Made by a program: the position numbers and the translations under genes. Positions 1 to 64,000 of a stretch of DNA of 64,000 bases are shown here, one piece after another. The first letter of the stretch is position 1, and every line of letters starts with the position of its first letter. Source of the DNA: Phallusia mammillata (taxonomy: Eukaryota); NCBI GenBank assembly GCA_965637545.1, contig OZ281497.1, positions 25,110,001 through 25,174,000 of the forward strand. The letters are read 5' to 3'. The notes under the pieces were generated by a model that was given only the letters and a program-made list of their open reading frames with translations, had not been told where the DNA came from and made no database searches.

Positions 1-274
1 ATTTTTTTAGAAGGTATGTAGTATAGCTATAAAAGCTTGTTGGTTGATAACCACTGGATTAGTGCTATAGATTTTATGGTGAGCTTTTTTGCTGATAGCT
101 TTGCAATATTTCTTGTTTCAATAAAGTAGCCTTCTGTTGAAGATACCTACTAAATAAAAAATGGTTTCAAATAAAGCATTGTTAAGATGCGCAAACTGTT
201 GTTACCACCGGACATGTATAATTTACATATAGGCCATCAACCTGTTTGTATTGTGCATTGTATGAATGTTACAG

Positions 275-522
275 CAGGGGTTTCCAAAGTTTGGCCACAC
301 TGTTGAATTTAATACCTTTCTGGGCGGGTTTTGTGGGAATTCTTAATGTGCAATACATTTGGTTGGGGGAAATATACAAATGTTTACATTTCGTGGGTTG
401 GGTGTCGAGAATAGGGTTGTGAAGTACCAGATGTCATTCTATGATTTTGGCATACATTTTAACGTTTGTTTCATAGTTTTTCAAATAGGCTTGGCCGACG
501 GAACGTCCTTTGGAGACCCCTG
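275..522. mobile_element. hAT-like MITE (degenerate)
   Basis: Terminal inverted repeats (TIRs) CAGGGGTTTCCAAAG / CTTTGGAGACCCCTG; no recognisable TSD. Confidence 0.55.
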
Positions 523-1244
523 GCACAATTGAGCAATCGTGTTTAACTGTCTTGTTGGGCTTTTATGTTGTTAAAGTTTAGTCTTAAAATTTGTCATAAC
601 CTTCTGCATTTATTATGAACTTTTGCTTTCTTAAATTTAAATTATAGTAATGATATTCACGCCTGATTAAGATAACCATGTTGTGGAACCAATCATCTAC
701 CTAATATGTTTTATGAAAAGCTATGTGCTGCCCTATTATAAATCTCGACGTAAACAATTGCCTATAGGTAACAGTAGCCTAAATTAGAATAGTTACACCA
801 TTTTTGAGCTTGTAGCAAGTCATGTACTTTATGTGGAATTTAAAGTTTTTTGCATTGTATGTTTCCAACTATGAGCAATGACAAATCGTCGTCATGGTTA
901 CCGCTGTCAGCTGATCTGTGCATTTCGCTGTGATGCCACATTTGCTTTGTGTTTTGCATATTATGATCCGCCCGTTTTCCGTTAGTGCAATTCCTGTGCT
1001 TCTATGCGTAAGGCGTAAAATGTTTAAGCGTGTTAAAAAAAAGTCCACACTAAATTATGTGTGTTGTCTTTGCCGGAAGGTTGACATATCGTTTCAACTA
1101 AGACAAACAAGGTTTTTCGGTTGCTAAAACAGTTGCAACTTTGTGTCATCTATTAGTCGCAAGGATATGAGTTCGAAGCCCGTCTTTTCCGTTTATTTTA
1201 GAATTAGTAAAACGACGTTGATAAGGAAGGTTTATATCTAATTC

Positions 1245-1911
1245 TAAACTAGCCAGACAGTTGGAATTTCCTGGATATGTGCGGAACATTGGCGTAAAAT
1301 CTGTGTCCTGAAATATTTTCCAAAAACACTCTCGTTCTGTCCGGAATTTTAACGTCTCTTAAAGCCAAACCCGCGGCAGTTCTCATTTTATGGGGGACTT
1401 GAAGGTTAATGTTTTAACCAGTGGTGGGATTCAAATTTTTTGTCAGCAGGTTCTATCACAAAAGTCATATTTTACAGTCAGTTCTGTTACAAACAGTCCA
1501 TAGAGAGTAACCAGTAAAACCACCGGTTCGCTCACTTCGCTGAACTCATAAAATTTCGTGAGACGGTTCTATAGAACCTATGCGAACCGGCTGAATCCCA
1601 CCACTGGTTATAACTGTTGTATTTGCCGTGCATTCATGCGAAAAAACGCGTATTGAAAACTATTGATGCTCTATTAAAGAACCGGATCGTGTAAAACTTT
1701 CAGTTTTTTTCAAACTTTCAGTGACTTATTACAAAACAAAACTGCGCTATTTGTCTCTGGGATAGTAATGATATTTTAACAAAAATGGCACTATTTTGGG
1801 TTGTTAAAGTGTAACAACATGCCATTTAATGCATTGTAACGCAACTTTGGTGTCGCCTAAGTTTATTAATAAACCGTCTTGAATTTTGCTTACGCCGATG
1901 TGGTAATCCTA
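1245..1911. mobile_element. Old hAT-type (TAGGG-ended) element, interrupted by a younger MITE; homologous to 17045-17539
   Basis: Collinear similarity with 17045-17539, e.g. aaagaaccggatcgtg/aaaggaccggatcctg, gggatagtaatg/gtgatagtaatg, and ends tggtaatccta/tggtagcccta. The left end is approximate. Confidence 0.55.
1419..1606. mobile_element. hAT MITE family A, copy 1
   Basis: TIRs CAGTGGTGGGATTCA / TGAATCCCACCACTG; 8-bp TSD gttttaac/gttataac. Confidence 0.85.
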
Positions 1912-4473
1912 TATTGTAAAGTCACTTTATGACAAAAATCCACAAATACATAAAAATAAATTTTAACTTGCACGTAGTCAAACATACAACATCTGTTATG
2001 GCTACAGCAATTTCAGACGTTGTTTCCTTTACCAAAATAAATAAATGCAAAACAAACCGTATCATGACTGCATGCAGTGAACGTATTATGGTCTGTTATG
2101 TGGACATTGTTCGCGTAACACCCCATTCGTTTATCTTATCTGCAGTGCATTATAGATGTGCTTGTTGTGAGTAAAATACTTTTACCATGTAGGTTTGGTT
2201 AACCACATCCTAGTCGGTCGGCGGTTTTGTGTGGCAATGGTTAACTACAATCATTAGCTTGTTGTCAATTTGGACGGTGCTGATAAATGATGGTGTTTAA
2301 TACGCCCTATAGCACGTATGCGGTTTAATGTATAGGATGGTGATGTTTTCTGTTTACTAGTACTTAACACGCTATGCAGGAAATAAACACATTTGACGAA
2401 CGTCTGTGTGCGTAATAAATTGTATGTATGTTTAATTATTATGGGTCCCCTGTTCCTCAAGAGAACAATCGTTTCGTACCCGTATGATAGTCAAGTTCGG
2501 GTTTGTTTCACTTGTTTGGTCAATAGAGAGAGTATTTTTCGTTTTGAGGTTTCCACACGTGATGAATAGTTATCTGAAGTCGAATTTTGCATATTTCGAC
2601 CCAGTGTTTACCTCACGAGCCCCCAAAACAAAACGATTTAACGTACCTATCAAACAGTAAATAAAAATTCGGCATGTTTGGGAGTTATAGGGGCGCTGAA
2701 AATTGAACAGTTAAATAAAAAAAACCACACGGCAAAATTTATCATTTATGCGACTAATACAGGGGAAATTTTCCAGCACGAAACATTGTCCACAAAGTAA
2801 ATATGATTTGCAGTTTGTCTTTAAAAGGGATAGGAGGTACTAAAAAATGCCATGAAACGCCAAAACGTAAAATTCAAGAGGCTATATGCATTGTTTTTTT
2901 GCTGCGCATGCAACGACGTATAATAGGTAACGTTTTGTTGAAATCGTGTGCGCCTCAAACAGGAAACGGCCGCAAAAATCGGTACAGAAAAGATGCAATA
3001 ATACGTGCAAGGGTTAAGGAACATGACAATTTGTCTGTTGATGCTAGTTAACCATATTTTGCGTATGACAGCTTGCCTTTTCAGCCATTTTTCTGCTTTT
3101 TATGTGCTGAGAACACAAGACTCGAAGAATAAGGAAAACAGTTTTTATTGTGTTGCAATTAAGTTATGTATAAGCTTGATCGAGTTTCTTCGCACCCAAC
3201 CAGCTGATATGGAATATGAAGATAAGTATAGGGTAGCCTATTGGGTTGAAAGTCAGTTTACACTTAGCAGTAACGGCAGCGTTTTCCATATTTCGCATGG
3301 ATACAGTTTTGTATCGGTTACTGAATGACTTTATTGTTGATGGGAAATGTTGGTGTGAAACACGAAATCAGGCAACAGCTCGGCCACCGTTTTTACATAC
3401 TTTACTTGGGCATATGACTTGTAAAAATCGGTGACATACCTTATAAGCTACAACATCGTAATACTAGATAACACATGCAGTCTACACTATTTTAAAATAT
3501 TCGTGTTTGTTTTATTAAGCACTGGCACTGTAACTGTTCTTTTGGTTTTAGGCTTAAATTTGTCACGGATAATGTCCTGTTGATTTTCTAAAAAATATTT
3601 GTAGGGTATAAACTGGTAAAGCTTCTTGGCAGAGTAACGAGCAGTGATATAAAGCATACCGCAGGCATGAAATGGAGTCATGCAGTTTCAGGTGGTGTCT
3701 GTAAACAACGCTTAACCGTTGTGACCACAGTGGCCGGCCTGTAAATGCTCCGTGACCGCTTGGATCAACTTAAAATTGTATGATTGCAGAGTCTACTTAA
3801 AAGTACAATTCTTTTAAAATGCTGACGGTTGGTGCTGTTTGGGTTGAAGTTTTGCAAAACAAATACCGTTTTAACTAAGGTTAAAACTTTGTTTATGCCC
3901 TGATAAAATGGCTGCTTGTTAAAATTTAAACTTATTCGGTTGCGACAGATTTTGGCCATAGTGGTAGTTCAATGGTCACATGTTATTTACAAACTAGTTT
4001 GGGGGGATTTTATATGCCAATGTTAGCACGTTAAATTTAAAAGCGTATTTTACCAGACATCAGAAACGATCATACTTGGTTTCTCTATTGAGCCCAGTTC
4101 ATTGCAAGAAGGTATGTGCATCAAACAGTGTAAGGTCCATTTTTATGGTTTATGAATTTTACGAAGGAATGCAGATGGTGTGATTATTGCGTCTTACCGC
4201 TTCTACATTAAACTCAACCTGTTTGCATTAATGCCCCAGGCTGCCTCATGAAATTTCATCACGATTGCAGGCAACTTTAAACCACAATTTTTACACATCA
4301 GTTTATGTGACCAACACACGTTCAACCTTTAAAGTTGGTATGTAAACTTTAGGCAAAAGTTCTTGCATGTGAATACGTATTCAATTCAGGAAATAACCCC
4401 GTACCGTTTATACATGCTATCGTTCACATAATGGAATTGTATGTTAGCGAAAGTTACTTATCCTTTAGCACTG

Positions 4474-4481
4474 TATATAAA
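4474..4481 (+). promoter_or_regulatory. Candidate TATA box upstream of IP6K
   Basis: TATATAAA about 200 nt 5' of the IP6K ATG. Confidence 0.3.
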
Positions 4482-4676
4482 GCATAGAGTGAAAAAGTTA
4501 TTGCAACTGGTTTGTGTGCTCAGATGTGTGCCCAATTTAGTAAATTATCTACCCGACTCGTAACAGCATTTTTGCCAGGAATGTGGTTTTGCGTTCTACA
4601 AGCGGATGGTTTGAAAGCTTAGAGAACACAGATTGGTATAATTTGACAAGCTTCTGAACAGCTTTGCTAATTGAAG

Positions 4677-7251
4677 ATGTCTGTTTTCGTCAATTTAAGA
4701 CCTTTTCAACATCAGGTAGGTGTGAAATGAAATGTATATTTCTGCGTGAAAGGAATAAACAAACTACTGTCAATGCGACAAAGTAAAACCAATAGACGAA
4801 ATAATCTCTGGTTAAAACAGAATCTGTCGAAATATATTTCGCCTAAGTAGCATCATGTTTACTATCAATGGGTCAACTATGAAGTATAATGCACTGTAGC
4901 AGTTGCGCAGGGCAAATTAAATTTCAGTTATTTTGTGCTTGGTAAAACTGAATTGTGACTTTAATTTGTACACAATAAATTAACGTATTTGATAAATAAG
5001 CCAACAAAGTACGGATTTCCCATTGTGTATATCCCGTGATAACTTATATTTAAAAGTTTGTGCTTCGCATAGGTTACTTGGTCATGATAATTAATTGTAA
5101 TGTATTATTTTGAATGTAAAACGTGCAAATAGTTAGTACCTTGTCACGTGACATTACGATTTTTAGGTGAGCGGTCACGCGGGTCTCATGACAACCGAAA
5201 ATTGTGACGTCATAATGAAGCCTTTGATACCTGCCGAGCTTGATTTTTACGCCAATATGCCGCGATTGCTTGAACCTTTCACCCCGGAGTTCAGAGGTCA
5301 GAATGTAATAGTGTATTTTCTCCGATCTTGTGTCAATTTGTGTTTGATTCGTTAGTTACTGCATACCCAAAACAAACTCTTGGTTAGCAGCACCGAACGA
5401 CAAAAGACAATATGTTACTTGTTAACGTTAAGTTAAAGGTAAACATTTTACGCTTGTTTGCAAATGAAAACATTTACAAACACACAAAAAATCGTATGTC
5501 CATTTTATGACCGCTATACAATTAAGATCAAATGGAACACGACTGTGCTGATCGTATATTTGCTCTTAAAATTCATTTCATGTAATGACTGCTCGAATAA
5601 AGTGGGTGAATTTATGGGTCTGTAAATACTAACTTAGACAGAGAGTAATAAAATACCAACTTAAATAGTAACTGCTAGGACGTAATGAGACTACGGCTCA
5701 AATCATTACCACATGAGCGGACAAGAACCCTATAAATATTCTTAAAAAAAATTGTGTTGGCTCAGTAACGTCACAATCTTTTTTTACTACTCCAGGCGTC
5801 GCAGATATTGAGTACACTGAAGTAAACGGCAAAGTCACGTGTGTAGCAAAGATACCATTACGTCACAATGGTCGATATAAGACAAGAAACAGTATTAGAG
5901 CGGATGAGCGTGACGTTCAAATCCCATACGAGTAAGTAAAAATTGGCTACAACAGTTGTATACCTTTTACGGTTTCATGCACTTCTTTTTTTGCAAATTA
6001 GTTTTGTTTTTAGTCGTTTTTTCTGTATTTTTATTAATTTTTTTTTCTGGACCAGTGGATTGGAAAGATCTAGTTTTGATGGGAACGTTGGTTTTCAACA
6101 AAACCGGTGGACGATGGATAAGGACCCGAGAGCCGACACTTCTGGATTGGGTCAAAATCCGTGGGCCAAACGGGTCCAACAACATACCATTAACAAAATC
6201 AATGGAACCGGTGAACAAATCATTCGTATCCTTTCAAGAAGATACCTTTTTATCCACAACTTTACACACAAATTTACTAACGAATGCAACGTTAGCTACA
6301 ATCATTTAAATGCATTAGGTTCAATACGTTTTGTTTTCATAAAATAGTGATATCGACATTACACTAAAATCGTATGAACCTGAGCGACTTTAGGAAAAAA
6401 ATGTTACTCTGTCGACATGAGGAAAACAATCTAGGAACAAAATGCGCAACATTACAAAAACTGTCGAAATGTTTTTATGTCTAAATGACTGAATCTGTTA
6501 ATTAATTTCCCTTAACTGTAAGCTCATAAAAGCTTGCATTATGCTTGAAAACTTCTCGTGCAAGTTTAAACATCCCTGCATACTCGATCTGAAGATAGGC
6601 ACGCGTCTCTATGGTGACGACTGCCCACGTGATAAGATATTACGTCACAACGAAAAGAACCTTTTGTCAACGACATCGTCACTAGGATTACGTTTGTCAG
6701 GTTTGCAGGTAGTTACAAAAAATGTACTTTTGGCAGAACAATAAGCCGAAAGAATATAATAGATGTATACAATGTAGGCTATAGTTACTGCTAAATGTAA
6801 CTTACCACGGTGTCATTGTATACAGGTCTTCCAGAACTTTCGTTACGTCTGTAGGGACAAATTCTTTGGGCGTGGCCTTTCCGAGGAAGGATTCTTTGAA
6901 GCACTTCGCCTGTTCTTTACCGATGAGTCAGGAATTAGAACAAATGTTATTAATGCAATCATTAGACAAATAGAATTACTAGCTGCTGCAGTATCAAGCC
7001 TTGATAACTATAGATTATTTGGAACCTCTCTCGTTATTTTGTATGAGGGCGCAAATCCGGAGCTTTGGGGCCAAGTAAAACGAGAGAATGGAGACCAACC
7101 GCTAATTAAAGTAGGATTGGTTGATTTTGCTCATTGTTCGTTTGGCAAAACCGGTCAAGATAAGACAAGACTTCATCGTGGTTGCGATAGCGGTTTTTTG
7201 TTTGGTCTAAACACGTTATGTTCCCTTTTGTCTCGCCTTAAAAATCAGTGA
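4677..7251 (+). CDS. IP6K: Inositol hexakisphosphate kinase (IP6K family), 6 coding exons, ~358 aa
   Basis: Exons 4677-4715, 5167-5296, 5796-5931, 6056-6225, 6533-6708, 6826-7251 all have GT-AG ends with consistent phases; total 1077 nt, open. The protein has IP6K hallmarks: PFQHQVSGH, KPL..ELDFY, NPW, LEN..CKFKHPCILDLKIG (PxxxDxKxG), DKFFGRGLS, LYEG, VDFAH, DSGFLFGL. Confidence 0.93.
6226..6532 (+). other. U12-type (minor spliceosome) GT-AG intron in IP6K
   Basis: The 5' site C|GTATCCTTTC matches the U12 consensus. A branch-like TTTCCCTTAAC lies at ~6506-6516, and the in-frame AG at 6531-6532 is ~16 nt downstream of it. Confidence 0.85.
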
Positions 7252-7706
7252 CGTTTATGACTAATTTCTGGATTTACAAGTCGTTTTTTTTTCGTTTTTT
7301 CCGTTTTATTGTTGTTGGTGTACTAGTTTTGACGTATTGTCCTATTTTGCAGTTTATGCAGTACACGTTTATTGCAAATCTGATGTTTATGCATCCTTTT
7401 ATTCATTACATTTTTTATTGTTGTCAAAAAAGCTATGAATATTTTTTAGCACTAGCACAGCAAGTGCTTTGCTATGGATTAAATTGACATCTTTGCAACC
7501 TGCATATTACCACAAAAAAGATTTGATTAAGATAAGCTGATATGGACAAAGTTTATGTGCAATATAAAATGCTAGCCAAAGAGGTTACTTAGCACTTGCA
7601 GTTTGTAGATATATTTAAAAAAAATATTTTATGATTTCTATGACAAGACCACGAGGAACAAAAAACCCTTGCGTTGTGGATTAGTCAGTATTTTTCTTCG
7701 AGAAAA

Positions 7707-7721
7707 CACGTGGGTCTTTTC
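7707..7721 (+). promoter_or_regulatory. E-box (CACGTG) and TCT/TOP-like pyrimidine motif upstream of NPM
   Basis: CACGTG at 7707-7712 and TCTTTTC at 7715-7721, ~110 nt before the ATG. A second TCT-like site is at 7786-7792. Confidence 0.3.
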
Positions 7722-7828
7722 GTGTAGCAAATTGCAACGTGCTAGTTTGACTGTTAACTGTTGGGTTGCAGTAGATCTTGTATTTTCTCTTTGTAATTTA
7801 AAGAAAAACTTGTTTGCACTTATTCAAA

Positions 7829-10800
7829 ATGGACGTGGGACCAGAAAGCAAAGAATTTCTGTGGTGTAAGTATTAGTATTGTAACTATAATATATGTGGC
7901 ATAATGGAATTGATATCTGTCCCTTCGCCGTAATACCACATTTGAGTATTTATAGTATTTTTTTTAAACATGTATTTTTGCAATTTACGATAAAACGTGT
8001 TCACAATTTTTGGCCTGGAAATATTTGCTAAAAATATGTAAGTCAATTTTTTTACTTATAGGTGCCAAGTTAGGAACTTCAGCAAAGACAAACCAGTGGG
8101 AAGGCAGAGATGACGGAGTTCTGGAGCAGCTTGTGCTAAAGAGGGTATGTTACAAACCAAACTAAATGTAAAAATAGTTGTCTCAATTGATTGAAATTAG
8201 CAGAATCGAGATTCACTGCTTGGTTTGCACAACTGAAAATCTCAACACCAAAAAAGTTTATAGGTTTTTTAATGGGGGTCATACAGGCTATGTGATTAAC
8301 ATGCATCTTATTGGTAAACTTGAAACCACAAGAAAAACTCAGGGGAACATAAAAATTAGTAACCCAAGAAAATTAGATGAAAAAGCACCGATGATGGCAT
8401 AAGCCAGGGGTGGCCAGACCTGCTTCATGCTCGAGCCGCATATCACAAAACTTAGTTTAAAAAGACCCGCAAGACAAAAAATCAAAAACGAATTTATTCA
8501 CTCACAATGAAGTCTACGCTATCAAATATTGATTGTTGTATGGTGATGCTGTGTGTCTCCACCTGGGCTGCAAGGTGTTTGAAATTAGGCTGATATGATG
8601 AGAAAGTTTTTGTGTTTAGCTTCGTAATGACGTTTCAAGTTACTAGTTTTGTAATGATTGGGCGAAACTGGACAAATAAGACACACAGGTTTAACTCCAT
8701 TATTAATGAATGCGAACTCCTCCTCCCATTCTGTTTTAAAAGTATTTTTCTGTTTATCATTCTTTTTTTGCAGTTATTTCTCAACAACGTTTTTTTTTGG
8801 CTACACTTTGCAGTTATTGAATGTGCAACATTAAAGAGCCACAATCAAAGGCTCAAAGAGCTGCATGCGGCTCGAGAGCCGCAGTTTGGCCAACCCTGGG
8901 ATAAGCGTTGGTAATAAATATTATTCAAGAGAAATCACATTTATAATCAAACAAGGCAAATAATTTACTGAGATGACACCTCTTGGCGGCTATATGTAAA
9001 TGCCACTTGACTGCGGTGGCCGGTATGGCCAGCCTGTACACACTTTCTAAATGCTGTGGCCAACCTGTATATACTGTGTGACTAGTGTGACCAAAAGCGT
9101 TGACAGTTAGAGGTATGGGTTGAGGTGAGGGAAATAACACTTTACCCGGGTCTCATTTACCTACACAGCTTGGCCACAGCAGTCACACAGTATAAACAGG
9201 TTGGCAACTGTGGTAATTACACCCCTCTTGGCCTCTGTGTGGTGTTTCTAATTGGCTGTCGAATCTGCTAATGGTAAATTCTACAATTTTAATGCTTTTT
9301 CACAGGCTTGTCTGGGTAAGGGTGCCAAGGATGGTGAAAGAAATTTGGTGGAAGTGACATCGTTTGACTATCAGCAGGAGAAGATTGAGGCGTGCATTTG
9401 TTGTTTGCGAGGAGGTGGACAAGAGGATGTCAGTCTGGGTGATTTAACGATATTTCCACCAGCCATTTTCAAACTCGTTGAAGGTATAAAGTTTGCTCAT
9501 TGACTTCTTTTTTGTTTGGTGAGCGTATCCTAATTTTCTCAGCACTTTTTTACTTTAGTGTGTGTTTTCATACCCTGTATTGTTTAGTTATTTTCCCCAT
9601 TAAAACAACTTACATTACAATTCAGGTAGTGGACCAATTCATCTTGTTGGAAATCATATGATGATGGGTAAGTTTGTACTATTATTGAACTGAAATTATT
9701 ATGTTAGATGTACAACTAGTAGAACACACTTGTGACAAGATATTGTCAAGGTAGTGAAGTGATTTGGTGTATAATATTTACCAGGATATATATAGCTGTA
9801 CATCATTAGACACTTCTTAAGTGAAAAAAAGTAAGATGCATAAAGTGTGAATTGAGGTAAAACAAACTTGTTGCATTGATATGTCATTGACCAAAGTATC
9901 TATGCCTGGGTATTCTATTTGATCTTTTTTGTCAGCAAAAAACAAAGCAATCATTTATTTTGCACCAACTCAAGCAAATTACCCATTGCAAATGTATACA
10001 TAATAAACACATAATAAATGTCGAGTAGGGAATGGGCCAAGTCAAGCCAGAACCTGAGTACTTACATTACTGTTTTTTATGCTCGGTGCTCGGTCGGGCA
10101 GTTGCACAAACTGACCCAAGCAAAAGCTATCAAACTAGGTGGAATTGGGAATGTTTGTGACGTCTCAATGCACTGAGCATGTTTATCCGAGCACCGAGCA
10201 ATAATGTGAGATGCTCGATGCTCAACCAAACAGAGCATTTAAAGTTTTGGCCCATCCCTGATGCCAAGATCTCTTGTTTCACAAGATGAGGGAGATGACC
10301 TTTCAGATGATGAGCAGGAAGACTTTTCAGAGGAAGATGTATCAGAAGGTGACCTCTCAGATATGGAGGACGAGAAGATGGTCGAATTGAAACCAAAAGG
10401 AACAAAGGGAGAACCACAAAAACCAGGAAAAGCTTCTGCCAAGGTAAAACATTGAAGTAATCTTGTTTGTCATGATTTTGATCAAACAGAATTTCACTTG
10501 GGGTAGAAATATGCTTTAATTTTAAAAGAACATTTTTGAACCAAATAAAAACCTTTTCTAAATCCAACAAAAATATGATTAGTAAAAACATATATACACA
10601 GAATATAATGTTTCGGAGTTAATATATATATATATATATACATAAATTGATGCTTAAATAAATAAAGTATATTACTTGCAGTTTTAAATTGTTGCAAATG
10701 TGAATAATGCACATGAAAGTTTATAATCATACTTTCTATCGTACTGCACCTTATACGCAAGTTCACATGAATAAGTCTGCTTCAACCAACAAAACTCACT

Positions 10801-13800
10801 GCATTTTTTGCAGGGTGATGCAAAACCGAAGAAACAAGTGAAGGTCGAACCTGAAGAAGATGATGAGGACGAGTAAGAAATCTTCTAGTTTTTTTTTAAC
10901 AAATGTTAAAACAAAAATTCAGATAAAGGGAATACATTCAAACTGGGATCAGCTGTAAAGCATCTATGCCAGTGGTTCTCAAACTAATATCGATCACGTA
11001 CACAATCGTCTGACAACTTTTTCTATCGCTGCATACCACTAAACCCTGTTTGAATGGATAGACCAAGAAATAGGTCCCTTTCTCAACCTGGCTAGCATAT
11101 TTAGCAATTTCAAAGAATGTCCAAAATAAGAGTTTCGCCCAAACCAGAACTGATCAGTTGGGTCAGTTGAACTGCAATTTTAGATCTGACTTAAATTAAG
11201 TGTAGCAGAAAACTGCTTGCGTACCACAAAAAAAGTTCCAGCGGTTTGAGAACCACTGATCGATGCAGACCAGCAATCATGACATACTCATATATAATAT
11301 ATAAGCATTTCCATATGGCAAGGCACAGAAACATCTAGTTGTATTTCCTGGACCCAAAGTTGTCCCATTGCAGGCTAGATTTTTAGTCTGTGGTAATTTG
11401 CAGCATACGAGGTAGGCACCGGTGTTGTGATTTGACTTCGGCAGGTTCACCACTGAGCCTTTGTAGCTCAGTTGATAATGTGCTAGTCCAGGAAAGACTC
11501 CTGTCAGGGTTTGGAATCCCACCGCAGGCTAGATTTCTCCAGTCTGCGTCTTACCATATGGGATTGCTTGAGAGACTGGCTTGATTCGTTATAAGGCCTT
11601 CAATGGGCCTGGGTTACTATAAATTAAAACCTCAATGTTTTGGAGGGGCATTAAGTTAGGTGTTAAAGCAGTGGTTCCCAAACTATGCGCCGTGGCACAC
11701 TTGTGTGCCGCGAGATGTCATTAGGTGTGCCGCAAAAAATATTGAAATTAAAATCAATCAAGTAGAGTAGTAGTACCAGGTGCTTAGACCACTAGGCCAA
11801 CATGCTCCACGTCTCTGAGATGTTCAACTAGGCTATTTAACTATGAGAGTGACATGTATAGCGGCTTTATGACCTCATAGTTAGTGCCTTTGTCAGCTGA
11901 AAAAATTATTCAAATGTTCGAGGTGCGCCAATTAATTTTTGTTTTTTTCTAAAATGCGCCTTAAAAGAAAAAAGTTTGGGAACCACTGTGTTAAAGTGTT
12001 AACTTGGACAAACTGGAAAAAATGTTGATCAAAAGTTTTTATTGCATTTCTATATACTCGATAAACAATATTCCTACATACATAGGAACAATATACACAC
12101 TTAAAAACGAATTTAATCGAAAACAGAACTGCCTGAGAGCAGGTAATTTATATACTTCTTAGGGCACCAGTTTCAACGATCTCTGTTGTCATCAAATTAC
12201 TGTTCTATATCCCAAGTTCTCTTGCAGTTATGTTTTTATTTAAATAAACATACGCATATTTTGCAAACGATTCAATAAGGAAGTTAAACTAAACACTGAC
12301 CAAACAGTTTCTACAGAACACTAACACAAGGTTAACGTCGGAGCTGCAACAACATTTAAATACACTTGTATTGTTTTGTATATGGTAACTTTTGTAAATT
12401 TCTAGTCTTGACGATGAGGACATCGATGATGAAGATGATGATGAAAGCATGGAAGAAGATGTTCCAGAAGTAAAAGTTGAAGCAAAGAAAACCCCAAACA
12501 AGGTACAAGCAGCTCTCATGTTTGTTACACATAGTGGATCCCTTTTTTTATTCAGATGTAGTCCAGGCTCTAGTGACAGTTTACCGTGTTAAGAAACTGT
12601 AATTTTTAGGATAACGATTCACATCTCAGAAGAGATATTGTAAAAAACAATTAAAAAAACAAATTTAATAAATAAACAGTCTAATGAAATTTGACAATAT
12701 GTACACATTTAATAGCACAAAAAAAGTTATGGCCAATGCACTTTCAAACAAACTTAATGATCTTTGCATTTTACAATTCATTGAAAATTCAAAACATACA
12801 TTTTAGATATTTAAAACTTAAATTTTCCAGAACAAAGACCTGCTAAAACCTTTTATGTGACCCCAATTAGTACTTAAACTGTTGTAAGATGAATATAAAT
12901 TCAATACTAAGATCAGCCCAGAAGTGTGTATGCAACTCGTGATAACAAGGCACTCGTACAGTGGCGTATCCAGGGAGGGGGGGTCTGGACGATTTGATCA
13001 CCTGACAGTCACGCTTATTTTGCAGCTGCAGTTTTGTTGAGTAAGCTAGATATCAGCGGCGAAATCAGAAAACTACAAAGCTTTCGCTAAAATTAACTGT
13101 TCTTCCTGTCAATTGGACGGGTAGAGAACTGCCAAAGTCGAAAGTTAGGCCGGGTTTAGGTCTTGTACTTACAATTTTGGAAAAAGTGCTTTGCTACTTA
13201 ACGTGTCGTTTTGAACCAGAAAACGAAATAGGCAATGGAACAATTTAGTGGCAGTTTGACGTGTGAATTAGGTATTCAGTCTGCGGTCTAGGACATTTGT
13301 GTGGCAAATTTTCCGAAAATTTGCCAGATCTAATGATGTCATTAGGGAAATTCCCCGAAAAAATGTTGGGCCCCCCAAAAAAATTTCTGGATACGCCCCT
13401 GCACTCGTACATAAATCCTAGTACGACAGATCTATTAAAGGCATCATACCGAATTCACCAAGCATTCCCACAGATGGCAAGGTGTAAGCGCAGCCAAAGA
13501 TGTTCAAGCATTCTAGTCCACACACCAGTATTAACCCTTAACGTTTTCTGACACGCAGAAGCGTAAATTGACCAATGGACAAGCTGGTGATGAGAACAAG
13601 AAACCCGATAACACACCTTCGCAAAAAAAGAAGAAAAACAGTGAATCCACTCCCACAACACCACTGCAGCAAAAAGAAAATAAAACGCCACAGGTTCGTG
13701 AAAAAAAAACATCCAATGTAAACCACTTAAGTTAAGCAGAATTTGTCTTTTCCAAGCATAGTTACAAAAGATGTATTTACATGATTCAAAGGAATTTCTT

Positions 13801-16800
13801 TTTTCTTTGTCAAATACATGAACAGCAGTGTCTTTGTCAAATACAACTTATTTCCTTGGGGAAAAGTAATTCGTTGTTTGAAAATTGACCAAATTTTGTA
13901 TGTTAGGAACTTATGTGCCATTACATTATGTAACTTTTTTGACCTTTTATTGTGGTGACTTGTCATTCAAAATATTTAAATCTCACTCTGTCTGTTTCAG
14001 CCACCATTTGCGGGCTTTGGTTTCACAACCCCCTGAGTACAAATCTCAATCAGTTTTTTGTACTCAAGCCGAATGGTCCAGGGCTCTTGATCAAGCCTTG
14101 GTGACAATGTTTTTAAAATACCCGATCCGCTAGGTGGGGCAATTAAGTCAAGCGTATGCGCCTTGCACTCAAATAAATGAAAACGCGCTTTCTGCGCAAG
14201 TTCGAATCGCGCACGTCTGCTGTCGACATTTACCATTGTTAGTCAACTTCTTGAGGCGGCGGAATTTCGAGTGTCATTTTCCTTCTGCTGTCAACTCATG
14301 TGATTTATGATGATGATACGTTTGTTTATGTAATTGACTGGATTTAGAATTTTTTTTTGAAAACAAGTTCGACTTTAATAAATTTTTACAGGCATGGTAG
14401 TTTGCACAATATTTTGTCAAAAAAAACCTTTTTTGTCGGAAAAAAAATCTCGACGAACAAATCAGTAGATTTTGAAGTGTGTAGTCTGGGGTTGTGAAGT
14501 ATGCCGCGAAATTTTCTTTCATATGATGCGACTCATTTTTGTATTAGGGCCTATGTACGAAACGACGATAATATAGCCTCATTTTTACATTATTGTAGCT
14601 AAAAAGAAAACTCATTCTTCAAAATAAATCTGCAAATTGATGTCTTCAAACTACGTTTGCGTTTTTAACCAACTGTACCGCAAAAAAGTAACGTTCAACC
14701 AAAAAACAAAAACTTTTCAGTTTATAACAGAAAATCATAAAAATATCACGTATTTCAACGTATCAGAAGGGATTTAGAAAGTAAGTTGTTGTGCACAAAA
14801 CAATATTTTGTTACATTATTGCATGCTCAGTTACTTGCTTATTATGCAATCAATGCATTTTAAGTAAAATTCCTAAAAACGTTTAGCCTCGTGCCAGACT
14901 GTCTGTTGAAAATATGATAATTCCATTATAATAGTGTCGTCCCGACGCTAAACAACCGCTGCTCGGGTTATTTCTGTCTCTAGGGAGAAAAATATTCAAT
15001 TAATTTTAGCGCATGCGTTTTGTAAGTGGCCAAATTAATTGTGTAAAGCATTTATTGGTTAATTTAAAGCAACCATTTATTTAAATTTTAAGAAATTTGT
15101 TTTTGAAAATTTGTAATTTGTAGTTTTTGGATTATTTGAGACAGGGTTTTCCATGTTTTTTACCACAAACATGGGTGCGACTTGCACGTCAGACCTCTTT
15201 TGACATTTTAAAGTGGAGTGTTTTAAATAAAAATTGGTTGTGAGTTGTGACGTAACAAGGAAAAATATCCTTTTATTTTGTCTTAAAACAGCGTTTTAGT
15301 CCAATCACTCTGGTTTGCATTTGTAGGTGTTTGAAGAAATTTTATAAAAAGTTGAAAACCTCGATTCACCTCAAACGCCTTATTCGGAACTTGGGTCGAA
15401 ACGAGAAGTCTTCCCAGTGTTTGACCCCTGCGTGACCCAGCGGTTCACCTACATGGCCTAAAAGCATGTTACCTCAAAAACAGATGTAATTGCGAAAGTA
15501 CATGGTCAATGAGTTTTATACTTTGTTCATTTGTTACATTGCAAAGAGTTGAAAACATTTCAAAATATTATCTAAAATCCGCGCCTGAACTCCATCTAGT
15601 AACAGTCTCACAGACAGACATGCCGTCGAAAACCACGTTGCCCCCTTTCAACAATGCGCCCGACTTAACTAAAGTCTTAAGCCTCCTTCGCTCTGTCCCC
15701 GCGAATGCATTGACGCAAATTGACGCCTCTCGCCATTGTTATTTGGAAAGCCATTCGAATCTGGACAAGTACACTCCCACGCCACAAAACTGCTTGTCAT
15801 CTCATTACGACTGTCGTCTATGCCGCCCATTTTGTGTGGTAAAATCGTAGTTTTCCGACCCCCTTGCTTAATTAATGACAGTTTTGCGGCTCATTTGCGT
15901 TGCGGTTTTGCTACCGCGCTCTGATTTGTAACAAGCACTGCTGTCAAAGCGTAGAAGCCTCGCATTGTAGTATGGCGTGATTTTATATTTCAACGAACTT
16001 TATGCTGAAATTTCGCGTGAAACAACCATGTTAAAAACGCGCTATGGGGAAGTGAAATTACGTTGCGTAAACATTGTCATAATGTGCCACAGAAAATATA
16101 ATTTCTGCCACACATTTACAAAGGCGTTAAGCATCATTTTTTTTTAAAAAGAAAACAATCGCGTTTAACTTCTTGTCTAATTAAATAAAGTTGTCGAATA
16201 GAACCCAGACCTCTTGCATATGATTCCATGTTTGTAGTTAATAGAAAATACGGAATGCTTTTTAAAGTCATTTGTGGTTACATTATTTCAAACGTGTAGG
16301 ACTGTTGTGGTTAAACATTTACTTGTTTTATGCTAAAACGAAAAAAATCCTCGTTGAAAAACTTGTAGATTCTAGTTAAATTGTTTCTGGAATGATAGAC
16401 ACAGACTGTGCTTTTATTGCAAAATATATTATTAAAAAAGCAAACATAATTTAACCTGTAAATAAACGTTTCCAAACTTTCAAAACACCAATGTACAATT
16501 TTTCAGTGACAAACTCCAGAACAGGTCTTATTTTATAACAACCATTTACCACCTATCTTTTCGGACCCCAATCCTTTCCCATCAAAAATTTTATCTCACC
16601 CCTGTACACAACTCAATGTCCCAGTGATCTTTACTCCCGGAAGTTTCTAGTGTTTACTCTTACCCTCCAACGGAATATTGGGTCTTGAAAGCAGTCCCAG
16701 AGTGTAGCTTAGGCTCGCCGGCCCCAACCCCTGAAGCCTTTCGTCTTTGCTACAGCCATTCTGCTCGGAACAAAGCGAAAAGCCTGCTCAAACACTTGAC

Positions 16801-18826
16801 TTTACGTGGTTAACGCGCTCTTATTGTTTCTTCACAATGCCAGGCCGCTTAACTTCGCTACTTGTTGCTCGTATTTAATTGGGATCAGTGGTCTTGGTCG
16901 ATTCCATGTAAAGTTACAAGTCTCTGTGATATCGTCGATTCGGTCACGTATCTCTCTTTTACCGTAGTCGGCGCTTGGTTCTTGCTTAGGCGTTTGTTGC
17001 AAACAATTTGATTTTGACGCTTTGCCAACTTTGCAATCATGCCTTAGGGTTAACAAGCGTCCTGGATTTTGCAGACATATCCGCAATTCTGGCTTTGAAT
17101 TAATAATTTTTAAAAATACTCTTTAACGTCCGGAATTTTAGCGTCATGTAGCGTATAACCTTCAGTAGTTCTCACAATTATATTCTTGTGGTACTCAAAG
17201 GTTTACGTTTCACCTATTGTATGTGCTGATTTTGATGTATGACCAACATTCATGCAAAACAACTTAAAATTAAACACTATTTACTGATTTTGGCGCGTTA
17301 AAAGCTGACGATACTCTGTTAAAAGGACCGGATCCTGTGACAACTTTTTGTTTTGTAACTTATTTTCAAACAAACCTGCGCTTTTTATATCCGTGATAGT
17401 AATGCCATTTTATGTCAAAAATGGGACTGTTCTGGTTGGTAACATGCAACCACATGTGATGTAACGCATGTTTGGTGGTGCCCCAGATATATTTATTTAA
17501 ACCGGCCGGAATTTTAATCACTCAGATATGGTAGCCCTATCATAGTTTTCTAACCCCGACCAGCTAATTCTTTAGGTCGTGTGATTTTTTTTATAAAATG
17601 ATAAAATACTTTTGTCTTGTAAAAAAAAACGAAAAAAATGTCGATTAAATACAAAATATTGTTTAACTTGGGTTCAAAAAGTAGCCTCTTAGTGTTGATC
17701 AAAAATATTGCTTTTTTAATTTGTTTTATCTTTAAAATGGGAAATTATATTATTATGTGTTAGCCGGGTAAAAGTGACACTAACTTGACTTTTGTGTTTG
17801 GGTAAAAAACAACGCACCAAGTTGGTAATGGTTTTTAGTCGTAGCAACAAACCCCTAAAAAAACTCTCAGAATTCGAGTCTTGTCAGCAGTCAATTTGTT
17901 TGAACCAAAACTTTTGGTAACTTTTTAGCAAAATGCATTTCGTCTGAAATTAGGCCTTTTATGGTTGGTAAGGTTCATTTTGAAATTATGCAACCCTAGA
18001 CGATAAAACTGTCCGGATTATGCGAAGATCCGGATTAACCAATGTCGATTAGTTAAAGCCTTACCACATTACAAATCATTTGTACCTAGAATTTTGTCCA
18101 AATTAGGCGAATGTCCGGATTAACCTAGGTTTACTGTATTTGCATTTGCTGTGACAGGTCCATTTTATATCATTGTTTCTGTTTCAGAGCGGCAAGAAAA
18201 CACCTGGCAAAGTTTACGAATCCGTTGACGAAGTAAAAGCTGCTATCAAAAAGGTAACCCGCGTTTATTTGTGACAACTTGTGGTAGTTCGCAGCTCTTC
18301 TGTAGTTTTTGCCGCATGATCAAAATTGTATGCTGCGTAATTGAGTTCAGTATATGACATCATTGTGACGTAACAATATGTTTCCAGTATCCCGGCGGCA
18401 AGCCACGCAAGGAAGACAAATTCTGCAACTGGGTGAAATCAGCGTTTAAAGTCAAGAACGATGAGGTACGATTTTTCATTGTCCCTTTTTTATCAGCCTT
18501 TGTAGTTGGTAATGCTGACATTTTGTGTAAAACAATTTTGCTATAATTTTTTTTATGCAGTATAAATTATTGTTGAGTTTTTCGTTTTAGCAAGGGATTT
18601 TAAGCATTAATTTTTGCTGTCGTTGCTGCTTTAAAGTTTGTTCCAAAAATTGCCCTATTTGTCCTACGTTTGTACTTGTTTGCTGCAAATTGTGTTCATA
18701 ACTTTCTGTTGAGTCTGTTTGGCAAGGTCAAAACTTAATCAAATTTCTAATAAGTTACATGTTGTTTTTGCTTTGCAGTGGATCAAAGAATTGTGGAAAG
18801 CACACAAGAAGGACCTCGGCATCTAA
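7829..18826 (+). CDS. NPM1: Nucleophosmin/nucleoplasmin family protein (NPM1-like), 11 coding exons, ~326 aa
   Basis: Exons 7829-7865, 8062-8144, 9306-9483, 9626-9667, 10286-10443, 10814-10872, 12406-12502, 13559-13693, 18188-18253, 18388-18465, 18779-18826; 981 nt, open. It has a nucleoplasmin core (FLWCAKL...LVLKRACLGKGAKDGERNLVEV...VSLGDLTIFPPAIFKLVEGSGPIHLVGNH), acidic tracts, a basic NLS/TP region and an NPM1-C-like end (SVDEVKAAIKK.PGGKPRKEDKFCNWVKSAF...IKELWK). The symbol reflects similarity; it is probably a pro-ortholog of NPM1/2/3. Confidence 0.9.
8405..8898. mobile_element. hAT MITE in NPM intron 2
   Basis: TIRs CAGGGGTGGCCA / TGGCCAACCCTG; TSD gcataagc/ggataagc. Confidence 0.8.
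10026..10260. mobile_element. hAT (TAGGGATGGGC-type) MITE in NPM intron 4
   Basis: TIRs TAGGGAATGGGCC / GGCCCATCCCTG; internal inverted repeat gctcggtgctcgg/ccgagcaccgagc; TSD atgtcgag/atgccaag. Confidence 0.7.
10970..11258. mobile_element. hAT MITE in NPM intron 6
   Basis: TIRs CAGTGGTTCTCAAAC / GTTTGAGAACCACTG; TSD atctatgc/atcgatgc. Confidence 0.85.
11451..11620 (+). mobile_element. tRNA-derived SINE, copy 1 (degenerate)
   Basis: tRNA-like head (tgtagctcagttg...gggtttggaatccc) plus a body collinear with 55302-55475. Confidence 0.7.
11669..11988. mobile_element. hAT MITE family B, copy 1
   Basis: TIRs CAGTGGTTCCCAAACT / AGTTTGGGAACCACTG; perfect TSD tgttaaag. It is near-identical (inverted) to 47655-47972. 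Confidence 0.92.
12959..13401. mobile_element. hAT MITE in NPM intron 7
   Basis: TIRs CAGTGGCGTATCCAG / CTGGATACGCCCCTG; perfect TSD cactcgta. Confidence 0.9.
14001..14036 (+). CDS. Candidate alternative terminal exon of NPM (PPFAGFGFTTP*)
   Basis: Strong acceptor (tctcactctgtctgtttcag, AG 13999-14000) in phase 0, matching the exon-8 donor. It gives 11 codons then TGA, with AATAAA at 14172-14177. Confidence 0.4.
   Translation, partial: PPFAGFGFTTP
17045..17539. mobile_element. hAT-type (TAGGG-ended) non-autonomous element in NPM intron 8
   Basis: Ends TAGGGTTAACAA / ATGGTAGCCCTA; homologous to 1245-1911. Confidence 0.65.
17995..18138. mobile_element. Tc1/mariner-pogo (Tigger-like) MITE fragment
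   Basis: Ends in GGTTTACTG+TA and has repeated TCCGGATTAACC subterminal units. Only one end is recognisable. Confidence 0.4.
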
Positions 18827-19031
18827 GCTCAAATCTTGCGGCAGTTTTCATTCTTTTCAAACCCTGGCACTGCCCTTCAGTTCGACATTGTGTTGAATAT
18901 GTGATCACGTTCTTATTCAATTTTACACTTGTTGTACAGTTGCACTGTTTTCAATTTTCAACCTGTCGGATGCGTTCTCACGTGACTTCACGCGTGTGCA
19001 GCCAACCGTGAAGCGCGGTGACGGTTTTGTG

Positions 19032-19037
19032 AATAAA
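19032..19037 (+). terminator. Probable polyadenylation signal of NPM
   Basis: AATAAA about 205 nt after the stop codon at 18826. Confidence 0.45.
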
Positions 19038-19125
19038 CGAATGCGGTGTCTGGACATCATGGACCGTTGTGATTTAATGTGTCCATTACTTAAAATCCGG
19101 GTCATTTTACCAGGTCTGCTGTTAC

Positions 19126-19302
19126 TAGTGGTGGGATTCAGCCGGTTCGCACCGGTTCTATAGAACCGTCTCACGAAATTTTATGAGATCAGCCAACCGG
19201 ATAGCATTACTGGTTACTGTCAATAGTAACAGAACCAGTATCGGCTGAAAAACATGACTTTTGTGGTAGAACCGGCTGACAAAAAATTGAATCCCACCAC
19301 TG
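19126..19302. mobile_element. hAT MITE family A, copy 2 (inverted relative to copy 1)
   Basis: TIRs TAGTGGTGGGATTCA / TGAATCCCACCACTG; TSD gctgttac/gctgtcgc. It shares ggttctatagaacc and tcacgaaattttatgag with copy 1. Confidence 0.85.
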
Positions 19303-22300
19303 GCTGTCGCTTGTTTTGTTTTACCTTCTGGTGTTGGACGGTGTACTTTGGGGCTCTTTGCATCATACCGTACCATTTGTCATCCTAGTTTCTCCAATCT
19401 GGTTTTGTCTAGTGTTCGAGTATGGGTCCAGAAAATTACTCGCACTAACACATGTTTTTCCTCTTCAGGGCCCTGGAGTCACTTCCCGACTCTCTACCTA
19501 GATTGTAGGTCCTAGAATCACGGATTTGGTGTTTCAGAATTATAAGAGGGCTGAAGTCGGGACTTTTTTGTTAAATACAGCACATTTAGCCCTAAATTTA
19601 CAGAAATTACTTCACGAATGATGCAAGTATCAAGTCTGTCTGGAATCAATCCAGGCCTGATTTTACGTCTGTGGTGATCGAGTTTTTCTAGTGATTTTTG
19701 GCACACTAAACACCGCTGAAGACAAATATGCTTAAAATGAGGACGAATCGACTTACAATGAGCCCACATACAAAATAATGCAAAATTTTAAGATCCCTCG
19801 GTTGATTTCTGTCAGGTTTTCTAAAGTAGGCTATATATAGGTTTGTGATCGTTGATATGAAGAACAGTTAATTCACATGTGTTGAAAAGCTATACGCAAA
19901 TTTGTCCTGAGAACTAAAAAAAAACGCGGTCTACTAAAATGGTCCCAGGGACAAACTGTATCAGACAAGGCAAACGAAAGTTTCGGAGACGCGCCTGATA
20001 CGTCACTGGGATTGATTACATCACAATAGGAATTGTTAACATCCCTGGTATGTGTGAAATGCCTGGGTTGGGCCGTCCTTGCTTGCTTCGACATAGGCAT
20101 TGTGTGCAAACAATTGTTTGTTGTTTCATTCGATAGCTTTGTTTGTTAAAACTAAACACTGTATAGGCTACATTTGTTTTAACAGTTGCTTACAGGGGTC
20201 ATTTTTTTATGACAAGGACTTTATCTTGCATTGGGCATTGTTTTGTTTTGCTCTATTACTTTTCAACGTACGTTTGCTTTTGGTCAAGAATGGTTCGAAC
20301 CCCTTTTAAAATTTCGCATGTGGCACAGATATCAGAAATTGTTTATCGTAACCTTTGACCTACAGAGGTCTCCTAAACACAAACTGGTTACATTTACTAA
20401 CAGCCTAATGTTTCTTTTAGAAGTTTTATATGTGGTTGCCTGGTAGGTTTCATATCACATTGCATTTAAAAACGACGATTTTGTGCGAAATTAAGTGTCA
20501 AACAAATGACAATACGAACGTTTTAAGCTTTTTCACTTCTTTCAAATTTTTTTAGGTTAAATTGTATCACGGTGACAAAACGTCGTTTAACAACTATTAA
20601 CGCGTCTAAAATTGGGAAGAGTTTTACACAACGTAGTGTTGGCACACCCAAACCACCCCATCCTTAAACAAGAGTTGGGTAAAGTACAACATTTACTCCA
20701 CGCAAACCTGACGTAATCTACGTAATTATCCTTCAGTGACGTCAGCATATAGTAATACGTCCTTTTGCGCAATATGGACACGTGACAGTATTTCTATGGG
20801 TAGTAGGTTACACCAGGCAAATTTCCCATGTCACAGCGCCCCTTTTATCTGACCTCACGTTCCAAACACGCTCACATAATGATTGCATGGTTTTATCTTA
20901 CACGTTGCAACATAAGGTCGCAGAATTATGACAAGTTGTGAAACAAAGTTGCGTCTGAAGCAGTCAACACGCCAAAGGGTATTTATTCTGCTCCCGAAAT
21001 AACTTAGGCGACAAACAATGTTTTCTGATGATGAGAATGCGCAATATTCCATTTGGAAAGATGCTATCATGTCCGTGTAGTAGTCGCCGTTCCGACTGGT
21101 CCTTGGCATGACCATAGGGTCAATACTATCATGCCCTTTGATTTCTCATGGTAAAATTGAAACAACTTTTGCGAGAGGCATTTAAATACTGTTTCCTATG
21201 CACGATAACGGCAATTTGCTGTCAAAGAGTTGTTGGAAGGCATCAGTGTTTGTTGCCCTGTCCGAAGCGTTGTACCTTTTAACAGGGAGTTTTAACAAAA
21301 TGTGCTCAAAAAAGTTATGTGGCACCAGTAAAATAACGTTATTTCTCTGGCTTAATTTAATACCATTGTGTGAAGTCATTTGCAAACATCGCTTTGATAA
21401 TATTTTCAACTTTGGTTAAAAAAAATGGTAAAATATTAGCCCCAAGTTTAACACAATTCGAAAATAGTCCGGTGTTTAGAAAATGCTACTCGGCTTAAAC
21501 GGCTAATCCCTTGTCAAGCATCAGAGCGCACAGCTTTACAACACAACAAACACCTTGCGTCGGTTTTAAAGAGAAGCCGCAACAAACAGCTACAGGCGCG
21601 TTGGAAGACAAAACAGCTTCCAAAGTCCGGATGTAGAAGACAATAGCTGATCACTGATCGAAGCCCATTGTCTTCCGGCAATCGCCATTCCAGCGATTCC
21701 AAATTTGCCAGAAAGCCCACATTGGGCGTGAGGTGCCTGTGGGCCCTCGAACAGTCAAAGGTCGAGAAACCGCAGCTAAATGTAGATCAGGGTGCGCTTG
21801 GAATAGAAATGCGCTGTTTTCGCAGAAATAGTGTATTCCTATGCTTTTGTACTCGGCCTGTGGTCAACAACCACCGTTTGTGGTGAAGTTGTTCATGTCA
21901 GGTTTACTGTCAGCAGTTAGCAATACGTCAGACGTGCTTGTGGTTTTCTTGATGTGCGTTAGAGTGACATTTGCAAGATGAAGAGCGTTTTGTTGGAAGG
22001 CGTTGAGGTGGTTGCCACGAGCTGTTTTGCAAACGCGCATTTGATATTAGCGGCGTGGGTTTGCGTGTGGTTTCAAGTTAAAATAGCTTTGATCTATTTA
22101 GATCCGTACGAGAATAGAATTGCATATGAGTAAACACACTGCGACAAAACTCGTTTGTTAGTTATTTTTATCAGATTACGCCTTTTCGTTAACCTCCAAA
22201 TTGCGTATGTAAGTTATCGCGTTCAACACATTGAATTTTGTGTCTGAAAGGCAAACTTTGCATGTAAAGTTTTGAATTTGTGATAAACCGAAGTTATCAT

Positions 22301-23102
22301 TATTCATCCAACAAAGATTTTTTTACCATGTCTAAAAACAAAGAACATCTTTTGTCAAATGGTTGTTTTAGTTCTTTGGGGTTCAGTATTGCCTAAACAG
22401 GTTTCATATAAAAGAATCAGTTTGCAATCGATATAAACAATATATGATTCAGTTGAGAAAAATGTCTTTCCGTAAGACCTTTGTGTTTTTAAGTTAACGA
22501 TGAATCAAATGAATTAAAGCAACAAAGCGGACGCCTGTACGAAACGCGAATCTTTCCGTGTGAAGATACTTCGGTTTCCGACCTGGAAGGCGCACAACAC
22601 ATCGGCCGTTTGTAATCAGCTTCTTTAGGTAACACAAAAACTACTTGAGCTAACACAATTTGTGGTGCGAGGCAGGTTCTTGCGACTGACGCTTCGAGCC
22701 TTGAGTTTTAAGAGCCGCTGCTTTTTAAATTGACCCACTATTTTCAGAGGCGTGGACAAACAATCTTTCCACTGAGGAATAGTGGGCTTTTATCCCCCCC
22801 ACTTTTAGCACCCCCACACTACGCAACATCGTTGCGATTGCGTAACAGACGATATGTTTGACGTCACCTGTCCTACCGAATTAAATTGCGATCGAAAATT
22901 AAAAGCAATTGAGAGAATTAAAGCGTATGACATGCGCAAATGCAAAAATGGGTAAAAACCAATTTAACAATAACCGTGTTCAACACTGTTTTGTTGCGTT
23001 AGAACAGTGATTCAACCTTCTGCGGTAACGTACCACTCCAAGGTTACGCATCGTCACCACATACCAACTATGCTTGAAAAGAAGTATTTTAATTGTTATT
23101 AA

Positions 23103-23287
23103 CAAGCCCGGAATCTGGTCCAAATTCCTATTTTGTTTTTAAAAAAAGTCGAAATAGGCCCTTCAAGTGATAAAATTGTGGCACAAAAGATACCGAGTTT
23201 AAAGTCAGATCCGAATCAAGACCGTTATATTCAAACTTAAGCCGAAACCTTAACTCGACCCGTCAAGCCCGGTCCTACTTGCAACTT
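23103..23287 (-). repeat. Dispersed repeat family E (GTCGGG/GGTTCGGGCTTAAGTTT-type MITE end)
   Basis: aaacttaagccgaaaccttaactcgacccgtcaagcccggtcctacttgcaact resembles the copies near 60803, 61491, 62558 and 63903. Confidence 0.5.
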
Positions 23288-25269
23288 GCATGTGCCTTGA
23301 TTGTTTATTTGCTGCAGTACATAGACGCGAACGTGGCATTTGCAGTAAAAACTACCCGCTTTCCAGAGGTTGTGTAAAGTCAAATGCATAAACGGCCTCT
23401 TGCAAGCCGTTCCGAATCCAGAAACCTTTTAAAAGGTGTCGCGCCCTGGTACTTGCAGCGACATATCTCTAAAAAACCAGCGTTCGTTTAGGGAACCATC
23501 GTAAAACTATTTATCAAACTACGCGACCCACAAATTAGGACAAGTGCCCGGGCGAGAACAGCTTCACACCGGCCGTGTTGTTACAGAACAGGGGTGTCGT
23601 GGTGTCGAGAGCCCCTTCCACCCGGCTGAACGCCAGAACCGGCTTTAATGTTGGAAAGTTTGTGGATGCTGGTGATGTTGGGAGAGTCGGTGAGCGCCGC
23701 CGACTTGTTTGGATTTCTAAGTGCCGGCGGTGATTAGACGTGCGAAGTCGTAAAAGTGAAAAGTGGCGAAAGGGGGAACGTTTATTCGTAAACACCTTTT
23801 GGGATTTCATAATTGTTTATAAATTTAGGATAGTTTTTCGTAAAACAGTATGAATGATTGGTTGAAGTATATTGTCCATTGATTTAAAAATGACCTTTAA
23901 AAATTGTAAAAATGACCTCAATGATCACAAATAAAACCACCCGAGAGGATTATGTAATAGAAATATATAATTACCACCTTTCTTTATTACTGCAACAGAA
24001 TTGTCCAGTACATACCAGGTTTTTTGGTCATTTAAAAAAATAAATAATTACAACATTTAATTGAAGTCAACTATTTTGGAGCAAAATTCCATTAAAAACT
24101 CAAACCAAGTTTAGTGAAAAACACACTTTAAAACGAATGACTTATCAAGAGGTTCGTATTACGAATCGAGGGAATTTCTGTAAAAGTTTACATAGATCGA
24201 GGGACCCTGGCTCTACTGTACCAGCTCTTCTTGCTGTATAAACTCCCGATTCGGTGGGAGCATTCCGTGTTAAGATTCGCTCTTAAGGAGAAATTATGTT
24301 TTCCTTTCCAATATCACGCCACCAGGCTGATTGAGAATTTTGTCGAAAATTCTAACATTTGTTGATCTGTATTAGCTTGCTAGGTGGTCAAATATAATTA
24401 GATAGACTATTTTTCGTTTTTTCAGGGAGGTTTTATTGTTTTTTGATTTAAAGATTTTGACAGATTAAAAGACAGACATGTTTTCTGTGTTTTTCTCTAT
24501 ATTTTGTAAAGCTCAGTGGCAATTTGTCAAGGAAATCTTGATTTCAGTCTTGTCCTAAAATAAAGCACAGTAAAATAATAATCAGGGCTTTGAAAATTGT
24601 GTATCTTTTTATATTGTAGTTGCTAAATTGATTCTTTTTCTTAATTTAAACTAATGCCTTTTTATAAAGAAACAACACACGCAGGGAATAATATTAAGAA
24701 TTTAACGAATCCGGATAGTTTTAATAACTCGATATCCGACAGGAGATTAAGGTTTTAAGTTGCCTACAAAACTCACACAGTGAAATTTTGTTAAACGGTT
24801 GGAGTTTTTAAAGTTGATTGTGATGTCGTGCGGTGAACCAATTCACTGTTTCGGGCCAAATACCTTTAGTAAGGATATGAAAGTGGCCAATCGCATTTCG
24901 TTAATAAGGAATAGTTTTTGGTTTACAATTTGACCTGAAAAAATGTTGGTGTTTTATGAGTTTAATAGTATATTGGTTTGGTTTCTTGAGGATTTGTATT
25001 ATATTTTTGATAAGTTATAGTTTCTTAGCAATGTGTCATTTTTTAACATTGAAATAATTTCCAATTCATTTAAAAAAAATTTTTTTTAAAGGCGAATTAA
25101 TATGTGCTCGCTTACCATGCACAGCAGCATTGCGAAGAATTGGTTCAAAAACCGGACATATTGTGTTTCATCAAAAATGCATCCAGACCAAAAACCGCGC
25201 ATCAGACCGTACACGCCCCCAAATATGTGTTTTGCATCCAGCAGTTTGAAGGTAAACAACCTTGCCAGA

Positions 25270-25560
25270 CGGCATTGTGACGTAACAAAACAAGAGGGTG
25301 TCGAGAGGGGCGGGGCTGCCCTTGGCTCGGAGCGATTCCACTTATTCAGCTGCACGGCTTGGGAAACGCTTTGAACAAAAGGGGGAGGGTACATTCTGGC
25401 TCAAACCGTTTTGGGTCAGCGGCCGCCCAATCAAGCGAACCATTGTAAGTGACGTTTTGTGTAATGAGACGAGAATGATCACGTCTCACGCTCGTGACGC
25501 ATTGCGCAATGAGTTGAATTCGGACGTTTCCAAACTCGTGATGGGATTAATCACTCATTA
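25270..25560 (+). promoter_or_regulatory. CpG-rich promoter-like segment upstream of FGF8/17/18
   Basis: GC box (GGGCGGGGC), CCAAT and several TGACG/CRE-like sites in a GC-rich patch within AT-rich flanks. Confidence 0.35.
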
Positions 25561-27670
25561 GCCTCGAATATTGTTTTCACGCTCCGTATTTTTCCCTTTT
25601 TGCAACAACACGGCGCTGATTTTTTCCGGAACGTCGAACTTTTGAAATTGGCAAAAAGCGATTTATCGATTTGACCTGATTTCTTAACAAGTCTCTGTTA
25701 CTTTGAAAGTTGCCTTCGGATAATCATATTAAAGTCAAAAGTGTCGGTCAAACTAACCTATGAAAGCAATACAGATTTTTTTCACGTTTCAATTTTTTTG
25801 ACAAATGTTTGCTGGGTTTTCGATTAACTGAAAAAACAAATGTTAATATTTGCCGTCCAAAGGTATAAAGCCAGCAAAATTTTACCTTACAAAAGAAAAT
25901 AAAGGCATTTTAAACAGAACTCTAGATTTAAAAGTACACATGAAAAACATATGTGTTTTTGGTGTAGGATTTAACAAGATTTATAATCATCTACTTCTGG
26001 CAATCTGGCAACTCAGGCTTGTCAAACAAAAAACGTAGATTTTTGCCTTTATTTTCTCCTCGGTCTCACGAATCTATCAACCAACACAATGTATCTTATT
26101 ATCATCGACCACCCGCTGAAATCCAAACATCACCTTATTACTGATGTTTACATTGACCACCGGCGCCACTGGACGTCTCCTGGGACGCTGTTGACCCAAG
26201 ACGAACGCTAAATGCTTTTGTGGCTGTTCTTGAGCTTTGTTTTAGGTACAGCCAAAACGCGTGCGCTGTTTGTGATGTCACAGCGTGTGATGACGTCATT
26301 TTGGTGAATGTTTGTTCACCGTGCTGGCTTCTCACCGATAAGAATTTATTTAACTGACCTTCGTTTGCCCTTGAGTTACTTGAAGGAATCATCTTATGTT
26401 TTTAAAATTCTATTTGAATAAGGTTCCGATAAAACCAATTTACGAAGCGCCATATATTATCATTATAAATAGTTTAAGAATTCGACAAACGAATGGGGAC
26501 ATACACATTTGCAAAAGATTAATATATACATATTTGGTAAAATGTTTAAGTAAAATTTGTTGTTGTAAGAAACGTGGGTTTAATTTAAATCTTATGAAAC
26601 ACAGTTTTTCATCAGTTTTGAGAGATAAGTCTCCACCACAGTGATTCTATTCACTGAGCGGTGCCAAAGAGCTGAATTTTATCGCATTTTATGGTTTATT
26701 TGACACTGCCAATAGATTTTCTCCTTGGTTTGCCAGAAAACAGAGTCAATTTAACCTGGTAATATTTAAAAAAGTTACAATTGTTTCCATTTATCTATAG
26801 TTCGATTTATCAAGGTTGGAAAATGGCAACGGTTTTGCAAAGATTAGTCTCTATTTGAGTTCAAATCTTGTATAATGTGTTTGCACAGACTCATAACTTT
26901 TAGCCTATTTGCGTTGGGCTCCGGGGTCAAATAGGTTTTGTGCTTTTGCCCGTAAAACATCAACTTAACGGCGCAGCCATGTGGGCAAGTTGAAGTAAAT
27001 GCTTTTCGTCATTGATTTGCAACCAGCTAATGTCATCCCACACCCGCCGACTGATTTAATGCATCGGGATGCATTCACTCCAGGGTTTTATGTTAGTAAT
27101 GATTAACTCCTAGCGCACCAAAGTATTGTGTCGGCGAGGTTGGAGCGAAGTTTATGCATGTGCTGGAATGCCGTACACCCCAGTGCTTCGTGAAGTGGTA
27201 CTGTGTTTTTTGATGTCTTGGGTTTGTGATAAACCGTTTAAAACTTACAGTTAGTATTTTGCGCAGGACGTTTCTATAGTCGGCGGCCTAAATCGACGAT
27301 TACCCGATTCAATTATTTGTTTCAATAGTGCTAATAATTTTAGCGTTTCTGTATTAGAACCAGTGAAGATAATATGGTATTGAAAGAGACGGTTTAAAAA
27401 AAATTATTTGTTGAACAAGGTATACGTTCGTAGTCATTTCGGGAAATTGACAAAGTCATGTGTTAGTAATATTCGAACGAAAAACAGCATTTACGGAAGA
27501 AAAAAAGTTTCCTATTAGCCATGTGTTTAGTTTGGAATGTAAATATTGGTTTAATTTGTGTGTGTAACATTTAGTGGTGTTCGAAAAACTCATCGCACAG
27601 ATAAGATAGTTACTTTACCTTAAAATCATATTTGGACCTGTACAGCTTTGGGAGTTACAAATATTCTGTC

Positions 27671-30600
27671 ATGGCGGTAAAATACCGTATTTTCGTTGCG
27701 ATGGTTACGCTATTGTCTATCGTCATTGCCATTGTTATCATATTTCATGACAACGGCACTCAGGTACGCTGGATCCTTATGCGAGAGAAGCACAATATGC
27801 CTTTATCTTCAACTCTCTCTCTCTTCGCTCATCGATCGAGTCACCTTTTTCCCCTTCCCCCTAATTGTATAACAGTGAAGGCGCTGCAAATGAAACCGAG
27901 TGTTAGCTGGCTAGTCGCAAGCGGGCCGTGGTGTCGAGATATCGGATCTACGACATCCGTTCCGCCGCAATTTTGTGACAAATTTGCGGCAAAGCGAGAA
28001 TATTTTGTCGGAGTATTTATAATACATTGATAATTTGTTCACAGATGCTCCGCGCAACGCTGCAACTTTTATAGAGACATTAGTTTTCTGCATTGGGCTT
28101 CCCAGCTTACGATATTGGGATTAAAACGGAATAGTTAGTGTTAGTATATTTTTGATCGTGTGGACTTTTCTGCGGGAATTACTTGTTCAAAACGTCAAAA
28201 AAGAGAATGAACAGCATAAAGCAAAATTTGTTTTCTATCAGAAGTATCATATATATGTAAGTAAACCTTTTAATATTATATCATCTTTTTGCAAAATCTG
28301 ATTTAAAAATTGCTTTTTTTGTAAATATCGTTACCTTTGTATTCAAGATACTTTATTAAGGTACTGTTGATTTGACTTTTTATAGAATACCACAAAATTT
28401 ACTAGTATGTTTTTGAAACGCGCATAATAGAAATCGAAAACCAAACAAAAGTAAATTTGAGTATGATATCTATGTAAGGAATCATGATAAAATCACGTGA
28501 CTTTTGGACATCCGCTCGCACAAGGTTGTTTGAGGTTAAATTGAAAGCGGCGAAAATTTCTCGGAACTAGCGTAAACGATCTGAGCTTAGATTCGGGAAC
28601 ACTCAGCGTTTTAGCCGCTGCAATTATGATTCACAAGATGTGCAGGAATACTGCAATAATCCGGTTTCGGTTTTGCAAAATAAAATCCACTTGGAAAATT
28701 CTAATACTGACCATAGATTAAATGTTCAGTTATAATGGGACCTTAACTTATGTTAAAAACTCGGCAAAATTGTGCTCGCTTTTCGGAAATTTTGAAGACC
28801 ATAAACATTAAGTTAGGCGTCTTATCTTTTCAAGGCGCAAAAACAAAAAGCGAAAGGCTTACACAGAAAATAAATTTGCCGAAGTTTAAAATGCTTCCTT
28901 TGAATGTAATAAAACTCATGTTAATTGGTAATTTACCTGCAGTCGTTTAACTAGTGGACAAAAAATTCATGCAAGTTTGCAGTGCAAAGTTTGCACATGC
29001 AGTAAAAGCTCGTCATATACAAAGCACTGGTGGGCGGTTGTGCAAAGAATCCTAAGCCTCAAATCGTTAATCCGAATTTCTTATTGAAGTTTGCTGATTG
29101 TGACAAGTGAATTTGCGTTGCTGCTGCTGTAATGTGGTAATTGCGTTTGGCAACACTTAACAGGCAAACCGTATTTTTTGCCACAAGAGCTGGATAATTC
29201 AGATTGTGTCTCGCGTATAAAGATTAAACCTTCGGCAAGAGATAGTTTCGGGTTTCTACAAATTCGATTTGACCACCTGGAAGGTTTTAAACATTCCGGG
29301 AAAGTTTTTTTCTATAGGAAGATACTTTTATGTTTCTTAAAAAATATGTATTCGTTCTCTTGGATTAATTTAGATGAAACTGTATTAAAAATAGACGTGA
29401 CGTAAAAGAGAGCTTGCCTGAAACTCTCCCTGGTATTTTTTCTTTTTAATCTAATATCATTTATTCTAAATGATGTTTTTTTAAGTTGTTTTGTTTATTT
29501 TATCACATTATTTTTTTCCACAGATTAAAAACCGCGTTTATCATATTTCTTCTATTTCCGCCAACGTTACAAAAGCGCAGAAGAAAAAGCGTAAGTAAAA
29601 TTTGTATGTCTTAAATTTTGTGTGTATCCCAAAAAATATTTGCCCGCGCTGTTCGCAGAGAATTTGCAGCCCTGTTTAGAAACACAAAACTTTGCCAAGC
29701 CAAACTGTCAAACAGTGTTCACATGTTCACAAGTCCAAAGACACGTGTAGGTAATTTAACGTGGTTCAATAGCAGCCGAAAACAAACAAATTAAACTTGA
29801 TCAAGTCGGTACTGCGATCGTTGGATATGCGACTCTATAACGCGCGTTTGTTTGCCCATAAACAACACAAGTCCCGATAAGCGAATGTGTTTGTGAATAA
29901 GCGGCCCGCCGCCAGTCGTTTACACTCTCACCGTCGGACGCTATCAAAGCTACGAGGTGCTAATTGCTTGTTAACGGGCCGGCGCTGGCATATGGGGACA
30001 CACAATAGAAGCAGCGGATCTCGTTGAGAATAGCAGGTTCGACAGATGCTTTTGAATTGTTGGTTTCTTTGAATCTTGCATTTGATGTTGGCGTTCTAGA
30101 AAAACTGTAATTTCTTTTGAACACTTGGTTGGCAAAAGGGATGATTAAACGATAATTCAGCATGCGTTTTTTACTTCTAAAAGTATGTGCTATAGTACGA
30201 AACTCGTCTTGAACCACGCATGCTTAATATAGGCGATTCAATCTGAATATTAAGGACTGAAGAAGTTATTTTACTTCGGGAAATCGCTAAACTGGTTTCA
30301 TTCTTATGAAACTTTCTTCTGTATCAGCTTTAAAAAGATTTTAATCTCTATGAACGCAGGTTCTATTACGAAATCGCTAAAAGCCGTTTAAGCAATCTTT
30401 AAAACACAAAGTCGCATATAAATACAAGGTAAGGCCTATGAAATTGCTATCCTACGTCGGGTAACATACAGCTGAATACATAAACAGAGCTTAATGGTTG
30501 TGAATTTGGAAATTGTCACCTTGAAATCGCTTATTCCCTAAATTTTGATGCGTTATCTCTTCGCAACAGGATTAAGGCGTCACAAAAAAATGCACTTACT

Positions 30601-33600
30601 GCATGAGTCAATACAAGAAAAAAACCACAAAAGGAACGTTTATTGGAAAATGTCGTTTTCTGGTCACAGGCGCAATACAAATGCGCATTAAGGGCCCGTT
30701 ACAAACGTTAGCGAAATAATTCGACTCTTTTATCGTGCAAAAAAATGCGATCATTTCTGTTTATCACTTACAAAATGCGTGGGTCATAACTTGGCTGGAA
30801 CCAACAAAGATAACGGTTTATCGAGATCTTAGCGAATTTAACTATCTGTTTGTAGATTAAATCTTTGATTTTCGTACCAAATTGAACTTAAGAGGCGATA
30901 TACTAGGTGCCCTTTAGCCTATTTAGATATCGCGGCTAAATATGGGAATAAGTACAATTTTTTGTCCGATGGTCTAAAAGTATACAAAAAAATTCTGGTT
31001 ACACCATGCATAGCTTTAGAAGCTATAACGCAATTGAGCATCAAGACCTAGAACCCAGACCACAATTGTCTCTTAATAAAAACACAACCTTTCAATTCGT
31101 CCCTTTTCCGGCTGACCTGGTATTTTCCTAAGTTTCATTCACAAATATAACAACCCGCGGCCCTTTTGATGAGGAACCTTGTGTCCCGATGTCACTAATT
31201 TTCCTTCCCCAGATGAACATTTACCTTTACGACCAAATGTCACCGCTTAATCGAGTCAATTGCCGGTCCCTGATGGCCAATCATCATCGCTGTCGAAATA
31301 TACAATCACTTTCGTTAACAAGTCGCAATTTTCCGCAATTTGCTTAAAATCGACCCTCGGGGAGACGTAAAAGACTATGCAAGCGTCCTGTTGATTGTGA
31401 TAAACCTGTGCAACGGCGTTTTGATTGATCATGCCGGCGTTATTATGTTTTTATATATCCGGGAACATCAACGCAGTTTTGGCCTTTCGGGAGTGACAAA
31501 TCTGTTCTATGACATAACGTGGTACGCCTTGCAAGTTGTGCATTCTAACTTTTCAACACGATAAAAATCTTTAAATGTGAAACAAAATCAACGCAATGCA
31601 CACAAGTTTGACCCAGTGCTTTAATAGTTTGTGTTTACTGAGTAAGGCTAAGGTATGTTTTTACTCCTATTTATCATTGCCACATACCTCTATATTTACT
31701 CTTTTCTCCTTGGTCGTTAGTAACTGGTATCATTTAGTCAGCAACATCTGCATAAGCCGCAGATAGTTAAGCCCAACGCAAAGCATCCGTTTTTACCACA
31801 AGACACGCTCCTAAGTTCTGCCTGTAGCGAAATGTAACTCCTATAACTGCATCCAAATTGATCTTTAGCTTAACTTCATTAAATATGTCATTATAGTCGA
31901 ATAAAGGTGTATTATGTACCTGGATGGCGAATCTGACGCTTTAAAGCGATGTTTTTGTTGCACACAAAAAATTGCTCTAATCTACAATAATTTGCATACA
32001 GTTTGTTTTGGAAAGCGTATTCAAATCTTATCAAGAAAATGTGTTCGTCCAAGTCATCTTGGCCATAGCACGTGTATTCCGTCGTTTCTTATCATGTGTT
32101 TGTATAGGGTCTTTATGAGCAATAGGTTTAACATAGGCCCAGTCCCTAATGTGCCATAGCAGCCCATACAAACTCGTGGTTTGGCGAAAACACCGCACCT
32201 TGCAGTTACTCGGAATTAATCTTATCAACCCGCCGGCAAATGAACGCCTCCCGTTAACAGCCTATAGTCTATTCGCAATGGTAACCAGTGTGTACCATAA
32301 AATTTGGCGACGTTTTGCCGGGACTTAAAGCTCTAATTGCCGCTGAATTTTATGACACGGCCATTTACACAATCATCAGCCGACCAAGTTTCTACCTGAA
32401 ATCGCTTAATTTTACGTTTTTATGTTTTTTCGTTTGTAGTTTGCGCTTTGAAAAAACAACAACACAACGCTAAGCTGCATTGCAGTTTTAAAGCGTTAAT
32501 CAATCAATCACAGGAAAATCGTTATGTACCGGCGCCGTACGTAATAGCATAATCCCGTTAGCAGACTCTTACAGTTTCCCTTAACATAATATCAAACAAA
32601 AAACAATTTCAGCCACATCAAACGCAGGGCCTGTATGCTTCAAACCAAGGTCTTCAAATTCAGACGTTTGAAAACGCGCCCTATGCCATTTATCACGACC
32701 TAAGCGTTTTGCCCATAATCGAGCGATTTCACTTAGATCGCAAGCCAAAGCAATCACACCCACCGCTTGCTACAATTGCATCTCGTATACGTGACATGAC
32801 ATCGGGTCAATTGCTATCTTCCCTATTTTGCGCTCACGATTTGATGACGTAATCACTTTCAAATCTTGTGTTAGCAAACTTCTAGTGAAGTGTTTACCAA
32901 ACGTTTTGTTTGTCTGAAAATTTTTGCCCTATAGTTTACATAGTTAAGTTTATTATAAGCAATGTTCGCGAACTTTTCATGCACTTATATGAGTCCACAG
33001 ATTGGCGGTCAAGAACTACAATTCTAGTGCAGAATACGTTTTGCAGTGCATTTAACAAACGTCCAGTGATAAATCTTTTGAAACAAAACAAATAATTTTA
33101 AACCTAAAGTTTATTTACTGCAGTAACTTAAAATCCAAGTCATATTTTCCATTCACAAATTCCGTCTCGTGGTTGCAACAAAGCGTAAACTTTTTCTGCT
33201 ACTAAAGCTTGGAACCTAATTGGATCCGATCAACAAACAACTTCTCTGAGCTCGCGGCGTTTCCTTTAATTCCCAATATGACGTCACAAAACGACTCGTT
33301 TTAGGATCGGGGGTTCAACTACACCCATGGGGTCAGCGTGGGGCGTGGAAACCCCTAACAAAGGCTGGGGCTTGCCAATGAAATCCACCCGTGCTCCACA
33401 CGTAAACATGTTTACAACGCTTCCAACTCTGCCTTCCATCATTTTATTTGCGTTTTAATAAATCTTTACTGGCGCAGTAAAGTGTTATTTTAACGGTCAG
33501 GTCAAATTACGTCCGCGCTTTGATGCGTCAAAACGGCGGCCGTGAATTGTGTTGATCGCTACCTGAAGTGACGCATTAATTCGTCGAACAAACGGCTACG

Positions 33601-36600
33601 TTAATTTTGCCCTTTGTCGAGAAATGAAGTGGTTAAGCTAATTCGGGTTGGTATGGCATAAAGCACGCCGAAGTCATAATTGTTTAACCGATTGACGCCA
33701 TATCGTTACTCTGAATTGAAAATTGCGCTTTCCTGCAAAGGTCATTTACTTAAAACTCGTCAAGCGTCTGAGTGACCCAAATTTTCTAACATTTCCCACG
33801 ACAAGTTTCATTAATCCTTTAGACAGAAATCAAGGATTGATAGCGCTTTATACAAACCAGCCTGCGACCTCATACTCGTAACAAATGGCCGTAGATCGAG
33901 CACCATGGGTTTGGTATCAACTTGCACTTGGCACGTTCTAGGATCCCATAAAGATCGTCTCGCCTTCCAAGACTTAAGCAAATAGCGCCCAGGAGCGCGG
34001 AATGCCACTGACACAAACCGATTCCGTCGAAAGGCGATCTCTCTGACATGATCTGCCGTCCCCTACGTTCCCACACTCACTCACAAGGTGCTCAAGACTT
34101 GAGACAAGTTTCAATATCGGTTGTTAATGCCCCCAAACGACTGGTGATTCATTCGGGGTTTATGTCCATTTTAGTCCAGTGCTTTTTGTCTAGTGTCCAG
34201 CCGCGCAGCTACCGTATAGATTTCATTTTAAACAGAAAAAAAAACACTGCAGTAAAATGCAACTGCTCTTAGACCACAGGGTTCGTGCATGTAATTGTAA
34301 ATCCCTTGCAGCCTCTGTACATAGAGACACGAAGTTTTATGGTTTGTAACATCACCTGTATAGCATTGTTCAACTTAATCCCTTGCTCTGTTTGCATGCT
34401 TTCTGCCGAAATGGTAACGTGCACTTTGACAGCAAAATGCGACATGCTGCAAGCGTTTGTTTGAGGGAAGAATTCTCCCCACCCCTGGGAACAATAGACC
34501 CTGATGGGTTTGCGAGACCGCTGTCCCCGGCTCCCCCCTCAGCCAAGTATCTTATATCAGGTGGCGTTCAGTTTTAGGTGGCGTCATTGCGATTGAATGG
34601 CCGTAGTTTGCGATTTTCTGCTGGGAGTCACATATGCGAATAGGTTTTACATATCACCCGATTGTTCTACAATGCACTTTTTGACCTGACTAGGAGATAC
34701 TATGTGAACCTCGTGACTGTTGTTGTTTATTTCGTTTCGTCGCGCCACAATAAGGCCTTGTCGTGCCCTTCGTGGTCGTTTGGGTTCAATTGGAATTTTT
34801 GTGGCCCCAAATCGCTTGATTTTGTGCCATTTTTGTGCAATTTTAAGTTAAATCGGACCCATTGGGTGCATATTTTTGCGACGAGATAAGATTGCAATCT
34901 TGCAAAATCCAAAGACTTTAATACATCATTTTTACCTATTTTGCATGCCAACTTATGTGACATCTAAACGACAGTGTGCAACCAACACAAGTATAGATCT
35001 TAATCAAACACAGGAAAACGAAACTAGAGTAACTTAAAAAGCTTGCAAATGTTGACTTGCAAGGTCACGCAATCAAATTTCCATACAAACGTCTGTCTGA
35101 TATAATGGACATGCACCTGGAGATGGCTTTATGCGATATCGGGGCTGCCATCTGTCTTGATGTCAGTATACGCTTGTTGCATGTGCCAATTATTCCCACT
35201 CCCGCTGTCTGTCTCGCCACTAACTCGTCGTCCCACCGCGGGCAGAAAAACTTCACCGATAAGCCGCCCTCGGTGTTGTATCTCACTCGAAGGAGATGAC
35301 AGATATCAAAACTTTTGCTGAATCTGCAAATTTCCTTACCCACCCCCTTTGTTGCTAACAAGAGATGCACCTGACAAATGATAACGTTCTCGTGATTTTT
35401 TGTGGGGGATTCTTTTGCGATCAATAGCAATTTAAAAACTTTACCAAGATATTTTTTAAACTTTTTTCTCTTGTTTTGCCTATTTAACAAAATTTTATGT
35501 TAAAATTTGCATAAAAGTTTCTAATACGCAATAAAAACGCATACTTTAAAAGTTGGCTAAATTATTTTATCCGTGGTATTAAAAAAATGCAGCAACATGC
35601 ATGAATAAACTCCATGATCACATTTATCTTAATTGAAACATACACCAAACCCTCTTCAACGATTGACATGTGTCATACAATGTTCTTATATTCGCAAGCA
35701 GTTCTCACAAACTATTGCACCAGGGAGTTGGAAAACCTTTAAACATTCACACACGCTTCGTTTATAGTCGGGGTGGCGTCGGGGGCCTTGATGTGTGTGT
35801 GGGGTCATCACGGCCCCTTGTACACGCAAAGGTGGCAACTTGGCGTGTCTTAAACGCGAGTTATAGCAAACGGGCGGTAGCTATTTACGTTCTTGCGACG
35901 CCCACGAGCCTCGCCCTGCCGTGAGCCACATATCCGGCCCTGGCATCGCGGCCTTTTAGTATGGAAACGAGCCCTTGTTCTGCTTTGATCAGCTGATGGC
36001 CGCTGTGGGGTTGTTTAAAGTACACAAGACTTTGCCCGGACGCGTGGTCTCAGCGTTTAGGCGTCAAACGACAGTGTGCCAGTCAAAATAGCGGATTAAT
36101 ATTGGAGATAAACTTCGACGTTATTTTCCTGTGCGCCGTCCTTCAAAGCTCTGTCGTGAGCTGTGTCAAGCCCCCAACGGGATAAATTACTTCCTTTAGG
36201 AACTAGAGCGAGTCGGGGAAAACGATTTTTTGTAAAAAAAGGTGAAACTTGGTGATAAACATTTAGCTTTTAAAGTTCATACATTTGGTTTTGTCTGTTT
36301 TATTTCCAATGAATTAGGTATATTTGAACCACATATTTGGCGCTAAATATTTTAATGAAATGGCGTGTTGACTACAGTCAAATATTCATTTTTTGTACTG
36401 TTTACCTGCCAGCAAGCGTTACCAATTAAAATGTACTCTACTTTCGAAATGTCCTCAGTGTCGGGAAGTGATGTAAATATTCATTGCATTCTCACTGCAT
36501 GCAAGATAAAGGATTTGGCTTTACCATTTTGCTTTACCTGCAGCAGAATGCCTTCTTATAATCGGTCACCTGGAGCCAATGGATTGTTTTTAAAGCCATG

Positions 36601-39600
36601 ATCGTTGTGTTTAGGTGTTTAACCACGCAGGTCGCTTTTGTTTGCTTTCGAAATGCCATCCAAAACTGAAGCCTCGTGAACACAGCTAAAGCCATCTATT
36701 ACCACAAACACATATACCTCGTGCGGCTCCATTATCGACAACTACTGTGAAGCATGATTTATTATTCTGGCAAACCAATAAGGTCAACTTAATATTTGTT
36801 CGTGGATCAATAGATTCAGAACAGTTAGCTTGATATTTGTACTTGAATCATCATGGTTATGGATTTTCCACGACCAGACGTCACTGGAAAATTTCAATAA
36901 AATACTATGAGACAAACTGGCGCTTGGGACCCCATTGTCCCAGACCTAGGGCTCGCGGGGTCTGTTTAGAGGCAATGGGGCGCGATGAGATTTTCTCGCC
37001 TGGGGTACGAAATAACAGCACGTGACTTGGAAGGGCAGGGGCAATTAACTTCACCCCGTTAGTCACCCTGTGTAATATTGCCGGCTCAAACTTGATACGT
37101 CGGCTCCACTGAGATTTCGGAGTAGGCTCTTCCCCGCGCGGATAATTGTGACAAGTATTTCGGCACGCGCGTGCCCCTATTGTGACGCGGCATTCCAACT
37201 CGATGAATCGCGTCGCGCATTGATTGTTTTCCCGGCGCAAATAAACAGCGATTGGATCGAAACTGCACAACACATTTAGGCATGCTTTGGTCGCAACGGC
37301 TGTTTGGGCAATGCTTCCGAATTGCACGCGCTCTATACATGGGCATAGATGCGATCAGCGTTCTAAAATCGTGATAATATGGACGGAATCGCGATATCAA
37401 AATCTCCACCAGTTACGTGTGGTTGCCCGCACTTGTTTCCGTTTGAAACAGGCCAAACCTTGAAAAGAAATAACTCAGAGGGAAAGCAATCGCATAAACT
37501 ACAACATAAGTGACCTGGCCTATCGCTTCGATTGCAGAGTTTTAAATCCCTAACATATAGCCTTACCCCACGGGGACAAAACATGTTGATATTCTCAACT
37601 TGGCATTAGAGCAGTCTTTTATCTCAGCTTGGCAGACAATGGACCCGCCGAACGTCAACTCACTTGACACCCAGCAATGTCGTGACAGGGGGGCGATTAA
37701 GGGGGGCTCGACGTGGCCCCCGCGTGAGAAACAAGATCGCCACGTCAGTTAACCCAGCGATGACGCAGGGGGCCTCAATGGTGTGATTGTTTGGTAAACT
37801 CGGGACAATTCTTGCTGGCATTGTAGCTTTGCAACGCGCTGTCGAGTAAAAACGCTTTGTACATTTGAAAAGCTGTGTTGCATCAAAACTGGGACTTCGA
37901 ACTTCCATTTGCTTGAAGCATCCCTGAAAACATGACCTCTATATTTTACCGGCGCCGCATGTGGCAAGGACTTAAGCAGTGGACAGTGTAGAATGTTATG
38001 GAGCAAGCTTATTGCATCCTGTAACAGAAACCAGTTTTACCGGATTGAAGTCGTTAAAATAGTTTTGATTGTTCAAAATGCATCCGCTTTCAGTGTTAAC
38101 AGCAATTTGCCGTCAAACAATTCAATATTATCCAGTGGGTAACATTTCCTGAATACAACCACAACCGTTTTTGCACGTGAGGCCAAGACACAAAATAACG
38201 GATACCGCGATATTTACGAGTAGCGCGGTTCGTGATGAGTTTGAGAATCGCGCGCCTTCTGTCTTTTCCTCTCGAATAACCGCTTCCCGCAAGTTTGCTG
38301 GACCGAGGCTTCGATATTAATCCTCACCCGGGGCCATTTGATTGCAGTGGCATGCATGACCACAAAATAATCGCAACGAACACCCAATGTCAGTTACTTG
38401 GTGTTGATCGCATTGCGCAAAAACTCTGGCGGTCAACATGTTTACAAAATGCATTGCTTGCCAAATAGACCAACGACACTTCGGTATCTGAATACTGATG
38501 CTGTATTGCGATATTAAATGCCCGTGTGGTTTGAGGCATTTAATATGCGTTGAGAATACAATGCAATATTGGGCTTTTGTAATACTGTAGTACAAGTCGG
38601 TTGATTTGAGTTGAGCTATATTTATTTCGTTTGTCAAAAGAAACCATAGCGACACAATTGCATAAAAAACAATCCCCAATCCGGAAATAGCTTCGCAACG
38701 TTGAAACGTTATGGAGCACAATACAGTGAAGGGCACAGTTGGTGGACAATGGCTGAACGCCTATTTTCTCACGTTTACGCCTTATCGCACTACGAACATC
38801 AAAACTTACCCATAAGTGTCTGTAACACATTAATCCCACAGCCTCATAATAATTTTACGTATATATCCCTATATAAAGTTATTCAAATTTAACTAGTGTA
38901 AGGGCCTCCGATATAATGATTGGTTGCCTTGCAATATAATAAAGACGTACCTTTGTGCATCATTTGAACAACAATCGTTTGTTCTTGCAGATCGACGATG
39001 ACGTACAACGACACATAAACCGACAAATTGAACGTGGATTTGACGGCATTAGTTCATCCATCACTCGCCACTATGAGATTTATTCGCGTATAACCGGAAA
39101 ACGAGTCCAAATGAAAGGACGAAAAGTGGACGCAAATGGCAAAGTTGGAAGCAAAAATGGTGAGTAGAATTTTGCAGCAGATGAATTCCAACAAATACTA
39201 CAAGTTATTTTTGTTTGTTTTTTGCTGTGTATTATATAACTTTTTATTCTCTCTCTTGATTTCTTAATCTCTAAATGTCCTCTTCCTCTCTTTATTTCTC
39301 TCTGTCTCTCTCTTTCTCTTACTTTCTCTTTTTTTACATTCTATTGCAGCCCAACATTTTTTTACTCTTCTATATAAATACAGCATCTTTTTTTACTTTT
39401 AAAAGATGATTTCTTGATCTCTATATCTCTCTATGTCCTCTATTTAGTTCTCACTCACTTTCTCTCTCTCACTCTCTGTATCTTTCTTTCTCTTTCTCTC
39501 TCACTCTTTGCATCCCTACATGTTTTACTTCATCACACAGTAAAAACAATTAAACCCATTCAAACCAAACGTTCCAAAGGCCCATTTATGACAAACAAGG

Positions 39601-42600
39601 CCGATTGTCTTGTTCAGTAGGTGAAGTATTGGGAACCTGTAGTTATGTCATCGTTTCGGTTAGATGGGAATCGGGCGATTAATTTTCTCGACCGTAATCG
39701 GATCTTAATACACGCCGGTGGTTAGACCGTTGACTATCTTAGTGAAATCAAAGTTGCCAGCATACACCTGTTGTGTTCAAATCAGTATATCAATAACAAA
39801 CAGCTGGTGAGAAAATGCAACAAAGTAATTTATTGATCTCGACCTTTTTTTCAAACCATTTTGAGCCTTAGTTTTATGAAAATTGTTTCTTCCATTATCG
39901 TAATCAAGATAGATGAGAGCGTGTTTTATGGATCTTGTGTAAAATCTTAATTAACTGACACCTACGCAAGTGCATTAACTGAAAAACCAAAAATATAGGA
40001 CAGTGGTTCCAAACCTTTTTCGACGAATCCTTACCTTAACAATTAAAAACATTCCCAATAGACTACATAGTAGATGCTAAACCAAATAAATAAGACTTGA
40101 AATTGGGTGTTTTTTGGTATTAATGATTTTACATTTCACAGGTTACATTCCCAGAGATAAAGCGTCTATTTGTACAAACCACATATGGTTTCAATACATT
40201 GCGTGTATCAGTCCTGTGAAAAGTAGGCACTTAAAGTTGTTTTTTGCATTTTTAAGACATAAGCAAAGCATGGGAAACACCAAAGCCAGTTTTATGTCGG
40301 TAAAGCATTTCAACTCAAGTATAAACTTATAATGGTCGCCACTTTAGTTGGGTTTCAGTTGCGGTTTGACTTGGCTCTGCGCCACACGGGTCGCCCCGTA
40401 CTTGGTCCGTACACGGCAAAGGAGTCTTCTCTTACTTGATTGATCGTTTACCTGTTAACAGTTGCTTACCAACAAACGTCACGTGCCGATCACGTGTCCT
40501 CCTGCCCCCCAATACTTGGAAGCTCTTGAAAACGATATCGTTGGTTTAAAAATGAATTTGTATCAAAGTTTGTGTACACTTAAAAAGTATATGAAATGTT
40601 TGTTGATTTTAATGTAGTTTTGTTTGTGATAATCTTACAATACAAGTGCTATAACAGCACGGTAGTAATACTCATTTCCGATGTGGACCTTTAATGTTCG
40701 CCGCCGCTGAGGTGTTTTCCTCACAAACCCATTGATGATGCAATTCAATGTCTATCGTGACGTCATCATTTCGTAACCCAGCAAGCCGCGCATCCGATGA
40801 GATATAACACACAAAGTGATATCAGCGGCAAAAAAACGTTTAATTTTAATCAAACATTTTACCTGAGAACATAGAAATCGTACCAAACCGTGACGTCATC
40901 ACCGTACCTGTCACGTGCGATTTGAGCGATTGCGTTTTGGACGAAACTAGAACGTCGCGGCGCGCGCGTTTATTTATTTGTTCGCTCCGTTGGTTGGTTG
41001 GTTGGTTGGTTCGCGTATATAAGGTCAAGTCGTCACGATTTCAGCAATGGGCGACGGCGTTTTGTTACTATAATGGGCCTATTTGTTGCAACTTGTCAAG
41101 TTAGGGTTAACGGATACATTTGTCGGCGGTGTCGAGTGGCGCGAGACTCGGTCTCTAAACTTGGTCAAGTTGTCGCTTCAAACCGATTCACGGAAGAGCC
41201 GGTTCTCTATACAAGTTTGTCAGATATTTGATGGCATTCAAGATGTTTGTGTTTGTACGACCCATAGAATTTTATGAAAAGCCCATGTTTACATGCAGAT
41301 AGGTTAAGGACCCTATCATCTTTCCTTTTCTCTATCTTGTAGTGTAATTTTCGCAATGTATAAAATTGCATTCCGGAATACCATCGTTTAACACCAAACA
41401 CTTCTTCTTCACAGCAAAATTCGCCTTTCACTCTTACATGTTCGGAGGCCAGATAATGATTCAAAGCGTAGCTAACGGACGTTACTTGTGCATGAAGAAA
41501 AGCGGAAGACTGACTGGACGAAGGAGTGTTAAGGTAAGGAAACAATCCCCTTATACTATAAAATCTAGTTTGCAGCTTCCAGTACTGGCTTTATGATATG
41601 AGACTAGTAGTGGTTACTATGTCGAGATAGACATAAAGGGCGCATAAACTCTGGGTGGCCTTGATTCGACTTTGTTTGAAGGTAATTTACCAACGATCTA
41701 ACAGTGGATGGATTTCATAACTACCAGCTTAAAAGGAAATACCGACGACAGGCAAATTGTCGTAACGCTAAAACTTAATTTATCATTCGTGCTTCAATTT
41801 TTACCCCAATCCCAGCGCCTCGCTCCACTCGTCTCGGTTCTCATAACTCCCGAGTCCCCTACTGTTATGGGAGCCATGCTCTCTTGTTTGCACACGATAG
41901 TACTTACGCTGTTTTATAGCTCACCTATGTCGTAAAATTCAGGCCACCGACGACGCTGTACCCGCACTATAACACCTAATTGTGCGTTTAACAAGAAAAC
42001 ACCATCACGAATCAAATTTGCCATGATCAAGTTCTGCTTTTGTGGGTATCAAAATTGGTCCAGCTGCTGCGAACTGATGCTTTTGATTGATGGCTGTCCG
42101 GTCGTACTGTCATGCATGACTCGTTACGGTTAGTCACCCGTGACTATTAACACCGAAGCGGCTCTTTAATGACGTGAAACCCAACGCGCGATGTTACCGT
42201 GAGAACGAGGGGCCGATGTCGCTGCAGTCTGCTTTATATTAGTGGGGATCATTCAGACGCCGAAGTATTTGACTCTCGCCAGTCAAGGTGCGGACTTAAC
42301 ACTGTGAAAACATGACTGGCCAAAGTTTGTACAAATTAAGTGCTGTCGCCAATCCTGGGGTTTTCTATTTTCTCAGACTGTCTCGTTTGCATTTGAGGAA
42401 TCGGAATTCGCACTAAACTGTTAGGCCAAATGCTTAAAATATCCTCTACACCTAAAGCTGCATGTCCATGCACAGATTTCCTATATGCAGTCTTATTATT
42501 CTATAAATCGCTTTATAAATAGCAATACACTTACAAAACGGGGTAAATTGGGGGGTTGTAATTAGTTTTTGTTTGGGATTATAGCGTTTCCTTAAATGAA

Positions 42601-44687
42601 CAACGACTTGCATTTGGAAATGTCGTCAAAACAAGCGTGACAATGCAATAAACCTCGCGGCGCTAATATAACAAATCACGGTTCCACTGACTGCGTTCAG
42701 CTTGTCCCCAAAAGCTCCCAACAACACGTGTTCATTGCTAGGGCGGGAAAAGGGGCAACCGACCTGTTATTTTAAAAGGCATTCCGTCTCCGCTGGGACA
42801 CACAATACCAGGTACGGGCCTTGCTAAGCTAAGCGCAGAGTGTACTTAGCACCGCAGCTATTAGGTACTGACTCTAGAAATCTCAGATTCACGTTTAACC
42901 AAATGCAAAATGAGAACTTGTTCGGCGTATTCTGCAGGTAAATGCTGTTTCTCGCTTGTTACCTTGGCAACAGCGGCGGTATATTTGACAAGCTAGTGCC
43001 CAGAAACGACGAATTTAAGTAAACAAAGTTGCGATTATGGGTCTATAAATTTGTCGCCAAACAAATAAAAAAATTTACGTCATTTTATTTTTGGTGCCGG
43101 CTACCATGCGATTTTTTTCCCGCCAAAACGTTTCCGCTTTACACCTTTTCGAAGCGAGCGCGTCTCTACTGACTCAACGACAACATAACGAATGATTAAA
43201 GTGCAAAAAGTCGCGAAAATCGGGCGACATCCGGCCGATATCGCTCCGGCCGACCCTCGGACGTTTATGAATCAGCAAAATCACATCAAAACACGCACTT
43301 GTCGGTGTGGACGCTAACTGATAGCAATCTCCTCAGTGGGTGGGAATGAATGCTTTACTGTAGTGCGCACCTATGCTCAAATATTATTGTACGTCATCAG
43401 TGACGTAGTTTGCGGTGATTCACTGCCTCCTTGGAAAGTGGGTCAGTGTGTCAACCGGACGTTAAGTATAACGCGGCTTGGGTTGTCTGGATCGGTCATT
43501 GTTGATGGAAATGACGCCTAAAAAGCTAGACGATTTCACAAATGTTGGGCAATTCCCACATTTACTGCAAATGTAAACCGAAGTGCCGTTAGATAGCTAC
43601 ACTAGCCCACGCGGTCAATCTCCTGTCACTACCTGTGCTGATGAGACCTTATAAGGTCGAAAACAGCTTGCACTACATTAGCTCACTTCTTATTGCAAAT
43701 TGATTCCTGTTAAAGCACACTAGTATGATACATGTAAAGTTTGGTTGTGTACACCAAAACGATAAAAATATGCCAATCAAAGTTTAAGCGTACGATATAA
43801 CTTAAGCATGAAACTAAACATGTATTTTTTGCTTGCAGAATCGATCAGGGATCAACAAATACTGTGTCTTCACGGAGCAAATGACTGAGGGTTATTACGA
43901 CGTTTTCCGTAACTTCCAACGACCGAGTTGGTTTCTCGGTTTCAAAGCAAACGGAAGACCAAAGCGTGGGGACAGAACCGCGATGGGACAACAAGAAGTC
44001 GTGCTACTAAAAATCGCTCAAGACCAGTCCAAAACCACCGAAACCGGAGGCATGTGGCTCGATTTGGAGCAACGGATTCGTGAAGCTTTTATAAAGGGAA
44101 CCATTGCTCGGCCTGCTCAGGTCAATGCTTTGCGTTCACGACAGCAGACCATAGAGTTTACTAACGACGGCGGAAAAACTACGCAAACGTTACGAAACGT
44201 TATGTCTGACGCACCCGGCAAAGGCGACTTCGAAACTGAAATCGAAAAACGCCGGAACATTACTTCATTCCTCACCGACGGAAGTGACATCACGCTGCCA
44301 CCGCAGGAGTCCGTCTCTACCGCCACCGCGTGGCATTCTCGCGCCACCAGAAAACGTGACCGCGCCAGGAAAAACCGTAAACGAAATAAGAAAAACCGTA
44401 AAAACCGGACAGCGAAGCCTACACCAGGTTCTTCTAACATTGACTCTTCTGTCTCAGTCAGCGATCGGGCGGAATCGAATGCTAGCCACGACGCTGCACA
44501 GAATTTTGTTGCCGACTACAGGACTCACAGGCCACAGGTCGTTGTTGATCCTCCAACTATTCCCTCCGTGCTGAAAATTAGGCGGACGACGGTGTCAAAA
44601 CGCACAAGAAGAAAAAGGACAAAAAGTCCCAGGAACCACAAAAGAGCGCGTAAAAACAAGAAAAGTAGAAAAAACGGCAAAACGTGA
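27671..44687 (+). CDS. FGF8/17/18: Fibroblast growth factor FGF8/17/18, 4 coding exons, ~409 aa
   Basis: Exons 27671-27763 (hydrophobic N-terminus; linkage inferred from phase 0), 38991-39159, 41415-41533, 43839-44687. The FGF8-subfamily core is RHYEIYSRITGKRVQ...AKFAFHSYMFGGQIMIQSVANGRYLCMKKSGRL...YCVFTE...W FLGFKANGRPKRGDRT...QQEV. Splice phases are consistent. Confidence 0.88.
39240..39520 (+). repeat. CT-rich polypyrimidine / (CT)n low-complexity tract
   Basis: About 280 nt of nearly pure C/T with many CTCT runs, just after FGF exon 2. Confidence 0.8.
40990..41011. repeat. (TTGG)n microsatellite
   Basis: ttggttggttggttggttggtt. Confidence 0.85.
41016..41046 (+). promoter_or_regulatory. 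TATA plus Inr-like core promoter inside FGF intron 2
   Basis: TATATAAG at 41016-41023 and TCAGCA at 41041-41046. Upstream are two GTGACGTCATC sites, a CpG run (gtcgcggcgcgcgcg) and (TTGG)5. Confidence 0.3.
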
Positions 44688-47654
44688 AGCATTTTTATGT
44701 AAAAATTTGCGAAATGCCTTAAATCCGTGCCTTGGAGATCTCACGAGTGGAAGGAGGTGCTCGAAAGCACGTATCGAAAAGTTTCAAAATATAACAATTT
44801 CGCGAAGATTTCAATGTGTCTTGGTACTTTGCCCAGCTGCTCAACACCCAAAACCCTGTCATCCGCCTTCAGTGATCTGTATTTTGTCCGCGCCTTTCCA
44901 AAATGGCAGAAATTTACTTTTGCTCCCTTTTCTGTTTTCTTTCCTTAACGTGCAATATATTTCCGTGACACCTTTGATGTTGAGTGTTGTCGTACGCCCT
45001 CGTGCTCTTCTTTACTCTTTTTGTCAGTGACGTCATCAACATTACGTCACAACTCGCTGTCGATATATCCGCACTCGGCGTGGTGTGTGATGGGATTTTA
45101 CCATGGTTACAAATCGATAATATTTGTTTTTAATAGACGAGAAACACTCAAATAGTCAACGTTTTGTATGGAAAGCTCACTTTATACACAGAAAATTATT
45201 AAATTCGATTACAATACTATATTCCCGCGAAATATTACCAGCTACAGAAGAAGGAACGGAAATATTTGTGTCAAAATTTGTCAAAACAAAATATTGTATG
45301 CGTTGAGAGTAAAGCGCCTTAGCATGAGAAGTTTATATTAGCACAAGTTATTATTTTCTTTCTATTACGCTTTTCTTTTTACGACGATGTTTACTTTTTT
45401 GTTTCGACAGTTTGTTTTTCTTCGTTTGGTTGTCTGTTAATTTATTAAATTCAACAAAAACTGATTTAGAGTTTGATAAAAAAGCATAGCAGTGTCACAA
45501 TCCAAATAGACAGACTCAGAATAAATAGACAGACTCAGAAAATTGTAAGCATATTTAAGTTGATTTCAGATGCTAAGTAATCGTTACTCTGCATTTTTAC
45601 AACCTGTCGTTTATTCGAAGCATAAGGGCAAAAGAAACAAACTGTTCACAAAATGAATATTTCATGTACAGCAACTTCATTCCCCATGTATTCAGTTTAT
45701 TTTAGTCACCAAAAATCCCATTTGTCATTTTCTCTTTTCTGTGATGTGTTACAAGGAAAAACAAAAAAAACGTTAAGATTTTTCAAACTGAATTTTCCAA
45801 TAAGATCATTTCCTTGTTGACATGAAATAACCCCCAACAGGATTTTCGAGGCCTAACCCGTCGTTGGCAAAAGCGATAACGCCAACATAATCAGTGCGGT
45901 GACACGTTCGACCCAACACACAAACACTGACGCCGCTTGTTAGGTTAAATAACGACGAGTAAACACGATTCGCACCACGCTTAGCTAGCGCCACACCCTG
46001 CTATACGCAATGTGTCAACGTTCCCCGCCGCCTCTGGAGAGCCAGAAAAACCAGGAAAGGCCTTTTGCGCCGATACAGCCGATCTAACTGCACAAATAAA
46101 CAACTCTTTGAGGGGCGCGCGTGCTGTTGTTAGAGGAACGATACTTGGCATGGTACCGCTTCCGCCTCTCGCCATACTCGAATGCGAATGAAGGGCAAAG
46201 GCTCGCGCAATATCATAAACAAACTCGCGTGCCTTTTTGCTTCGATATTATCGTATAAATAGACCTCGGCTATTTCGGTGCTTGACGGGCGACAAACTTG
46301 CGGCGCCGGTGGCCGCGAAGTTTTTCTTTTCACCGATGGCTTGTTTCCGATTTTTGCGCCTCGCTTGGTTAAAGCTGATGACAAAAGTTAGGTTTGTCCG
46401 AATTTAGGCGTCGCAATTCGACTAAGGGTCTTGGAATGTATGTGTACAAACTGAACATGGGTTGTCCAGCTTCGGGTGTTATTTATTCGAGGTGTTGCCC
46501 TGGAAACGGGCAGATGTCATGTGATTTTGGTTGGGTTTTATATTTTCCTACACAAGAACAATATTGTGTACTTCTGTGTTTGCTTGTATTTCGACCGGAA
46601 AAACCATGCCATTGGGCCCAAAATCTGCAAAATGTACATATATAACCCACTAAAATTTAGATCTGTACAAAAACTGTGTCCATTTTGCTCATCATACCCA
46701 AAATCAAAGCAACTTTCTTCTTCAGCACAGAAAGCGAAATTAAATTTTATGTGATGAGGACTTTCACAGAATTTATCTATACAATACACATTGGAGCTTG
46801 TTACCTTGAGGTAAAATGTTTTAATATGGGTATTCTTGTTTTCTTTATTTTAATAAGGTGAGCCATTCAGGTAAACCAACTAAAAATCAGTAATTAAAGC
46901 AGTTTTAAACACCTGTCGTCTGTTTTGAACCAAAATTTACATTTCCTATACCATTCAGGTTTACTTAAATTAACCACAAGCCGTCAGCAATGGAAACTTT
47001 ACTCCATCTGACACATTGAGCAACAAACTCGGCTCGATTAATCAATTTCAGCGGACTTTTTGGTATCATCGTGTCCAGTACCAGCTGCAGGTGTCACTGA
47101 TGTCAACGACAATTTGTCGGTTTTTGCTACAAACACAGGAAATCGCGTGTTTAACCTGCCTTACAACCTGAGGCCCGGAAAACAGAGGATTTCAGCTTGC
47201 TGATCACACCCTGGTTAACTCCTACTCGTCGCTGACAAAAGCTGTCAAGTGGAGTTTGACACGCACGTAATAGCGCTTTGTCGCAAGCGATTGATGTGGT
47301 CCATGTTGTTCGTCGTCTTGCGAAACTCCTGTCTGGAACTTGCTAATAATTGCGACACGTTTATTGTTTCTTGGGAAACTTCTTCGTTTTCTGTACTTAG
47401 TAAGTTTCGCATTTTTCCATTTTTTTAGTAAGGTTTAAACCAGTAATAATAATGAAATGTGGTGTCGTTTTTTTAAATATACCTTTGCGTTCCATAACGT
47501 TTCCTTTATAAGTAGACATATACGGACCACCAAATTTCGTTTTTTTTTTGAAGTACTAACCAAGGTTCTTCCACAACCTAACCTTTACTAATTATGTTAT
47601 ATTAAGGGACATTTCGGGCATTGTTTGCTGTAGACATTTTGTTTTCACCTAAAT

Positions 47655-47972
47655 CAGTGGTTCCCAAACTTTTTTCTTTTAAGGCGCATTTTCGAAAAAA
47701 CAAAAATTATTTGGCGCACTTCGAACATTTGAATAATTTTTTAGCTGACAAAGGCACTAACTATGAGGTCATAAAGCCGCTATACAGGTCACTCTCATAG
47801 TTAAATAGCCTAGTTGAACATCTCAGAGACGTGGAGCATGTTGGCCTAGTGGTCTAAGCACCTGGTACTACTGCTCTACTTGATAGATTTTAATTTCAGT
47901 GTTTTTTGCGGCACACCTAATGACATCTCGCGGCACACAAGTGTGCCGCGGCGCATAGTTTGGGAACCACTG
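47655..47972. mobile_element. hAT MITE family B, copy 2
   Basis: Same TIRs as 11669-11988, inverted orientation; perfect TSD acctaaat. Confidence 0.92.
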
Positions 47973-50900
47973 ACCTAAATCGTCAAAAGTTGGACATGTT
48001 AAGAATAAATGCGGAAACGACAAATTATATTCGGAATAATTTGTTAAATTCTGTACAAGACATCTAAACAACAATATATAGATGTTCAAAACTTAATACT
48101 TTGGTACAGAACGTTTGGGGCATTTATAATGGGAGTTATAACTGGCAAAAAGCAAAATAGCAAGATTACAAGCTGTTTGAAGCCGAAGTTGGTGGAGTAG
48201 AGTAAAGGCTTTGTTGACAGAATTGCAACAATTTCAAAGGCTTTGGTTTACCCGTCGATGTAGCAGTTTTCTAGGTTAGTTGATGGACAAGTGTCTAGCA
48301 GGGATGTGCCTGTATGAATTGCCTACATTCCCAGTGAGTTGTTTGGGTGGACTACAAGGATCAAGAATTTGTTTTAGAACGATACACGGCAGCGGGTCTT
48401 GTCATAAACAACGCATGATCAATTGTTTTACTTTTTTCATTTTTACTGTGCTGAAATTTTACGGCAAGGCTGACATGGAGAATACTGTATACTGTTTTAT
48501 TGTAATTCTTATTCGCGCTTTTGGGGCAAATATAATTTTTCCAATGATTAGGAGACAGAATTGTACATGTAAACAACCAAAAATTGGCAAGTAGCAAAAT
48601 TACCAAAACTCTTTGACAAACTCGAATTTTCGCCAATTTGACTTTTTAACATTGCGCAACCAGTAGCCAAAGCGAGTTCACACTTCTGAATTTACAAAAT
48701 TAGAATAAACCATGAACAGCTATTATGTCTGTGTTGCTTGTCCCATGGAGTCGTTTTTCGTGTTAACGCATGTACAAAATACTTTTCTTTTGTGTGCTAC
48801 TTGTAACACAACCATTTCGTTTAGGGTGTGGACATTCTCAGATACAATATGTTGTGGAATGTGGACCCATGTGGCCTAAAGGCGTCAAACATTTTTTTAA
48901 CGTATCAGGTTCTTGGTACTGGCTGGATGTCAGGTTGACAAAAAGTTAAAAAGGTGTCACTTCCCATAAGCTTTTACAAAATGTCTTGTTTTACAAACGA
49001 TATTGTAGACCATGTTGGGAGAAAGAGAATATAAGGGTAGGAGGTTATGACACACCTTCTTTGGTGATCAAATGATCAAACTGATTTCTAGCCGATTGGG
49101 TCGGTCATTCATTTAAGGGGCGTAATTATAAAAGCAGCGTACCTCAGTAATGTATTTCTTACGACCCAAATATATGCATAACTTTCATATAAAACAACTA
49201 ACTTTAAATTTTTGGTTAATTACTTGAACTTTTAAGACAATTCAAAAACTATTATAAAGGGGTAAAACTTACATCTTTTGAGACATGCATGATCCGGAAC
49301 GAATTCTTGCTTGTTGGATTGATGAGACAAGAGTCGGACAGTATGTTCGTTGATTTGACATGTTTACTGTGGTTATCTTTGGTAACATTTAGGTGGTTTT
49401 CTCTATTTGTTTAAATGATCAAATCAATTGAAATTCCAAACGTTTCATTCCGATTTCAACATAAATCTGTTGATTGTTCTCCGTACTTCCTATGACAAGT
49501 TAAAAATACCATTCCAGCCACGTATCATCGGGTCTTTGTCCGGAAAAACACTTTAATTTACTTTACCCACGAATAGGTACATACTAATCATGTGTTCGTC
49601 GACATCCAGAGTGTCATAGTGATGAAAATCCGTGGGAGCAGCATGTCCTTTTAAAATAACTCACATAAGTCGCTAATTTAAGCTATCATGTTGGTATTCT
49701 TGTGGACACGTTCGAGGTAAATAATCAGAACGACGAGCGGGCGGGATTTGCTTTTGAGCACACGAGCTCACACAATATTTGTCGCGCAAATAAACTGACA
49801 TGCGACTAGATGATCGCACTTTCATACCTGAGCCCACACCCAGAACCGATACTCGAAATGGGTAGGAGAGTCACTACTGTCAATCTCATCCAACCTTATT
49901 GTCCTTGAAGGAAAGTGTCAATCGGCCAGCACGCCCAGACAAGCATTGTGTCATCGTTGCGCCAAGTAGAATGCTAATCGCCTGACAAGATATTGTTTAC
50001 CTTCAGACGCGCGGTCAATCAACCATTCCACACCTTTGCTTGTCATGTGACGGGGGATGATAGTGGGTTGACGGGGGCCAACGACCTAAAATCGACCCTG
50101 CGGCCTTTACTATTAAACTGTTGATAGTAAATTTGCGATGCTTTTTTCTGTTTGATGAACCCTGAAAAAGGTATGTGTCGTTGTGTCAAGTTTAATCACG
50201 CCCGAAAGACCAATTTGCAGTAATTCCCTTTGTCCCTTGGATTTCCCCATCTAGTTTCTGTCCCCTTTTTTGTTATACCTGGAAAGCATTGCCTAATTAA
50301 CTTATGCTAGTATGTATTTTGTTTATCAAGACATGTAAGTTTTTTTAAATGTTATTTAACACATTTGCTGTGAATAACCCCTATGGTACAGGAATCTTGC
50401 ACAAGTTAACAATGGACGTGTATGAAATAAAACATTATTATACATAACCTTACGTTCAGCATCTTTACTCACCTCACAGACCCCATAAGAACTTAACTTG
50501 TATCGCATTCTTAGCATTAAAAAAAGGCTTTCACACAAGCATTTGCCTCAAAACTGCATCGATGACGTGTTCTTTTTTATGATTAAATTTTTCATTTTGA
50601 TCACGGTTACGGTATCTTCCTTTTGTTTTTATTTCCAAAAACGAAATTCAAAAATTGCCGTGACTTTCTAAATGCATATTTCCTACGCGGGAAATTTTTG
50701 ATACAATTCGGTGGTTTTCCCAATTTGACCAAAACCACATACGTGCTTATCCTGAGATATATTTGTAGCTGTTTCAAATTACCACACTTGTAAACATCTA
50801 AAGCTGCAATATAACGTTGTTTACATAAAAATATAGTATTTATTTTTTTTGTCTAAATACGTATTTTGTTGATATTGACCAAAAATGTGTATTGTTTCGT

Positions 50901-51120
50901 TAGTATAAACAAAATCCTGACATGGCAAAGTACATGGTTTTGGCGGTTAAATTGCAATTGCAAAAATGCAAACCTACTTTTCACATGGTGCAAAAAGCAC
51001 ATGTATACTTCAATTTTTTTAGAGTTATTTTGAGAAAGTCACTTTTAAACTTTGTTCAGTGGAACTTAAGACGTTAATCTTCCCACAGACTGGAAAAATA
51101 TGTTTTTATTTTCAGGTAAA

Positions 51121-54100
51121 ATGGCAAAAATTGTAACAGATCTTCCTGATGATTTGTGGATTTCTGTGTTTCATTGGTTGGACATTGCCGACCTAACAAT
51201 TCTATTTGCAGTGTGTGGAAGGTTTCTCAAGCTTGCATCATGTAATACTCTGTGGAAAAACTTAGAAGCACAATTTATCAATGTTTCTCCAATGGAGAGG
51301 TAATAAAATGTTTTTTTTTATGCGAACATTTAACAACACTTTGTAGTAAAAGGTAAGGTTTTTTAGTGTATTACTTTATTATTGTTGAAAAAGGTTATTG
51401 TCCGGATTTTAGGCCAAGTTTGAATCTTACAGATTCTGAAATTCAGTGAAAAATGTATACACTTGTCACACACCAGTTTGAGATGTTCATAGGTTTTTAT
51501 GCTGACATTCAGCTCACATGTATATATTAGTGTGCATAAAGAATCTCCATGACAAATGTTACCCTTTACAGGATTATTTTATCTTAAAAATTCATATCAT
51601 GTATAGATTTTTTACCACCTTGTTTATAGGTGTTAGTTTACTTTTGAAAAAAAAATGATATGGCATGTTGTCGCTCGATGGGTTTACCTCTGTTATTATT
51701 GACATCTGGTTATGATTTTACAGATTTCAAATCAAAGATCTGTGCAGAATATCTCGAAAGTGGAGCAAGGGGCAAGGATATCAATTTCGACTGCAACATT
51801 TTAATGAAAAGTGTGTTGTCCTTTCCAACACTTTCAAATATTTATTTGTGTGTGTGTTGCATGTGCAAAGAAATTTTTTTAACTCTTTTAAACATGCTTA
51901 CCAAGTTTAGAAGTTTATTATTTGCAATGCTTTAGTTATGGGACCCATAATACCAGTACATGTATAACAAATTCTAATGAATATATTCACAGTTTCATGC
52001 CATGGACACAACTTAGTGATGACAAAAGTTACTTTTTTCTTTCCACTGGTTCATCAATTCAAAGTTGGAAACTGAAACAACAGCTGAGGCGATCAGGAAA
52101 ATCTATATTATATGCCAACAGCTATGCAAAGTTCGAACCCAAACCAGGCTGCGATATTAACAAGTTTTGTGTGCATAGTGACATGATGATTGGTGCTGGG
52201 TGGTAAGTTGTTTTCACAATGTTTAACCTGCTTTTTTTAAAGTCATCTGATGTGGAATGGGATAATATGAAATGCTACTGAACTTTATTGCTGCATCTGC
52301 AAAAAAATGTAAAAATCCAAATTGCTAAAATCTCTTTGAACAACTGTGATACTGTATAAATTATAAATATTTTATTGATCATTTAAATGCCAAAAAAAAT
52401 TCTTTGATTTGTTGCTAAGTCTACTGTGTTGTAAAGAAGCAAAACCCACCTAAGTTTGCATTGACAACAACCTTTTATTTTTTTGTTTAACATAATTACT
52501 GCATCAATTTTTTCAGCAAGGGAAACATCTATTGGAAGAAAACAAATGGAAAAGAAAGTTGGAAGAATTTAAATTCTCACCATTCTGACATTTTTGCTTT
52601 AGACTTTAGGGAAAAGTCTCTTGTAACAGGTTCCAGGGGCTGTCTAAAGGTATTGTTTTAAGTGTTTTTATTTCGTTTGCTATTGTTGTTTGTTTGTTAT
52701 ACATTTTCAGTGTTTATTCTGATTATCTTTTTATCTGTTTGCAACTATTTGTAACAATAGTTTTGTCAGACTAGACATTAAATTTTTTGAAGCCTCTCTT
52801 CGTAAGTGTTAGATTTACCCCGAAGTCGTGCTTACTCTCCGTATGCCCAGCCCACTTTTTGTGAGCTTCTATCACATTGCACTTCATAGGTGGTGTAGCT
52901 GCAGCGCTTTTGCCATCGTCCATCATTTGTGCCCTCCACTGTTTTTGCCCTTCATAACTATTTAACGTTGCGCAGCTATTTTCGGCTTGTTGATTGTTAC
53001 ATCGCAACCGTGAATCTATGGTTTCTGTACCGAGCGAACTAAACTTAAATTATAAAGTTTGCTTAATAGAAATGGTCGCCATGTTGTTATGTTGTTCGCT
53101 GGTGGGGGTGAAGTATACGCTGCTTTGTACTAGTTTCTGAAATTTGTGTTTTGACTACTGCATAGGCATGGAAGATTGCTGAGGATTTATCGTTCATCAC
53201 TTGTTTATCATCTGTGAAGTTCGGTGACAAAGTTTGCTCTCTCGAGATGAATCCAGTGAAACCGTAAGTGAAAGTCCTTTATCTAATTCTAAATCAATGT
53301 TTCTCACACTTTTTGTACAGCCACCTTGACAGCATGTTTTTAAAGCGAAACCTCTGTTGATGCTTGATTAAACGTAGGGAAGATATGTTAAATTAGTTTT
53401 TATGCAGCAAAATACTCCTGGTTTAAAATAAAAATTATTCTGGGTTTCGGCGAGACTAGAACGCTTATCTTGCCTATTCTTGTCTTGGCCTTGATCTTTT
53501 GCTTCGACATTTTAGATCGATTCGTCCGATGTTTTCATAACCTATTAATAATGATTTTACAGAAAATCGTTTTGGTATTTGCAATTCTCGATTGACTGCA
53601 GAAAATAAACTAAAAATACAACAAAATTTATGCTGTTACCCAGTAACCTCTTTTTTAAATCAGTTGTATTTACCTTAAAATGTAAAGATCAAACGTTGGG
53701 AAACTTTTTCTAATTATATACTAAATAAAATACACAGTTAATGCTTTAACCACAACAAAATAAACCAAGTAAAAAACTCTGTAGATATATACATCTGAAT
53801 AAAACTCTTTTGTATACTTTGACAAAAGTCTTTGGGTAGTGGGATCAAATACCGCCACTGACAGTCTGTTTGGCTTGCACAACCTTTTCACATGTACTGA
53901 TATTTGGTAATGCTTTAATGTCATTTCTTTCTCACCTTAATGTCGTTTGACGTCAGTGCAGTCCAGCCAACGCGTTTAAATGATAACACAATAAAAATAT
54001 TCATTCACAAATGCCGTGACATTTACTCAAACACCTTCAACAAATTAACTACAATCGATTTATCCTGAGCGCTAGAATCAACATGACGCAGCGATTGACT

Positions 54101-57100
54101 GCCGACGATCCATAAACAACATACACAATAATCACAAACACTGGAAATGTACATCTTTTTCAAACCGCTGACATTTCTTGTTCAAACTCGGCTCGGTGCT
54201 TGAAATGCCGTTCGGTGCAATATGGAGTGGGTTACCAAGCATGTATTTTTTGTAACGGAAACGCGTTTTCGTGTGCTCTGCTTCGACGTTAATCACAATG
54301 GAAAAATGTTTTGACCTTGTCATAGCTACTACGTCACAACCATCGATAATGATTCGTGTCATGCTGCTTATTTTGATGTATCCTGTCACCCGCAAGTGTT
54401 GGTAATACACCGAGGTGTTTGAAAGAAAAAAAGGGATATATATTTGCTAAGCTGTCCAATTGCAGGTTTATTTCGTAATAGTGATTTATATGGTCACGTA
54501 ATAGGCGATTTAAATATAGTTTAAAATACTTTTGTCGTGTCCCCGATGATTTACGTGACATTGTCGTAAAACGCAATGTTGCTAGTTGATTTGTTCTATT
54601 CTACGTACATTACGAGGAAACTATTCTTGATATTTTTAGAGTCCACAACCATTTTCCGGACAAACACAATGTGCATATCCTTTATTCTGCAGTACGTACG
54701 GCTTACGCGCACATCCTTTATTATTTTCGATTTTGTTGCCAAGAAAGCCCATCTTGCTTTTCTCATTTAAAATTTCCCACTTCCACTTCCCATTAAGCTG
54801 TAAAGCTGGAATATCGTTACTTTCGTTAAATATCGCTTTATAATATCACCTGACGAGATGCTATTTAAACGAAACGTGTCCCGGATATTGGGTATTTCCT
54901 GCTACTTATGACCTATTTTCAAGGTTTCGTTTCAAATGCCTGATCATCTCATAGGTATAACCATAAAGTGTATGTGACCTGATAAACGACAAGACACTTA
55001 AATGACGAAATAATGCCTTGTTCCGGACCTATGTTAGACGTATTTGCTTCATTTCTTATTTCCGTTCAGGTTTTGGCAAGTCCGTCTTTTGCCCTGCTTT
55101 GCAGCATGCTTCAAAAATATTTTAATGACATTTTGTTGAAAGTTACTCGTTAGAAGCTAATTCGTACGTTGGTATGATCAAAAAAATATGTCTTCTTTAC
55201 CCCATGGTAGATTTCATAGAAAAATTTTCTTGACTTTTTTAAGTTTGTTTAACATTTGAAAAACTAAACAAATAGTCTTATGTTTATTTCGACGGATTCT
55301 CCACTGACCCTGTGTGGCCCAATTGGTGAAGCGCGAGTCCCGGAATGACTTCTGTCGTGGGTTCGAATCACACCGCAGGCTAGATTTTTCCAGTCGGTGT
55401 CTTGCCATATGGGAATGCTTAGGGTACCGGCTTGATTCGGTATCACGCCTTTAATGGGCCTGGCGTACAATTATTTCCTAGGTACATAACTTTTTTTGCC
55501 TTGGGTTTAAATCATTCTCATTGGGGTCTTTGGTTTAGCGCAATACCGTTTCTGACATTGGGGACTTTAGCCGTTTTAGCGTTTCCCACCGTTGTGTATG
55601 GTAATCGCGAACTGACGTCTCAAGTGGTTGGAAAGCGCGAATCCGGTTGCCTGGCGTCACCGGCGGTTGCCACGACGACGCGATTTTAAGAGATGACGCG
55701 CGGTCTTGCCGATTTGTCAGGATATCGTTTAATCGATTCTTCAAACATCTTACTCTTATTTTCGTCCCACTGACGTGCCACAAAATCAGGATGAGGTTTA
55801 GGTACGATTCTGACGCAACAAAGTGTTGTTGAACGCTACTGGTTGTCATGCCAACGTTTGGACTTTGATCGAGTTATTTTACGTTCTAGTTATAATATCC
55901 CGCAAAGAACTGACGCACTTTCACAATAGCAATGTGCGTAATTTATAAACAAACAGCCCAAAAGGTTAAAACTAACACAAACAGGTGCTTAATTGAAAAG
56001 CGTTTTTTTCTTTCTTTGGTTGGTCCCTACGTTTTCTATGACAGTTCAAAATGCAATTCCAAAATTTGTACAAGCTTTGTGCAGTATTAAACCGTGGATT
56101 CATACAGTACCGTGATTTTTTTCAAACATTTCTGCTAAAGCATTTTTAGCAAAGATGTCCATCGCTTTGAGATTACAAAAACCAACGCTTCTATCCTTGT
56201 TTATTATTTCTTTTGCTTTGATCACCACTACTGTACGTAGTGAACTAATTGAACTTCCGATCACGATAATGTCAATGAGAAGATCAAGGTGTCAATAGAT
56301 ATTAGCCGACACCGATTTCCTACTTAAACCACAGTCTGCAGTTCTGTCTCGCCGCCGAACTTGTAGTCTTACGTGCAAGTTTGTTATCTCTTAAACTGTA
56401 TAGTATTTGTGCCCAGTAGTTAGATTACATCGAAATTTAACCAAAAGTCTTTGAGGACTTCGAATGCACCATGAATACGTGAAATCCATGTTGTTTGCCA
56501 TACTTATAAACGGTACAGTAAAATAACAGTTGTTTTTGTTTTTTTGCAAGGCGGTTTGCGTACAAAATAAATCTGTTTTAACGCAAATTAATTGAGTAAG
56601 TTTAGCAAAAATATACCTAATTTGTACCTACATGGAGGCAAAGTTTGTTGGATAAATACCCCATAACACAATATCACCACATGCAAACATAATATGGGAT
56701 GTTGCCTTGACTGGAATGCGTTTGTACCAAAGTCAACTCTGGTGCATATTATGCACTCTTATCTAATGTGTCACTGTTTGTATTCACTTGAGTTAGATTC
56801 CAATGTCAACGTACCACCCACGTCGCTTCACGCCCGTCTTGTGTATTTGCAAATCCGCGGTGTGTAAGCGGTTGGCTGCATGCGGCCTGAAACAAACTAG
56901 CTGTCGAGAGAGTTTCGCCCGGCGTTTGCAGTTCCACGAGCCCTTGTCTGTGAAAGCGTTGTGGCCGCTTTGAACGCAGACTGCGAGTTGTTGCGCTCTG
57001 CGAGTAAGGAGAAAGAGTTTTCGGACCGGCACTGAGTTTTGACAATAACTTTTACAGCATACGGGAGTTACCGACATTGCACGAAAGCAGACTGCGATTT

Positions 57101-60100
57101 GGGGACGCTAACATGCAAATTAGTTGCTATTTGAATGTTAATGATCAATGTATATGTCATCGCGTTCAACTTTTGCTTGTTTGCAATCTAACTTGAGTCA
57201 CAAACTGGTTTCACGTTAAACCGCGACAAACTCAACGCAATGGCTCCAACTGCTTTGTAAAAACGGAAATCATTTTTACAATCTCGCCAAGTTTTTGGAC
57301 CAGTCCAGAACGGTCCTCTTTTTTAAACTAAAATTTGTGACACTTACAGACCACCTGGTAGAAGCATTTTCCTAATAATATGACATCATTTAACAAATTT
57401 GTCATTCAACTGTTGTAATGCTAAACAAAATACTAGTTGTTTTTTCAAGAACCTATATTTTACTGACGTTTCGCCCACCAGAACGGTAGGGCTTCTTCAG
57501 AGCAATGAATGATATATTGCGAGCACACAAGCAAAAATGCACTAAAGGACATTTTTAATACTACGTCATTTAGTTCTAATTCAAGTGAAAACGTTAAAAC
57601 GATTTGCTCATAACAATCGCATTTAAACATCCTAGCCCATTGCTAATCTATGTTGCTTAATTGCGAAAGCTTCTGTGCTAGAATAAAAACAAAAACCGCC
57701 AATCTAGAAAGAAAACTTCTGTGCGTTAAGAATTTAAAAGCAAAAGTGTGCACATTTGTGTGTGAAATTTGGTCGAAAACCGCTTGACCTTGTTGACTGG
57801 TCGTTTCCATCGTTTTTGTCGCGGTTTGCCATGTTGGTACTTTCTCGCCGAAACCTGAAAGTCTGAGTCGATCACGATCGACCAGTAATCGTGATGCGTT
57901 GTAGCGAAAAACCTTGATTGAAATCGAGATAAGATAAGTTGGGTTTATTAAACTAGTTATAACTTGTGATCAGCGATTATCCTCACTGCAACGTCTGGCT
58001 TCATGAACGGTTGGTTTTTCTAGCTTTGTCGCTATTCATAGATGGTGAAAAAAGGAGAAAAAATGGATAGTTTTAGGCAGAAATATTACAAAACTAAAAC
58101 GTGCTATTGTTTTTACACTTTATTTTGCTTATTATAACGTTTGCTTTTTTAAAATGTTTTTATTACTGATGCTGAGAGTAAGCAAAGTGTTCAACTTTAT
58201 GCAAAATCAAGTTAAACAAAACCGTACAAACCTATCACTTTACATTGACAAATGGCCTGATGTTAGACTTTGCACACGGTGTTTAAGACTGACCGGTATG
58301 AGGTATTTTTATGACTTGAAGCGATTCTTGTTTTACCACAAGAATGACAAACACGTTGTTGCTACTTTTTGGTTTTAAGTTTATAAACCACAATGTTAAG
58401 TGTTTTTCCTAGTGGCATTGCGTGGGTGAACAGCAGCACGTCACACTTAAGTGAAGGTTCGATTGTAAAAACTCATTTCTCATTCCTTTTTACAAGGTGG
58501 TCCTTCTAAAAACACAAGTTGTGCGTTTAATTTCGCTGATTCCAAGTTTGTAGTTGCCCATAATTAACTTTCGTTTATTATTTTTTTGTTTATTTGCCTT
58601 TTATTGTGGAATTCTTCTTAGTGAGCGATTGCATGTTTAGGTTTTGAAGCGATCTTTGTGTAGTAAACTGTTTAAAATTTTGAAATAGTTTTAAATTGTT
58701 AAATAGACTGTAAATTTTTTTATGTTTTGAAGTGTAAATATGTTTAAAAATAGCTGCAATAGTAGTTAAACAGAAACACAAAAAGCCTGACATGTGTGTA
58801 ACAGTTATATACGCTTTGTTAAACTCATAAAAATGGCTGTTTGTCTGGAAGATTCCCCCTTCCAACGCCCCCCCCCCCCCTCCCAAAATAAAATAAAATT
58901 GCGTAGTTACGTAATATCAAAAAGACATAGATAAATCATAAGTGAAAAACTCTAAGAGTCTAAAATCAATCGGAAACCGCATGAACTGGCAACTTAAAAG
59001 CGACAAAAATGGTTGCTATGTTGTGTTTTCTCACCACATCTCATTGCCAAATCTCCGCTGCCCTGATCAAAGCCTAAGGGGGGCGCGTTTTGACTTTCGA
59101 TTGCTCTGATTTTACCGTCGGATGCGATTTTGTCTATTATCGTTGATTTGATCGTCCGACTATGTGCTGTGGTCTAGCGGCTTCGTCACTGCGCAAACGT
59201 GCACACGAGCTTTGGGGAAAACGTTTCTTAGCCATATTCGGCATCAAATTGCATGCGAAGTGATTCACAATTCGGTCTACATTGTTGTTAATTTTGTGTT
59301 TTTTTTTACCTTTTTACGAGAGATAGATCGTGTCTCACATAAACCAGGTTATGATTTTGAAACTACATACGAGCTATGCCTCGCAACACACCTTGCAACA
59401 CATGCATCAGACTTTGGCGATTTTAAAGAAGTTTTCTTCAAAAAAAACACGGAGAACTTGGCTCAACGGTGCCAATGACTGCGGTCAGCATTGGTCAGTT
59501 CTGTCCATTGACAAAATGTGCACACCAATTAATTTTGTTAAGTTCTTGAATGCACTTTGAAAAAGCAACGTTCTTTTTTGTAAACTAAAAAAAATTCACA
59601 AAAAAAAGTTCCGAGCTTTTTTAGCGTCGGGAATTCCCCGGCGTATGACGTCACACTTTGCTATTTTCTGCAAAAAAACGCGCCTGATGACGTCACACAC
59701 TCGAAAGGAAACCGAATCGAATTCATCCTGGAGCTCGGAGTTCATTATTTCGGCCTCGATCGTCTTGTAACGACTCGATAAGACCTCAGCCACTTGTCGA
59801 GCGATTTGGTGAAATTGTCTGTAACCCGACACCCTATGTTGTTCTGCGTCTTGCTATCTCTGTCCACATGACATACAACAAACCGATGATCGGCATTTTT
59901 GTGCGTATTTTGCTCATTCTGCCGTCGACCACGCAACGCAAAGTTGCATGTACTTAGACTGTTTTAGGGACAGCATTTTTTAGGGGGTTGAAAATTTGTC
60001 TATTTGTGTATGTGCTTAAAACTGCGCAATGAAAATTTGACGTTTCAATTGGTTTACGGAATAAATTTATTTCGTTTTAACTTCACTTGAAAATATTGTG

Positions 60101-63100
60101 ATATTTTTGTTTAGATTCAATTGCGTTTCATGTTATATGTGATGTTATAATTCCAATTTTCATATTTTTTACATTAGTTTGGGACATAGTAGACCGCTTC
60201 TTGTAATTATGCGCAATCCTTCAGAAGATACTGTTTCAATCAAAATAAACGTAATTAACTATCACTAACCTGCTAAGTTTGTGTGAACGAAAAATAGTTA
60301 GTTCCATAATCGCAAGGTGTTGCAAGTGTATTGTAGTGATTAACATAGTTTATAAACATGTATAGCAAAATCCTTTTGTTTAATAATCTTACCATTTTTT
60401 AGCGAATTCTTTCTTGGAAGTTGCGGCATCAAGTCACACCCCCTGCAGATTTGGGACTTGGAAAGGTTGGTAAAAAACATTGTGTTGTTTGTGATTAGTT
60501 CTTTGACGCCCTCGCGTGGTCGTTTATGTGCTTCAATTTTTTTGATATATTTCTAACGCAACGAATTTTATACTTTAAATTTAAGTCACATTGAGCATAC
60601 ACTTTTATGGTAGGTTTGTTTTTGTTTAATCATCAAATATAGGTCAAGGTATTGTGTTAAAAAGTTTTCTTAACCGTTATTTACCGTGTCCATGAATCCA
60701 TGATGCTTTGCATGCATTTTATGTAAAGTCCCAAACGAGGATTGTGTCTGATAAGAGAAAATCCAAAAGTTGTTGCAATTAAGCCTCATGTGAAGTTTTA
60801 TTTAAACTTTAGCCTGAACCCGACCCAAAAAGCCAGGCCCGACTTACACCTATGTCTGTCATACAAAATGTATTTTTTATTCACAATGCCAAGGCTGGTG
60901 GCAAATACATCTCCAAACCTTCAAAAAAATTCGCCTGACATCTGCCCAGTCTGGGCCAATTTCTGTTTGCACCAGGTCCCCCCAAAAAAACAACGCCGTA
61001 GAATCGGCTTTACGGTATCAATGACAGCGGTCATCATTGGTCAGTTCTGTCCATTGTCGCAAATCTGACCGCCAGTCTAGAGTTACTCCTGGGAAACCGC
61101 CAACAATACGTTGAGCCGACGTATCTCTGTGACCTTCGCCTTGCGTTGCGCCGAATGGTCGTGTGATCATAATCTAATCTAATGTTGTTTTATCCCCTTT
61201 GGTTTCTCTCTGTCCTTCGACAAGTCTGCGATTTTGTAACGGAATACTGTATTGTTGTTGCTTGGTTGTTGTGTGCAACAGTTGACATTACAAAGCAAAC
61301 TGTAGGTAAGTGATTTATAAGTTCGTTTGCGCTGTCTTCTGTTCAGACATTTCTTTCTCGATTATCCGATCTATTTGGTTCTATTTGTTTGAAGTGTGAA
61401 CGGTTAAGCAAACAAAAGAATAATCGAATTCACACTTTTCACATCAAAGCGTTTGGAACGACACTTAAAAAGAATTAAATGTTTATTGTAGAGTTGTAGG
61501 TTGGGTCGGGCTTTTCTTGTCAGATTTGGGTTCGGACTCGGATTTGGGAATGACTGCACAATTTCGCCAACTTACGGACCCAATTTAGGCTTTTTCACAT
61601 GCAAATCGGGTTTTAAACAGGTCTCGGGCTTGTCCTTTAGCTCTGGTTTGCTTGAATGTTTGTGTTTTTGGCCGGATAAAGTCCTTTTGAGTGTGGAAGT
61701 GTTCGTAGTTGTCACTGGCAACTGCAAACACAACCACCGTATCAGGGTATCGTTTCTTTTACTACACTGAAACCTAGTTATGGTGCTTAGGGCCTGCTAA
61801 GTGACAACAGAATAACCGCGGAAACACTGCTTGTTTTTTTACTGTCTTTGTTACGTTGTTTCTGTTAGATGCGACTTTTTGTATAGCCTGTTTGTAAGAT
61901 TTTTTTAAAATATCTAAACGTTACGAATGACATCTCATACAGATTAAAAAATCCCAGATACAGCAATATGCAATTAATTCAAACCAAACCAAACCAAACC
62001 AAACTCACATTTTCTATTGCTTGAAATCTGTGTTTTTGTGACAGAGTTGAGAAACGTTATGACCTCGGCTCGGAATTTAAGTTGGGGGCCGGTGCACTCG
62101 ACACCCAATTCCTATCCAAGGATTTGCTCATCACTGCCGGCTACGACACTTATATCAGATTGTGGGACACACGGACGTCACACAGGTAAAATTAAACGCA
62201 GTGCTGTTTATTAAGCTATGGGCGATTACACCCATTACGGACACTGGCATTTTAGGCGGTAATTAGATAGAACAGTTTTTAGTTTTATGAGATCACCTTT
62301 ATGTGACGTCATAGTTTATCAATATGTGACGTCATAGTAAATGAAGCCAATCAGGCTTCTTTTGAGGGGTGGCAATCATAAAAAGGTTAAGAATCACCAA
62401 TTTGAAATAATGCAAATGTCTGTTGTGTGATGCAATTCAGGCAAATACGCAATTTATTAACCCTCTTGAGAAGTGTGTGTGTGTGTTGCGTGACATCTCA
62501 AAGCTTAGTTTGATGGTTTATTTAACACATATTGTATCAGCTTCTAAATGTACTGCTCAAAGCTGTAAGTCGGAAAGGTTTTTTCGGCCGGGTTCGGGCT
62601 TAAAGTTTTAACAAAAAGGACTTGATTTAGGCCTGACTTTCACTTGGTATCATTTGTGTCGCCATTTCATTAACTTGAGTACCTATAATAATTCAGACGT
62701 TTTTTAATAAAATCTGTTTTGTGTATTAGGTCGTTTTTCAATTGTTTCAGAAATGCTTCCTATCGAATTTTGTTTTCCATATTCTTTGATTGAAACTTAT
62801 GTAGTAATATTGGTTTTGTACGTTAGTATTGTTTCAACTATATTTCATAAGTGGCTTGTTTTTTTAGAAATTGCGTCAAGATTTGGGAAGAGCCTCATGA
62901 CAATACAATTTATTGCGTCACAAGTGATGCAAATCATATGATTTTATCGGGTTCATGTCGTCACGGAGTTGTGAGATTGTGGGACATGCGTAAGACAAAA
63001 CCTGTTCAGGTGCGAACAAATTATTCAACTAAATAACTATGGATTAACCTTTATTCCTTATTGGGTTCCATTCTTTCTTCATTATATTTTATAACAGTAG

Positions 63101-63739
63101 GTTTTGGTTTTGACTTTGCACTGAAAGACTGAGGACACCGGTTTGGGAACCGCCGTTTTTTTGCCTTTTTTGGGGGGGACAAATCTCGATCAAGGTTGTT
63201 TATGTCTGTACATTCGGCCAAGTTTCTGCCCTTTTCTACTTTCTAGAATTTTCTAACGTGGCTCTACATGATCTCTAGCGCCAACGCGTGGAACTTTTTT
63301 TGTGTATAAAATAAAGTTGCTTTCCATTTGTTTTTACCTCAGCGGCCACTTTGCCTTGTTTTACTTTTAAAAACATAAATTCATCAGTTGTATTTTATGA
63401 CCCAAGTTTGGATTGCCATACTAATTTTCAAAAACAGCAGGATTGCCCAGAGTGGCGCAATGTGGAGGGAGGGATCATACTTTTTCGGGGATCCTAGAAT
63501 GTTGTGAATTCATAGAAGTTGGTTAAAAACACCAATTCTATCGATACCCTTTTGTGTTTTACAATTCTGTGCAGTATGCAATAATCTTTAACTTTACTAA
63601 AAATGTCTGTTTCAATTCTTTGCAGACATTCTACTTTGGTTCACGTCGTGTTAGCAGCCCCGTATATTCACTCCAGTTCACACGGACTCACTTATTTGCT
63701 GCCCTGGCCCGCGGACTGCACTGTGTGGAGTTCACGTGA
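51121..63739 (+). CDS. FBXW4: F-box/WD repeat protein 4 (dactylin), 9 coding exons, ~388 aa
   Basis: Exons 51121-51299, 51724-51810, 51993-52202, 52517-52649, 53166-53263, 60403-60465, 62045-62185, 62868-63009, 63626-63739; 1167 nt, open. It has an F-box (LPDDLWISVFHWLD) plus FBXW4-specific strings FMPWTQL, PLQIWDL, GAGALD...AGYDTYIRLWD.R, WEEPHDNTIYC...GVVRLWD, SSPVYSL..T..HLFAAL. Confidence 0.93.
55302..55475 (+). mobile_element. tRNA-derived SINE, copy 2
   Basis: A box (TGGCCCAATTGG) and B box (GGTTCGAATC) in a tRNA-like head, followed by a non-tRNA body shared with 11451-11620. Confidence 0.75.
60803..60850 (-). repeat. Family E repeat fragment
   Basis: aaactttagcctgaacccgacccaaaaagccaggcccgacttac is the reverse complement of the 63903 copy's end. 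Confidence 0.6.
61491..61670 (+). repeat. Family E repeat (degenerate)
   Basis: agagttgtaggttgggtcgggctttt...gggttcggactcgg. Confidence 0.45.
61981..62003. repeat. (AAACC)n microsatellite
   Basis: aaaccaaaccaaaccaaaccaaa. Confidence 0.85.
62558..62637 (+). repeat. Family E repeat fragment
   Basis: tgtaagtcgg...cggccgggttcgggcttaaagttt...ttaggcctga. Confidence 0.6.
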
Positions 63740-63902
63740 CCGTCTAAACGTGCCCACCCGTGAATTCCGTGACGTACATCGTCAGGTTCTGGAAAAGAAA
63801 GAATCTTGTGCGTTTTGTCAATCACGATGAGAATGAATGTAAGCATTGACCACTAAACGATTCCGATTTTTACTTTTCTAAATCCTCAACTTAGCTTCCA
63901 GT

Positions 63903-64000
63903 GCAGAGTTTTAAGTCGGGCCTGCTGGATTTTTTGGTCGGGTTCGGGTTTTAGTTTCAATGAACAGACTTGGTTTGGGCCTGATTTCCCACTCAGGATT
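63903..64000 (+). repeat. Family E repeat, runs off the window end
   Basis: cagagttttaagtcgggcc...ggtcgggttcgggttttagttt...gggcctgatt. Confidence 0.6.

What the first reader, a model, noticed from the sequence alone, without database searches (positions are those of the whole stretch)
7829..63739. Intact NPM > FGF8/17/18 > FBXW4 block in an invertebrate chordate
Seen: three adjacent genes on the same strand in the order NPM, FGF8/17/18, FBXW4, with no recognisable intervening gene. Established: human 10q24 has NPM3-FGF8-FBXW4 in this order and orientation, and the paralogous NPM1-FGF18 and NPM2-FGF17 pairs exist. FGF8-FBXW4 linkage is a recognised genomic regulatory block. Inference: the whole triad predates the vertebrate genome duplications and survives here despite the fast rearrangement typical of tunicates, implying cis-regulatory constraint on both bystander genes.
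Basis: partly seen in the sequence, partly recalled or inferred. Interest (0 to 1): 0.7.

Follow-up and report, generated by a model that had tools for sequence, protein, structure and literature searches.

The report
Ancestral NPM-FGF8-FBXW4 gene trio in sea squirt

Summary
Observation confirmed. The window is Phallusia mammillata chromosome piece C4. It carries three intact genes on the + strand:
- a nucleophosmin-type NPM gene (CDS 7829-18826)
- Fgf8/17/18 (28207-44687)
- FBXW4 (51121-63739)

I found no protein family, Rfam or tRNA match in the two spacers of about 9 kb and 6.4 kb.

Two corrections to the picture. RNA contigs show three further NPM exons at 18.2-18.8 kb, which encode the NPM1-type C-terminal domain. 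The FGF gene starts 10.7 kb upstream of its first core exon.

Orthology holds for all three:
- All 120 listed relatives of the FBXW4 protein are FBXW4.
- The FGF core scores 85-88 bits against FGF18 and FGF8b, against 51 bits for the next FGF.
- NPM is the only nucleoplasmin-domain locus in the genome.

Ciona intestinalis also has FGF then FBXW4, 3.2 kb apart on one strand. Other human 10q24 neighbours have dispersed: DPCD to another chromosome, OGA and BTRC 6-7 Mb away.

An origin before the vertebrate genome duplications is supported but not new. Simakov 2015 lists fgf8-fbxw as a deuterostome microsynteny, and the NPM-FGF pairs in vertebrate paralogons already imply it. Cis-regulatory constraint remains an inference. 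No conserved non-coding DNA was detectable, and nothing here bears on NPM as a bystander. Interest is modest.

The parts
5167..7251 (+). Upstream flank: 3' part of an inositol-polyphosphate kinase (IPK family) gene. It ends about 580 bp before the NPM start codon and is not part of the vertebrate block.
   Evidence: Pfam IPK PF03770 at 6502-6741 (3.3e-18) and 6778-7248 (6.8e-24).
7829..9667 (+). NPM exons 1-4 (7829-7865, 8062-8144, 9306-9483, 9626-9667): the nucleoplasmin core domain.
   Evidence: Pfam Nucleoplasmin PF03066, E 6.9e-15, above its cut-off. The best solved relatives are nucleophosmin NPM1 cores. GT-AG introns and an open frame. It is the only PF03066 locus in the genome.
10286..13693 (+). 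NPM exons 5-7 (10286-10443; 12419-12502, with an alternative acceptor possible at 12406; 13559-13693): acidic tracts and a basic linker.
   Evidence: Open frames with GT-AG borders and consistent phases. The composition is seen directly in the translation. The acceptor of exon 6 was not confirmed by RNA.
13694..18187 (+). NPM intron 7, 4.5 kb, the largest NPM intron. It contains interspersed repeats at 17045-17539 and 18005-18138.
   Evidence: An RNA contig joins the end of exon 7 to 18188: the loose end at 18185 equals the last letters of exon 7. Repeats.
18188..18826 (+). NPM exons 8-10 (18188-18253, 18388-18465, 18779-18826 including the stop): an NPM1-type C-terminal domain.
   Evidence: GT..AG joints 18253>18388 and 18465>18779 appear in contigs of 3-4 RNA-type runs. 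Exon 9 hits Pfam NPM1-C PF16276 (E 1.7e-4, 21.9 bits, positions 18-38 of 49). It also aligns to the nucleophosmin C-terminal domains 2vxd and 2llh at the matching positions (E 0.19-0.26).
18827..19059 (+). NPM 3' untranslated region (minimum extent).
   Evidence: RNA contigs cover 18777-19059 with no differing letters (table 8).
19060..28206 (.). NPM-FGF spacer, about 9.1 kb. It holds a SINE-like repeat at 19124-19304 and no recognisable gene.
   Evidence: No Pfam, Rfam or tRNA match. RNA-type contig sets hold 2-5% of the words of 14.2-24.2 kb. Repeat. The stretch 24.2-28.2 kb was checked by open frames only.
28207..44687 (+). Fgf8/17/18 gene with 5 coding exons: 28207-28256, 29524-29590, 38991-39159, 41415-41533, 43839-44687. 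Intron 2 is 9.4 kb. The last exon adds a basic tail of about 220 residues.
   Evidence: The exons reproduce P0001 (UniRef Fgf8/17/18, Phallusia mammillata) with 1 mismatch and GT-AG introns. Pfam FGF. The P0001 core scores 87.9 bits against FGF18 and 84.7 against FGF8b, with FGF1 next at 51. Exon 3 alone hits only FGF18 and FGF8b among solved structures.
44688..51120 (.). FGF-FBXW4 spacer, 6.4 kb. It holds one young 320-bp interspersed repeat at 47655-47972, whose other copy in the window is at 11669-11988 on the minus strand. No recognisable gene.
   Evidence: In Ciona the equivalent spacer (3.2 kb) has no called gene.
51121..63739 (+). FBXW4 gene with 9 coding exons: 51121-51299, 51724-51810, 51993-52202, 52517-52649, 53166-53263, 60403-60465, 62045-62185, 62868-63009, 63626-63739. 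Intron 5 is 7.1 kb.
   Evidence: The exons reproduce P0002 (388 aa) with 4 mismatches. F-box-like and WD40 Pfam hits. All 120 listed relatives of P0002 are FBXW4, aligned over 94-100% of the query in nearly all.

Best explanation
The window holds the single-copy tunicate orthologues of nucleophosmin/nucleoplasmin (NPM), FGF8/17/18 and FBXW4. They lie head to tail on one strand, in the order that human 10q24 has for NPM3, FGF8 and FBXW4. This part is shown.

The arrangement is inherited from at least the common ancestor of tunicates and vertebrates, so it is older than the vertebrate genome duplications. This is inferred by parsimony.

The most likely reason it survived tunicate genome scrambling is that FGF8/17/18, a developmental signalling gene, is controlled by enhancers spread through its flanks and large introns and into the neighbouring FBXW4 gene. 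A break between the genes would then cut the gene off from part of its control region. This is the genomic-regulatory-block model. It is inferred from vertebrate experiments and not shown here. For NPM the same mechanism is only a possibility; close spacing may be enough.
For: - Gene identity and integrity.
- Single NPM locus and six FGF loci in the genome, the same FGF number first described for Ciona (PMC3420111, which adds a seventh).
- Continuity: no N. One RNA contig spans NPM exons across 13.7-19.06 kb. Two DNA runs hold all the words of 14.2-24.2 kb.
- An independent tunicate: in Ciona intestinalis an FGF gene whose exons match P0001, tail included, ends 3.2 kb upstream of FBXW4 on the same strand.
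- Selective retention: DPCD is on C1. OGA is at C4:18.14 Mb and BTRC at C4:19.43 Mb, against the trio at C4:25.11-25.17 Mb.
- Literature: vertebrate order Fbxw4-Fgf8-Npm3 and NPM-FGF pairs at several paralogons (PMC2446394). Fgf8 enhancers inside fbxw4 in zebrafish and mouse (PMC9002814). fgf8-fbxw as a deuterostome microsynteny (PMC4729200). In tunicates 54.6% of the conserved pairs join a developmental gene to a non-developmental one (PMC3514665).
Against: - There is no direct regulatory evidence in this window.
- blastn of 28-64 kb against the Ciona locus aligns only two coding exons. Against a third ascidian-like FBXW4 locus it aligns only the last exon.
- The 7.1-kb FBXW4 intron 5 is not large in Ciona and contains interspersed repeats, so its size may reflect insertions.
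- Both spacers are short (9.1 and 6.4 kb), which lowers the chance of a break without any constraint.
- NPM adjacency in a second tunicate could not be checked.
- The finding was picked from many windows, so some conserved pairs are expected by chance.
Confidence: 0.6

Rival explanations
1. Neutral survival. The trio is ancestral but persists only because the two spacers are short and offer few places for a harmless break, and because a scan of many windows will meet some surviving ancestral pairs. No enhancer sharing is involved.
For: The spacers are only 9.1 and 6.4 kb. No conserved non-coding DNA was found. The large intron is not conserved in position with Ciona. The hemichordate genome paper itself notes that slow rearrangement can keep clusters without functional constraint (PMC4729200).
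Against: Tunicates rearrange fast. Ciona keeps only 197 ancient pairs (PMC3514665). Two adjacent pairs with orientation kept, in two ascidian families for FGF-FBXW4, while DPCD, OGA and BTRC dispersed. NPM-FGF adjacency also survived in several vertebrate paralogons.
Confidence: 0.3
2. Constraint of another kind. The genes are kept together because they share a chromatin domain or boundary. For example, the strongly expressed NPM gene and its 3' end could insulate or prime the FGF promoter, rather than enhancers being lodged inside bystander genes.
For: NPM contigs have high depth in all four RNA-type runs (45-490). NPM-FGF adjacency is kept in every vertebrate paralogon listed in PMC2446394, whereas FBXW4 is kept in one only.
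Against: No data here bear on chromatin. Depth of contigs is a poor measure of expression (caveat). Known vertebrate Fgf8 enhancers lie on the FBXW4 side.
Confidence: 0.07
3. Artefact: a misassembly joined unlinked genes, or the genes are paralogues wrongly named.
For: None found. The only gaps are that no tree was built for any of the three and that NPM was never compared as a whole protein.
Against: No N in the window. Two DNA runs hold 100% of the words of the NPM-FGF interval. The same FGF-FBXW4 arrangement is in an independent Ciona assembly. The similarity margins are large. There is a single NPM locus.
Confidence: 0.03

Closest known systems
Vertebrate 10q24-type block FBXW4-FGF8-NPM3, the Fgf8 regulatory landscape or genomic regulatory block
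   Same: The same three gene families, the same order, all on one strand, FGF in the middle. FBXW4 lies downstream of FGF with many introns.
   Different: The block here is compact, 56 kb from the NPM start to the FBXW4 stop. The further neighbours DPCD, OGA and BTRC are not adjacent. No conserved non-coding elements or enhancers have been shown. The NPM gene carries an NPM1-type C-terminal domain, which I recall NPM3 lacks (the NPM3 point is from my own knowledge).
Deuterostome fgf8-fbxw micro-syntenic linkage (Simakov et al. 2015, Extended Data Fig. 6e)
   Same: The same FGF8-family and FBXW pair is linked outside vertebrates, and the authors cite the Fgf8 landscape paper.
   Different: That linkage was scored loosely, with up to five intervening genes. 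The species shown could not be read here. NPM is not part of it. Here the pair is directly adjacent, in a tunicate, and a third gene is kept.
Ciona intestinalis Fgf8/17/18-FBXW4 locus (GCA_018327825.2, AP043571.1)
   Same: An FGF of 412 aa with the same core exons and long basic tail lies 3.2 kb upstream of FBXW4 on the same strand.
   Different: FBXW4 is smaller (8.3 kb) and lacks the 7-kb intron. The region upstream of the FGF gene, where NPM would lie, could not be fetched.
Vertebrate NPM1-FGF18, NPM2-FGF17 and npm4-fgf24 pairs
   Same: [quoted passage not shown]
   Different: Those are duplicates from the two genome duplications. Here one unduplicated pair stands for all of them.

Membership tests
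FGF8/17/18 subfamily | FGF beta-trefoil core domain | tested here: met
   Pfam PF00167 on exons 4 and 5, above the cut-off (34.9 and 40.7 bits).
FGF8/17/18 subfamily | Closer to FGF8/17/18 than to any other FGF subfamily | tested here: met
   The core of P0001, which the window encodes with 1 mismatch, scores 87.9 bits against FGF18 and 84.7 against FGF8b, with FGF1 next at 51. Exon 3 alone hits only FGF18 and FGF8b. Sources name it Fgf8/17/18. No tree was built.
FGF8/17/18 subfamily | Leader region split over small 5' exons, giving 5 or more coding exons instead of 3 (gene structure recalled from my own knowledge) | tested here: met
   Five coding exons. Two small ones of 50 and 67 nt encode a hydrophobic leader. 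No signal-peptide predictor was run.
Nucleophosmin/nucleoplasmin (NPM) family | N-terminal nucleoplasmin core domain | tested here: met
   PF03066, E 6.9e-15, 55.9 bits against a cut-off of 25.8. The best solved relatives are NPM1 cores.
Nucleophosmin/nucleoplasmin (NPM) family | Acidic tracts after the core | tested here: met
   Exons 5 and 6 translate to runs rich in Asp and Glu. This is read directly from the sequence.
Nucleophosmin/nucleoplasmin (NPM) family | NPM1-type C-terminal helical domain | tested here: inconclusive
   Exon 9 alone gives PF16276 at E 1.7e-4 but 21.9 bits, under the 29-bit cut-off. It aligns weakly to 2vxd and 2llh at the right positions.
Nucleophosmin/nucleoplasmin (NPM) family | Pro-orthologue of vertebrate NPM1/2/3 | tested here: inconclusive
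   It is the only PF03066 locus in the 240-Mb genome, so it is the sole candidate. No phylogeny was run and no whole NPM protein could be retrieved.
FBXW4 (dactylin) | N-terminal F-box followed by a WD40 propeller | tested here: met
   F-box-like PF12937 on exon 1 (6.2e-9). WD40-type hits on exons 7-8. The precomputed domains of P0002 agree.
FBXW4 (dactylin) | Closest relatives over the full length are FBXW4, not other F-box/WD40 proteins | tested here: met
   All 120 listed hits of P0002 that carry a name are FBXW4: Ciona 44-46% identity at E about 1e-110, vertebrates 31-37% at E 1e-67 to 1e-50, with coverage of 94-100% in nearly all. Neither a reverse search nor a tree was run.
Genomic regulatory block (target gene plus bystanders) | Synteny of target and bystander kept across distant lineages | tested here: met
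   FGF then FBXW4 in Phallusia and Ciona. Vertebrates and other deuterostomes from the literature. NPM was tested in Phallusia only.
Genomic regulatory block (target gene plus bystanders) | Conserved non-coding elements spanning the bystander genes | tested here: inconclusive
   blastn against Ciona and against a third ascidian-like locus aligns coding exons only. These species may be too diverged for the test, and no closer genome was reachable.
Genomic regulatory block (target gene plus bystanders) | Enhancers inside bystanders that act on the target gene and not on the bystander | not testable with these tools
   This needs reporter assays, ATAC-seq and contact maps. It is known only for vertebrate Fbxw4.

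The most novel reading that the evidence does not exclude
NPM is a second true bystander. Enhancers or a boundary needed by Fgf8/17/18 would lie in the NPM 3' half (the 4.5-kb intron 7 at 13.7-18.2 kb) and in the 9-kb spacer. That would explain why NPM-FGF adjacency survived in a tunicate and in every vertebrate paralogon. The 56-kb Phallusia trio would then be a miniature, electroporation-ready version of the vertebrate Fgf8 landscape, in which the bystander model can be tested on both sides.
Probability: 0.25. Interest if true: 0.55.

Novelty: new member of a known kind. Interest (0 to 1): 0.3.

Why it matters
It adds a clean tunicate instance, with NPM included, to a known ancient linkage around FGF8. 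It also shows that only the trio stayed together while other 10q24 neighbours scattered. If enhancers are found in the neighbours, Phallusia would offer a compact system for studying how a developmental gene's control region holds unrelated genes in place. Phallusia embryos are transparent and easy to electroporate. As it stands, the finding confirms expectations rather than changing them.

Tried and rejected
- Word-index searches with the FGF last exon and with the FGF core of P0001 found only the Phallusia protein itself. No other FGF sequences were obtained and no FGF tree was built.
- The feature search of the ESM Atlas with FBXW4 exon 3 gave only generic beta-propeller families.
- The exhaustive HMMER search with FBXW4 exon 3 found P0002 and two fragments, P0003 and P0004. 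Their contigs are metagenome assemblies that carry an ascidian-like FBXW4. They reach only 1.9 kb upstream of the F-box exon and show no FGF.
- Look-ups of Styela (P0009) and chiton (P0125) FBXW4 were not on record. Synteny outside Ciona could not be tested.
- NPM upstream of Ciona Fgf8/17/18 could not be tested. The Ciona locus stops inside the FGF gene and no NPM protein id could be obtained, because single NPM exons are too short for the length window of the word search.
- Conserved non-coding elements: none by blastn.
- Repeat content of FGF intron 2 and FBXW4 intron 5: only the most abundant short repeats were scored, so the unique fraction is unknown.
- Ten paper searches found no open paper naming NPM or FBXW4 next to Fgf8/17/18 in a tunicate or amphioxus. 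The supplements of PMC3514665 and PMC7530604 are not held.
- The joined (spliced) protein models were not sent to any search. Searches used single exons by reference, or the database proteins P0001 and P0002. Scripts only checked frames and borders.
Full report
**What the window is.** The window has no N and about 38% G+C. It is G000:C4:25110001-25174000 of a 240-Mb genome. The last FGF exon is 99% identical to the UniRef/nr protein 'Fgf8/17/18, Phallusia mammillata' (P0001). An exhaustive search with one FBXW4 exon returned 'F-box/WD repeat-containing protein 4-like, Phallusia mammillata' at 99% identity (P0002). Earlier notes of this scan also call this genome a sea squirt.

**The three genes.** Pfam scans of single exons by reference gave:
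- Nucleoplasmin at 9252-9500.
- FGF at 41348-41593 and 43818-44684.
- F-box-like at 51070-51300.
- WD40-type matches at 62025-63033.
- An IPK kinase just upstream, at 6502-7248.

I fitted GT-AG borders so that the exons reproduce P0001 and P0002.
- FGF has 5 coding exons: 28207-28256, 29524-29590, 38991-39159, 41415-41533 and 43839-44687. There is 1 mismatch in 417 residues.
- FBXW4 has 9 coding exons from 51121 to 63739, with 4 mismatches in 388 residues.

For NPM no database protein could be fetched. Its model rests on splice sites, phases and RNA. Ten coding exons run from 7829 to 18826, giving 302 residues, all with GT-AG introns.

**A correction found with RNA.** I laid the contigs of four RNA-type runs of the same species on 14201-20200.
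- They showed GT..AG joints 18253>18388 and 18465>18779 in three to four runs.
- A loose end at 18185 carries the last letters of the exon that ends at 13693.
- Contigs run on to 19059.

NPM therefore continues across a 4.5-kb intron into three more exons. The middle one matches the Pfam NPM1-C domain (E 1.7e-4, below the cut-off because only part of the domain lies in that exon). It also aligns to the matching positions of the solved nucleophosmin C-terminal domains.

The gene is thus nucleophosmin-like in build. The NPM-FGF spacer is about 9.1 kb (19060-28206), not 25 kb. The FGF-FBXW4 spacer is 6.4 kb.

**Orthology.**
- FBXW4: all 120 listed relatives of P0002 that carry a name are FBXW4. 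Nearly all align over 94-100% of the query. Ciona is 44-46% identical and vertebrates 31-37%.
- FGF: the P0001 core scores 87.9 bits against human FGF18 and 84.7 against FGF8b. The next FGF (FGF1) scores 51. The exon before the core hits only FGF18 and FGF8b. The split 5' coding exons fit the FGF8 subfamily; that gene structure is from my own knowledge.
- NPM: it is the only nucleoplasmin-domain locus in the genome, so it is the sole possible counterpart of NPM1/2/3.
- The genome has six FGF loci, the number first described for Ciona (PMC3420111, which adds a seventh).
- No trees were built, because no other FGF or NPM sequences could be retrieved.

**Nothing in between.**
- There is no Rfam family and no tRNA in the window.
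- The 20 longest open frames in the spacers and big introns have no Pfam match.
- RNA-type contig sets hold only 2-5% of the sampled words of 14.2-24.2 kb. Where laid, they fall on the NPM exons and on short repeats, apart from a few contigs of depth 3-5.
- The spacers hold short interspersed repeats at 17045-17539, 18005-18138, 19124-19304 and 47655-47972.
- The stretch 24.2-28.2 kb was checked by open frames only.

**Is the arrangement real and old?**
- Two DNA runs hold all the words of the NPM-FGF interval.
- In an independent assembly of Ciona intestinalis, the gene upstream of FBXW4 on the same strand is an FGF of 412 residues, 3.2 kb away. Its exons match P0001, including the long basic tail.
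- Vertebrates have the order Fbxw4-Fgf8-Npm3, and NPM-FGF pairs at the other paralogons (PMC2446394).
- Tunicates are the sister group of vertebrates, so an origin before the two rounds of duplication is the simplest reading.
- Retention is selective. DPCD, next to FBXW4 in vertebrates, is on C1. OGA, next to NPM3, is at C4:18.14 Mb. BTRC is at C4:19.43 Mb.

**How new is it?**
- The hemichordate genome paper already lists 'fgf8-fbxw' among deuterostome micro-syntenic linkages (PMC4729200, Extended Data Fig. 6e).
- The pre-duplication linkage of NPM and FGF was already inferred from vertebrate paralogons.
- I found no open paper that names NPM or FBXW4 beside Fgf8/17/18 in a tunicate. The three-gene statement for a tunicate may therefore be unpublished, but it is an expected instance of a known kind.

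**Why it is kept.** The regulatory-block model is the best guess.
- Fgf8 enhancers lie inside fbxw4 in zebrafish and mouse (PMC9002814).
- In tunicates the few surviving ancient pairs are enriched for a developmental gene next to a non-developmental one (PMC3514665).

Nothing here tests the model.
- blastn of 28-64 kb against the Ciona locus, and against a third ascidian-like FBXW4 locus from metagenomes, aligned coding exons only.
- The 7.1-kb FBXW4 intron 5 is not large in Ciona and carries repeats.
- For NPM there is no regulatory evidence anywhere that I could find.
- Neutral survival of two short spacers remains a serious rival.

**Method note.** The spliced protein models were never sent to a search tool. 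Searches used single exons by reference, or the natural database proteins P0001 and P0002. Scripts only checked frames and borders.

Noticed in passing
window 19124-19304 (also 18005-18138): A short interspersed repeat of about 180 bp lies just after the NPM 3' UTR. It has dozens of copies at 86-91% identity genome-wide. It is covered by hundreds of RNA-type contigs with summed depths of 4,000-14,000, so this repeat family seems abundantly transcribed or embedded in many transcripts.
   Followed up: partly
window 47655-47972 and 11669-11988 (minus strand): A young 320-bp interspersed repeat has copies at 94-98% identity on all eight large contigs. One copy is in the FGF-FBXW4 spacer and one in NPM intron 5. 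It looks like a recently active SINE or MITE.
   Followed up: partly
L002:3039-10000 (G000:C4:25177040 to at least 25184000), 3 kb beyond the window's end: A long tandem array of units of about 195 bp begins about 3.3 kb downstream of the FBXW4 stop and runs to the end of the fetched 10 kb. No gene was seen between FBXW4 and the array.
   Followed up: no
window 44030-44687; L001:5928-6497: The tunicate Fgf8/17/18 carries a very basic C-terminal tail of about 220 residues that the solved vertebrate FGF8 and FGF18 chains do not cover. Parts of it, including an acidic-basic motif and Arg/Lys/Asn repeats, are shared by Phallusia and Ciona. Its function is unknown.
   Followed up: partly
window 5167-7251: An IPK-family inositol phosphate kinase gene ends only about 580 bp before the NPM start codon. 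The NPM promoter must be very compact, or it overlaps the kinase gene's 3' end.
   Followed up: no
L004-L009 (ENA ERZ27241785-99, JGI 3300001689 and 3300001913): Metagenome contigs carry a complete ascidian-like FBXW4 gene, presumably host DNA in microbiome samples. A FLYWCH-domain open frame lies in its long first intron. Gene calls there are prokaryote-style and split the exons.
   Followed up: partly
window 12406 versus 12419: The first AG after the pyrimidine tract of NPM intron 5 (exon start 12406) would put exon 6 out of frame. The AG 13 bases further on (exon start 12419) keeps the frame. This is either unusual acceptor choice or a missed small exon.
   Followed up: no
G000:C4:18.14 Mb (OGA), 19.43 Mb (BTRC), 25.11-25.17 Mb (trio): Several human 10q24 genes remain on one Phallusia chromosome, though megabases apart. 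DPCD moved to C1. This suggests chromosome-scale linkage kept with local order scrambled.
   Followed up: partly
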